In this document: in pieces, positions 1 through 64,000 of the stretch | How positions within the stretch are numbered: position 1 is the first letter of the stretch | Layout: each line of letters opens with the position of its first letter | Origin: Heteronotia binoei | Lineage: Eukaryota | DNA length: 64,000 nt | Direction of reading: 5' to 3' | Assembly (NCBI RefSeq): GCF_032191835.1 | Contig: NC_083237.1 | Location: 11,470,001-11,534,000 of the forward strand | Notes under the pieces: model-generated | Told to the model about the DNA's origin: nothing | Database searches by the model: none | What the model saw: only the letters and a program-made list of their open reading frames with translations | Translations under genes and position numbers: made by a program

Positions 1-395
1 TCAACGAATAAAGACCTTTCTCTGTCAGAAAAGCCATTCTCCACTGGAGGAAGTCTTTTTCTGTAGAAGAGTATCATAGGATCCAAGTAAGTGAAAGGGA
101 GAAGGAGGAAGAGGAGGAGAAGGAGAAGGATAAGAAAGAGGAGGAGGAGAAGAAAAAGACATCCCCATATCACTGGCTGATCAGTGTCAGAGGACACTTT
201 TTCAAAACACATCCCAACAAATATTGAACATCAAAAATCTACAGAGGAGGACTTTAAGGAGTCCTGTTTAGGTTACAGAACTGCTATCTCATCCTGACCT
301 GCAATCCCATAGACGATACACAAAAGAACTATGGAAATATCCAGGCTAAAATAATATAGTAGCAACATATCTTTAGATGCATAGTAAATATTAAG

Positions 396-490
396 CTCCT
401 TAAAGAAGCTAAAATAATGTCCCTTGTGTACCATCAACACCAAGAAGATCACCTCCCTTGGGCTTTGCAAAGGGGCATGATTAGGGAGAC
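396..490 (+). promoter_or_regulatory. Candidate OR promoter module (for OR-A)
   Basis: ctcctt..gaagc, taatgtcccttgtg, cctcccttgggctttgcaaagg. Homologous to five other copies upstream of ORs. Confidence 0.5.
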
Positions 491-1644
491 ACAATGATTG
501 AATCAGACTGCTTCCATATATACTTCTGATACAAAGAGAATAAATGGTTATGACAAAGAGGCAGGTTTTCCTACTTTGTGAGCCAAGAAACTAAGTAATC
601 TCCTAAAACACCCTTAGGATTCAGAAAGGTACAGGCTCAGAAAACAGATGTAAAGAGTGATTTTGTTGATTCACAGTGTTTGTCAACAGGGGAGGGTCAG
701 GGTTTTTTCCCAGTGAATTCGTTAATTTAAGACACCTCCTTCTGTGAAGAGAAGATCATGCCACTTTTGATTTGTTTGCAATAAAATTATTGTATAGCCT
801 GTAATGCAGAGATGCTAGGAGCTTGCCTGCATGTGCAGGCATAAAAACCTAGGGTTAGATTTAGCTACCTTTTGGTCACTCGAGCCTGCCCGATTCCCCT
901 CTGTGCTACATCTCACGTGCCTTTTACATGCAAGTCCTCAGATCCCCAATGTAGCATTTTTTAGTTGGACAGACAGAACCCCTTGTTTTGACAGCAGAAA
1001 AGGTGGCTGGATCCAACCCTTTAGGCGGAAGAATGCAGGAGACCAGAACAAGAGTGTCCTCTGTCAAAAATGGATAGCCAGTGGTGAGTATTTTGCAACA
1101 AGCCTTGAGACTTAGTGAGAAAGGTGAGCTATAAAGCAAGTGAAGAAATAAATGAAAGCTCTCACTTCTGAGTGCTGGATCAGAATCACTCGGTATGTTA
1201 TGTTTTGTGGTGGGAAGGAAATTAGAGAATACATGATACACTGTGAGGATGCCATGCCAGTCTGCAAAATCAAAAAAGAGTCCAGTGGCATCTTTAAAAA
1301 AATAGCATTTATTCAAGCAGAGGCTTCAAACACAATGATGTAAATCTATCAGGCTTGATTTAGATAAACGGGAAGAGTTTACAAAGAGAGACTGTGTGAG
1401 CAAAGAGAGAAGTATGCCTGCATATGAAAGCTTACATTCTGAATAAAACTTTGTTGGTCTTAAAGGTGCGGCTGGACTCCTACTTTGGTTTAAAGCGAGG
1501 CGCAGTCCAAAGGGTCCACTCAGACCATGATTGTGAAGTTTTCAGCAGTTGCGCTAGTCAAAATATAAAACCTACAAGGCTGTGAAATAAAACAAGGTGA
1601 TGCAATTGAAAGTCAACAGTGGTAGAACTCTAGTAATTGCCCTG

Positions 1645-1835
1645 AATTGGATGGCCCAGGCTAGCCCAGCCTTGTCAGCTGTTGGAAGCTACGCGCCATG
1701 TTGTTAGTACTTGGTGAGTACTCAGATGAGAAACCACCGAGGAAGTCCAGCATTGCTATGTACCTCTTATCCACCTCGTACCTGGACAACTCTATGGGGT
1801 CACCATAAGACAACTGCAGCCTGATGGCACTTTAA
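1645..1835 (+). mobile_element. Decayed 5S-rRNA-headed SINE with RTE-like tail
   Basis: ggaagcta...ttagtacttgg...gagaaaccacc resembles 5S rRNA. Tail ggggtcaccataag. Confidence 0.45.
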
Positions 1836-2519
1836 ACTTGTAGCTATAGTAATCAATAATCAAAAGGGGGTGGGAGAAGCAAGATGTTGACATTTATAGT
1901 AGATAAGAAATATCAGCTTCCTTTGAAGGCCTGCCTTTCGATGTTGGATTTATTGCTCTTTTCATATATGCAAGTGTCACAAGGTGGGATCGTGCTGTCA
2001 TAGATGCAAACTCTCTCAGTTCTTTAATTAAAATATTTATTTGATATTGCTCCTTGAATTTAATAGGTTATAATACTGCTAAACGCCTTGATTTAATTTA
2101 GCCATTTTTTCCCCCTTTTCGGCCACACATTGAAGTGCTAAACAGTGCCTTTAGAATCAGTTATATTATATCATGCCTCGAAAGATAAACTCTTCACCCT
2201 TTAGTTTCTCAGCATGATGAGTTTAAATGTCAGATGTATGTCCATTGATTTGTTTGAGCAAACATGGAACCCATGTAGAGAGAAGGAGGGCACTGCTGAC
2301 ACATGATGACATTTTTTTACACCAGAGAATGAGCCACTGGACAAGCCAGAGATAGAAGAGCTGATATGATTTGGTCCTGAATGCTTACTGGGACAAAGTT
2401 ACCATCTTGGTTTATTGCAGGGGCTGGTCCCTGAGTCTCTGTGTTAGCTATGTACGCAAGTGCTGTCAACTTGACAACTGATTTGTGGCAATCCCAGCAA
2501 GGGACGTTCAAGGCAAGCG

Positions 2520-2630
2520 AGAAGCAGAGGTGGTTTGACTTCCTTTACAGAACCTTCTTCTCTGGCCTCACAACCAAGTACTGACCCTGCTTAGCTTCTG
2601 AGAACTTATGAGATCGGGCTATACTATACC
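2520..2630 (-). mobile_element. 5S-rRNA-derived SINE head or pseudogene remnant
   Basis: Reverse complement reads cccgatctc...tcagaagctaagcagggtcagtacttgg. Confidence 0.5.
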
Positions 2631-2691
2631 ATTCCTCCTCCCCTCCTCTCCACGTATCTCTTTTAAATTGTGCGTTATGGTTGGTGCGTTG

Positions 2692-3197
2692 AACATATGA
2701 AGCTGCCTTATACTGAATCAGACCCTCAGTCCATCAAAGTCAGTACTGTCTACTCAGACTGGCAGTGGCTCTCCAGGGTCTCAAGCTGAGGTTTTTCACA
2801 CCTATTTGCCTGGACCCTTTTTAGTTGGAGATGCCGGGGATTGAACCTGGGACCTTCTGCTTACCAAGCAGATGCTCTTCCACTGAGCCACCGTCCCTCA
2901 CCTGACTGGCAGCGGCTCTTCAGGGTCTCAAGCTGAGGTTTTTCACACCTATTTACCTGGACCCTTTTATAGCTGGAGATGCCGGGGATTGAACCTGGGA
3001 CCTTCTGCTTACCAAGCAGATGCTCTTCCACTGAGCCACCGTCCCTCACTTGACTGGCAGCGGCTCTCCAGGGTCTCAAGCCGAGGTTTTTTACACCTAT
3101 TTGCCTGGACGCTCTTATAGCTGGAGATGCTGGAGATTGAACCGGGGACCTTCTACTTACCAAGCAGATGCTCTACCACTGAGCCACCATCCCTCCC
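2692..3197 (-). mobile_element. tRNA-headed squamate SINE (Squam2-like), head-plus-body triplicated
   Basis: Three ~148-bp tandem units, each with A/B boxes (tggctcagtgg.agagc; ggttcaatccc), sharing one (catatg) tail at 2692. Confidence 0.85.
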
Positions 3198-3292
3198 CTT
3201 GTTTTAGGTTAAGGAGCTGTTTGTAAGAGGAAAGGTCAGCTATTGTATATATTCAGAAGACTGTTGGTAATGCATTGGAAAGGTATTCAGCT

Positions 3293-3780
3293 CAGTGACG
3301 TAGCCAGAATTTTAAAAGGTAGGGGGGGGTTAAAAAGTTGGGGGGAACCCTTTCCCATCCACTACGGGGCTTGCTGCTTCTTCAAAGCTTTCTGGGGTAG
3401 GGACAAAAGCTGGAGGCTCTGAAAGTGGCCAAGTCGAGGCAGCTGACCCTAAAACTCTGGAGTCAAGAAGAGACTGCACCTTGCATGCAAGCGGGGGGGG
3501 GGGGTTCCTTCCACCTCCTTCTCCCCCACCCTGGCACTTTGCAGCCAGCAGCTCCGTCATTCCTCCCCCTTTCCCAGCCCATTTTGAGTGGCTTCCTCCA
3601 CCTCTCACTCCTCCACCTCCCTTCTCTCTGCTTCTTCTTTTGCTGCTGCACTGGACTGTGCCCTTCTCAGCTCACCCAGCTCCAGCTGTCGCTGATGATT
3701 CTTTGCTGGCTCAACCATGATGAGAGAGGGGGGGGGGGTCAGGCTGTGCCCCCACAGGCCCCTTTGTGGCTACAAGCCTG
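3293..3780. mobile_element. hAT-type non-autonomous DNA transposon
   Basis: TIRs cagtgacgtagcca / tggctacaagcctg. Perfect 8-bp TSD attcagct. Confidence 0.85.
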
Positions 3781-3965
3781 ATTCAGCTGCGTCCTGCAGG
3801 CATTCAGTTCTTATTTCCTTGCGTGTCTGTCTTGTAATTGGCTACTCCTGTGTAGCAACCTCACTTTGATTTTTATAACAACTTTGTAGCAGCCTTATGC
3901 TTTAAGCAGTTTCTCTGTATTCTACTATTGGTGTCCAAATCAATCATTCAGTTCTTAATTATATT

Positions 3966-4157
3966 CAGGGCTTTTCTTTTCTTTTTTTTGTAGCAGGAAC
4001 TCCTTTGCATTTTAGGCCACACACCCCTGATGTAGCCAATCCTCCTGGAACTTACAGTAAGCCCTGGAATAAGAGCCCTGTAAGCTCTTGGAGGATTGAC
4101 TACATCAGGGGGTGCGGCCTAATATGCAAAGGAGTTCCTGCTCCAAAAAAAGCCCTG
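3966..4157. mobile_element. Palindromic MITE (hAT-like)
   Basis: cagggcttt...aaagccctg, self-complementary along its length. Confidence 0.8.
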
Positions 4158-4255
4158 ATTCTATCGGCAATGGTCATGGTGGTTGAATTAATATTATCCA
4201 TAAAATACAACAGTAACAACTAATTTATTTTCCTTTCAGGGAGGTGCCGAAAAAG

Positions 4256-5194
4256 ATGAACAGCACCCCAGTGAGGGAATTCATACTTTTGGGCTTTACA
4301 GACAATCATAAGCTTCAAGTTGTACTCTTTCTCCTATTGATGGGAACATATCTGTTGACTATATCCGGGAACGTGGTGATCGTTGCGATCACGCTCTCCA
4401 GTCGCCGTCTCCACACTCCAATGTATTTCTTCCTCCGAAATTTTGCGCTCTTGGAGGTTGGATTCACCACTGCCCTCATCCCCAAAGCACTGGCCCACTT
4501 GGCCACGGGGCAGAGGACGATCTCCATCAGTGGCTGCTTCACGCAATGTTTTCTGTATTTTACCTTGGGGACAACGGAGTTCTTCCTGCTGGCGGTCATG
4601 TCATTTGACAGATACGTGGCCATCTGCCACCCTCTTCGTTACGCCACCATAATGAGTGGTCAACTCTGTTCCCTGCTAGTAGGTTGCTCTTGGGTTGGGG
4701 GCTTGTTGCTAATCCTGGGCCCAGCAATTGCTTTATTTCAGATGCCATTTTGCGGCCCAAACACTATAAACCATTTTTTCTGCGACAATGGACCGCTGAT
4801 CAAACTCGCCTGTGTAGACACAATTCTGATGGAACGCGTGGATTTCTTCATTGCCACGTTCTCTCTCATTGGAACTTTGGCAGTGACTGTCATTTCCTAT
4901 GCCAACATTATTTCTAGCATTTTGCGCATCCCATCGACTCAAGAGAGGCAGAAGGCTTTCTCCACTTGCTCCTCCCATATTATTGTTGTGTCCTTGTTCT
5001 ATGGCAGCTGTATCTTCATGTACGTGAGGCCTTCCCAAAGCGAAGGGTTTGGTTTCAATAAAGGAGTCTCCATTTTAAACACTGTGGTGACACCTTTGTT
5101 GAACCCCTTTATCTACACTCTCAGAAACAAACAAGTACACGAAGCTCTCAGAGATGCCAAAAGAAAGATATGTATTAGAAATCGGAAACACTGA
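4256..5194 (+). CDS. Olfactory receptor, class II, family-6-like (OR-A), 312 aa, intact
   Basis: MNST N-glycosylation site, [45 protein letters not shown]. The true ATG is at 4256; the ORF track starts at an upstream GTG. Splice acceptor tttcag ends at 4239. Confidence 0.96.
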
Positions 5195-5960
5195 TGAATG
5201 GATAAAAGAAAGCAGGAAAGGATTGTCAGAAGTCTCCATGAAGCTCATCCAGATCTCTCGGTAGTGTAGCTTTTTTCTGGTTTTGTGTCAGGGTTCTATG
5301 TCAAGTATCAAGTCAAAGGCTTTGAAAGGGAATTATTTTTCCAACATTATGAAACAACACTATCCATACTCCCTCTGGGCATATTCAAAGTAGATCTCCT
5401 TTGATGGCCCCTTTATTTATGACCACTGATGCTTCAGGGTCAATTCCAGGTTCCTGGAGGCAGGTGACTGCGATATTTGTTAGAAGAAAAGACTGGTGAT
5501 GTTTTTTGCTCTGTCCTCCAAGACTACAAACACCATAGAGCAAGCTAGATAGCTCCTTCCTGTCTGCCCTGCTTTCACTCACCCTCTCTAATCAATAGAA
5601 TGTAATTTCAGGGAACTTCCTTCCTCTTTGTTCTCTTCCTGTTCCTTTTTCTTCCCTGCATGCATCAGGAGGAACATCATGGTGTCTCTCTGCCTGATCT
5701 GAACTAAGCAGATGGTCTACTATCAATCCAAAGCCATCCATAGCTAGAATAGATAGCCACTCTTTCTCTCTCCGCTACACTTATATGTTATGTTTCTTAA
5801 AATAAATCCACCAGTATTGCTTTCTTAACTTAAAGCAAAGGCTCTCTGTGTGTCGTAACCATTAGACTAGGCCACGTTGTTGTGCTGAAGCTCAGAAAGA
5901 GCACTCTACTAAGTGAAAGTCAGGACGGCTGCCTGACCAGTCCAGCCATCCTATACCTGA

Positions 5961-6096
5961 CGGGGGTGACCAACAGTAGCTCTCCAGATGTTTTTTGCCT
6001 ACAACTCCCATCCGTCTCAGCCATCAGCCATGCTGGCTGGGGCTGATGGGAGTTGTAGGCAAAAAACATCTGGAGAGCTACTGTTGGCCATCCCTG
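5961..6096. mobile_element. Palindromic MITE
   Basis: ccaacagtagctctccagatg...catctggagagctactgttgg inverted arms. Confidence 0.8.
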
Positions 6097-7912
6097 CTAT
6101 ACTAGACCCGAAAGTATTTACAAGAAAAGGGATAGAAGTGGCCCTGTAAACTATTGTCCAATTAGCCTCCTTCCTGTTTAGGGCAAATTATATGCTAACT
6201 ACCTTCTTCTTGGGTTGGGGAGTTAGAGGCCAGGGTCTTCCATGTTGGAGTGTGAACAAACTGGTTATCCAATTGTACCATAAGCTCACCTCATCAGCAA
6301 ATATACATCATAAAAAAGGTGCAAGATTAAATGCTGTTTATTGATCTCTGGGCTAGATTTGACTCAGTATCTTGAGAGTGCTTTGTAACAAGGAGGCACT
6401 GACTACCTTACAGTAGCATCCCTACAGTGGGATCTGCATTTTCCTGACCTGAATTGGAAGCTACTGGTCAGAAACAAGCCAAGTGGAAACACTCTCTGTA
6501 AAAGCCAGAGAACTTCTCTGGGCTTGTCTGTCTGCATAAGGTTACAATATAGGCATCCTCCAGGTAAACTCCTTTCATTCCCCCCCTCCACCCATGATTG
6601 AATGTATAAGAACAATGGGTTTGCAGGTAAAGTATTGCTTATACCTTAATTGCTGGCTAGCAACTAATGGTTAATTTTCTCTTCCTTCCTGCTCCAACTA
6701 GGCATCTTTTTGTCTTACCTCGATGCTAATGCAGGCCACGTTGCACAAATCTTTTGCTTCTCTCCTGACTCCACCTCAGAGTATCGAAAGCAAATTGATA
6801 TCAAACCTTAAGCCCATCGTGGCCCTTTCTGACAACCGTCAAGGTTCATTCACATCTTTTTTCTTGAACTGGGAATCCATTCAGGCTCCCAGGAAGGACC
6901 CATCAAGAGCCACCGCGGCCCCAGAAGGGTCTCCACCCCTCCAAGCACTATATAAACTGAGAGAAAACCCCTCTACAGTGTGCATTCTGTAGGCACCTTG
7001 TACAGTCTGTATCCCTCATTACTCTCTGTAATTGGGTCTGTTGGACATGTCACAATTGTGGTGCATGTCCCATCTCCATTTTCCTCTATATGGACTTCTG
7101 CACATCCAGGACAGGTGAATATTGGCTCTAAAAATCACTATTCCTCGCCACCATCTTCCGAGCCTCTTGATTGTGTGTGTTGTATTACTTGTATGTGTGC
7201 GATTGTATTTTTTACATATTTTTTTCTAAGTAAACATTTTTTAAATATTTTAGATCTGGAGTCCTCCTTCTGATACTGGACATTTGTATTATTGGTGGAA
7301 AGTTACCTGCCACAGGGCTTTCTCTTTTTTTTAAAGCAGGGGTTAGCAGGGGGTGTGGCCTGATATGCAAATGAGTTCCAGCTGGGCTTTTGCTGCAAAG
7401 TGCTGCGTGAAACAATGACGATGTCAGGGGTATGTGGCCTGATATGCAAATGAGTTAATAGGGATGCAATCCCTATTAAACTGCTTATTGAAAAGATTAA
7501 TACTGTATCACCTGACACAAGGACTTAGGCAGAAATCATTCAGAGGATCAATGGCCCTCCATCAGGAACACCTCTGTCCTCATTGCCCTATCACTTAATA
7601 TCCAACTTAAACCTATAAGGTGATTTCCAGATGGTATTTGACCCCTGCTCAACTTTCGCATTCTATTCCTAATATAGTTCCCTTTTGGTGGAAACTCTGT
7701 GGTCTAAGGGCTACCATTTTTCATAAATGGTGGGCTTGCCCCGTGATCACAACTTTTTTGGAAGCAGATCCTTAATGAAATATTTAACATTGATATTGAC
7801 TTCAATAAAAAAAATAATGTTATTTATGAACAGCATGAGTGTCTACAGAATGGTTTCACATGGGTTGGATCCAGATTCATTTCTCCCACCATTGTAAGGT
7901 GGGAGAAAGCAT

Positions 7913-8208
7913 CAGATTTTGCTCTTCCTTCTACTGATGGGAACATACGGTATCTTTTGACTCTCTCCGGGAATGTGGTGATCATTGTGGTCACACTGTC
8001 CGATCACCGTCTCAACACTCCAATGTATTTCTTCCTCCAAAATTTTGCACTATTGGAGATTGGATTCACCGCTTCCATTGTTCCCAAAGCATTATCCAAT
8101 TTGGCCACTGGACAGAAGACTATCTCCATAGCTGGATGTTTCACACAGGGTTTTTCATATTTTTTTCCTGGAGAGCACAGAGTTTTTTCTACTGGCGGTA
8201 ATGTCTTT
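7913..8208 (+). pseudogene. OR pseudogene (psi-OR-B), 5'-deleted, OR-D-like
   Basis: Near-identical to TM1-TM3 of the ORs at 16418/24996 but lacks about the first 20 codons. It has a 5-nt insertion (tac-ggtat-ctt) and a +1 frameshift (ttttttcctggagag versus tttgtcctgggaac), then runs into an N gap. Confidence 0.88.
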
Positions 8209-8379
8209 NNNNNNNNNNNNNNNNNNNNNNNNNNNNNNNNNNNNNNNNNNNNNNNNNNNNNNNNNNNNNNNNNNNNNNNNNNNNNNNNNNNNNNNNNNNN
8301 NNNNNNNNNNNNNNNNNNNNNNNNNNNNNNNNNNNNNNNNNNNNNNNNNNNNNNNNNNNNNNNNNNNNNNNNNNNNNNN
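8209..8379. other. Assembly gap
   Basis: Run of N. Confidence 0.99.
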
Positions 8380-9855
8380 CAGTCTTTATGTATAAAAGGC
8401 AGATCAGTACTTTTATGTCTTCATTACTCTGAATTAATGCCCTAGTACAGTCATTTTAATGTAGTCCTCTGAGGTCAGTGGTCTTAGATTAGATTAACTA
8501 TGGATAGGATTGCATTGTTAGTTTCCTACATTTTTATCTCTCCTTTTGTCTAAGGGGCTCAATACAGTTTACATAGCTCTTTTCTCATTCACCATACTCT
8601 CAGAACCAGCCTGTGTAGTAGAACATTTAGATTTCAGCCAAGAAGAACCTTAGAGACCAAAAACAGTCTCTGTGGGGTTTCTGGACTCCAGGAACTGCAG
8701 AACATGATGGCTACCCACTGAAACCTATGAAGTAGGTTAGGGTGAGAGACAGTGACTTGTCCAAAGTCAACCAAAAAACTTCATGATCCTGTGCAAATTT
8801 GAACCCTGTTCATAACCACCACACCAAGCCAGCTAGAACAGTCAATGTGGCTGAGGGATTAAGACGCCATAATGCTTCCTTTAACCTCTCCCTACGGTTA
8901 CCCTTTTTTTGTGAGTGTGAAATGTGACAGTGCTCTGGAGGTACCATTGGTGGTTGGTTTTAAAACAGAAAAAGGGGAGTGGAGAATAGGGGTGGGATGT
9001 CCCCATAAGTCTGAACTCCAACCCACGGGACTACCACTATCAGAGAATGCAGAAAAAAAGAAGAGGATGATGACAATAAAGTGGAAATGACCCCTCAAGT
9101 TACTTGGTATAGTTTTGCTAGATGAAAAATGGTTCCATGTCCAATTGGTGGCTGTAGAGGCCATAGGTCATCGATGGAGCACTTGCTAGAATGAAGGAAA
9201 TTCCCACCTTCCATCCAAAGTGTCTCAAGTCTCGGACAAACCTATGGATGTGATGGGTTTTTTCCACAGGTACAGTATAGTTGAACGGGACAGGTGGAGT
9301 CATATTCTGACCTAGGTTGTGAATATTGGATGAATATGGGATGAAAGGTTCTGAATATGAGATAAAAGGATGTTTACACATGATAATGCTGACCTCATTC
9401 CTAGACGAGTTACCCAGAATTACTTGGCAGATTTCTAAGACATTCAGATACCTAAGGTAAGGGGAAGGAGGCTAAGTTAAAGATAAAACAATTAATTGTT
9501 AGCAACTATTTTAGACATGGCAAATCCTACAGCCAAAATAAGAGGGAAGTTGGAATTTTGAATGGGAAGTCTTACTGCAAATTAAAGCACTTTACTTTTC
9601 TTCCCATCTCTTTGTTGGAATGTTTTTGAGATGCACTGGCCTCCTTATGGGACCTCCAAATACATCCTGCAGAGCAGGGGTTACTGTTGAGAAAGTCCAT
9701 GTCCTCAATGAGGTTAGACAAACTTCTCATAATGGTTGAATCTCCAACAACTATTGGGAGAGATGGCCCATCAGGCTTGAGGGTCCTAGGCCATGATGTA
9801 TTTATTTCCTTGATCTATGCTCTACCTTTCTCCCTAATGGGGATCCAAGGTAGCT

Positions 9856-10062
9856 TGGAAAGGAAAAAGGAAAGGTCCTCTGTGCAAGCACCAGTTGTTT
9901 CCGACTCTGGGGTGACGTTGCTTTCACAACGTTTTCACAGCAGACTTTTTACAGGGTGGTTTGCCATTGCCTTCCCCAGTCTTTTACACTTTCGCACTTT
10001 CAGGTCGTGAGCAGAGAGTTCAGATCACAGTACTGCTGCTTTACCACTCTGCGCCACAGGGA
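9856..10062 (-). mobile_element. Sauria SINE, internally deleted, inserted in a Squam3/MIR-like SINE (~9790-10180)
   Basis: aaaggtcctctgtgcaagcaccagttgtttccgactctggggtgacg is the reverse complement of the Sauria SINE 3' end. Confidence 0.8.
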
Positions 10063-10678
10063 CGCTCAAGGTGGCTTACAAGGTGGCTTTTTCTCCATTT
10101 TCTCCTCACAGCAACCCTGTGAGATAGGCTAGTCTAAGACCGTGTGACTGGCCTAAGGTCACCCAACAAAACTACCATGGCAAAGAGATGTTCCATGAGG
10201 CATTTGGTTGAGGACAGAGATGGTCCGGCACTCTCATACCCCAACCTCTCCCTTCATTTCTTTGTACCCCTCTACCCAGGGGGCTGGTGGAAACTGGAAT
10301 CTTTCCATCATCTTGGAAATATATCTTGGATATAGTGTTGGAGTTTGTTTGTTTTTGTATGATTGTTTTAAGTATTTTCATGTTATTTTAATCCTATTCT
10401 ATTCTAGTTGCCCTTTGATGTAAACCGCCTTGATCCCTGCTCGCAGTGAAAGGCAGTCTGACAAATCAGATGTAATAAACAAACAAATAAATAAATATTT
10501 ATTCTAGAAAGTACTTCAAGATCTCATTTTGGAAGCCAAGCATAGCCCCAATATTTTGGCTTTTATCTAAGACTACTCTCCACATTTTGCTGTTCATTAT
10601 TAGAAGGAACCTTTTCCTTGATAATTCGGTTATAACCACAAACAAAGAGAATAAAGAGGTTTAAACAAGTACACACAG

Positions 10679-11070
10679 GAATCATAGAATCATAGAGTTG
10701 GAAGGGACCTCCAGGATCATCTAGTCCAACCCCCTGCACAATGCAAGAAATTCACAAACACCTCCCCCTAAATTCACAGGATCTTCATTGCTGTCAGATG
10801 GCCATCTAGCCTCTGTTTATAAACCTCCAAGGAAGGAGAGCCCACCACCTCCCGAGGAAGCCTGTTCCACTGAGGAATCGCTCTAACGGTCAGGAAGTTC
10901 TTCCTAATGTTGAGCCGAAAACTCTTTTGATTTAATTTCAACCCATTGATTCTGGTCCTACCTTCTGGGGCCACAGAAAACAATTCTGCACCCTCCTCTA
11001 GATGACAGCCCTTCAAGTATTTGAAGATGGTGATCATATCACCTCTCAGCTGCCTCCTCTCCAGGCTAAA
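10679..11070 (-). mobile_element. CR1 LINE 3' fragment (ATTCTAT tail)
   Basis: ORF MITIFKYLKG...FLTVRAIPQWNRLP, tail gaatcatagaatcatag. Paralogous copy at 28969-29345. Confidence 0.9.
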
Positions 11071-11582
11071 GCTGCCTTAGACTGAATATCAGATCCTTGG
11101 TCCATCAAAATTAGTCTTATCTACTCAGACTGGCAGTGGATCTCCAGGGTCTCAGGCTGAGGTCTTTCACCTCACTACCTACCAGGGCCTGAGGCTAAGG
11201 TCTCAGGCTGAGGTCTTTTACATCACTACCTACCAGGGTCTAAGGCTAAGGTCTCAGGCTGAGGTCTTTCACATCACTACCTACCAGGGTCTGAGGCTAA
11301 GGTCTCAGGCTGAGGTCTTTCACATCACTACCTACCAGGGTCTGAGGCTAAGGTCTCAGGCTGAGGTCTTTCACATCACTACCTACCAGGGTCTGAGGCT
11401 AAGGTCTCAGGCTGAGGTCTTTCACATCACTACCTACCAGGGTCTGAGGCTAAGGACTCAGGCTGAGGTCTTTCACATCACCACTATCTGCCTGTTCCTT
11501 TTAACTGGAGATGCCAGGGACTGAACCTGGGACCTTCTTGCATGACAGGCAGATGCTCTGCCACTGAGCCACAGTCCCTCCA
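11071..11582 (-). mobile_element. tRNA-headed SINE containing an internal minisatellite
   Basis: Head at ~11510-11580, tail at ~11071. Paralog at 28783-28968. Confidence 0.82.
11148..11481. repeat. 51-bp minisatellite, ~6.5 copies
   Basis: Unit ggtctcaggctgaggtctttcacatcactacctaccagggtctgaggctaa at 11148, 11199, 11250, 11301, 11352, 11403, partial at 11454. Confidence 0.95.
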
Positions 11583-11931
11583 CCAACATTTACAATAAAC
11601 TTTTACAAACTACTGATTTTAATATGTTTCACCGATAGGCACGGTAATCTTTGGTTTCAAGTGGATCATTATGAGAAGCTTGTCTGATCTCATTAAGAAC
11701 ATGGGCTTTCGCAACGGTAATCCCTGCTCTACAGAATGTATTTGGAGATCCCAAATGGAGTCCAGTGGATCTCAAAAACATTCAAACAAGGAGATGGGGG
11801 GGAGGGGAGTAAAATACTTTAATTTGCAGTAAGAGTTCACATTCAAAACTCCAACTTCCCTCTTGACATTTTGGTTATAGGATTTACCATGTCTAAAATA
11901 GTTGCTACCAATTAATTGCTGTTTTCTCATT

Positions 11932-12461
11932 CAGTGCTGGCCGGTGGGTGCATGGCGCCCCAGGCAGACTCCCTGTCCACCGCCCCACCACCACCGTGGC
12001 CGCCCTCCTCCCTGGCCGCACTCCATCACCCACCCAACTCCAGGCTAATCCTTATCCCGCCCGCCACCCCTGCCCTCCTCTCCTTTGCAGCACTGCAAGC
12101 CAGCACCATGCTCCGTCCCGCCCCCCCTGCAGGAGGAGAGTTCGCTCCCTCTCCTTTCTGGAACTGGGGGAACAAAGCCTCCTCTTGTGGGCCTTTCAAA
12201 GGATTAGAAGCCATGCCAGCCACATTGAAGCTGGTAAGGACCAGCCTTGGCTCAGCTGGGGGGGGGGGCGATGGAGCACAGCACTGGCTTGCAGCGCTGC
12301 AAAGGAAGGGAAGGAGGGAGGAAGGCAGCGGTGGGGGAAGAGGGAGGCAGGCAAACTAGGCATTTGCAATGGACACCGTAAGGGGGAGCCCAATTCGGCA
12401 CCCCCCACCTCCCAGTGCCCTAGACAACCACCTAGTTTGCCTATTAGTGGAGCCGGCCCTG
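11932..12461. mobile_element. hAT-type non-autonomous DNA transposon (GC-rich)
   Basis: TIRs cagtgctggc / gccggccctg. 8-bp TSD ttctcatt / ctctcatt. Confidence 0.82.
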
Positions 12462-12651
12462 CTCTCATTAATAGCTTAGCCTCCTTCTCCTCACCCTACA
12501 GAAAGGTAGTAAATCCCAAATGTTCTCTGGCAGAGAGCTCCACCAAACGGGGGCCAGGTATGAGAAGGCATAACCTTTAGGTCCCCAAGTCAGCAAACAG
12601 GAAAACATTTGAAAATTAAAACAGCACTTAAAATATTATCTAAAACCTAAA

Positions 12652-13495
12652 ACCAGGCCCAGATAGCAGCCACTGCCAAGTCCGCATTTTTTCATCTTAG
12701 GCGGGCAAGGCAGTTGGCTCCTTTCCTGGAGGACGGCGACCTGGCAACAGTGATCCATGCAACAGTCACCTCGAGGCTGGACTACTGCAATGCCCTCTAC
12801 ATGGGGCTGCCCCTGTGCCGAACCCGGAAGTTGCAGCTAGTGCAGAATGCCGCTGCCCGGCTGTTGTTAGGGCTCCCTAGACGGGAGCACATTCAGCCGG
12901 GGCTTCGGGGACTGCACTGGCTGCCGATAACATACCGAGTTCAGTACAAGGTGCTGGTTATGACCTTTAAAGCCCTTTATGGCCTGGGACCTGCCTACCT
13001 TAGGGACCGTCTCTCCCCACATGTTCCCCAGAGAGTGCTGAGATAGGGGTCTCAGAACCTTCTTATAATCCCTGGGCCAAAGGAGGCCCATCTGAAAGCA
13101 ACCAGAGACAGGGCCTTTTCGATTGCAGCTCCTTGTTGGTGGAATCAGCTCCCGGAGGAGGTGAGGGCCCTGCGGAACCTTGAACAGTTCCGCAGGGCCT
13201 GCAAAACAGCCCTCTTCCGGTTGGCAAATAATTAATTGTTATCGGAATGCCTGAATATTCAAATCTCGAACAACAGATTATTGAATACTGGAATACTGAA
13301 GAATTGATTTAAGAAAAGGTAGCATAGTACATATTGAAGTGAGTTTTATGTGTTTTTATGTATTTATTGTATAATTATTAATGTATTTTAAACTGACTTT
13401 GTTAGCTTTTTATGTTGTAAGCCGCCCTGAGCCCACCTCGGTGGGGTAGGGCGGGATATAAATCGAATAAATAAATAAATAAATTCAATAAAAAA
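12652..13495 (+). mobile_element. L2-clade LINE, 5'-truncated
   Basis: ATVTSRLDYCNALYMGLP...LQLVQNAAARLL, tail gtaagccgccctgag...(aata)n. Same family as 40561-43700. Confidence 0.88.
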
Positions 13496-13562
13496 CATAT
13501 AAAGACATAAACACATATGAGCATATTTTGAGCCAACTATCAGACACATCCTAAATGTTGCG

Positions 13563-13665
13563 CTCCTTGGGGAAGCACAGCTGAAGTCCCTTGTGTGGCC
13601 TGACAAACAAAGTGCTAAACCAATCTCACATATGCTTTGCAAAGGCCATTAGTTTAGAGGGAGAG
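13563..13665 (+). promoter_or_regulatory. Candidate OR promoter module (upstream of OR-C; E/F type)
   Basis: ctccttggggaagcacagctgaagtcccttgtgtggcctgacaa...gctttgcaaaggccatt. Confidence 0.5.
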
Positions 13666-13942
13666 TTGCGTAGCACACTACCAACAGGAGACTGCTGGCT
13701 CCAATAGATGGGTAGGATAAACGTTCAGTTTGTGAGCTGAGAAAGTCAAGGGCAATGGAAGGCATCAAGAATGTTACAGACTCAGTCTTGTGGAGTGAAG
13801 CTTCTGCATCCATTCATGTAGTGTGGGTAGCTTCATCTCAGTGGCCTCCATCAGGTCCTTTCTTAGCTGCAGGGGCTTCTTTGTTATCTGAAGAAACAAG
13901 AGCAAAGAACAAAACACTGGGAGGTCAAAAAACAAGAAGAAG

Positions 13943-14220
13943 AAGACCGTAGATTTCTCTGAATCTCTCTGATTTCTCTGATTCTCTCTGGATCAGAGTC
14001 TCCGAGCAGCTTACAATCACCTTTATATTCTTTCCCCACAACAGACACCCTGTGAGGTAGGTGAGGCTGAGAGAGCTCTCACAGAACCTGCCCTTTCAAG
14101 GACAGTTCTGCAAGACCTGACCCAAGGCCATTTTGGCAGCTGCAAGTGGAGGAGTGGGGAATCAAACCTGGTTCCCCCAGATAAGAGTCCGCATACTTAA
14201 CCACTACACCAAACTGGCTC
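13943..14220 (-). mobile_element. Squam3-like (MIR-derived) SINE
   Basis: ccactacaccaaactggctc head (reverse complement), acaccctgtgagg core, aagaag tail. Confidence 0.85.
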
Positions 14221-14344
14221 CAAAACAACCCAAAACTAACACACACCCCTAAAAATGCATGTATCCTTTGGTAACTAGGATTGCAAGTGGCAAGTATTTT
14301 GCTGTATGTGTGTGTGTGTGTGTTAAGTACCATCTAATAGCTTC

Positions 14345-14810
14345 TGACCTGGCAACCTTGAATTAATGACCTACAAAAATATCCTATCATGAACAGCCTT
14401 GCTCAGTTCTTGCAAATTTAGGGCTATGGCTTCCTCTGATAGAATTAATCCATCTCAAGTCAAGTCTTCCTCTTTTTTGCTGCCTCTCAATTTTCTCAAC
14501 ATGATTGTCTTTCCCAGTAACTCTCGTTTTCTCATAATGTGGTCAAACTATGATAGCATCAAACTTCTAGGGAGAGTTCAGGCTTGACTTGATCTAGAAT
14601 CCATTTATTTTTTGATCTCCATAGTATCTACAAAACACTCCTCCAACACCATTGCTACTGAATCAGCTTTCTTCCCATCAGGTGTCCTCATTGTCCAATT
14701 TCCAAACTCATACATAGTAATGGGGAATACTATAGCATAAGATATCTTGATCTTAATCACCAGAGATACGTCCTTACAATTATGGATATTTTCTACTCCT
14801 CTGCCCAATT
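14345..14810 (-). mobile_element. Old RTE-clade LINE 3' fragment
   Basis: YAIVFPITMY-like translation. Paralogous copy at ~35625-36090. Confidence 0.7.
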
Positions 14811-15764
14811 TTGCTAGGGAATATGAGGAGTTTATGATGGCATCATAAAAAGAGTTAGTCCTTCTAAGTAACTGAAATTAATGGAAATAGAATGGTGTAA
14901 CTTGGCTCACAATGGTCCTGTTAAGGTGTTACGTTTTGTATTTGTTATCTGGGATACAACTTTGTGGGATTTTATTTTTATCTAGCCACAAGGTAGTAAT
15001 AGTACTCACTTTGGCTCTCACTGGATCTCTATTTACTCTAAATAAAGATCAAGTGAGAGCCAAAGTAAGTAATATTACTATCTAGTGGTTAGATACGAAT
15101 AAAATTTATATAATCTAAATAACATTTATTTAATCTAAATTATTAATCTAAATTAATTTAAATTGTTAAGGGACGGACAGATATCTGACACAGATGATCT
15201 TTCTAGGTAACCTGTCATTTTTGTTTCTTTCTCCAAAAAGGCTTTGACACCACTTGAAATCTTCTGGAAGCTATAATGCTGAGCACCACCTAATCCAATT
15301 AAACCTGCAAAACATTCTGTATTCTACTCTAAACCTGAAGATCACAGTCCTTCCCTCATGGTGTGAAACATGTATTTTTCTTACCCTGCCCACACTTGCT
15401 GTTCAGTGGAGATTTCTCATACTGAATATACAATCTGATTTAAAAAAAAAAAAAAAAAAGTTTTGAAGACCTAATCCAATTAAGTCTGCAAAGTCCAATT
15501 TAGTCTGTATGGACTCACTATGTGTTGTGCACTTTGCATCCCTGTGAGAAAGGCTGACTATAAATAATGGAAATAAAATTAATAAAATAAAAGGGAAGGT
15601 TATGTGCATATGTCTGCTGGACATTAGGCACTTGTCAGGAGCACAAACCTTTTTTTTTTCTCAGCATATAGGATGAGCCTGGTCTAGGAAAGGGGCTCTA
15701 ATTGAGGAACCAGTGTTAAATTATAGAGATTAAGTAATTAAGAGATGGGGATTGTCCATCCCTT

Positions 15765-16262
15765 TGTTAGGAAGGACAAAAGGAAATACTTATACATACT
15801 GGGAGTGATTACAATCTGGAATTCACTACCAGAGATGTAGTGAATGCCACAAGGATAGACAAAGTTAAAAGACGATTAGATAGTTTTGTGAAGGGTTCAT
15901 CTATCAGTGGCAACTAGTTACAGTGACTAAGGAAAGGAAAGGAAAGGCCCCCTTTGCAAGCACCAGTCATTTCTGACTCGGGGGTGAAGTTGCTTTCAGT
16001 GGCTAAAGGGAACCTCTATTTTCTGAGGCAATCAAGCACTGAGTCCCATTGCCAGGAGGCAACTTCAGGGGAAAATCTCAGCCTCTGTAGCCTGTTGTTG
16101 GCCATCCAAGAGGAACTGGTTGGCCACTGTGTGAGATGGGATGCTGCACTAGATAGATCCAGCAGGGCTCTTGTGGCAGAATGTGCTAGGAGGACAGGGC
16201 AAAATAGGGTCTGTAGAACACAGCAATCATGTTTGTCCACACCTCTTCTTATATTCTTATGA
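15765..16262 (+). mobile_element. Old CR1 3' fragment interrupted by a short Sauria SINE 3' end (~15931-16000, minus)
   Basis: tggaattcactacc...tcttcttatattcttatg tail. Paralog at ~24010-24830. Confidence 0.65.
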
Positions 16263-16417
16263 TAATACTTGATTGATATTTGTCTAATACAGCAAGTCAA
16301 TTATTGACTGTAGTAGCTATGGCCATGTTGATTTAAAATCAAAAAGTTGTATTAATTTAATACTATACAACTAACTACCCATTTACCTTCATTTTCTTTT
16401 AGGCAAGTGTCAAAACG

Positions 16418-17356
16418 ATGAACAGCACCATGGTGAGGGAATTCATACTCATGGGCTTTACGAATAATCGTAAGCTTCAGATCTTGCTCTTTCTTCTACT
16501 GATGGGAACATACCTTTTGACTCTCTCCGGGAATGTGGTGATCATTGTGGTCACACTGTCCGATCACCGTCTCAACACTCCAATGTATTTCTTCCTCCGA
16601 AATTTTGCACTACTGGAGATTGGATTCACCACTTCCATAATTCCCAAAGCAATGGTCAATTTGGCCACCGGACAGAGGACTATCTCCATAGCTGGATGTT
16701 TCGCAGAGTTCTTTTTGTATTTTGTCCTGGGGACCACAGAGTTTTTTCTACTGGCAGTAATGTCTTTTGATAGATATGTGGCTATTTGCCACCCTCTTCG
16801 TTACGCCACCATAATGAATAGCACAATATGCTCACTGCTGGTAGGTTTCTCTTGGGCTGGGGGCTTTTTGCTAATTCTGGGTCCAACAATTGCTTTAACT
16901 CAGATGCCATTTTGCGGCCCAAACACTATAAACCATTTTTTCTGTGACAATGGGCCACTGCTCAAACTCGCATGCAGAGACACAAGTTTTCTGGAGCTCA
17001 TGGATTTCTTCATTGCCGTACTCTCTCTTGTTGGGACTTTGATAGTAACTGTTGTCTCCTATGCCAACATTATTTCTAGCATTTTGCACATCCCATCAAC
17101 TCAAGAGAGGCAGAAGGCTTTCTCCACTTGCTCCTCCCATATTATTGTTGTCTCCTTGTTCTATGGTAGCTGTATCTTTATGTATGTTAGGCCTGCCCAA
17201 AGCGTAGGGTTTGATTTCAACAAAGGAGTCTCCATTTTAAACACTGTGGTGACACCTTTGTTGAACCCCTTTATCTACACTCTCAGAAACAAGCAAGTAC
17301 ATGAAGCTCTCAGAGATGCCAAAAGAAAGATTTGTATTAGAAATTGGGGGAGCTGA
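16418..17356 (+). CDS. Olfactory receptor, family-6-like (OR-C), 312 aa, intact, chimeric
   Basis: All OR motifs present. Acceptor ttttag ends at 16402. The 5' part matches OR-D and the 3' part matches OR-A. Confidence 0.96.
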
Positions 17357-17855
17357 TGAATGGATAACAGAAAGCAGGAAAGGATTGTTAGAAGACTCCT
17401 TGAAGCTCCTCCAAATATCTTGGAAGTGTGGCTTTTTCTGGATTTGTGTCAGGGTTCTATGTCAACTATCAAGTCAAAGGCTTTGAAAGGAAATTGTTTT
17501 TCCAACTTTATGAAACAACACTATCCATACTCCCTCTGGGCATATTCAAAGTAGATCCCCTTTGATGGCTCCTTTATTTATGGTCACTGATGCTTCGGGG
17601 TTAATTCCAGGTTCCTGGAGGCAGGTGATTGTGGTATTTGTTAGAAGAACAGACTGTTGTCGTTTCTTCATCAATTCTCCATTACTACAAACATCATAGA
17701 GCAAGCTAGATAGCTAGGACAATATCAATCTCCTTCCTGTCTGCTCAGTATTTACAAAAAAAAAGGAATAGAAGTGGCCCTGTAAACTATTGTCCAATTA
17801 GTTTCCTTCCTGTTTAGGGCAAATTATATGCTGACTACCTTCTGAGTACCTGGAG

Positions 17856-18345
17856 AGCTAGTTTGGTGTAGCTGTTAAGTGTTCAGCCTCTTATCTGGGA
17901 GAATCGGGTTTGGGGAGGGACGGTGGCTCAGTGGTAGAGCATCTGCTTAGGAAGCAGAAGGTCCCAGGTTCAATCCCTGGCATCTCCAATAAGGGTCCAG
18001 GCAAAAAGGTGTGAAAAACCTGAGCTTGAGACCCTGGAGAGCCACTGCCAGTCTGAGAAGACAATACTGACTTTGATGGACCAAAGGTCTGATTCAGTAT
18101 TAGGCAGCTTCATATGTTCATATGATTTCCCACTCCTCCACTTGCACCTGCTGGGATGGCCTTGGGTTAACCATAGCTATCGCAGGAGTTGCCTTGAAAG
18201 GGCAGCTGCTGTGAGAGCCGTCTTAGCCCCACCCACCTCCAGGGTGACTGTTGTGGGGGGAGAAGATATAGGAGATTGTAAGCCGCTCTGAGTCTCTAAT
18301 TCAGAAAGAAGGGCAGGGTATATATCTGCAGTCTTCTTCTTCTTA
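17856..18345 (+). mobile_element. Squam3-like SINE with a nested tRNA-headed SINE (17912-18123)
   Basis: Host head gggtttg|tgatttccc is split by gggagggacggtggctcagtgg...catatgttcata. Confidence 0.85.
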
Positions 18346-18718
18346 GGCTGTAGACTTAGATGCTAGGATCTTCCATGTCAGGGTGTGAAGAAATTGGTTA
18401 TCAATTATATCATATTCACATTGGTTATCGATTATATCATATTCACATCTAAGTTCACCTGGTCAGCAGATATACGTCACAAAAAAGATGCAAGACCACA
18501 TGCTATGTTTATTAATGTGAGATACATTTGACACAGTATCTTGAAAGTACTTTATAAAAGGAGGTACTGCCTACTTTATGTGTGTGTCATTGTATTTTTA
18601 CATATTTTTTGGAGTAAACGTTTTTAAGTATTTTAAATTTGGAGTCTTCCTTCTGACACCTGAACTTTGTATTATTGGTGGAAAGTTCCCTGCTCCAAAA
18701 ATAGCTCTGCCTAAAGTC

Positions 18719-19690
18719 TTTTGTTGTTCAGTTGCACAGTTGAGTCCAACTCTTTGAACCCCATGGACAAAGTCACGCCAGGCCCTCCTGTCTTCCACCA
18801 TCCTCCGAAGTCTGCTCGAATTCGTGTTTGTTACATCAGTAACGCTGTCCAGCCATCTCATCTTTTGCCGTCCCCTTCATCTTTTGCCCTCTATCTTTCT
18901 CAGCATCAGGATGTTCTCCAGTGAGTGCTCTTTTCTCATTTGGTGGCCAAAATATTTGAGCTTCAGCTTCAGCATCTGACCTTCCAGGGAACAGTCAGGG
19001 TTGATTTCCCTTAGGACTGACTGATTTGATCTTCTTGCAGTCCAAGGGACTCTCAAGAATCTTCTCCAGCACCACAGCTCAAAAGCATCTATTCTTCTGT
19101 GCTAGGCCTTCCTTATGGTCCAGCTCTCACAGCCATACATTACTACTGGGAATACCATCGCTTTGACTATATGGACTTTTGTTGGCAGGCTGATGTCTCT
19201 ACTTTTTATTATACTGCCCAGGTTCACCATAGCTGTCCTCCCAAGGAGCAAACGTCTTTTAATTTCATGGCTACAGTCACCATCTGCAGTGATCTTGGAC
19301 CCCAGAAATGTGAAGTCTGTCACTACTTCCATATCTTCTCCTTCTATTTGCCAAGATGTGATGGGGCCGGATGCCATGATCTTAATTTTTTTGAGGTTGA
19401 GCTTCAAGCCTACTTTTGTGCTCTCCTCTTTCACCCTCAACAAGAGGTTCTTTAGGCCATCCTCACTTTCTGCCATTAGAGTGGTGTCATCTGCATATCT
19501 GAGATTGTTGATGTTTTTCCCGGCAATCTTAATTCCAGCTTGTGCTTCGTCCAGGCCAGCATTCCGCATGATGTACTCTGCATATAAATTAAATAAGCAG
19601 GGTGACAATATACAACCTTGTCAAACTCCTTTGCCTGTTCTAAACCAATCAGTTGTTCCATATCCCATTCTGACAGTTATACAGGATCTG
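18719..19690 (-). mobile_element. RTE-BovB LINE, 5'-truncated
   Basis: SPCLFNLYAEYIMRNAGL...NNLRYADDTTLMAESE...GCESWTIRKA, TTDWFRTGKGV, BovB-type 3' end. Absent from the paralogous region near 7.3 kb. Confidence 0.93.
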
Positions 19691-20043
19691 ACCCTTATAC
19701 AGGTTTCTAAAGCATACCACTTGCTAATTCCCTCACAGAAAGACGGGACAGCCAGCATTTCTGGTAACAGTTTATGGAAAAAACTGGCTATAATTTCAAT
19801 CCCACCCAAGGATGCAATCCCTATCAAAGGGCTTGTTAAAAAGATGTATATTATATTGCTTTGCTCAAATTCTAAGTTTTTACATCAATAAGAGACTGCC
19901 TGGAACAAGGATTTAGGCAGAAATCTTTCAGCAGATCAGTGGTCCTCCATCTGGAACACCTTCGTCTATACGGCCCTATCACTCAATATCCAACTTCAAA
20001 CCTATAAGGTGATCTCCAAGTGGTATTTGACCCCTGCTCAATT

Positions 20044-21328
20044 TTGCCTCACTAACCTGTTACATTTCTTTGAGGGGGTGAGCAAACGTGGACAAAGGAG
20101 ACCCGATTAATATTGTTTACCTTGACTTCCAGAAAGCTTTTGATAAAGTTCCTCATCAAAGGCTCTTTAGTAAGCTTGAGAGTCATGGAGTAAAAGTACA
20201 GGTCCTCTTGTGGATCAAAAACTGGCTAATTAATAGGAAGCAGAGAGTGAGTATGAATGGGCAGTCTTTGCAGTGGAGGACATTAAGCAGTGGAGTGCAG
20301 CAGGGCTCAGTACTGGGTCCCATGCTCTTGAACTTGTTCATAAATGATTTGGAGTTGAGAGTAAGCAGTGAAATGTCCAAGTTTGCAGATGACACTAAAT
20401 TGTTCAGGGTGGTGAGAACCAGAGCGGATTGTGAGGCACTCCAAAGGGATCTGTTGAGGCTGGGTGAGTGGGTGTCAACGTGGCAGATGAGGTTCAATGT
20501 GGCCAAGTGCAAAGTAATGCACATTGGGGCCAAGAATCGCAGCTACAAATACAAGTTGATGGGGTGTGAACTGGCAGAGACTGACCAAGAGAGACATCTT
20601 GGGGTCATGGTAGATAACTCACTGAAAATGTCAAGACAGTGTGCGATTGCAATAAAAAAGGCCAACGCCATGCTGGGAATTATCAGGAAGGGAATTGATA
20701 ACAAATCAGCCAGTATCATAATGCCCCTGTATAAATCGATGGTGCGGTCTCATTTGGAATACTGTGTGCAATTCTGGTCACCGCACCTCAAAAAGGATAT
20801 TATAGCATTGGAAAAAGTGCAGAAAAGGACAACTAGAATGATTAAAGGTTTGGAACACTTTCCCTATGAAGAAAGGCTAAAATGCTTGGGGCTCTTTAGC
20901 TTGGAGAAATGTCGACTGCGGGGTAACATGATAGAGGTTTACAAGATTATGCATGGGATGGAGAAGGTAGAGAAAGAAGTACTTTTCTCCCTTTCTCACA
21001 ATCCAAGAACTCATGGGCATTCAATGAAATTGCTGAGCAGTCGGGTTAGAACGGATAAAAGGAGGTACTTCTTCACCCAAAGGGTAATTAACATGTGGAA
21101 TTCACTGCCACAGGAGGTGGTAGCAGCTACAAGCATAGCCAGCTTCAAGAGGGGGTTAGATAAAAATATGGAGCAGAGGTTCATCATTGGCTATTAGCCA
21201 CAGTGTGTATATATGTGTGTGTGTGTGTGTGTGTATATAATTTTTTTGGCCACTGTGTGACACAGAGTGTTGGACTGGATGGGCCATTGGCCTGATCCAA
21301 CATGGCTTCTCTTATGTTCTTATGTTCT
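20044..21328 (+). mobile_element. CR1 LINE, 5'-truncated, open 369-aa RT C-terminal ORF (20088-21197)
   Basis: YLDFQKAFDKVPH, QGSVLGP, FADDTKL, (atgttct)n tail. Absent from the paralogous site at ~7655. Confidence 0.95.
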
Positions 21329-21673
21329 CATTCTATTCCTAATGCATCTCCTTTTGGCTGGAAATTCAGTGGGCTGAGAGCTACCTTCATTCATAATTGA
21401 TGAGCTTGCCGTGCTACCTTTTTGGAAGCAAATCCTTAACAAAATATTTAACATTGCATTGATATTTACTTCAATAAAAATATTTGATTGCAAAACTCTC
21501 TCTCTCACACACACACACACACTGAATTTGTAGAGAATCCAAATTATTTTGGCCCAACTTAATATTTCAGGGATGTACACCCACAGAGCACACACTGATA
21601 AACTTTAGAAAACATAGAGACAGAGTCGATATAGCATAAACAACCTTCATCTAGGGGCACAATAAGTTTTGGC

Positions 21674-21745
21674 CTCTCTAGGGAAGCAGAACTAATCTTG
21701 TGGGTCGTAATGAGGGCAGGACATCTTGGGTACTGCAAAAGTTTT
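21674..21745 (+). promoter_or_regulatory. Candidate OR promoter module (for OR-D), diverged
   Basis: ctctctagggaagcagaactaatcttgtg, then TAATGA, then cttgggtactgcaaaag. The downstream box gagtgaag..tgcatccattc is shared with the 13.8-kb copy. Confidence 0.42.
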
Positions 21746-22269
21746 GTGCTCAGAGTGAAGAATGTTTGCATCCATTCGCATCGGGAAGCAGGAGAGGATC
21801 AGCTTCATCATGGTGGATTGCTAACGTAAGATGGTTGTTCGTCTTCATGGTTCATGACCAAGTCTGGTAAGAGAGGATAACTCTTCCATGCACCAGGCTT
21901 TAGCTCAGTTCTTATGGCCACTATAAAAGTGTTAGTCTTTGAAGATGCCACGGGTATCTTTTTCCTTTCTATTGGCTATGGAATAGAATTTTGAAGAACT
22001 TGCTTTTGTAGGTGCAGAAATCAGAACCAAGAGAAAATGTGGCAGGAGGGCCAAACAACAATGTCCTTTCATCAACGTGGATAGTCCAGGGTGAATATTT
22101 TGTTAAAATTTTGTTTTGGAGTGGGGAACCAAGGGTACTCAATGTGATCCACTATGCAGTACAGATGAGATTGTAGACTACAAGGCAATAGTCAATTTGC
22201 TATTTATGAACAGCATGAAAGTCTGCAGAATGTTTTTATATGGGTTGGATCTTTAGCTTCAAGAAGCAA

Positions 22270-23040
22270 CAATTGAGAGGTGACGTGATAGATGCTTAGA
22301 AAATTATGCCTGGGATAGAGAAGGTAGAGAAAGAAGTACTTTTCTCCCTTTCTCTAAGTACAAGAACTTGTGTGTACTCAATAAAATTAATGAGTAGTAG
22401 GCTTAGGATAGAAAAAAGAAAGTACTTCTTAACTCAAAGTGTAATTAACATGCAACATTCATTGCTGCAGAGTGGTGGCAGGTACAACAAGAAGATAGAA
22501 GATATTGGATTTATATCCTGCCATATACTCTGAATCTTAGAGTCTCAGAGTGGTCACAATCTCCTTTACCTCCTCCCCTCCCCAGAACAGACACCCTGTG
22601 AGGTAGGTGGGGCTAAGAGAGCTGAAACAGCAGCTGCCCTTTCAAGGACTACTGTGAGAGCTATGGCTGACCCAAGACAATTCCAGCAGGTGCTAGTGGA
22701 GGAGTGGGGAATCAAACCTGGTTCTCCTAAATAAGTGTCCAGGTACTTAACCACTACACTAAACCACTAAACCAAGCATAGACAGTTTCAAGAGGGGGTT
22801 GGATAAACTATGGAGCAAAGCTCTGTTCATTGCTATTAGCCACAAAGTATAGATATAACATTATGTGTGGGGCAGTGCTGCTCTGTATTCTTGGTGCTTG
22901 GGGGGGAGGGCAACAGTAGGAGGACTTCTGGAGTTCTGGCCTTGTTGGTGGACCTCTTGATAGCACCTGGTTTTGGATTGCTTTGTGACACAGAGTTTTA
23001 GACTGAATGAGCCATCTGATCTAACATGGCTTCTCTTATA
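22270..23040 (+). mobile_element. Decayed CR1 3' fragment with a nested Squam3-like SINE (~22484-22775, minus)
   Basis: EKVEKEVLFSLS-like translation. 3' UTR resumes after the SINE. Confidence 0.75.
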
Positions 23041-23502
23041 TTGGGTAATTTCCATCAATTTCCTCTCTGTTAGAGATCTCTGATTTGCCTCTCGCATTGT
23101 TCCTGAGGGTCACCTGTCCCCCCAGAAGCAGCATTTTGAGGATATGAATGGACTGTAGCAGAAGGGAGCAGACAGAAAGATTTCAGTTCTTCTGAAAGAA
23201 GTGTGTCATGGGAGTAGACAATTTAGTCCATAGCACACTAGTTTGGCTGCATCATTTAACATGCTTCACATACTTAACTTGGATAAATGCTTAGTGACTA
23301 TATATAGCTTTCTGTAAGTAGGATCCTATTATGTAATTGTTGCACTGATTACTGTATTATGTATCATGCTAATACTTACACTATGTTTTGGTGCCTTTTG
23401 CCTGGATCCAGATGTTACAATCTTAATGCATTGTTTTACTGAATGTCCTATTTTGTTGAACGTATGGACTCACTATGTGTCGTCCACCTTGCATCCCTGC
23501 GA

Positions 23503-23800
23503 GAAAGGAAAGGAAAGGTCCCCTGAGCAAGCACCAATCGTTTCCGACTCTGGGGTGACGTTGCTTTCACAACATTTTCACAGCAGACTTTTTACGAGGT
23601 GGTTTGCCATTGCCTATCCCAGTCTTTTACACTTTCCTCCCAGCAAGCTGGGCACTCATTTTACCGACCTCGGAAGGATGGAAGGCTGAGTCAACCTTGG
23701 GCCGGCTACCTGAACCAGCTTTCACTGGGATAGAACTCAGGTCAGGAGTAGAAAGTTCAGATCACAGCACTGCTGCTTTACCACTCTGCGCCACAGGGCC
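23503..23800 (-). mobile_element. Sauria SINE, near full length
   Basis: (ggaaa)n tail plus gtttccgactctggggtgacg...gatggaaggctgagtcaacc. Approximate TSD gagaa(a)gg. Empty site at 15545. Confidence 0.9.
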
Positions 23801-24342
23801 GCTATGTGAGAAGGACTGACTATAAATAGTGGAAATAAAATGAATAAAATAAAAGGGGAGGATTCTGTGCATATGTCTGCTGTATATTAGGAATTCATCC
23901 GGAGCACAAAACTTTTCTCAACCTATAGGGTTAGACTAGTCTAACTTCTAATGGGGGAACCAGGATTAGGTTATAGAGATTAAGTAACTGAGAGAGGAGG
24001 ATTGTCCATCCCTTTGTCGGGATGGACAAAAGGAAATACTTACTTACACTGAGAGTGATTACAATGTGGAATTCACTAACAGAGGATGTAGTGAATGCCA
24101 CAAGGATAGACAGCTTTAAAAGGGAATTAGATCTTTGGAGGAATGGTCTATCTGTGGAAATTATGGTGACTAAAGAGAACCTCTAATTTCAAAGGCAATC
24201 AAGCACTGAGTCCCAGTGCAAGGAGGCAACTTCAGGGGAAGGTCTCAACCTCTATGGGCTGTTCTTGGCCATCCAGAGGAACTGATTGGCCACTGTGTGA
24301 AATGGAATGCTGGACTAGATGGACCACTGGTCTGAACCAGCA

Positions 24343-24735
24343 GGAGACCCAGTTTGGTGTAGTGGTTCAGTGTGCGGACTCTTATCTGGGAGAACCGGGT
24401 TTGATTCCCCACTCCTCCACTTGCACCTGCTAGCATGGCCTTGGGTCAGCCACAGCCCTGGCAGAGGTTGTCCTTGAAAGGGCAGCTGCTGTGAGAGCCC
24501 TCTCCAGCCCCACCCACCTCACAGGGTGTCTGTTGTGGGGGAGGAAGGTAAAGGAGATTGTGAGCCGCTCTGAGACTCTTCGGAGTGGAGGGCGGGATAT
24601 AAATCCAATATCTTCATCTACCTCACAGGGTGTCTGTTGTGGGGGAGGAAGGGAAAGGAGATTGTGAGCCGCTCTGAGACTCTCCGGAGTGGAGGGCAGG
24701 ATATAAATCCAATATCTTCTTCTTATTCTTCTTAT
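24343..24735 (+). mobile_element. Squam3-like SINE with duplicated 3' module
   Basis: cctcacagggtgtc...ataaatccaatatcttc occurs twice. Confidence 0.88.
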
Positions 24736-24995
24736 CTTGAGGCAGAATGGTGCTAGGAGGGCAGGGCAGAATAGAGCCTGTAGACCACAGCAGGCATGTT
24801 TGTCCACAGCTCTTCTTATGTTCTTATGATAGTACTTGATTGATATTTATGGCCATGCTGATTTGTTGATATAAAGTCAATTATTGACTGTAGTAGTTTT
24901 GGCCATGTTGATTTAAAATCAACAAATTGTATTAATTTAATACTGTACTACTAACTACCCATTTACTTTCATTTCCTTCTTAGGCAAGAGTCAAA

Positions 24996-25913
24996 ATGAT
25001 GAACAGCACCATGGTGAGGGAATTCATACTCATGGGCTTTACAAATAATCGTAAGCTTCAGATTTTGCTCTTTCTCCTACTGACGGGAACATACCTTTTG
25101 ACTCTCTCCGGAAATGTGGTGATCATTGTGGTCACACTGTCCGATCACCGTCTCAACACTCCAATGTATTTCTTTCTCCGAAATTTTGCACTATTGGAGA
25201 TTGGATTCACCACTTCCATCATTCCCAAAGCAATGGCCAATTTGGCCACTGGACAGAGGACTATCTCCACAGCTGGCTGTTTCACACAGTTCTTTTCTTA
25301 TTTTGTCCTGGGAACCACAGAGTTTTTTCTACTGGCAGTAATGTCTTTTGATAGATATGTGGCTATTTGCCACCCTCTTCGTTATGCCACCATAATGAAT
25401 AGCTCAATATGCTCACTGCTGGCAGGTTTCTCTTGGGCTGGAGGCTTTTTGCTAATTCTGGGTCCAACAATTGCTTTAACTCAGATGCCATTTTGTGGCC
25501 CAAACACTATAAACCATTTTTTCTGTGACAACGGGCCACTGCTCAAACTCGCATGCAGAGACACAAGTTTTCTGGAGCTCATGGATTTCTTCATTGCCAT
25601 ACTCTCTCTCGTTGGGACTCTGGCAGTAACAGTTGTCTCCTATGCCAATATTATTTCTAACATCATGCGCATCCAGTCAGCCCAAGAGAGGCAGAAAGCG
25701 TTGTCCACTTGTTCCTCCCATATTATTGTTGTCTCCCTTTTTTATGGTAGCTGCATCTTTGTGTATTTGCGGCCTTCTCAAAGTGAAGGGGTTGATTTCA
25801 ACAAAGGAGTCTCTATAATAGCCACCGTGGTTACCCCATTGTTGAACCCCTTCATCTACACTCTCAGAAATAAGCAAGTTCACCAAGTGTTCAGAGAGAT
25901 CCAAAAGAAGGTA
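24996..25913 (+). CDS. Olfactory receptor, family-6-like (OR-D), open up to the assembly gap
   Basis: Uninterrupted from ATG (24996 or 24999) through [15 protein letters not shown]...KKV. The stop codon is hidden in N gap 25914-26122. Confidence 0.92.
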
Positions 25914-26122
25914 NNNNNNNNNNNNNNNNNNNNNNNNNNNNNNNNNNNNNNNNNNNNNNNNNNNNNNNNNNNNNNNNNNNNNNNNNNNNNNNNNNNNNNN
26001 NNNNNNNNNNNNNNNNNNNNNNNNNNNNNNNNNNNNNNNNNNNNNNNNNNNNNNNNNNNNNNNNNNNNNNNNNNNNNNNNNNNNNNNNNNNNNNNNNNNN
26101 NNNNNNNNNNNNNNNNNNNNNN
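25914..26122. other. Assembly gap at the OR-D 3' end
   Basis: Run of N. Confidence 0.99.
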
Positions 26123-26128
26123 TAGGTA

Positions 26129-26197
<69 letters not shown>

Positions 26198-26198
26198 A
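26129..26198. repeat. (GAT)n microsatellite
   Basis: Direct reading. Confidence 0.98.
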
Positions 26199-26407
26199 GA
26201 CAGATGGACAGATAGGTAGATGTTAAGAGAAATTATGCATGTATTATTACACAAATCTGTATAGCTTTTTCCAGATATATAAATATGATACAGCAGTCTT
26301 TTCCTATAAAAGGCAAATCAGTATTTTTGTGTCTTGGTCAAGCTGAATTAGTACCTAGTACAACCATTATGGTGCAGTTCTCTGAGGTCAATGGTCTTAG
26401 ACTAGAT

Positions 26408-26700
26408 CAGGGGTGGCCAGACTTGCTTAATGTAAGAGCCACATAGAATAAATGTCAGATGTTAGAGAGTCACAAGACAGGAAGGAAGGGTGGCAAGAAA
26501 GGTGAAAAGAAAACAAATAGATGGAGAGGGAGAAAGGTAGAAAGAAAGCAACAAACTATAAATGCATTCTCCAAGCCACCAGATGGCTTGGCTTGGAGAA
26601 GCAATTTAGAGGCAAATGCCTTCTCCAAGCCAGCTAGAGGGGTGATGGAGACTTTGAGAGCATAATGTATGTGAAAGAGCCACACGTGGCTCCCAAGAGG
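26408..26700. mobile_element. hAT-like DNA transposon remnant
   Basis: caggggtggcc end, aagagcc(ac) motifs. Absent from the paralog near 8.5 kb. Confidence 0.5.
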
Positions 26701-27820
26701 ATGTCTAATTGGTGGTTGTAGAGGCCGTAGGTCCTTGATGGAGCATTTGCTAGAATGCAAGAAATTCCCACCTTCCATCTTATGTGTCTCAGATCTTGGA
26801 CAAACCAATGGATCTGATGGGTTTTTCACAGGTATAGTTCGATGGGACATATTCTGACCTAGGTTGTGAATATGGGATGAAGGGTTGTGAATATGAGATA
26901 AAAGGATGTCTACACATGATAATGCTGACCTCATGCCTAGACGAGTTAACAAGAATAACTTGGCAGATTTCTAAGACATTCAGATACCAAAGGTGAGGAG
27001 AAGAAGGCTAAGCTATTAATGAGCAAACAATTAATTGTCAGCAATTATTTTAGACACGGTAAATTCTACAGCCAAAATATCAAGAGTGAAGTTGGAAATG
27101 TGAATGTGAACTCTTACTGCAAATTAAAGCACTTTACATTTTCCCCCATCTCTTTGTTGGAATGTTTTTGAGATGCTCTGGCCTCCATTCAGGATCTCCA
27201 AATGCATTCAGTAGAGCAGGGGTTACTGTTGAGAAAGCCTGTGTTCTCAGTGAAGTCAAACTAACTTCTCATAATGGTTGAATCTCCAACAACTATTGGG
27301 AGAGATGGCCCTTCAAGCACGAGTGTCCTAGGCCATTATATATTTATTTCCTTGATTTATGCTCTAACTTTCTACATATGTGATGGACCCAAGGTGGCTT
27401 AAACGAGGCATGTTGTAAAATTTTGATTTTACAACAGCATGGTTTCGTCAGCTCACAATTTGTTTCTGGGTTAGGTTCAATAGTTCATCAGAGATCCAAT
27501 GTGGTTAGAGTGTTGGATTAGGGTCTGGGAGAACCAGGTTCAAATCCCCACTTTCCAAGGTAGTTTTGCTGGGCCAGTCACACACTCTCAGACTAGCCTA
27601 TCTCACAGGGTTGCTGAGAGGAGAAAATGGAGAAAAAGCCACCTTTCTCATCAATCTGACAGAAAACATGGGTAGCAATCATTGTTCCCTCTAACTGAGT
27701 TAGTGTGAACTAGCTCACCGTTTTTAGCCTCCAACTCACACAGTTTTGTCTTAACGCAGGAAAAATGGCCCCAGAGCAAACAAATTTACACAGTGGCTCA
27801 CAACCTGAATGCCAGTAGCC

Positions 27821-28530
27821 AGGGGTCATACTGTAGAAAAGAGGTGCCGGAGCTTATTAGCACAACTTAGTTGCATAGCTCATTTGCATATGCCACACCC
27901 CCCTGACATCACCAGAAGGGGGACTAAATTATACAAATTCAGCATCGACCTTAAAATGCTTCTTGAATTATAATTGTCATAATAAAACCTTACTCCCATC
28001 ATACTTTTTAAATTACTTTCTCCTCTGTGGCCACAGTGGCATGATGAAGATTTCCATCTGTCTGCTTTATATATTTTGGTTATTTCCCCCATATTTTGTG
28101 GGGGGAAATATTAGAAAGTTTGTCAAATCTTAGAGTTCAGCAAAATTCTCACAGGGGGTGGGGTGTAAGAAAGAAAGAGTACAATAAAATATTGGGCGTT
28201 TTCGCATTGACCTTAATCAGCAGCGACGCCCCTCTTCACCGCGCAGGATCGGCGCGGATTTCGCACTAATTGCCGCAGAGCACCCGGAAGAGCCGGAAAG
28301 TCCCGCGGCTTTTGTGGCGCAAATGGAAACTGGTTTTTGGCGGTTTCCATTTGCGCCTCAAAAGCCGCGGGACTTTCCGGCTCTTCCGGGTGCTCCGCAG
28401 CAATTAGTGCGAAATCCGCGCCGATCCTGCGCAGTGAAGAGGGGCGTCACTGCTGATTAAGGTCAGTGCGAAAACAGCCTTAGAGTCTCCGGAGCTCTTC
28501 TCCTGTGAGCTCCTGCTCAAAACGAGGCCT
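27821..28530. mobile_element. hAT-like element hosting a Harbinger-like MITE
   Basis: caggggtcatactgtagaa...ctcaaaacgaggcctg ends; ctcatttgcatat motif. Confidence 0.65.
28194..28479. mobile_element. Fully palindromic CpG-rich MITE (Harbinger-like)
   Basis: gggcgttttcgca...tgcgaaaacagcc, arms complementary over ~135 bp. Confidence 0.85.
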
Positions 28531-28782
28531 GCCAATAACTCAAAAAGTAGACTTTTTGCTCACAAGACTCCACTGCTTAGAGGGAGCATTGGTAGCAGTA
28601 GAGAGAATGTGCAGACATACCAAAGACATCCAAAAAGTTTCACAAGAATACATAGTAGCTCAGTAGATATTTAAGGAAGTATGATCCACTTGAAACCAAA
28701 GATCACTGTGCCTATTTGTGAAAAATGTATTAAAATCAGTAGTTTGTAAAGTCTGCTGTAATCATTGTAAATGTCGGCTGAG

Positions 28783-29345
28783 GGGCTATGGTTCAGTGGT
28801 AGAGCATCTGCCTGGCTTGCATAAGGTCCCAGGTTCAGTCTCTAGCATCTCCAGTTAAAAGGTGATGTGAAAGACCGCAGCCTGAGACCCTGGAGAGTCG
28901 CTGCCTGTCTGAGTAGACAAGACTGATTTTGATGGACCGAGGGTCTGATATTCAGTCTAAGGCAGCTTTAGCCTGGAGAGGAGGTGGCTGAGAGGTGATA
29001 TGATCACCATCTTCAAGTACTTGAAGGGCTGTCATCTAGAGGAGGGTGTGGAATTGTTTTCTGTGGCCCCAGAAGGTAGGACCAGAACCAATGCATTGAA
29101 ATTAAATGAAAAGAGTTTTCGGCTCAACATTAGGAAGAACTTCCTGACCGTTAGAGCAATTCCTCAGTGGAACAGGCTTCCTCGGGAGGTGGTGGGCTCT
29201 CCTTCCTTGGAGGTTTTTAAACAGAGGCTAGATAGTCATCTGACAGCAATGAAGATCCTGTGAATTTAGGAGGAGGTGTTTGTGAGTTTCCTGCATTGTG
29301 CAGGGGGTTGGACTAGATGACCTTCCAACTCTATGATTCTATTAT
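28783..29345 (+). mobile_element. tRNA-headed SINE (28783-28968) followed by a CR1 3' fragment (28969-29345)
   Basis: Reverse-complement paralog of 10679-11582. Confidence 0.88.
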
Positions 29346-31120
29346 TCATGTGTGTACTTGTTTAAACCTTTTTATTCTCTTTGCTTGTGGTTATAACTGA
29401 ATTATCAAGCAAAAGGTTCCTTCTAATAACGAGCAGCAAAACCTGTAGAGAAGTCTTAGATAAAGGCCAAATTATTTGGGCTCTGCTTGGTTTCAACATG
29501 AGATCCTGAAGTACTTTCTAGAATAAAGTATTGTTTGTTTGTTTTCTATTATTATTATTACACAAATCTGTATAATTGGCAGACTACCCTTCACTGAGAG
29601 CAGAGATCAGAGCAGTTTACATCAAAGGGCAAATACAATAGAATATCTGACGTGGGGATTACTTTACTTTACTTTATTCGATTACGGGGACAGTTTTACA
29701 ATTGCTGCTCTCCTTTCTCCAAAGTCAGGGACAGAGGGTGGCACTTGGTGGAGAACTCTCCCAGAGATACCCACTTCACTATGGGGCACCACAGGGGACA
29801 GTACTTTCCCTTACCTTATTCAATATCTGTATGTGTCCCCTTGCCAAGGTTGCCCGGAGGCATGATCTTGGGTGTCACCAATATGCGGTTGACGCCTAGC
29901 TCTATCTGATGTGGGATGGCAGGCCTAATGATGTGCCAATAGATCTTGACCTGGAATTGCAAGCTATGGCTGGTTGCATCAGACAGAGGTGGTTGAGACT
30001 GAATCCTGCAAAGATGGAGGTCTTGTATCTGGGGTGTGGTGGTCCAGAGGTGGGGCTCCCTCTCCCGGCTTTCGATGAGGCCCCTTTGGTGCCGGCGCAG
30101 GAGGTTAGGAGTTTGGGAGTGCTCCTGAATACCTCCCTATCTATGGAGGCCCCGGTGGCAGCCACAGCCAGATTGGCCTTCTATAATCTGCCGTTGATCA
30201 GGCAGTTGGTTCCCTACCTTGACTGTGGTGATCTGGCTACAGTGATCAATGCCTTGGTCACCTCTAGGTTGGATTGCTGTAATTCTCTTTACATGGGGCT
30301 ACCCCTTGATCCTAATCCGGAAGCTACAGCTAGTGCATAATGCAGCTGCAAGGATTCTCCTGGCGCTCCCCAGGAGACAGCACATAAGACCAGCATTACA
30401 ACAACTGCACTGGCTACCTATAACATACCGGGATCACTTCAAGGTATTAGTTTTTACTTTTGAAGACCTATATGGCCAGGGACCAGCATGTGTGCGGACT
30501 GCCTTTCCCTGTATGTTCCCTGGAGAGCACTGTGGTTGAGTTCACAACACCACTTATCTATCCCCGGCCCAAAGGAAGTCAGATTGGCATTGACTTTCTC
30601 AGCTCTGGCTCCTACATTATGGTATAAACTGTCAGAGGAGATCAGGGCCCAGCGGGATTTGCTTCAATTCCACAAGGCCTGTAAGACTAAGCTTTTCCAG
30701 ATGCGTTACAGAGGAGGGCAATGAAGATGGTGAGGGGTCTGGAGACCAAGTCCCATGAAGAAAGGTTAAAGGAGCTGGTCATGTTTAGCCTGGAGAGGAG
30801 GCGGCTGAGAGGTGATATGATCACCATCCTCAGGTACTTGAAGAGCTATCATATAGAGGATGGTGTGGAATTCTTTTCTGTGATGCCAGAAGGTAGAACC
30901 AGAACCAATGGGTTGAAATTAAATGAAAAGAGTTTCTGGCTCAACATTAGGAAGAACTTCCTGACCGTTAGAGCGATTCCTCAGTGGAAAAGGCTTCCTC
31001 AGGAAGTGGTGGGTTCTCCTTCCTTGGAGGTTTTTAAACAGAGGCTAGATGGCCATCTGACAGCAATGAAGATCCTGTGAATTTGGGAGGAGGTATTTGT
31101 GAGTTTCCTGTATTGTGCAT

Positions 31121-33960
31121 AGATGTTGTGGGAATTTCAGAAACTTGGTGGAATGAGGAGAATCAGTGGGACACGGTGATTCCTGGATATAAGTTATATC
31201 AGAAGGATAGGGAGGGACGGGTTGGAGGTGGGGTGGCTCTGTATGTCAGAGAGGATATACGGTTCAGTAAGACTGAGGTTAGAGAATTAAATTCACTTTT
31301 AGAAGAAGAAGAAGATATTGGATTTATATCCCGCCCTCCACTCCGAAGAGTTTCAGAGCGGCTCACAATCTCCTTTACCTTCCTCCCCCACAACAGACAC
31401 CCTGTGAGGTGGGCGGGGCTGAGAGGGCTCTCACAGCAGCTGCCCTTTCAAGGACAACCTCTGCCAGAGCTATGGCTGACCCAAGGCCATTCCAGCAGGT
31501 GCAAGTGGAGGAGTGGGGAATCAAACCTGGTTCTCCCAGATAAGAGTCCGCACACTTAACCACTACACCAAACTGGCGTTGAAATAGAGGGCCCAAAAGG
31601 AAATTTTGGGTTGAAATAGAGGGCCCAAAAGGAAATTTAACTATGGGAGTTTGTTATCGCCCACCAAATCAAAAGAGAGGACGATTATAATATGATGGAA
31701 GGCTTAAAGATAGTGGCTAAACGTAAAAACTGTGTCGTAATAGGTGATTTTAACTACCCGCAGATTGATTGGGTCAATATGTGTTCTGGTCGAGAGAAAG
31801 AGATTGAGTTTCTTGATGCTCTCAATGACTGTGCTATGGAGCAGATAGTCTCAGAACCTACCAGGGGTGGGGCGATCCTGGATTTGGTCCTAAGTAATGC
31901 CCAAGACTTGGTGAGAGATGTAAAAGTGATTGCACCACTTGGGAGCAGTGACCATAATGTTATTGATTTCGCCGTTTGTATAAATAGGGAGTTGCCCAAA
32001 AAGACCGCCACAACCACGTTTAACTTTAAAAGAGGTAAATACACTGAGATGAGGCATGTGAGGAGGAATCTGAAAAGAAAGGTAAATACGGTCAAAACCC
32101 TTGGGGAAGCTTGGAGACTTTTTAAAACTATAATCCTAGAAGCTCAGATAAAATACATACCACAAGTTAGGAAAGGCACAAACAGACATAAGAAAAGGCC
32201 TGCATGGTTAACAAACAAAGTAATGGAAGCTATAAAAGGTAAGAAGGACTCCTTTAAGCGGTGGAAAACCAGTCCAAGTGAGATTAGTAAAAGGGAACAC
32301 AGGCTGTGGCAAATCAAATGCAAGACTGTGATCAGGCAGGCAAAAAGGGACTATGAGGAGCATATTGCAAAAAACATAAAGACCAACAATAAAAATTTCT
32401 TCAAATATATTAAAAGTAGGAAACCAGCCAGGGAGGCAGTGGGGCCCTTGGATGACCATGGGGTAGAAGGATTACTGAAGGAGGATAGGGAAATGGCTGA
32501 GAAGCTGAATGCATTTTTTGCCTTATTATCAAGGACAGAATGAGTAGGCACATTGATGAACACAGGTTATTGAGGAAGACTCAGCATGGGTACTGCAAGG
32601 GAAGATCTTGCCTCACTAACCTGTTACATTTCTTTGAGGGGGTGAACAAACATGTGGACAAAGGAGACCCAATAGATGTTGTTTAACTTGACTTCCAGAA
32701 AGCTTTTGATAAAGTTCCTCATCAAAGGCTCCTTAGAAAGCTTGAGAGTCATGGAGTAAAAGGACAGGTCCTCTTGTGGATCAAAAACTGGCTGAGTAAT
32801 AGGAAGCAGAGAGTGAGTATAAATGGGCAGTCTTCGCAGTGGAAGACGGTAAGCAGTGGGGTGCCGCAGGGCTCGGTACTGGGTCCCATGCTCTTTAACT
32901 TGTTCATAAATGATTTAGTGTTGGGAGTGAGCAGTGAAGTGGCCAAGTTTGCGGATGACACTAAATTGTTCAGGGTGGTGAGAACCAGAGAGGATTGTGA
33001 GGAACTCCAAAGGGATCTGTTGAGGCTGAGTGAGTGGGCGTCAACGTGGCAGATGCGGTTCAATGTGGCCAAGTGCAAAGTAATGCACATTGGGGCCAAG
33101 AATCCCAGCTACAAATACAAGTTGATGGGGTGTGAACTGGCAGAGACTGACCAAGAAAGAGATCTTGCGGCCGTGGTAGATAACTCACTGAAAATGTCAA
33201 GACAGTGTGCGTTTGCAATAAAAAAGGCCAACGCCATGCTGGGAATTATTAGGAAGGGAATTGAAAACAAATCAGCCAGTATCATAATGCCCCTGTATAA
33301 ATCGATGGTGCGATCTCATTTGGAGTACTGTGTGCAGTTCTGGTCGCCGCACCTCAAAAAGGATATTATAGCATTGGAGAAAGTCCAGAGAAGGGCAACT
33401 AGAATGATTAAAGGGCTGGAGCACTTTCCCTATGAAGAAAGGTTGAAACGATTGGGACTCTTTAGCTTGGAGAAACGTCGACTGCGGGGTGACATGATAG
33501 AGGTTTACAAGATAATGCATGGGATGGAGAAAGTAGAGAAAGAAGTACTTTTCTCCCTTTCTCACAATACAAGAACTTGTGGGCATTCGATGAAATTGCT
33601 GAGCAGTTGGGTTAAAACGGATAAAAGGAAGTACTTCTTCACCCAAAGGGTGATTAACATGTGGAATTCACTGCCACAGGAGGTGGTGGCGGCCACAAGT
33701 ATAGCCACCTTCAAGAAGGGTTTAGATAAAAATATGGAGCACAGGTCCATCAGTGGCTATTAGCCACAGTGTATGTGTGTATATAAAATTTTTTAGCCAC
33801 CTTCAAGAAGGGTTTAGATAAAAATATGGAGCAGAGGTCCATCTGTGGCTATTAGCCACAGTGTGTGTGTATATATAAAAATGTTTGCCACTGTGTGATA
33901 CAGAGTGTTGGACTGGATGGGCCATTGGCTTGCTCTAACATGGCTTCTCTTATGTTCTTA
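31121..33960 (+). mobile_element. CR1 LINE ORF2 (APE plus RT), internal deletion near 32530
   Basis: GISETWW, VIGDFNYP, ILDLVL, LGSSDHN, VPQGSVLGP, FADDTKL. (atgttct) tail. TSD tgtgca. Confidence 0.95.
31302..31577 (-). mobile_element. Squam3-like SINE nested in CR1
   Basis: Full head-to-(ctt)n tail in reverse orientation. Confidence 0.9.
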
Positions 33961-34828
33961 TGTGCAGGGGTTGAACTAGATGACCCTGGAGGTCCCTTCC
34001 AACTCTATGGTTCTAATATCTCAATGCTGTGGCAAGTGATCGCTCTCTCTGTGGTTGTTTTGTAATAAGAATATTTAGGATCAATATGCCACATGGCCAC
34101 TATTTGTATTGTTGTTATTATTATTATTATTGACTGTAGTCTGCTGAATATGATGCCTGTTTTATAGTATAGTGTATGATTTTATTGATATGTAAGTATT
34201 GTATTGTATTTATTGTTGTGATTTTAATATTGTTGGAAGCCACTCCAAACTGTTTTGGGAGGAGTGGGATATAAATGTACAGAAATAAATAAATAGGATT
34301 AAAACAACATAAAATATTTATTATTTGTGTATTTAATTATTATTTTCCATTTATAGCCCATCCTTTCCCAAGTGGACTCTGAGTGTGCTTAAAACAATAC
34401 TTAAAACAATCATACCAAAAGGCAAACAAACCCAGCACTATATCCAAGATGATGGAAAGATTCCAGTTTCCACCAGCCCCCTGAGTAGAGGGGTATGAGG
34501 AAATGAAGGGGGAGGTTGGAGTATGAGAGTGCCGGATCATCTCTGTCCTCAACCAAATGCCTCATGGAACATCTCTGCCTTGCAAGCCCTACAGAAAGGT
34601 AGTAAATCCCAGATGTTTCCTGGCAGAGCGTTCTACCAAGCGGGGGCCAGGGCTGAGAAGGCATAACCTTTTTATACCACCTTTCCACCAAAATAAGGTC
34701 CCCAAGTCAGCAAACATGAAAATGTTTGAAAATCAAAACAGCACTTAAAATGCTACATAAAATAAGTCAAAAGGACTGCTGCCTATGACCACTATAGAGG
34801 ATATAAAGACATAAACATGTATGAGTAT

Positions 34829-35093
34829 GACCGTTTTCGCACACAGCTCACCTCACAGTCACAATCCTGTTCCCTCCGCAGCGTCTGGTTGGATTTCCCA
34901 CCATCTGCGCCGAAGTTACAGGAAGTGCCGCAGCTTTTGCATAGCAAAGGTAAACCGCTAAAACCCAGTTTACGTTTGCTATGCAAAAGCCGCGGCACTT
35001 CCTGTAACTCCGGCGCAGATGGTGGGAAATCTGACAGATGCTGCGGAGGGAACAGGATTGTGACTGTGAGGTAAGCTCTGTGCGAAAATGGTC
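34829..35093. mobile_element. Fully palindromic MITE (Harbinger-like)
   Basis: gaccgttttcgca...tgcgaaaatggtc, 3-bp flanks tat/tac. Empty site at ~13523. Confidence 0.85.
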
Positions 35094-35124
35094 TACATCT
35101 TGAGCTGGCTTCATCAGATGCATG

Positions 35125-35240
35125 ATAATTGTTGCACTCCTTGGGGAAGCACAGCTAAAGTCCCTTGTGTGCCCTGACAAACAAAGTGCTAAACCAACCT
35201 CACATGTGCTTTGCAAAGGCCATTGGTTTAGAGAGAGAGT
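35125..35240 (+). promoter_or_regulatory. Candidate OR promoter module (for OR-E)
   Basis: TAATTG next to ctccttggggaagcacagctaaagtcccttgtg...gctttgcaaaggccatt. Confidence 0.52.
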
Positions 35241-35624
35241 TGTGTAGCACACTACCAGTGGGAGATTGCTGGCTCTAAGAGATGGGTGCAATAAAACATT
35301 CAGTTTGTGAGTTGAGAAAGCGAAGGGTTTGGTCAAAGGCATGGAAGGCGTCAGAATGTTACAGGCTCAGACCTGCGGAGTGAAGCTTCTGCATCCGTTC
35401 ATGTTGTATGGGTATCTTCATCTCAGTGACCTCCATCAGGTTCTTTCTTAGCTACAGGGGCTTCTTTGTCATCTGAAGAAACAAGAGCAAAGAAAAAAAA
35501 CTCCGGGAGATCAGGAAAAAAAATGCATATGTCCTTTTCCAACTAGGATTGCAAGTGGCGAGTATTTTGCTTTGTGTGAGTGTATGTGTGTTAAGTATCA
35601 TCTAATCATTTCTGAAATGGCAAT

Positions 35625-36090
35625 CTTGAATTAATTGACCTACAAAATTATCCTATCATGAACAGCCTTGCTCAGTTCTTGCAAATTTAGGGTCGTGGCT
35701 TCCTTTGATCAAACTAATCCACCTCTTTTTCTGCTGCCTCCAAATTTTCCCAGCATTATTGTCTTTCCCAGTGACTCTTGTTTTCTCATAATGTGGCCAA
35801 AGCAGGATAGCATCAGTGGAGTCATTTTGACTTCTAGGGAGAGTTCAGGTGTGACTTAATCTAGAACCCATTTATTTGTAGTTTTGGAACTCTGTGGTAT
35901 CTACAAAACATTCCTCCAACACGACATTTCAACTGAATCAACTTTCTTCCTGTCAGGTTCCTTCATTGTCCAATTTCCAAACTCATACATACTAATGGGG
36001 AATACTATAGCATGTCACCTTGATCTTAGTTACCAGAGAGATATCCTTACAGTTAAGGATATGTTCTACTTTTTAATGGGTTCCTTTGCC
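35625..36090 (-). mobile_element. Old RTE-clade LINE 3' fragment
   Basis: Paralog of 14345-14810. Confidence 0.7.
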
Positions 36091-36182
36091 CAGTTTTGCT
36101 AGGGAATAAGAGGGGTTTATGATGCCATCATAAAAAGATTTAGCCCTTCTAAGACACTGAAGTTAATGGATTTAGAATAGTG

Positions 36183-36362
36183 TACTCACTGAAGAAGATG
36201 CTGGGAAAGACAGAAGGCAAAAGAAGGGGACGGCAAAAGATGAGATGGCTGGACAGCGTTACTAATGTAACTAACATGAATTTGAGCAGACTTTGGAGGA
36301 TAGTTGAAGACAGGAGGGCCTGGCGTAACTTTGTCCATGGGGTTGCAAAGAGTCAGACTACC
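36183..36362 (+). mobile_element. RTE-BovB 3' fragment
   Basis: LKKMLGKTEGKRRGRQKMRWLDSVT. Confidence 0.85.
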
Positions 36363-37266
36363 ACTAGGTTACGCACTTTGACTCTCACTTGATCTTTAGT
36401 TAATCTAAATTATTAATCTAAATTGATTTCAATTGTTAAGGAATGGACAGATATTTGACACAGATGATCTTTCCAGGTGGACTGCTATTTTTGTTTCTTT
36501 TTCCAAAAAGACTTCGGTACCACTTGAAACCTGCTGAAAACTATTATCCTGAGCACCATATAATCCAAGTAACTCTGCAAAGCATCCTGTATTCTAAAGC
36601 TGAAGACCACAGTCTTTCCCTCATGGTATGAAACGTGTGTTTTTTGTTACCTTGTTGCAACTAGCTTTTCAGTGGAGATTTTTCATATTGAATATACAAT
36701 CTGATTTTTTAAAAAAAAGTTTTTAAGACCGTAAAAACATGTACTTTTTGATATTGTGGCTAGTTGCGATAATAGATATTGCATAACTTCTGTTTCTATG
36801 GACCTTAAATGAGTATCTAAAATCCCTGTTTAGTACCAAAGTGTGTGATGGATACCATTCATCATTCATATATGATTGCTGAAGTGCACCATTTATGTTT
36901 ATGGTGATCAAGCCTTCCTCAGTGGTCAAGATTCAGGAACACCAGCCCTCCAGAGCCATCCCATTCACTGGGTGTCACAGGTTCAACCTAAGGCAAAACT
37001 CATACTGAATTTGGAGGTTCCTCATTAAGGGAATAATCTAAGAAATTATAAACAAATCCCAAATAATTTCAACACAGCTAGCTATATTACTTTGGGGGCC
37101 GGTGCTAAAACTCAAATCTCTACCTTACATGTTACTTAAAACTCCATTTTTCAGGCAGCATATATTTGATTCCCAGATGCTAGAGGTAAACAATCAAGGG
37201 TGGACACATCAGTTGTCATCTGACTGGCCACTTTAGAGATGGAATTCTGAATGGAATGGACTTTGG

Positions 37267-37406
37267 NNNNNNNNNNNNNNNNNNNNNNNNNNNNNNNNNN
37301 NNNNNNNNNNNNNNNNNNNNNNNNNNNNNNNNNNNNNNNNNNNNNNNNNNNNNNNNNNNNNNNNNNNNNNNNNNNNNNNNNNNNNNNNNNNNNNNNNNNN
37401 NNNNNN
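37267..37406. other. Assembly gap
   Basis: Run of N. Confidence 0.99.
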
Positions 37407-37780
37407 CTGAATCTGTACAAGTGGTAACACATTTATCATCCCAATTAATGTAGTCACCTTAAACTCTATCCTATAGATTTGTCAGTCCATGGTAAATTTC
37501 ATAATGGTTCCTAGCACAGATGACAGAAATGCTGCTCCTTGAATGTCAATTGTGCTGACAGATGCTGACTATCCAGGCTGAACAACATGATGATTTTGGC
37601 ACTGATGACCAAGACTAAGAATTTCCCAGTGTCCAATTTAGTGAAGTCTCTATCTCTGCATACCTCGTTATATTAATAATGGTGATACTGATTTTCTGGA
37701 AGATGAATAATATAGAAATGTGTCTTTAAGAACACCACTAACTTTCTAATTTTTGTTTCTTTTAGGGTGTTTCAAAAATT

Positions 37781-38722
37781 ATGAATAGCACCATGGTGAG
37801 GGAATTCATACTCTTGGGGTTTACGGGCAACCGAAAACTTGAAATTTCCCTTTTTCTGGTTCTTTTTGGGATGTATATTTTAACCATTATGGGGAACGTG
37901 ATAATAATTGTGGTCACATTGGTGGATCACCACCTCTACACCCCAATGTATTTCTTCCTCCGCCATTTTGCAGTCTTAGAGATTGGATTCACCACTTCCA
38001 TTACTCCCAACGTATTGGTCAACATGGCCATGGGCCGTAGAAGTATCTCCATATCTGGTTGCTTCACACAGTTCTTTCTGTACTTTGTGTTGGGGACAAC
38101 AGAGTTCTTTCTTTTGGCAGTAATGTCTGTTGACAGATATGTGGCCATCTGTAACCCTCTTCGCTACTCAACTATAATGCATGGTCAAGTCTGCTCACTG
38201 CTGATCCTTTGCTCTTGGCTTGGAGGTTTTCTACTGATCCTTGGTCCAGCAGTTGCATTATTTCAGATGCCATTTTGTGGCCCAAACACCATCAACCATT
38301 TTTTCTGTGACAACGGACCCCTGATCAAACTTGCATGTATCGACACGAGCCTACTTGAACGCATGGATTTTCTCATTGCTACAATCTCTCTCATCGGGAC
38401 CTTGATAGTTACCATTGTGTCCTATGTCAACATTGTTTCCAGCATCTTGCGCATTTCATCTTCTACTGGGAGGCAGAAAGCCTTCTCCACTTGTGCCTCC
38501 CACATCACTGTGGTGTCTATCACTTATGGCAGCTGCATTTTCATGTACATCAAGCCTCAAGGCAACAGTGAGTTCAACTTCAGCAAGTCAGTGGCGATTC
38601 TTAATGTAGTTGTGTCTCCTTTTTTGAATCCATTCATATACTGCCTAAGGAACAGGCAGGTTCAGGATGCCCTGCGAACTCTATGTAGACAGGGGACTGG
38701 GTTTTGTAAAAGGTCTGTGTGA
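37781..38722 (+). CDS. Olfactory receptor, family-6-like (OR-E), 313 aa, intact
   Basis: [41 protein letters not shown]. Acceptor ends at 37765. Confidence 0.96.
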   Translation: MNSTMVREFILLGFTGNRKLEISLFLVLFGMYILTIMGNVIIIVVTLVDHHLYTPMYFFLRHFAVLEIGFTTSITPNVLVNMAMGRRSISISGCFTQFFLYFVLGTTEFFLLAVMSVDRYVAICNPLRYSTIMHGQVCSLLILCSWLGGFLLILGPAVALFQMPFCGPNTINHFFCDNGPLIKLACIDTSLLERMDFLIATISLIGTLIVTIVSYVNIVSSILRISSSTGRQKAFSTCASHITVVSITYGSCIFMYIKPQGNSEFNFSKSVAILNVVVSPFLNPFIYCLRNRQVQDALRTLCRQGTGFCKRSV

Positions 38723-38969
38723 GTTTCTGTAGAGCTACTCATAGAAGCATAATGTCCTGAGGTTAAAGATAAGAATAAGCCACTTTCAAGTTTTAGCCAA
38801 GACATATTGAGAAAGTAGACAGTCTGCATGTAGACTTATCATTTCTGAGCTTACAGGTACCTTTATGCCTCTTTTATGGGGTAGCTCTTGTGGAAGGAAG
38901 CTTTTAAAAACTGAAAAAAAATCCTCGACATTTATAGAAGATTCAAAGAAGTATTATTAATAATTTTGG

Positions 38970-39160
38970 AGAGGGGCTGTAGCTCAGTGACGCAGCATCT
39001 GCTTCGTGTGGCGAATTTCCCAGGTTCAATCCCCAGTTAAAAGAATCAGGTAATAGGTGATGTGGAAGACCTCTGCCTGAGACACTGAAGAGCAATCGCC
39101 AGTTTTGGTGGACAATACAAACTTGAATGCACCAATGATCCAGCTTCAGATGTCCATATA
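38970..39160 (+). mobile_element. Decayed tRNA-headed SINE
   Basis: ggggctgtagctcagtg...ccaggttcaatccc. Confidence 0.75.
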
Positions 39161-39347
39161 TCCTACCTCAATTATAAAAGTGCTTATTCAATGCCTGTTG
39201 ATTTTATGTGAAATCTGTATTTAAAAACTACTAAACTCTAGTGACTATGTGCCATAAATATAGTATTTCTCTTCAAAATTAGAGTACTTCTAATTGGTGA
39301 TGTATTTTTTGTTTATTTTAAATTTTTTGCACAGCATATATAATGTT

Positions 39348-39760
39348 GAGAGCCAGTTTGGTGTAGTGGTTAAGTGTGCGGACTCTTTTTTTTTTTTTAA
39401 TATCAAAGCAGTTTATTGAAATAAAAAAAAACAAATAAAGCATAGTCATTGACCATATCGTCAGCGTCCTTACTTAAACAAGTTGGACAATCATACAATA
39501 TAGTACATTGGACTCTTATCTGGGAGAACTGCGTTTGATTTCCCACTTCTCCACTTGCAGCTGCTGGAATGGCCTTGGGTTAGCCATAGCTCTCACAGAG
39601 TTTGTCCTTGAAAGGGAAGCTGCTGTGAGAGCCCTCTTAGCCCCACCCACCTCAGAGGGTGTCTGCTGTGGGGGGAGAAGATGTAGGAGAATGTAAGCCG
39701 CTCTGGGTCTCTGATTCAGAGAAGGACGGGGTATAAATCTGCAGTCTTCTTCTTCTTAAA
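39348..39760 (+). mobile_element. Squam3-like SINE interrupted by a polyadenylated insert
   Basis: Head is split at ggactctt. Confidence 0.88.
39388..39509 (-). mobile_element. ~120-bp polyadenylated retro-insert
   Basis: Minus strand ends AATAAA-13 nt-poly(A). TSD ggactctt at 39380-39387 and 39510-39517. Confidence 0.85.
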
Positions 39761-39979
39761 ATCTCACAGATTCAGTTGCCATTATTATTTTTTTCCAAAT
39801 AGTTTAGATTGCAAGTAATTGTGCTGGCCCAAAGCCACAGCCAAAATCTAATACCCTGTAGTTAGTTTTATTAAGAACAACCAAAATAGCATGAAACTTT
39901 GTGGACTTTTAATTAGAGATGATATCTAAATTTGAAGGCTGTAAAAATCTCACGATTATACATGAGATTCCCTGATCTG

Positions 39980-40062
39980 GATGGCACAGGTGAGTTTGAC
40001 TTTGTCAGATCTTGGAAGCTAAGCAGGGTCAGCCCTGGTTATTATTCAGATGGTTGACCACC
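39980..40062 (+). mobile_element. 5S-rRNA-derived SINE head remnant
   Basis: gatcttggaagctaagcagggtcagccctggtta. Confidence 0.6.
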
Positions 40063-40081
40063 AAGGAAGCATATCGGTAAC

Positions 40082-40552
40082 TATCACAGTCCAGGTATCG
40101 TAGGTCAGAGGTTCAGAAGCCAAAGTCAGGGGGTCCAGAAGCTGAAGTCAGAAGCCAAAGTGGATGCTAGAACGTCAGGTAAGTGACTAGTTGCTTCCAC
40201 AAAGCCTTCCCTCAAAGCCCACAGCTATATAGCCCTCTGCTGTCTGTGGCCCATTTGGGCTAATTGCTGACTCAGAGGGCAGCCAGGATCCTGCTGAGAC
40301 TCAAGCACCCTCACTCCTAGAAGGGCCAGAATCCTTTCAAAACTCAGGGAGCGTCTTGCTCGTGAGCGTGCCACCCTCCTCCGATCCCTGAGGTCCTGAC
40401 GAAGGCGGTCACGCACCCGAGCCACCCGAGAGGGCAAGGCAGGGGGGCTTGGATCTTCTCCAGCAGGAGGCAGGGGCACTGGTGCAGGTGGCAGGGGCAC
40501 AGTTTCTTCTGCAGGCTCGGCTTCTTCTGCAGGGCCCCCAGCACCCATGACA
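40082..40552 (-). mobile_element. Solo LTR (probably Ty3/Gypsy), 471 bp
   Basis: Termini tatca...tgaca (decayed TG..CA), 5-bp TSD gtaac at 40077-40081 and 40553-40557. Confidence 0.78.
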
Positions 40553-40560
40553 GTAACAGT

Positions 40561-43500
40561 CAATTCATTCATTCATTCATTCATTCATTTCATTTTATTC
40601 ACTTTATATCCCGCCCTACCCCACTGAAGCGGGCTCAGGGCGGCTCACAACACAGAGGGTTCTAACAATAAAATTCTAATTTTAAATACAATAACAGTTT
40701 ACATCATTAAAACATTAAAAACATTAAAATCAGTACTTCAGTCCAACAATATACTATCTATGACTTCCTTTGATGTTTTGATAGTTTTAGTGCCGGTCAG
40801 TTATAGGCCAACCAGAAGAGGACTGTCTTACAGGCCCTGCGGAATTGTCCAATATCCCACAGGGCCCTGACCTCTTCCGGTAACTGGTTCCACCAGCAAG
40901 GGGCTGTTATGGAGAAGGCCCTATCCCTAGTTGACGGTCCCTAAGGTAGGCAGGTCCTAGACCATATAGGGCTTTAAAGGTAATAACCAGCACCTTGTAC
41001 CGGACTCGGTATATTATCAGCAGCCAGTGCAGTCCCCGGAGGCCCGGCTGAATGTGCTCCCGTCTAGGGAGCCCTAATAGCAGCCGGGCAGCGGCGTTCT
41101 GCACTAGCTGCAACTTCCGGGTTCGGCACAGGGGCAGCCCCATGTAGAGGGCATTACAGTAATCCAACCTTGAGGTGACCGTTGCATGGATCACTGTTGC
41201 TAGATCGTCCTGCTCTAGGAAGGGAGCCAACTGCCTTGCCCGCCTAAGGTGAAAAAATGCGGACTTAGCAGTGGCTGCTACCTGGGCCTCCATAGTTAAG
41301 GCAGGCTCAAGTAGTACCCCCAAGCTCTTGACCCTGTGCGCCATTGTCAGAGGCACACTGTCAAGGGCTGGAAGGGGAATTCCCCCCCCCCCGCCCCAGA
41401 CCACGGCGACCCAAGCAAAGGACCTCTGTCTTCGCTGGATTTAGTTTCAGCCTACTCAGCCTGAGCCATCTAGCCATGGCTTGTAATGCCCGGTCCAGGT
41501 TTTCTGGGACACAGTCAGGCCAGCCGTCCATGAGTAGATAGAGCTGGGTGTCATCAGCATACTGGTGACAACCCAGCCCATGCCTCCAGGCAATCTGGGC
41601 AAGGGCGCGCATGTAAATATTAAACAACATTGGGGAAAGAACTGCCCCCTGAGGCACCCCACAATCCAGTGTGTGCCTCTGGGACAGCTCACCTCCAATT
41701 GCCACCCTTTGTCCCCGACCATCAAGGAACGAGGAGAGCCATTGTAAGGCCAACCCCTGAATCCCCACGTTGGTGAGGCAACGGGTCAGCAGCCGGTGGT
41801 CGACCGTATTGGTCCAACAACACCAGCACTGCCGAGCCACCTCGATCCAGATGCCGCTGGAGGTCATCCATCAGAGCGACCAGCACTGTCTCCGTCCCAT
41901 GACCCGGACGGAAACCAGACTGATGGGGGTCAAGAACGGAAGCATCCTCCAGAAAGCTCTGCAACTGCAACGCCACTGCCTCTCTCAATGAGTTTACCCA
42001 AAAAGGGTAAATTCGAAACCGGCCGATAGTGTGTCAATTCGGCAGGATCTAACGTTGGTTTCTTCAATAGAGGGCAGACCACAGCCTTTTTCAGAGGTGC
42101 TGGAAAATGCCCTTCCATCAGGGATCTGTTTATGATATCCCATACAGGATATCTAAGCTCCCTCTGGCAAGCTTTAATAAGCCAGGAGGGTCAGGGGTCC
42201 AGATTACAAGTTGTAGGGCGAGCAGATGCGAGGATCCTGTCAACTTCCTCCAGGCTGAGAGCACTGAAACCATCCAGGACACACTCTGAAGACAGGCACA
42301 GAGCCTCAAGTTCACATACTGTCACCAATATGGCGGGAAAGTCGTGGCGGAGCGATGCGACCTTATCTGCAAAAAAGTTCGCAAAAGCCTCACAGCCAAT
42401 CTCCAATTCTTTAGAATTTGGTCTGCCTTGTGGCAGAGTTATAAGGGTCCGAATTGTATTAAACAGTTGTGCCGGGCGCAAAGTTGCAGATGCAATCTTA
42501 GCCGCAAAGTATGTTTTCTTTGTGGCCTTGACTGCCATCTCATAGGACTTCATTACTTCTCTATAAGATGTTCTAATCACTTCGTCTCGAGTATGCCGCC
42601 ATTGCCTCTCTAGCCGTCTGAGTCCACGCTTTAATTGCCGCAACTCCTGCTTATACCAGGGTGCCGACTTTTGGTGGGGGCGCAGAGGGCGCCTAGGTGC
42701 GATCTCGTCGATGGCCCGGGAGAGCCCATCGTTCCAAGACTCTACCAAGTCATCCAAGGAACCGCCAGGGAGCCAGGGATCCCGTAGAGCCTTCAGGATC
42801 CATCTGGCTCTGCGGGCGAGCTAAAATACGCTCGCTGCCTAAACGGGCTTGGGGTGGGACATCCACATGAGCCTTGAGGGCATAGTGGTCCGACCATGGC
42901 ACTGCTTCAGCAGTAACATCGTCCACTAAAACTCCCGCCGCGAAGATCAAGTCTAACATGTGCCCTGCCTGGTGAGTGGGCGTTGTAACAATTTGGGAGA
43001 GTCCTAGTGTCGCCATGGATGACACCAGGTCCGTCGCCTGACTGGAGGTCATGTCATTGGCATGGACATTGAAATCACCAAGGATCAAGAGCCTTGGGTG
43101 CTCCAATGCCCAGCCTGCTGCGGCCTCCAGTAGGGACAGTAAGGCGCTAGCCGGTGCATTAGGCGGTCGGTACACCAGCCAGATCACCAACCCCTCCCCA
43201 ACGTCCCACGCCAGACCGGCACATTCAATGCCCTCAATCTCTGGGGCTGGGAGAGCCCGGAAGGAGTAAGCCTCTCGTATGAATAGAGCCACCCCTCCCC
43301 CCCCACCCGCTAATCCGTGACTGGTGAAAGACCAAGTATCCTGGGGGCGCCATCTGGGAGAGAGCTACAGTCTCCCTGTCACGCACCCAGGTCTCGGTCA
43401 TGCATGCCAGGTCCACATCCCGTTCGGACAGGAAGTCCCGAAGGGTAGAGGTTTTATTGTTTATGGACCTGGCATTGCATAACACCAGTGACAGAGGCGA

Positions 43501-43700
43501 GTATTTTAACCTGGCTCCACTACCTGTCACCGTTGGGATGGGACACAGGCTGGAAGGGGGCCGAGCCTTGTCATGTCTCGGCCTCCTTCCTTTATATTTC
43601 TGCCTGTTCCCACCGTCATACCTTCCCCTCCCCAGGAGTACTGAAATCCCCAGACCAGTCATCTCCTGCCAGTGTTACCAGAAATTCAACCCAGTGCACA
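40561..43700 (-). mobile_element. Near-full-length L2-clade LINE ORF2 (APE plus RT), frameshifted
   Basis: LCNARSINNK, CMTETW, ILGDFN, WSDHY, QSGFRPGHGTET, VPQGAVLSP, YADDTQLY. (gaat)n tail at 40561. The AT-rich 43700-44000 may be 5' UTR. Confidence 0.92.
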
Positions 43701-44569
43701 GCTGAGTCTACTGATTTCCCTCCTCCGCCCTACCCCACTCTACCTATTATTCATTAGCTAAAATATAATTTAATTAATTAAATCCGCACGGCTCCTTAAT
43801 TATAAAACCCTCCCAACTCAATTTATCTGCCCTAATCAATTTGCCAAAATTATCATTCTTCCATTTAGCTAATTATTAAATAAATCAAAATCTTATTAAA
43901 TAACCAACAATTTACTAATTATACAATCCAATCTAATAATAGTGGCAGCTAAAATCGACTAGAATTGGGGGGGTTAAAAAGGGTTTTTGGAAAACCTTAC
44001 GCCAAGATTTCATATAAATATATCTGAAAGCACTGACAACATTGACCCCTGTGAGACACCACATGGAAGTTCTTCTAAAGCTCAAACAGCCTCCTCAGAG
44101 AAAACCATATCCCATCTTTGATCTGACAGAAAACACCAGAAGAAATGGAGAGAATGAGTAGACACACCTCAGGCAGAATCTAAATGGCTTTACAAGAACA
44201 AATAGTACACTAGTGGGATTTAACCAGATGAACGGGGAAGCATTATCCTTAACTACCTGTAGGCAGAGATCATTATGTCAATGGGTGAAAACATTTTGAA
44301 ATTAGTTGGTAAATGTTTAGTGATTTTTAAAAGGTTGCTGACTCTTATTTTTACATCTCTGTTCAGTTTCCTTATATTTATAACATAATTATCAGATGAA
44401 ATGTTCCTGCCAAAAATGAACAGTAAAACCTACAAAGAAGCCATGGGAAACAGCCCAGTTATGTTGGTTTTGCTTCGTTTGAACAGTACAGCACAGTAAG
44501 TTCCACAAGTACCCTTTAGAACAAATGGTGGTTCCTTGAGCCTGAATCAGATCTGTAGTAAAAGTTCTG

Positions 44570-44667
44570 CTCTTCAGGGAAGCACAGCTGAAATCCCTCG
44601 TGTGATCTAACAAGCAAAGCACTAACCCCTTGTGTGTTTTGCAAAGGCCATAAGCTTATGGAGAGAG
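44570..44667 (+). promoter_or_regulatory. Candidate OR promoter module (for OR-F)
   Basis: ctcttcagggaagcacagctgaaatccctcgtgtg...ttttgcaaaggccat. Confidence 0.5.
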
Positions 44668-44959
44668 CTATGTGCACCACAACCAACAGGAAGTTGCTGG
44701 AGCAGAGAGATGGAGAAATGAATACAATCAATTTTGTAGAAATGAATATAATCAATTTTCAGAGCCTGTGAGATAAGAAATCGAAGACTTTGGTCAAAGG
44801 TATAGAAGGTGCAGGCTCAGGAAATGGTTTCGTAGAGTGAACCTTATGCATCTCATGAACTTTGTCTGGGCAGCTTCTTCTTCGTGGCCACCTTCGGATT
44901 CTTTCTTAGCTATAACCTAAAGGGTTCAGGGGCTTCTTTGTCATCTGAAGAAACAAGAA

Positions 44960-45515
44960 CAAAATGTTGGGAGACCAGGAAAAAGACTGAATGTCCCCTT
45001 TTGGCAAACAGGATTGTAAGTGGTGAATATTCTTGCTAGGTGCTCTCATTTGGTTGGGGAAAAATAAAAGGGGTTTACAGTGCGTCCCTCAACAATTACA
45101 TTATTCCAAGTCCAATTAGTTGAGGATAAAGCATAATAATCATCTTTGAGTTAAGATAATGGTAACTTTTAGTGAAGATTCTATAACTTTGAATTTTACC
45201 TTTAGAATGTTTTTTATATATTTTGAATACCGGCGGAGGTCATAAATTAAAGGTGAGGCAGGAGAGGAAAATTTGTAATGTATTGGCTGATTATATTTGG
45301 GTTTTGATTGAAGTATATTTTTCAATATATTGCAAAAATAATAAAATTTGGTCTACCAAAATGTTGGGAGACCAGGGAAAAGACTGAATGTCCCCTTTTG
45401 GCAAACAGGATTGTAAGTGGTGAATATTTTTGCTAGGTGTTCTCATTCGGTTGGGGAAAAATAAAAGGGGCTTACAGTGCATCCCTCAACAATTACAATA
45501 TTCTAAGTCCAATTA
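44960..45515. repeat. 159-bp direct repeat (44960-45118; 45357-45515) around a 238-bp AT-rich spacer
   Basis: caaaatgttgggagaccagg...tccaatta occurs twice with few mismatches. Confidence 0.92.
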
Positions 45516-45737
45516 AATCAAGGGATATAGAAAGGTGTAGCTTGGCAGAATGGTACCACTAATGTGCTATGTTTTTTGTGTTTGTATCTAGCATACGACC
45601 CTTGGCTTCCATTGGCCCTGTATTTCATCAAAATTAATCTCCATTTTTCAGAACTGTCACATCTTCCCTCCCCTCTCAGTCCTTAAAGAGAGCTGTGTGC
45701 ACAATTGACTTACAGCTGATTTATGGTTAAACTTTCC

Positions 45738-46065
45738 CTGGAGGTTTTCAAATAGAGACTAGATGGCCATCTGACAGCAATGCTGATCCTGTGAACTTAG
45801 GCAGATCATGAGAGGAAGGGCAGGAAGGGTGTTCTCATGACCCTTTCTTACATGCTCAGAGAAATGCTGATCGCCACTTTGGGGTCAGGAAGCAATTTTC
45901 TCCAGGTCAGTTTGGCCCGGGATCCTGGAGGGATTTTGTTTGTTTGTTTGTTTTGCCATCTTCTGGGCTGGAGCAGGGGTCACTGGGTGTGTAGGAGAGA
46001 GGTATTTGTGTATTTCCTGCACTGTACAGGGGATTGGGCTACATCACTCCCCAGCCTCATACTTG
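45738..46065 (+). mobile_element. CR1 3' end (long 3' UTR variant)
   Basis: ctagatggccatctgacagcaatgctgatcctgtg...ttcctgcactgtacagggg. Confidence 0.75.
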
Positions 46066-46580
46066 TCGAATTTAGATATTCCATCTCATAGAAGGGCCTT
46101 TTCTATGGCCCGCTGTAATAGCTTTACCTCGGAGATGGTAACACGCAGCTACAGAAAGACACCGACAGCTGAGCATGTCTGCCAGTGTGGTACTGGAGAC
46201 ATGGATGCAATCACACATATTCTATTTAGCTGTAGGTATTGCAACCAAATACGTGCTAGATTAATACAACCTAAGCAGGAAAGATTTTCAGGTTTCTTGA
46301 ATACTGTTATCAGCAACATGCTTCTTTCAGATTCTCATCTCGAGGTCTCGTTGGCATGTGCCAAATCTCTAGCAGCAACCTACAGAAGTCGTAAACAGTG
46401 TGTAAGGGTGTGCTATGGGTTCTAAGATATTTTATTTAATTGTTTGTAAATGCTTCGTTATTGTTCCCTTTTTACACTGGCTTCTAAATCTTATGTTATT
46501 ACGGTTATATTTTGATACTGTTTTTTAAAACGTCTGGATTGTTTTGTGCTGGTTACGTACTGTAATACAGCAATAATGAC
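46065..46580 (+). mobile_element. Non-LTR retrotransposon 3' fragment with Cys/His motif, clade uncertain
   Basis: RRAFSMARCN...EHVCQCGTGDMDAITHILFSC, then AT-rich 3' UTR. Confidence 0.6.
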
Positions 46581-47636
46581 GACGTTGATGGACTACATCA
46601 CCTTGGAGGTACAGGTGGATTGCTATTTTCCCTTCTTTCTCTAAGTAACTTTGGTGCCCTTTGAAACCTGCTGAAATTTATTGTACTGACCAAAATTTGG
46701 GACCAGTAGCTGCTTAAAGACCAATGAGATATCAGAAGCATAAGCTTTTGAGAGTCAAAGCTGCATGGACAGACACTTCAGGACTTTGGCTCCAGAAAGC
46801 TTTAGAAAGAAGCCTGGGAATCTTGTTGATTTTTGAGCTGCCCCTGGTCTTGAATTTCACACTTCTACTGCAAACTGACACAGCTTCCCACCTGAAACGG
46901 TTACCATGAGCATCTTCTGACATAATTCAGTCTGCAACACGTCCTGTGTTTTACTCTGAAGCTGAAGATCACAGTTCTTCCATAATGGCCTGAAATGTGT
47001 ATTTTTGCTTCCCACCAGCTCCTTTTTTTTTCAATGGAATCTTTTTGTACAGAACATATAGATTGATGAAGAATTCTGAAGAACTCAGAAATGTGCACTT
47101 TGTGATCTTTAGGTTGGTCTTAATAATCAGCATTACATGACTTGCTTTTGGACATTTTTGTGGACCAGCAATGACTACCTAAAAACTCTGGTACCGCATG
47201 GTGTGAGAGATGGAATTCATCATTCATACGTGATTGCCAAAGTGCACCATTTGTGGTCCTGTTTATATGACGATCAAGCCTTTCTTAGCTGTCAAGATCC
47301 AGCTCCAAATTCATTCCATTCAGTGGGTGTCACTGGTTCAACCTAAAAGAAAATTCATACTGAATCTGGGGGTTACTCATTAATGGAAGGCTCTAAGGAA
47401 TTATGAGGAAGTATTAAATAATTTCAATAGGGCTAGATATAGTCCCTTGGGAAGAGGTGGTATAGCTCAATCCTCTACCTTCCAGGTAAAACTCCATTTT
47501 ACAGGCAGCATACTTTGCATTGTGAGATGCTGAGGGTAAATAATGAAGGCTTGACATATGAGATGGCATCAAACTGGGCACTTTGGATATAGAATCTTGA
47601 ACTAGATGGTCCTTGAGTAGATTTTGAACCTCAATT

Positions 47637-47712
47637 TCCTTCCTTCCTTCCTTCCTTCCTTCCTTCCTTCCTTCCTTCCTTCCTTCCTTCCTTCCTTCCT
47701 TCCTTCCTTCCT
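47637..47712. repeat. (TTCC)n microsatellite
   Basis: Direct reading. Confidence 0.98.
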
Positions 47713-48044
47713 GCGGAATTGCAAGTGGTAGAATATTTACCAAGTGGTAGAATATTCTTACCAATAGAGAGTGATAGAAACACAGCTGTGCACACATGAG
47801 TTGTGCTGGGAGACAATGCCCAACAAGCCCTTTCTTCTGTGCTGAAAAGCATGAAGGTTTAGGCATGTATGAAAAAAGATAGTTCCCTCCCCAGTGTCCA
47901 GTTTGGCAACCCCTCATTAAACCAACGAATCTCATGATACAAATAATGGTAACATTAACTTTATGGAAGATGAATAATACGAAAAACACCTTTAAACAAA
48001 TCTCTAATTTTATAATTTGTTTCTTTTAGAGTAATACAAAAATT

Positions 48045-48986
48045 ATGAATAGCACCATGGTGAAGGAATTTATTCTCTTGGGGTTTACGGATAACCGAAA
48101 GCTTGAAATCTTTCTTTTCCTGGTTCTTTTTGGGATGTATATTTTAACCATCATGGGGAACCTGGCAATAATTGTGATCACATCAGTGGACCGCCACCTC
48201 TACACCCCAATGTATTTCTTCCTCCGCCATTTTGCAATCTTAGAGATTGGGTTCACCACTTCCATTATTCCAAACACATTGGCCAACATGGCCATGGGCC
48301 ATAAGAGGATCTCTATATCTGGTTGCTTTTCACAGTCCTTTCTGTACTTTGTCTTCGGGACAACAGAGTTCTTTCTTTTGGCAGTAATGTCTGTTGACAG
48401 ATATGTGGCCATCTGTAACCCTCTTCGCTATTCAACTATAATGCATGGTCAAGTCTGCTCACTGCTGGTGCTTTGCTCTTGGCTTGGAGGTTTTCTACTG
48501 ATCCTTGGTCCAGCAGTTGCATTATTTCTGATGCCGTTTTGTGGCCCAAACACAATCAACCATTTTTTCTGTGACAGCGGACCCCTGATCAAACTTGCAT
48601 GTATTGACACGAGCCTACTTGAACTCATGGACTTCCTCATTGCCACCATCTCTCTCATTGGGACCTTGACAGTTACCATTGTGTCCTATGTCAACATTGT
48701 TTCCAGCATCTTGCACATTTCATCTTCTACTGGGAGGCAGAAAGCCTTCTCCACTTGCGCCTCCCACATCACTGTGGTGTCTATCACTTATGGCAGCTGC
48801 ATTTTCATGTACATCAAGCCTCAAGGCAACAGTAAGTTCAACTTCAGCAAGTCAGTGGCGATTCTTAATGTAGTTGTGTCTCCTTTTCTGAATCCATTCA
48901 TTTACTGCCTAAGGAACAAGCAGGTTCAGGATGCCCTGCGAACTTTATGTAGACAGGGGGTTGGGTTTTGTAAAAGTTCTGTATGA
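48045..48986 (+). CDS. Olfactory receptor, family-6-like (OR-F), 313 aa, intact, close paralog of OR-E
   Basis: Same motifs including the shared MSVDRY variant. 5' and 3' flanks are homologous to those of OR-E. Confidence 0.96.
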   Translation: MNSTMVKEFILLGFTDNRKLEIFLFLVLFGMYILTIMGNLAIIVITSVDRHLYTPMYFFLRHFAILEIGFTTSIIPNTLANMAMGHKRISISGCFSQSFLYFVFGTTEFFLLAVMSVDRYVAICNPLRYSTIMHGQVCSLLVLCSWLGGFLLILGPAVALFLMPFCGPNTINHFFCDSGPLIKLACIDTSLLELMDFLIATISLIGTLTVTIVSYVNIVSSILHISSSTGRQKAFSTCASHITVVSITYGSCIFMYIKPQGNSKFNFSKSVAILNVVVSPFLNPFIYCLRNKQVQDALRTLCRQGVGFCKSSV

Positions 48987-49277
48987 ACCTTCTGCAGAGT
49001 ATCTCATTGAAGCATACTCTCACTGAGCTTAAAGAAAAGAATTAGTCACTTTGAAGGTTAAACCCAGAAAATTTGAGAAAGTAGACAGTCTGATTTATCA
49101 TTTCTGAGTTGACAGGTACCTTTATGTCTCTTTTGTGGTGAAGCTCTTGTTGAAGGAAACTAAAAATTACTGAAGAAAGTCTCATTTCAGCTTGAAGATT
49201 CAAAGAAGAATTGTCAGTAATTATAACCACAATTATAATAATAGGTAAGTGACAGCAGTTAATTTCGAGATGAATAT

Positions 49278-49393
49278 GAACTCATGGACTTCCTCATTGC
49301 CACAATCTCTCTCATCGGGACCTTGACAGTTACCATTCTATGTCAACATTGTTTCCAGTATCTTGCACATTGGCACTTTCTCGTTGCCACAAT
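49278..49393 (+). pseudogene. Isolated OR TM5-coding fragment
   Basis: gaactcatggacttcctcattgccacaatctctctcatcggg...ttgcacat matches ~48631-48729 with a 5-nt deletion. A 19-nt partial re-copy follows at 49375-49393. Confidence 0.88.
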
Positions 49394-51103
49394 AGATAGA
49401 TGATAGAGAGATTATATATAGATGATGGATAGATGAGAGAGAAGGAGAGAGAGAGATGCAAGCATATTGGCGCTTTCTGGCTCTTTCTTTGGCTGTGGTG
49501 TGTACTCTTGAGCACAGCCATTGGACAATCAATCACCATTTAAGTTCTGTTGCATTCCATTGGTTGAGTCCACTCCTTTCTTCCACCTACTGTGGCATTC
49601 AGAAGAGAAAGCAGGTAGCGGTGGGGAAACAGTAAAGAGACAGGAAATGAAGGTGGTAATGTGACTAGGTGTCAAGGCCTGGCCCCACTGGGAGCATTTC
49701 CTCAGAGGCCATGGCTGACACCTCTTTCCTATCACTTTCTCCCTCCCTCCTCCCCTCAGCCTCACCCCAGGACAGACAAGGATTGGGCTACTAGGGAAGC
49801 TGCTATGCAGAGGCTGTTGATAGGCAACCACACTTGGTTCTGTCAGTAAAGGGAGAGTCTTAGTTGAATATAATGCCATAGAGTTTATCCTCAAAGCTGT
49901 TATTTTCCCCAGGAGGAGAGATATATGTTGTCTGGAGTTCAGTTGTCATACCAGAAAATCTTCAGGCTACACTTCGAGGCTGGCTACCCTCAGCCTGGCT
50001 GCTAGCTATTGTTCAGCAGCAGCCTCCCTATGACAGGATCTGCTAGACACAGGTTCTTGCTGTGGAAGCTGACTGAGTGATTTTGTACTAGTCACAATCT
50101 TTCTGCCTAATCTACCTCACAAGGTTGTTGTGCAGATCAAAAAAGTGAGAGGAGAATGATGTATGCTGCTTTGGTCATCACTGTAGAGAAAGACTGTACT
50201 TTTCCTAGGTAGAGGCTGTATGAATACCATCTCTGTTATTAGAATCTGTCGAACAGATAGATTGCAAGAACCATACTGGTACAAGCGGGGGAAGTGCTTG
50301 GATGTATCTTATGGTTATGGAGGGGGGGAGGGCTAGGACAGATATCTAACAAAGACTCCTTTGCAAATCAAACAGAAAAACAGAAAAAATGGAGACTATT
50401 CTCTGCACACTGCACAGATTCTACAACTATATCATTCCTTATTGTACACACAACCACACACAGAGAGTAAAAAAATGAATACTTTTAAGATGCACTGATT
50501 TAGAAAGTCTGTAACTTTATTAAAAGTCTCTTTAAAATGTAGTTTGCTTTTAAAAAGACCTTTGGGAAATATTGAGTTTTGTTAATATATTGAATTGATG
50601 TAACATAAATCTTGTTTTGTATATACTGTACATTTAGAGAAATAAAAGTATTTGAACTTTAATATTGTTGTTGGTTATTTGTTTTTGACCTTTTAAATAA
50701 TTTCATATGTCAGCTGAAAAAAAAATCTCTGGGTATCAGATCCACATATGAAATATTCAGTGCCATTGGTCAAACATCAGAGAAGCCCCTAGTAATTTTT
50801 TGAACCAAAAAGCCCACCAAGAAAAAGTGGATGGGAGTCCAACTATTTGGACTCTTTTGGATCCCTAAACCCTGAACACCTGGCAAAATACATTATTAGT
50901 AATTAGATTAGTATTGTTAGTTGTTTTATATGTTTCTTTGTGGTATGGTTTCTGTTTATGACCAGAGAGATGCACTAAAATTATGACCAATAAAAACTGC
51001 ATGATTTTAATCATTATTTGCCTCATGTATCATCAAAAGAGTCAGAATATAGATGAGGTAAATAAAATACAAATGAATGAATGGATTTGCCTCATCTGAT
51101 GTG

Positions 51104-51190
51104 CTTCTCAGGGGAGAAGGACTAATGTCCCCTGTGCACCCTAACAAGGAAAGATGTAACATTTCTTGCACTCTGCAAAGGCATTGTGTT
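51104..51190 (+). promoter_or_regulatory. Candidate OR promoter module (for psi-OR-G)
   Basis: cttctcaggggagaaggactaatgtcccctgtgcaccctaacaa...ctctgcaaaggcatt. Confidence 0.48.
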
Positions 51191-51591
51191 CAAAAGACAT
51201 AGACGCATGCCACTGGAGGCTGCCTCTCTGTTCACTTCTGGAGCCAGGAAATAGTGCTATATGTGCACTACCAGTACAGACCATGTGGGCTTGGGAAGCA
51301 AAGAACCACTGAAAGATATTCAAGATCTAGAAGGTTACTGGATCAGAGAATTATCTTGGACAGTGAAACATCTGCACTTTGCTTGGGCAGTTTTGTCAGA
51401 GTCTAGAGGGTCTCACAGCTGGCTTCTCATCCGTAACATATGCCTGGTGAGTCAATGGAACTTTTGAACTCAGGACCTAGCTAATGGCTGAACGTTACAT
51501 ATTCAGAGTTATCATTTTGTGAATAGCATGCTGGAGGTTTTATGGCAACTTGGGCAGACAGAATACATATGCGGGGGGGGGATACATATTG

Positions 51592-51800
51592 GGGAGGAAC
51601 GGTGGCTCAGTGGTAGAGCATCTGCTTGGTAAGCAGGAGGTCCCAGGTTCAATCCCCAGCATCTCCAACTAAAAAGGGTCCAGGCAAATAGGTGAGAAAA
51701 ACCTCAGCTTGAGACCCTGAAGAGCCACTGCCAGTCTGAGTAGACAATACTGACTGATGGGTCTGATTCAGTATAAGGCCGCTTCATATGTTCATATGAG
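51592..51800 (+). mobile_element. tRNA-headed SINE (Squam2-like)
   Basis: ggggaggaacggtggctcagtggtagagc...catatgttcatatg. Confidence 0.9.
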
Positions 51801-51842
51801 CAACAGACTTGTAAAGGAGAAACCCAGATGGTACTTGGGAGT

Positions 51843-52385
51843 GAGGCAGTTTGTTGTAGTGGTTAAGAAGAAGAAGAAGATATTGAATTTATATCCCACC
51901 CTCCACTCCAAATCTCAGAGTGGCTCACAATCTCCTTTATCTTCCTCCCCCACAACAGATACCCTGTGAGGTGGGTGAGGCTGAGAGGACTCTTACAGCA
52001 GCTGCCCTTTCAAGGACAACCTCTGCCAGAGTTATAGCTGACCCAAGGGCATTCCAGCAGTTGCAAGTGGAAGAGTGGGGAATCAAACCCGGTTTGATAA
52101 GAGTTCACACACTTAACCACTACACCAAACTGGCTCTAACAGCAAGGACTCTAATCTGGGAGAACCGGGTTTGATTCCCCACTTCTCCTCCACAAGCACC
52201 TGCTGAGTTGACCTTAAGTCAGACACAATTTTCTCTGAGCTGTTCTCCCAAGAGCAGTTCTCAAGAGTTCTCTCAGCCCCACCTGCCTCACAAGATGTCT
52301 GTTGAGGGGAGAGGAAGGGAAAGGAGATTGTAAGGCACCCTGAGACTCCAAGTGAAGGGCAAGGCATAAATCCAGTCTCTTCTTC
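51843..52385. mobile_element. Squam3-like SINE (+) with an antisense Squam3-like SINE (~51865-52136) nested in its head
   Basis: gtagtggttaag|...|ggactctaatctgggag split. Confidence 0.82.
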
Positions 52386-52468
52386 TCTCTAGATGCACTC
52401 GTCCTTCTAGATCATATTTTCCTGCCATTCTACTGCTGTTTGGAGACAGTTCATCTTTTTGACTCTAA

Positions 52469-52755
52469 GGGTGTTTTCGCACTTACGTTTTACTGGCGCC
52501 ACGACCCTCCTCACGCCGGCGGATCTGCAGTGATTTCGCACTAGAAGCGCCGGCGCAGCCCAAAGAGCCGGCTACTTCCGTCGCTAAGCCAGCGCAAACG
52601 TTTTCCTGCTTCTTGGCGGTTTCCGTTTGCGCTGGCTTAGCGACGGAAGTAGCCGGCGCAATGGGCTGCGTCGGCGCTTCTAGTGCGAAATCACTGCAGA
52701 TTCGCCGGCGTGAGGAGGGTCGTGGCGCCAGTAAAACGTAAGTGCGAAAACACCC
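52469..52755. mobile_element. Fully palindromic PIF/Harbinger MITE
   Basis: TIR gggtgttttcgca, TSD TAA on both sides. Confidence 0.9.
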
Positions 52756-53517
52756 TAAGTTTTTTGCTCAGAGTGTGCATATTTTACCTGGTCTGCCATA
52801 CTGTCCTATGCAGAGTTACTTCAGATTAAACATACTGATTTTGTTGGGCTTAGACTGGGGTAACTCTACATAGCATGCACTGCTAAACCATAGAGATCTC
52901 CATGTGGCTTACTCTGACCCAGCTGCGCACATGGGTGTGCATTTGATCCCAAATGGCAATTCTTATCTGAGCCTCAGTGAAATTGCTCGGCTTTGGGAGC
53001 AAATTCAAATGGCTAGCCCAGCCCACGTTTTCTCACCAGTTATAGCTTGAGAGTTGAGTCAGGATGAAAAAATTTGAAGAGACATGTTCAAAGGGTCGCC
53101 TTGCTGGTTTGCAGAAGAACAGCTGGATTCAAGTCCAGTAGCGCCTTAGGGACCAACAAAACTTTTAGGGAATGAGGTTTCAAAAGTCAAATCTCCCTTT
53201 GCCAGACGCTCATGTCCTGAAAATCTTGTTGCTCTCTGAAAGAGCTGCTGGATTAGAATACAGCTGAAGAGAGATTGTGCACCATTGATACATGGACCCA
53301 AAGTGCTTATTTTATGATCCTGTTTAGATACCCTTGGAAATAGGATTGCCAGGTCTTCCTTCTCTATATCCCATAGAACCATTGCCTCATGGAGATACAA
53401 TTAGCATTGGTCATACAGATTTAAAAGCTCATACAAAACCATACTTTATTTAAAACACCTATAAAACCACTTCTCTGATTATTCATCTCTCTTCCATTTA
53501 GACTGGTCCCAAGAACA

Positions 53518-54444
53518 ATGAACGGTTCCCGAGTGAGAGAATTTATACTTTTGGGGTTTACTGACAACCATGATCTTGAAATCTTCCTCTTTTCCCTCTT
53601 CTTCAGCACATAACTTTTGACCATCATGGGGAATATGGTGATCATCACAATCACACTGAGGGATCGCTGTCTCTACACCCCGATGTATTTCTTCCTCCGG
53701 CATTTTGCAGTCTTAGAGATTGGATTTACCAGTTCCATCACTCCCAAGGCACTGGCCAACATGGTCACGGGCCACAGGGTGATCTCTTTATCCGGTTGCT
53801 TCATGCAGTTCTTTCTGTACTTTGTCCTGGGAGCCACGGAGTTCTTTCTGCTGGCCGTGATGTCCTTCGACAGGTACATGGCCATCTGCAACCCTCTTCG
53901 TTACACCACCATCATGAATGGTCGAATCTGCTGGTTTCTGGTGTCCTGCTCTTGGGTGGCAGGCTTTCTGCTTATCCTGGGGCCAGCCGCGACATTATTT
54001 TACATGCCATTCTGTGGCCCGAACATTGTGAACCATTTCTTCTGTGACAAAGGACCCTTGATGAAACTCGTATGCATTGACACAACTCTGCTTGACCTTG
54101 CGTATTTCATCACCGCTATATTCATCCTTACAGGGACATTGACGGTCACCATTGTCTCTTATGTCAATATTGTTTCCAGTGTCATAAGCATGCCGTTGGG
54201 GACAGGGAGGCAGAAAGCCTTCTCCACTTGTGCCTCTCACATAATCGTGGTCTCCCTCACTTACGGCAGCTGCATTTTCATGTACATCAAACCTAAAGGT
54301 GCCAGCGAGTTTGGCTTTAGCAAATATGTGGCTGTTCTTAACACCATTGTGTCCCCTCTCCTGAATCCGTTCATCTACTGCCTGAGGAACAAACAAGTTC
54401 AGGATGCCCTAAAAGCTATGTTTAAACAAAGTATTGGGTTTTGA
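53518..54444 (+). pseudogene. OR with a single premature stop (psi-OR-G)
   Basis: ATG AAC GGT TCC (MNGS) at 53518. In-frame TAA at codon 32 (53611-53613) where paralogs have Tyr. The remaining frame is open with all OR motifs. Confidence 0.9.
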
Positions 54445-54586
54445 AAAAAACACAAAGGCTTGGAACCAGCCAAGGCTTTTTGCTCTGTTTCTCCCTCAGT
54501 TCTCTTCCTTATAGCATCCCCCAATTCATAAGCCTTTTAAGATGTAGGCCTCGTGATCCAAAATATAGCCCTTTTGCACGGCTGAG

Positions 54587-55070
54587 GAGCCAGTTTGGTG
54601 TAGTGGTTAAGTGCGTGGACTCTTATCTGGGAGAACCGGATTTGATTCCCCACTCCTCCAATTGCAGTTGCTGGAATGGCCTTGGGTCAGCCATAGCTCT
54701 TTCAGAGCTGTCCTTGAAAGGACAGCTTCTGGGAGAGCTCTCTCAGCCTCGTGTACCTCACTGGGTAATTGTTATGGGGAAGGAAGATAAAAGAGATTGT
54801 AAACCGCTCTGAGACTCTGATTCAGAGAGAAGGGTGAAATATAAATCTACAGTCTTCTTCTTCTCTTGGAGCAAGGCTGTGGCTTAGAGGGAGTTGTTCT
54901 GCTTTGCATGCAGAAGATCCCAGGTTCAATGACTAGCATGTTCAATTCAAAGGACCAGGCTGGAAGTGAGGTGAAAGACCTCTGTCTGAGACCCTAGAGA
55001 GCCACTGCTAGTCTGAATAGACAGTATTCACTCCGATGGACTGATTCTGTTTACGGCAGCTTCATGTGTG
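54587..55070 (+). mobile_element. Squam3-like SINE (~54587-54865) followed by a decayed tRNA-headed SINE
   Basis: Standard heads and tails. Confidence 0.8.
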
Positions 55071-55710
55071 CTCCTTTTTTTTTCCCACCAGCAGACATGT
55101 TGGTGGGATCCAATTTCATATGATTGGGGGAAGGGGCTGACATCACCACACAAATGATGATAAAAGGCTAACTTTGAGGTCTTTCATAGGATCAAGCCCT
55201 ATGAAAAAAGTCATTTTTTGCTCCCCTTTGGCATTTTTTGTTCGTTGCCTCCCAGTTACTCTGGATCTCTTTTAATGTCTGCATAGTGATTTTAGAATGA
55301 TAATGTGTTTAAAAAATAAAAAGGGCATTTCAATTGTGTATTTCAGAATACGTATCCAGCCTAAAATGAGCACGAACTAAAAAGTACTGATCATAGCAAT
55401 GAACTGTGGAGTAGTAGATGTAAAAAGGACATTATTCAATACCAGATTTCAAAGATGGGATTCGGTGATGCTAAATATATGTAAGAAGAAGATAATGGGA
55501 TCTGGTTTGGGTTGAAAATCTGAGAGAATCCAAGGAAACAACAGCAGAGATAAAATATATTAAGGGCTAAAATGGAAATGGTTGGATAATTCAAACTAAT
55601 GGGAGAAATTCTTTAGCACAAAGCTACTTGGTCCTACTTCCATAACTTTCCCCTCATTCAACAGCATACAAACTGTCCTTGTTTTAAGGATGATCATATT
55701 TGCTATCATC

Positions 55711-56070
55711 GATCCAGTTTGATATAGTAGTTAAGTGTGTGGACTCTTATTTGTGAGAACCGGGTTTGATTCCCCACTCCTCCACTTGCAGCTGCTGGAA
55801 TGGCCTTGGGTCAGCCATAGCTCTCACAGAGTTGTCCTTGAAAGGGCAGCTTCTGGGAGAGCTCTCTCAGCCCTACCCACTTCACAGGATTTCTGTTGTG
55901 GGGGAGGAAGGTAAAGGAGATTGTGAGCCGCTCTGAGACTCTTCGGCGTGGAGGGTGGGATATAAATCCAATCTCTTCATCTACCTCACAGGGTGTCTGT
56001 TGTGGGGGAGGAAGGTAAAGGAGATTGTAGGCCACTCTGAGATTTGGAGTGGAGGGCGGGATATAAATTA
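55711..56070 (+). mobile_element. Squam3-like SINE with duplicated 3' module
   Basis: Same cttcatctacctcacagggtgtc junction as in 24343-24735. Confidence 0.85.
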
Positions 56071-56084
56071 TAAAAATATAAAGA

Positions 56085-59000
56085 AAGTATGTATTTACTT
56101 ATCAAAGATTTCAGTCTTTGATCTAGAATACCTGTAAAAAAATTATTATCTTGATTAATGAGAGCGATTGGCCTATGTGAGGAAGGCTGAGATTCATCTT
56201 TTCCTTCCTTAGCAATAGGTAATATAGTAGTGTAGGACCATGGAGCGGGTAATTCTCTCCTAGACATATGATTACAATTTCTGGTGAAATATGGAACTAA
56301 GATCTCATGGAATGATTTATAAAACTCTGCCTGATAGCCATCATTTCCGGGAGCTGAGTTAGATTTTAAAACTTTTATTGACTCCACCACTTCTTCCTCC
56401 GTTACAGGTTGATTCAAAAAAGCTCTGTCAGCTTCATCAAAATTAGGTATCAATTCTAATTGTTTAAAAAGCTGATCTAGAGCTAACCTATCAATGGAGC
56501 TATTAGCATACAAAGAGGAATAGAAGGAGGCAAACAAATTTGCCATATCTTTTGACTTTGTTAAAGTAGCCATTTCTAAACTCCTCATAGAATCTATTAC
56601 TCTGGATCTTTGAATATTTTGAGTTTTCCATTTCAATAGACTTAGGGTCTTGTTGGATTTCTGCAAGTAACATTGTTTCATATAAATTATTTTTTTTTTA
56701 ATCTGATTGATGTCCAATGTCTCTAAAATCTTCCACTCAGCTTGTAATTATTTGTATATTGTTTTAGAACATGTTTTAGAATATATAGATTCCAGATTCT
56801 TGATGTTTTGTAGTAATTTATTTTTGGTGTTAAATTTTAGAGCCCCTGAATAAGCAATCAATTTCCCTCTCAAAAAGGGTTTCCATGCGTCCCACGGTAC
56901 TGGTGAAACCTCTACTGTATCATTTGTTTCAAAATAATATTTTAGTTCTTTCACTATCATGCCTTTAATACCATCATTATTAAGGAAAGATTTATTAAAT
57001 CTCCATAACCCCTCAGATTTCTCCACTTCTTTTAACATTAAGTTGCAATGGACCCAGGAATGATCTGTAAGTAGTTTTGGCCCTATTTCTGCAGATATTA
57101 AAGCATCCTTTAAAACTAAGGAAGTCAAAATAAAGTCAATTCTTGAGTTAACCTTATGAGCATGGGAAAAAAGTGTAATCCCGTGCAGACAGGTACAAAA
57201 ATCGCCATATGGGACTGTAGAATTTTAGCTATCTCAGTACTTATTGACTTCCTTTTAGCCAATTTTGTTGAAATCTGGGATTTATCTTTCATAACATCTA
57301 GGGTCGAGTTCAAATCAGCCCCAATAATTGTTGCACCTTCCTTAAATTGTGTCCATTTTTGTAAGGCAGCCTCCAAGAAGGATTCTTGATTCTCGTTGGG
57401 AGCATAAATTTCACCCAAAGTTACTTTACAAGAGCCTATCCACCCTTTAACAAAAATATATCTACCTAAATCATCTTTTTCAGAAGCTTCAAATTTAAAA
57501 CGTAGTCTTGTGGAAATAAGGATAGCCACTCTTCTAGATTTGGAAGAGCCTATAGACTGATACTGCAGTGGGAACAAAGTTGACCTTAAAAAAGATTTTG
57601 CCTCAGAACTTTGGTGTGCTTCCTGTACAAAGATAATGTCTGATTTACCACTCTTCAAATGAGCCAAAAAAATGAGATCTTTTAATTGCTGTATTGATAC
57701 CATTAATATTCACTGAAGTTACCCTGATTTGCTGGTCTTTACCAACGATTAAGGAGTCCATAAAATGGCCCCTCCACCACTGTTAGAGTCTAAACTGATG
57801 CAAACTCATGTATCTAAAATCTTTATTTCTTCCTAACAGTGGATGGCTCAAAACAGGAGTCCCCCCTTATTAAAAATAAACAAAGGGAGAAGCACAGTGA
57901 ACTGTGTTTCCAACTTGAGCCAATAAAAAGACTTCCAGAAGACATCAATCCCACCCTCCCATTAGTATATCTAAGTCATGTATTTACCATAATTCCCCTT
58001 GATGGCAGAACCTCATTGTCACAGTCTATTAAGATTAGTATGTTTATACTTAAGGAGTTAAGAAACAAAAAAACCCTCAAGTCTAATTCTCCTTATCTGG
58101 AGGAGTAGCTAGCATACGCTTCCTCTTCTTCTGATTCCCAGCTGACTCTGATTCCAGGCTTTTATTGCTTTGGACTTCACACAGTAGCCTTTTCCCTGTT
58201 GCAGCATCAAAAGCTGAAAATGGATTCCCTTGGTGGTAGACTGCCAATCTTCCTGAAGAAAGCCAGGTGTACCTGATGCTAGCCTCTCTCAGGGCACTAG
58301 CTGTCTCTTTAAGGTCTTTTCGTCTTTGGCGTGCCTCCTGTGGTATATCAGGAAAAACCGTAACTGAGATTTCTTGAAGAAGCAGAGAGCCCTTTTCTCT
58401 TGCTAGTCTTAAAATGTTTTTCTTAATGTCCTTGTTCCCAAAAGTAGCAATTATGTCCCTTGACATTTTCCTTTTGGGATTGATAGTCTCGTATCTTCCA
58501 ACTATAAAAGCAGAGGAGATAAAGGAAGGTGGTTTTTCTTTTAAGTGCAACAATGAGGTAAGCCAATCCATCAGAAAACCAGAGGTGAGGGCCCTGCGGA
58601 GCCTTGAACAGTTCCGCAGGGCCTGCAAAACAGTCCTCTTCCGGCTGGCATATAATTAATTGCTATCAGAATGCCTGAACACTCCAATCTATAACACCAG
58701 ATTATTTCATACTGGAATATTGAAGAATTGATTTAAGGAAGGTTAGCATAGTACATATTGTAGTAAGTTTTATGTGTTTTTATGTATTTTATATATTGTA
58801 TTGTATAATTATAATTATTAATCTATCATGAATGTATTTAAATGGATTCTGTTGGTTTTTATGTTGTAAGCCGCCCTGAGCCCACCTCGGTGGGGTAGGG
58901 CGGGATATAAATCGAATAAAATAAATAAAAATAAATAAATAAATAAGATAATTCTTCTGATAAACAAATATTTTCTGGTATCCCGTGGAATTTTAAATTT

Positions 59001-59520
59001 CACCTCTTCTGAGTCGATTCCAGGTGGATCAATTTATCTTGGTGCTGTTGTAATGTATCTTGTAAGGAATTAATATCAGTAGCATTCTGAAGAGCCAGTT
59101 CTTTAACTTCCTGAGCGTTACTAGCTGCAAGGTCAAGCTTTGCTGTAATCTCTTGCAGTTGATTAGAACTTGGAGTAAGCATCAAAGCCAACTTATCTGT
59201 TAAATGCTCCAGAGCTGTATTTAGCATTTTTTCAGATACTACTTGGTCTTTTTTGTTTTCCTCATTAGCAGGAGTTACAACAGAGTTCATAAACATGAGG
59301 ATAGTGTCCTCCACACCTTCCCAACATGATGATAAATCTTCCTGCACCGACAAGGCTTCTTTTGAAGAAAAATATGCACTTACTGTGTTCGTTGTTTTCC
59401 CTTCTTGTTGGCTTTTATTTTTCCTTGTTACAGGAGGTGTTCTTTGAACCTTCTGCATAATTATTCCATGGGATAAAGCCAAAATGTTAGAGGAAGAGAG
59501 CAGAGCTCCTCGACTAGCCT
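56085..59520 (-). mobile_element. L1-clade LINE 5' half: ORF1 (~59458-58083) and ORF2 APE to start of RT, degraded
   Basis: Coiled coil plus FPDIPQEARQRRK (ORF1p). IIFVQEAH, IYAPNE, GADLN, TDHSWV, APGNDGY, RPIALINQD (ORF2). Confidence 0.88.
58576..58945 (+). mobile_element. L2 3' fragment inserted in L1 ORF1
   Basis: Closely matches 13160-13495. ORF1 reads EELS|GFLMDW across it. Confidence 0.88.
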
Positions 59521-59539
59521 GCCATCATGAGCGGAGCCA

Positions 59540-60071
59540 GCCAGCTACTGTCTATTCGATATATGGAAAGGTATCAGTATATCAAAGCAAACCAAGTTGC
59601 TAAATTTGTAACGACTGCCCGTTTAGTTATTGCATCATGCTGGAAAGATTCTAGAGGTCCAACAATAGAAACGTGGCCAGGGAAAATATGGGAAATCTAT
59701 TTAATGGATAAAATAGTTCAAAATCCATTTTTGCTTGCATTGGTCCTCCCTTTAGATAAGAACTTTTGAGGAAGTGTGGAATCCTGTCATAGATTATCTG
59801 AGTGAAAATAATTTTTTGCCTAGAAGTAATGAATATAGAGTGTGACATGTTGTAAGGTGCAATTTTCCTTTTCTTTTGATTAATCTATACTCCTGAAATT
59901 TTGTAAAATGTGCTCATGTCGAGTTATGATGTTCCCTGATAAGTTAGGTCATGTGGTTCTATGTTTGTAATAAGATTTTACTGTTTGTAGATTTTCTTTT
60001 TAGTTTTTGGATTACGTCTCTTCTCTTTGTATCTGAAATGCAAAAAATCGTTTAATAAAATAAAAAAAAAA
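59540..60071 (+). mobile_element. L1 3' end with poly(A)
   Basis: TTARLVIASCWKD...WEIYLMDK, then aataaaataaaaaaaaaa. Confidence 0.75.
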
Positions 60072-60459
60072 GATAAATGTTAACAGTCATCCCCAAAGGG
60101 GAGGGGGGGGGGACCTGAGTGAAGACATTTATCATTCCAAATGAACAGCATGAACATTTTCATTCCCTTTTCTTCTCATTCCTTTTCTCACTTCTGTTTC
60201 CTCTTTCTTCCTTTCTGTGTAACTTTGTATGGAATCCAACATATATTTAATTTTCCAATAACTTAAAACAATGTGATGGTCCTCTGAACTATTATTAAAC
60301 CATTTTCTTCTTGATGGCTTTCATCTCAGTGATTCTCATAGAATCTCACCAAACGTACTACAAAATTACAAAATGATGCCTGGAAGCAGAATGTACGAAT
60401 TGCATCATTGAAGGGACCTCCCTTTAAGGTATATTCCCCAGCATTTGACACACAAATGA

Positions 60460-61416
60460 ATGGCTAGTATGGAGAATAAGACTGCATCGGTATCTGAGTT
60501 TATCCTTGTGGGCTTCACCAGCATCCGATGGCTGCAGATTCTCCTCTTCCTGCTACTTCTTATCACGTACCTCCTGACCCTGGTGGGGAACATCCTCATC
60601 ATCTCCATTACTTTGCTTGACCATCGCCTCCAGACGCCCATGTATTTTTTCCTCAGAAATTTCTCTCTCTTGGAAATTGGTTTCACCTCTTCATCTATTC
60701 CAAAGGTTTTGTTCAACCTGGCTTCTGGCACCAACACAATTTCGGTGGCTGGCTGCTTTGCACAATCCTTTTTCTATTTCATTGTGGGCACCACCGAATT
60801 CTTTCTCTTGGCTATGATGTCCTTTGACCGGTACGTTGCCATCTGTAACCCCCTTCGCTATATGATGATCATGAACAGTCGATTCTGCACTCAGTTGGTG
60901 CTGGGTTCTTGGATCTTCAGTTTCATGTACCTTATAGTCCCTCTTGTGTTATTGTTTCGTTTGCCTTTCTGTGGTCCAAATGTCATCAATCACTTCTTCT
61001 GCGACAACATACCACTCGTCAAATTGGCTTGCACAAACACCCAGTCTCTAGAACTGCTGGATTTCTTCTTGGCCACATTTAGTGTTTTGGGAACTTTAAC
61101 TGTTACCATCGTTTCCTATGTTAAAATCATTTCAAGCATTATGCACATCCCATCCTCAGCAGGAAAGCAAAAAGCGTTCTCCACTTGTGCTTCCCACATC
61201 ACTGTGGTCTTCATCACCTACGGGAGCTGCATTTTCATGTATGTCAAGCCAGCAAAGAATGGGAGTTTGGACCTCAGCAAGATGGTGGGTGTTCTCAATA
61301 ATGTTGTGTCTCCTTTGCTGAACCCATTCATCTATAGCCTGAGGAACAAGCAGGTTAAAGAGGCCTTGAAGGATGTAATTGAGCAGAGAAGAATGTTTTC
61401 TAGACTCTCCAAGTGA
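60460..61416 (+). CDS. Olfactory receptor, family-6-like (OR-H), 318 aa (315 aa from the second ATG at 60469)
   Basis: NKT glycosylation site, [45 protein letters not shown]. Confidence 0.95.
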
Positions 61417-61924
61417 TAATGGTGTATGCCATGACAAGGGCTTTTTTTTTGGGGGGGGGGGGAACATGGTGGAACAAGGTTCCAGAACTTCTTTGTAGAA
61501 ACAAAATTCTCAAAAATTGTTTAAAAGTTCATAATGGGTACCCATGTGTTTCGCCTTCATTTCCCTCTTGAGAGTTCTGGTACCTCTTTTTCCAGAAAAA
61601 AAATCCTTGACATGACTATGACTATAGCCAGATCCTTGCCGGTACCCTTTGCAGTGTTCTGCTGAATACTTGGCAATTGTTTCCCTCAAAGTTCTGCCCT
61701 AAACAACATCATCGCTGATGGATCTGATGGTATAGCTAATGGTCCTCTGTTCACTTTAAACAAAGATGCAAAATTCTGTTCTGTACAATATTACATCACC
61801 AATATTAACTAAGAGAATTCACAAGTAAAGGAACTTCAAATGGAGGATCTGGTGTGGACTCCTCTCCACTCCATCAAAATGCTCAAAAATGGAGTTGTTG
61901 ACCATTATGTGTTAATGTCATTAA

Positions 61925-62190
61925 GCTGATTCTGACTTATGACAGCCCTATGAACTAATGACCTCCAAAAAGTCCTATCATTAAAACACGTTGGGTTCTG
62001 CAGACTGAGGGCCGTAGCTTCCTATTTAGTTAATCCATCTCACGGTGGGTTTTCCTCTTTCCCTATTGGCTTGAACCTTTCTGAGCATTTTTCACTTTTT
62101 CAGTGAATTTTGTCTACTCATGACATGATCAAAATACAATGAGTTTGATCATTTTAGCTTGTAGGGAGAACTCAGGCTTGATTTGATCGA
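61925..62190 (-). mobile_element. Old RTE-clade 3' fragment
   Basis: Similar to 14345-14600 (tagggagaactcaggcttgatttgatc). Confidence 0.6.
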
Positions 62191-62734
62191 ATCATGATTA
62201 GTCATTATGTATCAGCTGTATAAGCAGGAGACTGCTTAACAAGATCAGCAAAATGACTCATTATAGTCCTTCTGAATGGCTTTTAGATGTATCAGGTTTG
62301 GATTTCAGTGTTACATACTTACATTTCACCCTGCATGTAAAGATTTTCATAACACCATTGACCAAGCCTTTTTCTTTTTATTTTGCATCCTTTATCAAAA
62401 GTCTGCCAGGTGAGGAGTCAGTACCTTGCATTTAACAAAGAAAGTTCTAATCCTTTAAAGTCTATGTTGAAATAAAATTGTGTTAGTCTTTAATGTGCCA
62501 CTATTAAAAAGAGGGGGGGGGAGGAGGAACTCCAGAAGGCAGCCATATCAGTCTATTCCAACAAAAAAAAATAAGCATTTGTAGTCACAAGCTTCGATTT
62601 TAGCAGAAGTTGTCAAAGATGGAAGCCCGCTCCATCAGATGCCAATTGATGCAATACACAGTCTCCAGAAAAATAACAATGAATCTTTGAGCGTGATTTT
62701 AAAGCATGTCTATAAAGAATCTTTTAAAGAATCT

Positions 62735-63430
62735 TTTTAAAACATATTTTATTAAAATTTTCTACAGCAACAAATAAACTTCTTAGGGTAATCTCATGTT
62801 TTCATACATATAGCCATTAGTTAGAACATTCAGAGAGCTCTCTTTGTTCATAGATAAAAATATATACATCAAAAGTGGCATAACTATCCAATACTATATA
62901 TTGTACATCTAGCAAAGTATTGTAGCGCTGTATCCTGTTCTTTTTGCGTCTTACGTTACTAATGCTTTAACACTTACCATAAATGTAACAATTTTACAAT
63001 ATCTGAGATTTTTTTCTTTGGCAAATAAGGTATTCTAATATAGGGTACCGTACAGTGAAAAATTCTGAGTTCTCTGCTTCCATAATAGGTCTGGTCAGGT
63101 CTGTTAATTTATCCATGATGTAGAGTTGCCAAATCTTTGAGTGCCATTGTGTAAGGGTAGGCACCGTGTTTTGTTTCCATTTGGCTGCAATCAAAAATTT
63201 GGTTGCAGACAGTAAGTAAGCTATTCTTTTAGCTTCCAAAGATGTAAGTTTCAAACAGTCTCTGCAATTCAATAGAATAACTTCCCGGAACTAAAGGTAA
63301 GTTAACATTAGTAATAACTCTTATTTTCTCTCTAACTTTCTGCCAATAACTATAGATTTTTGGGCACCACAGTCAGCAGTGCACATAGGTGCCAGCCTAT
63401 TGACAATTCTTCCAGCACAGTGGTGAGACA
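62735..63430 (-). mobile_element. L1 3' fragment
   Basis: YLLSATKFLIAAKWKQ...WQLYIMDKLT. A-rich tail with aataaa near 62750. Confidence 0.75.
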
Positions 63431-63804
63431 TCTCTGTTCACGTATGACAGTTGCCGAATCTTTTAAAAAATCTTTAAGTGTGTGTCTATAAAGTTGTTAA
63501 AAATAGTCAAAGGGACTTCAACAAGTTAGTGAAGCCTAACATTTAGGGAAAATCTAAATGCTTAAAGCTGTTAAATAACTAAACAAGCATGCACCACTAA
63601 TTGGGTCAAAATGTTCTAGGTCTGTGGTCGCATCTTTGATCACAGCTAAACAACATTTTAATTAGATAATCACTGGGACAGAGAATATATCAGGTGAATG
63701 ACCTTGGCTAGGTGGGCCATGTTGCGGCTGTTTACTTCTAGGGTGAAGGGGGTGAATTCATTGAGGGGGAGGATTGGCTAGACAAATATTTCAAATATAA
63801 CTTT

Positions 63805-64000
63805 TCCTTCCTTCCTTCCTTCCTTCCTTCCTTCCTTCCTTCCTTCCTTCCTTCCTTCCTTCCTTCCTTCCTTCCTTCCTTCTTTTTTTTGGGGGGAGGA
63901 GATAATGTATGTGAAAAGTTTTAATAAAGGGAATATATGGTAGAGAGATAAATGATGATGATGATGATGAAGAAGATAGATAGATGATAGATAGATAGAC
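63805..64000. repeat. (TTCC)n, (GAT)n and (GATA)n microsatellites
   Basis: Direct reading. Confidence 0.95.

Follow-up and report, generated by a model that had tools for sequence, protein, structure and literature searches.

In mouse, O/E and homeodomain sites are enriched in olfactory receptor (OR) promoters (PMC3247239, PMC3247230), in the 200 bp that precede the transcription start sites (TSSs; PMC3247239). The promoter regions of the mouse V1R genes are well conserved within subfamilies (Stewart & Lane 2007, PMC1955453). The mouse OR enhancers known as 'Greek Islands' number about one per cluster and carry a composite Lhx2/Ebf motif (Monahan et al. 2017, PMC5608512); the reverse strand of the Sfaktiria probe reads TTAATTGATCTCCAAGGAA (PMC5608512, Supplementary file 7). 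Our literature search found only mammalian promoter studies, and reptile OR regulatory DNA appears undescribed. Subfamily-conserved chemoreceptor promoters with O/E-like sites are already known in mouse; the block described here is of the expected kind and overturns nothing.

We analysed a 64 kb window from the gecko Heteronotia binoei, which holds six copies of a non-coding block, all on the + strand and each 5' of one OR coding exon. Like the mouse class II OR promoters, the block lies a few kb 5' of an intronless coding sequence (CDS), with a conserved acceptor directly before the ATG. Also shared is an O/E-like box (at most one mismatch in half of the copies), with a TAAT core nearby in some copy types. 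In mouse, one or more non-coding 5' exons are spliced to the single coding exon. Unlike the short-motif pair of mouse, the squamate block spans ~130 bp, is alignable clade-wide and has been kept across infraorders; in some orthologue groups its O/E match has decayed or disappeared, and no conserved TATA box was found. The V1R promoters resemble it in being conserved within subfamilies born of local duplication. Their homology peaks, which fall on the TSS region and rise above the remainder of the 'gene block', can be likened to the gecko block, although V1Rs represent a different receptor family and tissue. The V1R promoter blocks span ~1 kb and were validated by 5'-RACE; the putative promoter block of the gecko spans ~130–290 bp.

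An nhmmer profile seeded with the three obvious copies (13540–13680, 35114–35254 and 44547–44682) recovered 374–489 (E = 1.3e-10) and 51094–51192 (E = 7e-9). The weakest recovered copy was 21658–21754 (E = 0.016), and beyond these six the 64 kb contained no further match with E < 0.3. Block A (A-type, 373–503) lies 3.9 kb 5' of the OR-A ATG at 4256, block C (EF-type, 13540–13677) 2.9 kb 5' of the OR-C ATG at 16418, and block D (D-type, 21653–21773) 3.3 kb 5' of the OR-D ATG at 24996. Block E (EF-type, 35114–35251) is ~2.7 kb from the OR-E ATG at 37781, the gap at 37267–37406 included; block F (EF-type, 44547–44679) is 3.5 kb from the OR-F ATG at 48045, and block G (G-type, 51083–51213) 2.4 kb from the OR-G ATG at 53518. 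Blocks C and E are 92–94% identical across the first 100 bp. The weak copy at 21674 is confirmed by unmistakable orthologues, alignable over >450 bp, of which Gekko has one at L001:7072 and Paroedura one at L002:17558. Block A has orthologues in Paroedura (L002:8128) and Eublepharis (L003:3359 and 8207), and Gekko holds those of block F (L001:13877) and block G (L001:20273). A sequence-only reading of this DNA had listed six copies of a module 2.4–3.8 kb 5' of an OR ATG. All six were found where it had put them, homologous and one per OR; counted from its starts, the distances to the ATG were 3860 (A), 2855 (C), 3322 (D), 2644 (E, counting an estimated 140-N gap), 3475 (F) and 2414 nt (G). Its module of ~100 bp is present and is probably the promoter part only; the HMM-defined block spans ~130 bp and starts ~20 nt earlier. 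Between paralogue types, block homology runs on to ~+290.

The OR coding exons, likewise on the + strand, matched Pfam 7tm_4 with E values of 1e-48 to 1e-51 and were also mapped by tblastn. OR-A lies at 4256–5194, OR-C at 16418–17356, OR-E at 37781–38722 and OR-F at 48045–48986. OR-G (53518–54444) carries an in-frame TAA at 53611–53613, and OR-D (24996–25913) is cut by the gap at 25914–26122, which falls inside its CDS past codon 306; a '377-aa ORF' at 24996–26129 is an artefact of reading through the N of this gap. The gap at 37267–37406 lies in the putative intron of OR-E, 375–514 nt before the ATG. Since F is co-linear with the sequence on either side, order and orientation are unaffected by this gap, and only the OR-E distance is estimated. 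Another gap (8209–8379), outside every block-to-ATG interval, cuts an OR fragment (7907–8208) 89.7% identical to C and D. Since its right flank (8380–8494) matches sequence past the CDS of D, ~640 nt of CDS are missing, and at its stated length the gap does not connect the two sides into one continuous sequence.

For the cross-species search, a profile built solely from the six window copies was applied to ~330 kb of DNA from 10 genomes, comprising the window, the 26.8 kb adjacent upstream and 11 related loci. Every significant match lay in sense orientation, 0.6–5 kb 5' of an OR of one clade. The block was found at related ORs of Gekko japonicus (E = 6e-27 to 4e-20), Eublepharis (3e-25 to 7e-9), Paroedura (4e-12 and 5e-11), Tiliqua (4/4 ORs, 1e-10 to 7e-6), Lacerta (3e-8 to 2e-4) and Elgaria (6e-16). 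Paroedura and Elgaria (2e-6) each added a minus-strand copy, both 5' of minus-strand ORs. Seven species have one sense block per in-clade OR, and the block is conserved across Gekkota, Scincoidea, Lacertoidea and Anguimorpha. The skink, lacertid and anguid lineages split on the order of 150–200 My ago, far past the reach of neutral alignment.

The CDS tree placed the block-bearing ORs in one squamate clade (support 100/97), whose members carry the NCBI names 'OR 6E1-like/49-like/6C74-like'; all block-less ORs, namely OR-H and the tested snake, turtle and alligator genes, fell outside. The profile search returned no block in the 26.8 kb directly 5' of the window, where the same cluster continues with ORs of another family, and no significant match at the out-clade alligator and turtle loci (L006, L009 and L012) or at the snake locus (L007). 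At L007 the block was absent near the annotated gene start even at E = 50. This absence is uninformative on in-clade snake genes, because the L007 gene is the OR-H orthologue in the tree. OR-H itself (60460–61416), for which no copy had been noticed earlier, yielded no block in 54444–60460 with three profiles (Heteronotia-only, all-squamate and L010-type), as its position in a different OR clade explains. A promoter-like candidate upstream of OR-H, made up of a TAATGTCC-like doublet (58425–58462), TATAAAAG (58504) and GAG|GTAAGC (~58557), was set aside; the upstream sequence of the snake orthologue does not conserve it.

Comparison of the paralogue types A, D, E, F and G showed co-linear 5' similarity at only three islands: the block (–5 to +120), a donor box and the acceptor region (–73 to +30). 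The earlier claim that the module aligns where its flanks have diverged thus holds between types. Within geckos, block identity was 0.68–0.81 compared with 0.5–0.75 for the flanks (one Paroedura flank was not alignable); this modest excess counts against the promoter reading.

The second island contains a strong, conserved 5' splice site (…AAGTG|GTGAGTATTTTG) 360–710 bp 3' of the block. The donor scores are rough, as they come from an approximate 5' splice-site matrix. In gene A the donor box (1035–1106, +) has its GT at 1084–1085 (GTG|GTGAGT), the putative 3' end of non-coding exon 1. The boxes of D (22042–22114, +; AGG|GTGAAT) and F (44974–45045, +) have GT at 22091–22092 and 45023–45024, respectively, and a local tandem duplication gave F a second copy at 45371–45441. 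At the conserved donor of C (box 14244–14313, +) and E (35511–35580, +), GC replaces GT at 14290–14291 (GTG|GCAAGT) and 35558–35559 (GTG|GCGAGT), which counts against the reading as promoter and exon 1. A SINE (13935–14221) is inserted between block and donor box of C. Gene G has a strong donor at 51444–51452 (+; CTG|GTGAGT, GT 51447–51448), and the same CTG|GTGAGT occurs 3' of the orthologous Gekko block. A donor-box profile made from the window copies also matched Gekko and Eublepharis, in the interval that separates block from CDS (E = 6e-5 to 2e-11). Another candidate donor, AGAAG|GTWACAGGCTCAG at ~+275, was dropped as the exon end of all types: the EF-type copies of Gekko and Eublepharis lack its GT, and it has no D-type counterpart.

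The third island is a strong acceptor, a pyrimidine tract with AG, 12–16 nt 5' of every ATG. That of gene A (4220–4239, +) ends 16 nt before the ATG; in C, D, E, F, G and H the corresponding AG ends at 16402, 24983, 37765, 48029, 53501 and 60441, respectively, all on the + strand. An acceptor before every ATG points to an upstream exon. The NCBI model P0004 of OR-A (22 kb) uses the acceptor ending at 4239, but pairs it with an exon 21 kb upstream, bypassing the block and its donor. Taken at face value this counts against our reading. The model adds an 11-residue N-terminal extension, which is encoded by that distant exon, across another OR gene and outside the block, and, as a probable artefact, speaks neither for nor against the block.

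The most conserved block positions include the O/E(EBF)-like box GCTCYTNRGGGAAGC and the TAAT-G-TCCCTTGTG box. All motifs cited by the sequence-only reading were in place: TCCTTGGGGA at 13564 and 35138, TCTCTAGGGA at 21675, TCCCTTGGG at 454, TAATTG at 35126 and TAATGA at 21708. Its O/E-like reading of box 1 was borne out by 13/26 copies, which match TCCCNNGGGA at box 1 or box 2 with ≤1 mismatch. Within their first 50 bp, the 26 copies together contained 12 such matches, compared with ~0.5 expected at a background rate of 3.8e-4 per position, and the matches piled up at offset ~+24. Against the promoter reading, the box has decayed to TCCTTAAAGA in the A-type copies, with 3 mismatches, and two EF-type copies of Eublepharis have lost it by deletion. 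TAATTG and TAATGA are present but copy-specific, TAATTG being limited to copy E and the L010 copies, and the conserved TAAT is instead the one abutting TCCC in box 2. The A, D and G types have this TAAT, as does Elgaria; at the same position the EF type has TGAA, TAAA or TAAC, and Tiliqua has TCAT or CAGT. A TAAT-like element upstream has TAAA or TAAG in place of TAAT in most cases, which also counts against the reading. The motifs CNTCTGG/TCTGGR (PMC3247230) were too short for evaluation here.

As the same block recurs 5' of related ORs in further gecko species and also in a skink, a lacertid and an anguid, this receptor clade most likely has its promoter region here. We put the probability at roughly 70% that the block is a proximal promoter specific to the clade and that a non-coding exon 1 follows it and is spliced to the coding exon. 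The sequence-only reading had proposed a promoter plus a non-coding first exon, and the homology of the copies, their one-per-gene sense arrangement, their restriction to one clade and the conserved splice-site sequences support it. Two of the outcomes by which it would have fallen, a dispersed repeat and a module no better conserved than its flanks, did not materialise in the sequence examined. In the mechanism we propose, the ~130 bp block with its two boxes would be the proximal promoter of a squamate-specific class II OR clade, bound by Ebf- and Lhx2/Emx2-type factors. Transcription would start within 100–300 bp 3' of the block. Exon 1 would end at the conserved strong 5' splice site, …GGATNGNAAGTG|GTGAGTATTTTG, 360–710 bp past the block start. 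Read at the sequence level, this donor would be joined in the mRNA to the pyrimidine tract and AG that precede the ATG of the single coding exon by 12–16 nt, removing an intron of 1.7–3.2 kb packed with SINE and LINE debris. The ancestral gene presumably carried the block, each tandem duplication would have copied it, and selection would have kept it while the neighbouring DNA turned over.

The block could instead be a gene-proximal enhancer or a transcribed 5'-UTR element, with the real TSS further upstream or near the donor box. We consider this unlikely, but it accounts for several observations. The block copies showed no conserved TATA box or initiator, the block-to-donor distance varies from 360 to 710 bp, and TAAT adjoins a TCCC half-site in box 2 (TAATGTCCCTTG), recalling the Lhx2/Ebf composite motif of mouse OR enhancers. 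The block may in this resemble the Greek Islands, with a homeodomain core next to an Ebf-like half-site (TAAT-G-TCCC) within an OR cluster. The spacing differs by 2 bp from TAAT-TGA-TCTCC of Sfaktiria, the one composite example compared. Mouse OR enhancers are present at about one per cluster and not at every gene (PMC5608512); enhancers of the Greek Island type are intergenic and not tied one-to-one to genes. The block, by contrast, occurs once per in-clade OR in seven species, in fixed sense orientation and in fixed order relative to the splice sites. It is always the most 5' conserved island, and between paralogue types the sequence 5' of it is not conserved.

It is very improbable that the block is a functionless remnant of a tandem-duplication unit, recognisable only through recent duplication. 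In favour of this reading, the upstream sequences of C and E are 80–92% identical over ~2 kb, the Tiliqua paralogues are alignable along the whole 1 kb, and within geckos the block stands only modestly above its flanks. However, the block is common to paralogue types whose introns no longer align, each type has orthologues in other gecko families, and its detection in the skink, lacertid and anguid lineages contradicts such an origin. Least probable of all is that a dispersed repeat (SINE, LINE or DNA transposon) left a piece in the ancestral OR unit, as suggested by the wealth of SINEs and LINE fragments in the window and by the sharp 5' homology edge between paralogues. A dispersed repeat has many copies in both orientations, at positions unrelated to a gene family, and the true SINE families of the window do occur at many places in both orientations, whereas the ~330 kb from 10 genomes held no antisense or OR-unlinked copy, the block has no tRNA or Rfam match (tRNA-like matches all fall in other repeats), and homology between orthologue pairs continues 5' of the block.

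As a promoter, the block would provide a sequence handle for the promoters and first exons of this OR clade in squamate genomes without olfactory transcriptomes. It would be useful for annotation, e.g., in correcting the 22-kb NCBI model of OR-A. It would also be a clean natural example of a promoter outlasting repeated tandem duplication and heavy transposon turnover, and it opens the question of whether the mammalian Ebf/Lhx2 logic of OR choice is common to lepidosaurs. A bolder idea, which we hold to be a long shot, is that the block is a clade-private 'choice' element, ~200 My old, in which the juxtaposed homeodomain/O-E box acts as a per-gene, enhancer-like composite site. With such an element, the expression zone or choice probability of the clade would be set without reliance on cluster-level enhancers. 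The 12-mer TAATGTCCCTTG also occurs, unaltered, 729 bp 5' of an alligator OR (L012:12167), which would trace this core to the ancestor shared by lepidosaurs and archosaurs.

A profile of the block, a conserved non-coding segment of about 130 bp, was built from its three obvious copies and searched over the 64-kb window. The other three copies were recovered with E values of 1.3e-10, 7e-9, and 0.016, and no seventh match appeared with E < 0.3. All six copies lay on the plus strand, in line with the shared orientation described in the sequence-only reading, and each preceded one OR ATG (A, C, D, E, F, or G) by 2.4–3.9 kb, practically the proposed 2.4–3.8 kb. Homology between the paralogue types set in abruptly at the block start and faded at about +290. 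No assembly gap overlapped any block copy, and the gaps were left unfilled. The block is real and non-random. From its position, orientation, clade restriction, and conservation depth, we infer that it is very probably the proximal promoter of one squamate OR clade.

Maximum-likelihood trees built from the coding sequences put all block-bearing ORs into one squamate clade (support 100/97), with a Sphenodon protein as its sister and Candoia aspera genes as its snake members. OR-H, which has no block upstream, clustered with snake genes, among them one of Thamnophis, in a clade of its own; the OR genes of turtle and alligator likewise fell outside the block-bearing clade. The failure of the sequence-only reading to find a copy for OR-H is thus explained by the position of this gene in the tree. 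Since the Thamnophis gene groups with OR-H, its block-negative locus is uninformative. About 2.0 kb upstream of OR-H, at 58425–58562, we observed a pair of boxes resembling TAATGTCC (TTAATGTCCTTG and TTATGTCCCTTGACA), followed by TATAAAAG at 58504 and GAG|GTAAGC at about 58557. This region looks promoter-like, but no conserved counterpart was present upstream of the snake orthologue.

The loci around homologous ORs of other species were searched with a profile from the six window copies only, and the OR-like segments of all loci were mapped by tblastn. Matches were obtained in Gekko japonicus (L001: 7072, 13877, and 20273; E = 6e-27 to 4e-20), Eublepharis macularius (L003: 3359, 8207, 11909, and 19730; E = 3e-25 to 7e-9), Paroedura picta (L002: 8128 and 17558, E = 4e-12 and 5e-11; 16097 on the minus strand, E = 0.0065), Tiliqua scincoides (L004: 1382, 8903, 13525, and 17935; E = 1e-10 to 7e-6), Lacerta agilis (L005: 389, 9363, 12755, and 12890; E = 3e-8 to 2e-4), and Elgaria multicarinata (L008: 8482, E = 6e-16; 5045 on the minus strand, E = 2e-6). 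Wherever the downstream gene fell inside the locus, the match was sense-oriented and 0.6–5 kb upstream of an OR; for L001:20273 and L003:19730, this gene would fall past the locus end. Both minus-strand matches preceded minus-strand ORs, and all four Tiliqua ORs had a block copy. Divergent copies (L010:6883 and 14238, E of about 0.01–0.02) stood upstream of two ‘6C74-like’ Heteronotia ORs 14 kb beyond the window, and a profile from these copies in turn matched copies E and C of the window. No block was detected in the 26.8 kb directly 5′ of the window, home to ORs of another family, or in the loci of Alligator sinensis, Thamnophis, Mauremys, and A. mississippiensis. The last of these holds the exact box 2 12-mer TAATGTCCCTTG, followed by GAGAAG, at L012:12167–12185, in sense orientation and 729 bp upstream of the OR ATG at 12896. 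About 0.04 exact matches to this 12-mer were expected over all sequence searched; the profile E value of the site (2.3) is not significant.

The gecko copies sorted into an A type (window A, Paroedura 8128, Eublepharis 3359 and 8207), a D type (window D, Gekko 7072, Paroedura 17558), a G type (window G, Gekko 20273), and an EF type (window C, E, and F; Gekko 13877; Eublepharis 11909 and 19730). Given this membership, the types are older than the gecko-family split. OR-C was E-like over 13539–15471 (block, exon-1 region, and distal intron; 80–92% identity) and D-like over 15543–17327 (proximal intron and CDS; 78–90%), whereas C and E shared only 74.6% identity over their coding sequences. This pattern suggests a chimeric gene that arose by gene conversion or unequal crossover, the breakpoint falling near 15471–15543.

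When the complete 5′ regions of the window's types A, D, E, F, and G were compared on the same strand at high sensitivity, only three co-linear similarities remained 5′ of the CDS: the block itself (−5 to +120), a box 360–710 bp downstream of it, and the final 45–73 nt ahead of the ATG. The second island reads as a strong 5′ splice site whose exon side is also conserved, …ATGTCCTTT…GGATNGNAAGTG|GTGAGTATTTTG. The donors lie at 1084 (A), 14290 (C), 22091 (D), 35558 (E), 45023 (F), and 51447 (G). The donor box was recognisable in A, C, D, E, F, and the gecko orthologues, and weaker in Tiliqua (GTG|GTAAGT), Elgaria (CTG|GTGAGT), and the L010 genes; the donor scores come from an approximate 5′ splice-site matrix and are rough. 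Its profile, made from the window copies, gave matches in Gekko and Eublepharis that lie between the block and the CDS (E = 6e-5 to 2e-11). In the third island, a pyrimidine tract is followed by an AG, 12–16 nt before each ATG (AG ends at 4239, 16402, 24983, 37765, 48029, and 53501 for A, C, D, E, F, and G). Because this acceptor starts the coding exon, an upstream exon is needed. A non-coding first exon would follow the block, with its 3′ end placeable at the donor box. The order of block, donor, acceptor, and ATG was constant in all. The donors of C and E are GC, not GT (GTG|GCAAGT at 14290 and GTG|GCGAGT at 35558), and the surroundings G|GCAAGT and G|GCGAGT are the usual consensus of GC donors. 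It is possible that these are GC-AG introns, or that another donor is used in the E lineage.

Several further observations concern these splice sites. One of the four skink ORs (Tiliqua L004:17921–19724) is frameshifted, with its tblastn match split at 19254, and it is the sole one to have lost the donor GT (GTGATAAGT vs GTGGTAAGT in the other three). A SINE (13935–14221) lies between C’s block and donor box, inside the putative exon-1 region; the same family, about 230–280 bp long and in both orientations, recurs at 18123–18345, 22486–22764, 24346–24730, 31298–31577, 39509–39757, 51865–52139, 52146–52388, 54587–54864, and 55711–56068. A local tandem duplication (44960–45118 and 45357–45515, 95% identical) gives F two donor boxes (44974–45045 and 45371–45441). 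NCBI's gene model for OR-A (328 aa; L011:10001–31991 of the same genome, reaching into window 1–5194) joins a 32-nt coding first exon 21 kb upstream to the acceptor at 4239, crosses another OR gene, and adds MFRGSSTLNIR; it is probably an artefact or a rare read-through splice.

Within the block, the best conserved columns formed box 1 (GCTCYTNRGGGAAGCA) and box 2 (CTAATGTCCCTTGTGT). Every motif cited in the sequence-only reading was found where it had been placed, including TAATTG (35126) and TAATGA (21708), which turned out to be copy-specific. With the EBF consensus TCCCNNGGGA and at most one mismatch, the first 50 bp of 26 copies held 12 matches against about 0.5 expected from the background rate of the same loci; as the copies are homologous, this count reflects conservation of an O/E-like site rather than independent events. 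The matches clustered at box 1, and in 13 of the 26 copies at least one of the two boxes held such a site. A-type copies had a weak O/E-like box, two Eublepharis copies had lost it by deletion, and L010-type copies had TCCCATGGGT at box 2. TAAT abuts TCCC in box 2 of the A, D, and G types and of Elgaria, not in every copy. In mouse, the 200 bp upstream of OR TSSs are enriched for O/E and homeodomain sites (PMC3247239, PMC3247230). The TAAT/TCCC juxtaposition also resembles the Lhx2/Ebf composite of mouse OR enhancers, although its spacing is off by 2 bp from the single mouse example compared (PMC5608512). An enhancer or a 5′-UTR element of the same transcription unit is the main rival to a proximal promoter.

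The module had also been described as alignable where the rest of the flank has diverged. Within geckos the lead of the block over its flanks in conservation was only modest (0.68–0.81 vs about 0.5–0.75), and Heteronotia and Gekko introns still aligned at 76–80%. The case for constraint on the block therefore comes from the deep paralogue and cross-infraorder comparisons. A duplication remnant and, over the roughly 330 kb searched, a piece of a transposon are both contradicted by the data.

Overlap with locus L011 puts the window at about 11,470,001–11,534,000 of CM063339.1. The window contains seven OR coding exons, all on the plus strand and all matching Pfam 7tm_4 at E = 1e-48 to 1e-51: A (4256–5194), C (16418–17356), D (24996 up to the gap starting at 25914), E (37781–38722), F (48045–48986), G (53518–54444), and H (60460–61416). 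The gap at 25914–26122 takes out D’s last codons, and a ‘377-aa ORF’ of D was rejected as an artefact of reading through N. Another gap (37267–37406) lies in E’s putative intron, with both flanks co-linear with F. An OR fragment (7907–8208), 89.7% identical to C and D over about codons 19–119, ends at the gap 8209–8379. The right flank of this gap resembles D’s 3′ flank, past the CDS, so the sequences on either side do not join up at the length given; either the true length is far above the estimate or the OR gene is truncated. The block was absent between 5194 and 7907, upstream of the fragment. Elsewhere the window consists of remains of SINEs and LINEs, including reverse-transcriptase ORFs (19115–21197 and 31692–33763) and a tRNA-derived SINE family (2690–3199, with a triple tandem array at 2757–3199; 11454–11587; 17909–18125; 51589–51799). 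Rfam tRNA matches and ARAGORN ‘tRNA-Thr/Asp/Pro’ calls were dismissed as tRNA-derived SINEs, not true tRNA genes. OR-G carries an in-frame TAA (53611–53613) at codon 32, which is Tyr in the paralogues; it is probably a pseudogene, or the TAA a sequencing error. Despite this stop, OR-G has kept an intact block and donor, both conserved between it and Gekko.

Follow-up and report, generated by a model that had tools for sequence, protein, structure and literature searches.

The window analysed here, that is, the whole stretch of DNA under study, comprises 64,000 nucleotides of the Heteronotia binoei genome (assembly GCA_032191835.1, chromosome record CM063339.1). Its olfactory receptor (OR) genes, OR-A to OR-H, form an array on one strand and lie as follows.

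4256-5194, plus strand: OR-A, intact, the upstream parent type; orthologous to Gekko P0009 and Paroedura P0005
7907-8208 (within 7880-8208), plus strand: OR-B, a D-type pseudogene fragment, followed by an N stretch at 8209-8379
16418-17356, plus strand: OR-C, an intact hybrid OR gene with an open reading frame of 312 codons and a stop
24999-25913, plus strand: OR-D, the downstream parent type, open over 305 codons and followed by an N stretch at 25914-26122; orthologous to Gekko P0003 and Paroedura P0008
37781-38722, plus strand: OR-E, intact
48045-48986, plus strand: OR-F, intact
about 53514, plus strand: OR-G
60460, plus strand: OR-H

The intactness of OR-D is a statement about codons 1-305 alone, its final codons and stop lying within the N stretch and outside all of the analyses. 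OR-E and OR-F form a young intact pair, with a DNA path length of ~0.09 in the left part of the gene and ~0.04 in the right part. Their upstream regions are merely 65-78% identical, and the coding regions of this pair may be another instance of homogenisation.

The coding region of OR-C is a single uninterrupted exon of 312 codons in which the OR signature motifs are complete: an N-terminal NxS/T (residues 2-4), PMYFFL (55-60), a MAYDRY-like motif (115-120), KAFSTCxSH (233-241) and NPxIY in the form NPFIY (283-287). The protein matches Pfam 7tm_4 over residues 31-298 (1.5e-51; 176.3 bits against a cut-off of 27) and consOR6 (PDB 9ldv) over its full length (residues 2-305; 2.8e-119). Its closest named relatives are gecko proteins annotated as "olfactory receptor 6E1-like / 49-like". 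OR-C resembles consOR6 and the family-6 class II ORs over the full length and in every OR motif, and it differs from them in nothing that affects its membership. Judged from its sequence, OR-C is unambiguously a class II, family-6-like vertebrate olfactory receptor, and it is a mosaic of two orthogroups within family 6.

The mosaic was delimited by comparison of OR-A, OR-C and OR-D, which align without indels. Sites were taken as informative where OR-C shares its base with just one of the two other genes, and this three-way pattern yielded 170 of them. Up to CDS position 639, OR-C is D-like at 103 sites and A-like at 14, and from position 651 it is D-like at 8 and A-like at 45 (Fisher p = 1.4e-20). 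The maximum chi-square of the switch is 85.6 and was reached in none of 10,000 permutations, the largest permuted value being 24.9; the corresponding breakpoint interval is 17056-17068 of the window. Positions at which three gecko species show fixed differences between the A-type and the D-type orthogroup (CDS positions 637/639 and 651) bound the switch to TCCTATGCCAA. OR-C consists of two parts with different closest relatives, joined at one sharp switch:

16418-17056, plus strand: D-type part of OR-C, codons 1-213 (N-terminus and TM1 to TM5), 96% identical to OR-D and 82% to OR-A
17057-17067, plus strand: crossover interval J2, TCCTATGCCAA, codons 214-217 (S-Y-A-N), at the cytoplasmic end of TM5
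17068-17356, plus strand: A-type part of OR-C (ICL3, TM6, TM7 and C-terminal tail), 91-95% identical to OR-A and 78-87% to OR-D

At the protein level, OR-C differs from OR-D by 21 residues in the back part and from OR-A by 45 residues in the front part. J2 lies directly past the conserved SY at the inner end of TM5, 16 codons ahead of KAFSTCSSH at the start of TM6. Its 11 nucleotides are identical between the A and D types, in surroundings that are ~82% identical.

The first-pass annotation of this DNA had described OR-C as an open and intact chimera, with TM1-5 of the D type and TM6-7 and the C-terminus of the A type. The reading frame, the site counts and the half-gene trees presented below all bear out this description, and the crossover, which had been placed within the same 11 nucleotides, is bounded exactly there by the orthogroup-diagnostic sites. 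The shared strings that it quoted are exact and have no other occurrence: a 48-mer is found at 16970 (OR-C) and 25551 (OR-D) only, and a 60-mer at 5069 (OR-A) and 17231 (OR-C) only. The C-terminal tails likewise read as stated, OR-A and OR-C encoding a common 14-residue string and OR-D encoding QVFREIQKK. Sliding-window identity and separate trees for the two parts of the gene had been suggested as checks. The former gives the same D-to-A switch in OR-C; in the latter the topologies conflict when orthologues are added, and the approximately unbiased (AU) test rejects the alternatives.

Since three sequences alone cannot name the recombinant among them, orthologues, synteny and distances were used. 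The A-D distance is nearly equal in the two halves (0.24 and 0.27). The C-D distance rises from 0.048 on the left to 0.25 on the right, and the C-A distance falls from 0.24 to 0.077. Synonymous distances behave in the same manner, C-D going from 0.12 to 0.67 and C-A from 0.59 to 0.19, a threefold drop; because synonymous sites repeat the mosaic pattern, constraint at the protein level is not its cause. Gekko japonicus and Paroedura picta each possess one A-type and one D-type gene, and in both species the N-terminus and the tail of each gene are of matching type throughout. The A-type tails in these geckos end in a 13-residue string or in ALREAKRKICTRS, and the D-type tails contain EVFR.

In the left-half tree with orthologues, OR-C is sister to Heteronotia OR-D (100/99) and lies within the D clade (99/96). 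In the right-half tree, the D clade (98/96) leaves OR-C out, and OR-C pairs with Heteronotia OR-A (75/89). In AU tests, a sister pair of OR-C and OR-D is rejected for the right half (p = 1e-4) and a grouping of OR-C with the A types for the left half (p = 2e-6), and the protein half trees agree with the DNA half trees. The looser constraint that OR-C lies inside or beside the D-type clade on the right is rejected with protein (p = 0.0175) but not with DNA (p = 0.2).

Gene order is in line with the trees. The Gekko A-type and D-type genes are immediate neighbours on one strand, separated by 6.7 kb that contains no hybrid; in Paroedura, the order is A-type gene, unrelated minus-strand OR, D-type gene. 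The A-type and D-type orthologues are thus separate in both geckos and a hybrid is lacking in Gekko, which identifies OR-C as the recombinant. On this comparative evidence, the A and D orthogroups are old and pure, and OR-C was born in the Heteronotia lineage. The extra OR of Paroedura picta (L002 13954-14913, minus strand) belongs to a different subtype. Its absence from the A-D interval of both Gekko and Heteronotia suggests independent remodelling of this interval in several geckos.

The change of parent extends into the DNA on both sides of the gene, which is organized as follows.

8380-15471, plus strand: copy of the sequence that separates OR-D from OR-E, with transposons, lying between OR-B and OR-C
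15471-15510, plus strand: J1, a non-homologous junction between the copy of the region preceding OR-E (pre-E copy) and the D-type upstream region
15506-16417, plus strand: D-type upstream region of OR-C, with an intron end and its acceptor ttttcttttag at 16391-16401
17357-21480, plus strand: A-type 3' flank of OR-C, into which SINE, LINE and CR1 elements have inserted in a copy-specific manner
21511-24978, plus strand: remainder of the C-D interval, orthologous to the remaining A-D intergenic sequence of Gekko; 21511-24323 is matched in order by Gekko L001 14539-17450

The upstream region of OR-C is homologous to 23805-24978 upstream of OR-D (78-92%) and to the sequence preceding the D-type gene of Gekko (L001 16593-17450). 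The region upstream of OR-A is unalignable with those of OR-C and OR-D past about 100 nucleotides before the ATG. The 3' flank of OR-C is colinear with 5194-7811, 3' of OR-A, in six blocks of 78-93% identity, and also with the 3' flank of the Gekko A-type gene. Indeed, the entire C-to-D interval is colinear with the whole A-D intergenic region of Gekko. The first-pass annotation had claimed homology of the upstream introns of OR-C and OR-D, and this homology reaches back to about 15506 at 82-92% identity. It had also claimed several kilobases of homologous 3' flank between OR-C and OR-A. This holds for colinear patches, which extend to 21480 and 7811, respectively, but contiguous homology covers just 360 nucleotides (about 91%) and is interrupted by transposons beyond.

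On the 5' side of OR-C, D-type homology spans 0.9 kb only. Past J1 come the pre-E copy, a D-type 3' flank and OR-B, and not a plain A-D intergenic region. Positions 8380-9856 match 26294-27400 (the D-type 3' flank) and 12494-15471 match 34587-36730 (pre-E), in order. Homology to 36395-36730 stops at 15471, and that to the OR-D upstream region begins at about 15506. Homology between the proximal upstream region of OR-E and the upstream regions of OR-D and OR-C, sought as a basis for homologous recombination at J1, was not detected. The pre-E copy corresponds to sequence located 1-3 kb before OR-E and terminates with an A-run (15441-15458) ahead of J1. If the OR-D promoter lies more than 1.2 kb upstream of the ATG, OR-C may depend on copied pre-E sequence.

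The locus can be laid out as a first copy (A-right, intergenic region, OR-B, D-flank and pre-E copy), a 1.55-kb D-type insert in the middle (upstream region plus codons 1-213) and a second copy (A-type codons ~217-312, intergenic region, OR-D, D-flank and pre-E, then OR-E). OR-B is homologous from codon ~19, and its frame is shifted by a 5-nucleotide insertion (GGTAT) and a 1-nucleotide insertion. It directly abuts A-type intergenic sequence, so that it lacks its own upstream region together with about 0.7 kb of the intergenic region. OR-B differs from OR-C and from OR-D at 25 of 293 positions each and from OR-A at 64 of 293, and OR-C and OR-D differ at 16. If OR-B evolves neutrally, OR-B, the left part of OR-C and OR-D would form a near star.

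A block of ~300 nucleotides shared by 23503-23803 and 9858-10066 was dropped as evidence of colinearity, being absent in Gekko and having a third partial copy at 15932-15998; this repeat, found near OR-B, OR-C and OR-D, looks like a young mobile element that is not part of the duplication. A SINE-like repeat of ~220 nucleotides occurs across the cluster in at least 12 copies, on both strands and with 72-89% identity (among them 17908-18345, 13982-14221, 22489-22764 and 24346-24619), and several of the copies differ between the duplicated blocks. Two 3' portions of CR1-type LINEs, at 20041-21325 and 32605-33963, are 93% identical to each other and carry long open reverse-transcriptase frames (ORFs 20088-21197 and 32774-33763), which points to fairly recent CR1 activity. 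The element at 20041-21325 is absent from the OR-A flank, and thus it was inserted into the 3' flank of OR-C after the duplication.

The two halves of OR-C have the same age relative to the split between Heteronotia and Gekko. In the left half, dS between OR-C and OR-D is 0.12 and that between the Heteronotia and Gekko D-type genes is 0.25 (ratio 0.49). In the right half, dS between OR-C and OR-A is 0.19 and that between the A-type genes is 0.34 (ratio 0.55), a small count of 10 synonymous differences. The flank identities of 78-93% are compatible with these ages. When polarised by orthologues, the 19 changes on the OR-C branch divide into 12 synonymous and 7 non-synonymous ones, whereas neutrality would give a ratio of about 1 to 3.3 (from some 215 synonymous and 700 non-synonymous sites; binomial p = 2.6e-4). 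Taken with the intact frame and motifs, this excess argues that OR-C has been kept as a coding gene since its formation and indicates purifying selection.

OR-C is very probably a functional-looking D/A hybrid that arose by recombination in the Heteronotia lineage as an anti-Lepore product and has since been under purifying selection. The ancestral order was A then D, as kept in Gekko. The D-type gene would have donated the 5' portion (upstream region and codons 1-213) and the A-type gene the 3' portion (codons ~217-312 and all that lies downstream), the switch taking place inside the 11-nucleotide stretch common to both types at the cytoplasmic end of TM5. Unequal crossing-over or a homology-guided template switch between misaligned tandem paralogues would be expected to give such an anti-Lepore duplication product. 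The order observed is A (4256), C (16418) and D (24999), all on the plus strand, OR-C being composed of the 5' part of the downstream parent and the 3' part of the upstream parent. The duplicated unit is a two-gene block, from A-right through D to pre-E, the first copy of which holds a decayed D-type gene, OR-B; OR-C lies where the two tandem copies meet.

Unequal crossing-over or long conversion had been offered as the origin of OR-C in the first-pass annotation. Of the two, crossing-over or a template switch fits better and conversion less well, and we prefer the former because of the far-reaching parental flanks, the duplication polarity and the equal-aged halves. A single simple D x A crossover is nevertheless insufficient as a complete account. 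It predicts the order A, intergenic region, hybrid, intergenic region, D, and the A-C interval is not a plain copy of the C-D interval. The presence of OR-B, the D-type 3' flank, the pre-E copy and J1 in the A-C interval means that at least two events (two or three in series) or one complex event took place. Tentatively, and with some doubt, OR-B and OR-C might have been born together in one replication-based rearrangement with two template switches, of the FoSTeS/MMBIR type, which occurred in the germline and was fixed. Replication would have run through D to pre-E and made a non-homologous jump back to the D upstream region (J1); D codons 1-213 would then have been recopied, and a switch on the 11 nucleotides into A codon ~217 (J2) would have led onward. 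If this is true, a single complex event yields both the near star of OR-B, C-left and OR-D and a uniform age of all of the duplicated blocks, and an event of the FoSTeS/MMBIR type created an intact, selectively maintained receptor.

Long gene conversion between paralogues is improbable in our view. It would require that an A-D unit was duplicated to A, B, A2 and D and that the 5' two-thirds of A2, with about 0.9 kb upstream, were overwritten by D-type sequence. The locus does resemble the duplication of a two-gene unit (copy 1, A...B...pre-E copy; copy 2, C-right...D...pre-E), the second A-type gene of such a unit would occupy the place of OR-C, and conversion can yield anti-Lepore-like chimeras at constant copy number (PMC4041002). 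However, the D-type tract would measure at least 1.55 kb (15506-17056), and its 5' end coincides with the non-homologous J1. An A-type upstream remnant is lacking, and the A and D upstream regions are unalignable, so that the tract would have had no homology to resolve in. A later conversion also predicts a younger left half, whereas the relative dS values are 0.49 and 0.55, and the near star of OR-B, C-left and OR-D speaks against it as well.

An assembly artefact, in which two paralogues were falsely joined, is highly improbable, even though paralogues stand in tandem at this locus, N stretches lie close by (8209-8379 and 25914-26122) and a search for the OR-C protein in an independent assembly found it in one assembly only, GCA_032191835.1. 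OR-C diverges by 4% from OR-D on the left and by 5-7% from OR-A on the right, with 19 private changes spread over both parts. Divergence of 4-7% from each parent excludes a computational joining of OR-A and OR-D reads. Moreover, 11 identical bases in about 82% identity at the switch offer an assembler no overlap for a mis-join, the flanks contain copy-specific transposon insertions, and the open frame bears a signature of purifying selection. It is barely credible that OR-C is not recombinant at all, the genes being ordinary duplicates in which the 3' part of OR-D, together with the 5' part of OR-A, diverged fast or was replaced by unsampled donors. The window-only trees leave some room for this account: their left half is decisive, but on the right the branch joining OR-A and OR-C is short (48/27) and the AU test does not reject OR-C with OR-D (p = 0.32), because the D branch is long (0.22). 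Against it, the 3' part of OR-D groups with its D-type orthologues (98/96) and the 5' part of OR-A with its A-type orthologues (100/99), so that the parents are pure throughout; from one side of the breakpoint to the other, the C-A distance at synonymous sites falls threefold, and the flanks change parent too.

Among ORs in general, TM3, TM5 and TM6 line the odorant pocket. The putative pocket of OR-C would be built from two parents, and expression of the gene, an odorant response and any new specificity are likewise putative. For expression in olfactory neurons and a response to odorants, the purifying selection on the OR-C branch is no more than indirect support. OR-A, OR-D and the hybrid OR-C coexist in one genome and form a clean natural domain swap, and this trio could separate the odorant tuning carried by TM1-5 from that carried by TM6-7.

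Hybrids of tandem paralogues are known from several systems. The red and green cone opsins are GPCRs in tandem arrays, in which hybrids arise by unequal crossing-over, transmembrane segments are swapped and ligand or spectral tuning is shifted. Among the opsins, recombination joins parents of about 98% identity and falls mainly in introns; the parents of OR-C are far more divergent, and its coding sequence lies in a single exon. The closest parallels in the receptor family itself are human OR8U1, in which OR8U8 and OR8U9 are fused, and the OR51A2/OR51A4 fusion, both formed by NAHR (Hasin et al. 2008, PMC2570968). Like OR-C, they are intact chimeric ORs produced by coding-region recombination of tandem same-strand paralogues, and new odorant-binding properties have been proposed for them (PMC2570968). 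However, the human fusions are Lepore-type deletion alleles, and a haplotype that carries one has lost the parents, whereas OR-C is of the duplication type and both parents are kept. The human breakpoint lies in a 119-bp identity block and that of OR-C in 11 nucleotides between parents about 82% identical; the OR-C event is also old (dS ~0.12-0.19), and its locus has a second junction. OR-C provides a non-mammalian case in which intragenic recombination gives an instantly divergent OR kept by selection, as Hasin et al. proposed for human ORs.

The architecture of OR-C is that of the anti-Lepore HBB/HBD fusion genes of the beta-globin cluster, in which a hybrid lies between its parents and is retained as functional (Gaudry et al. 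2014, PMC4041002). In both systems, the 5' end of the downstream gene is joined to the 3' end of the upstream gene between the parents, and the ambiguity between crossing-over and conversion is common to globins and OR-C. The globins are another gene family, and their parent genes are usually inactivated later, whereas OR-A and OR-D are open (OR-D as far as it is readable). As the human OR8U1, the globins and the opsins illustrate, the mechanism is well known, and it is well supported that OR-C is an ordinary example of it that calls for no new mechanism. OR-C supplies the duplication-type counterpart from a squamate; both of its parents survive, and there is evidence of selection.
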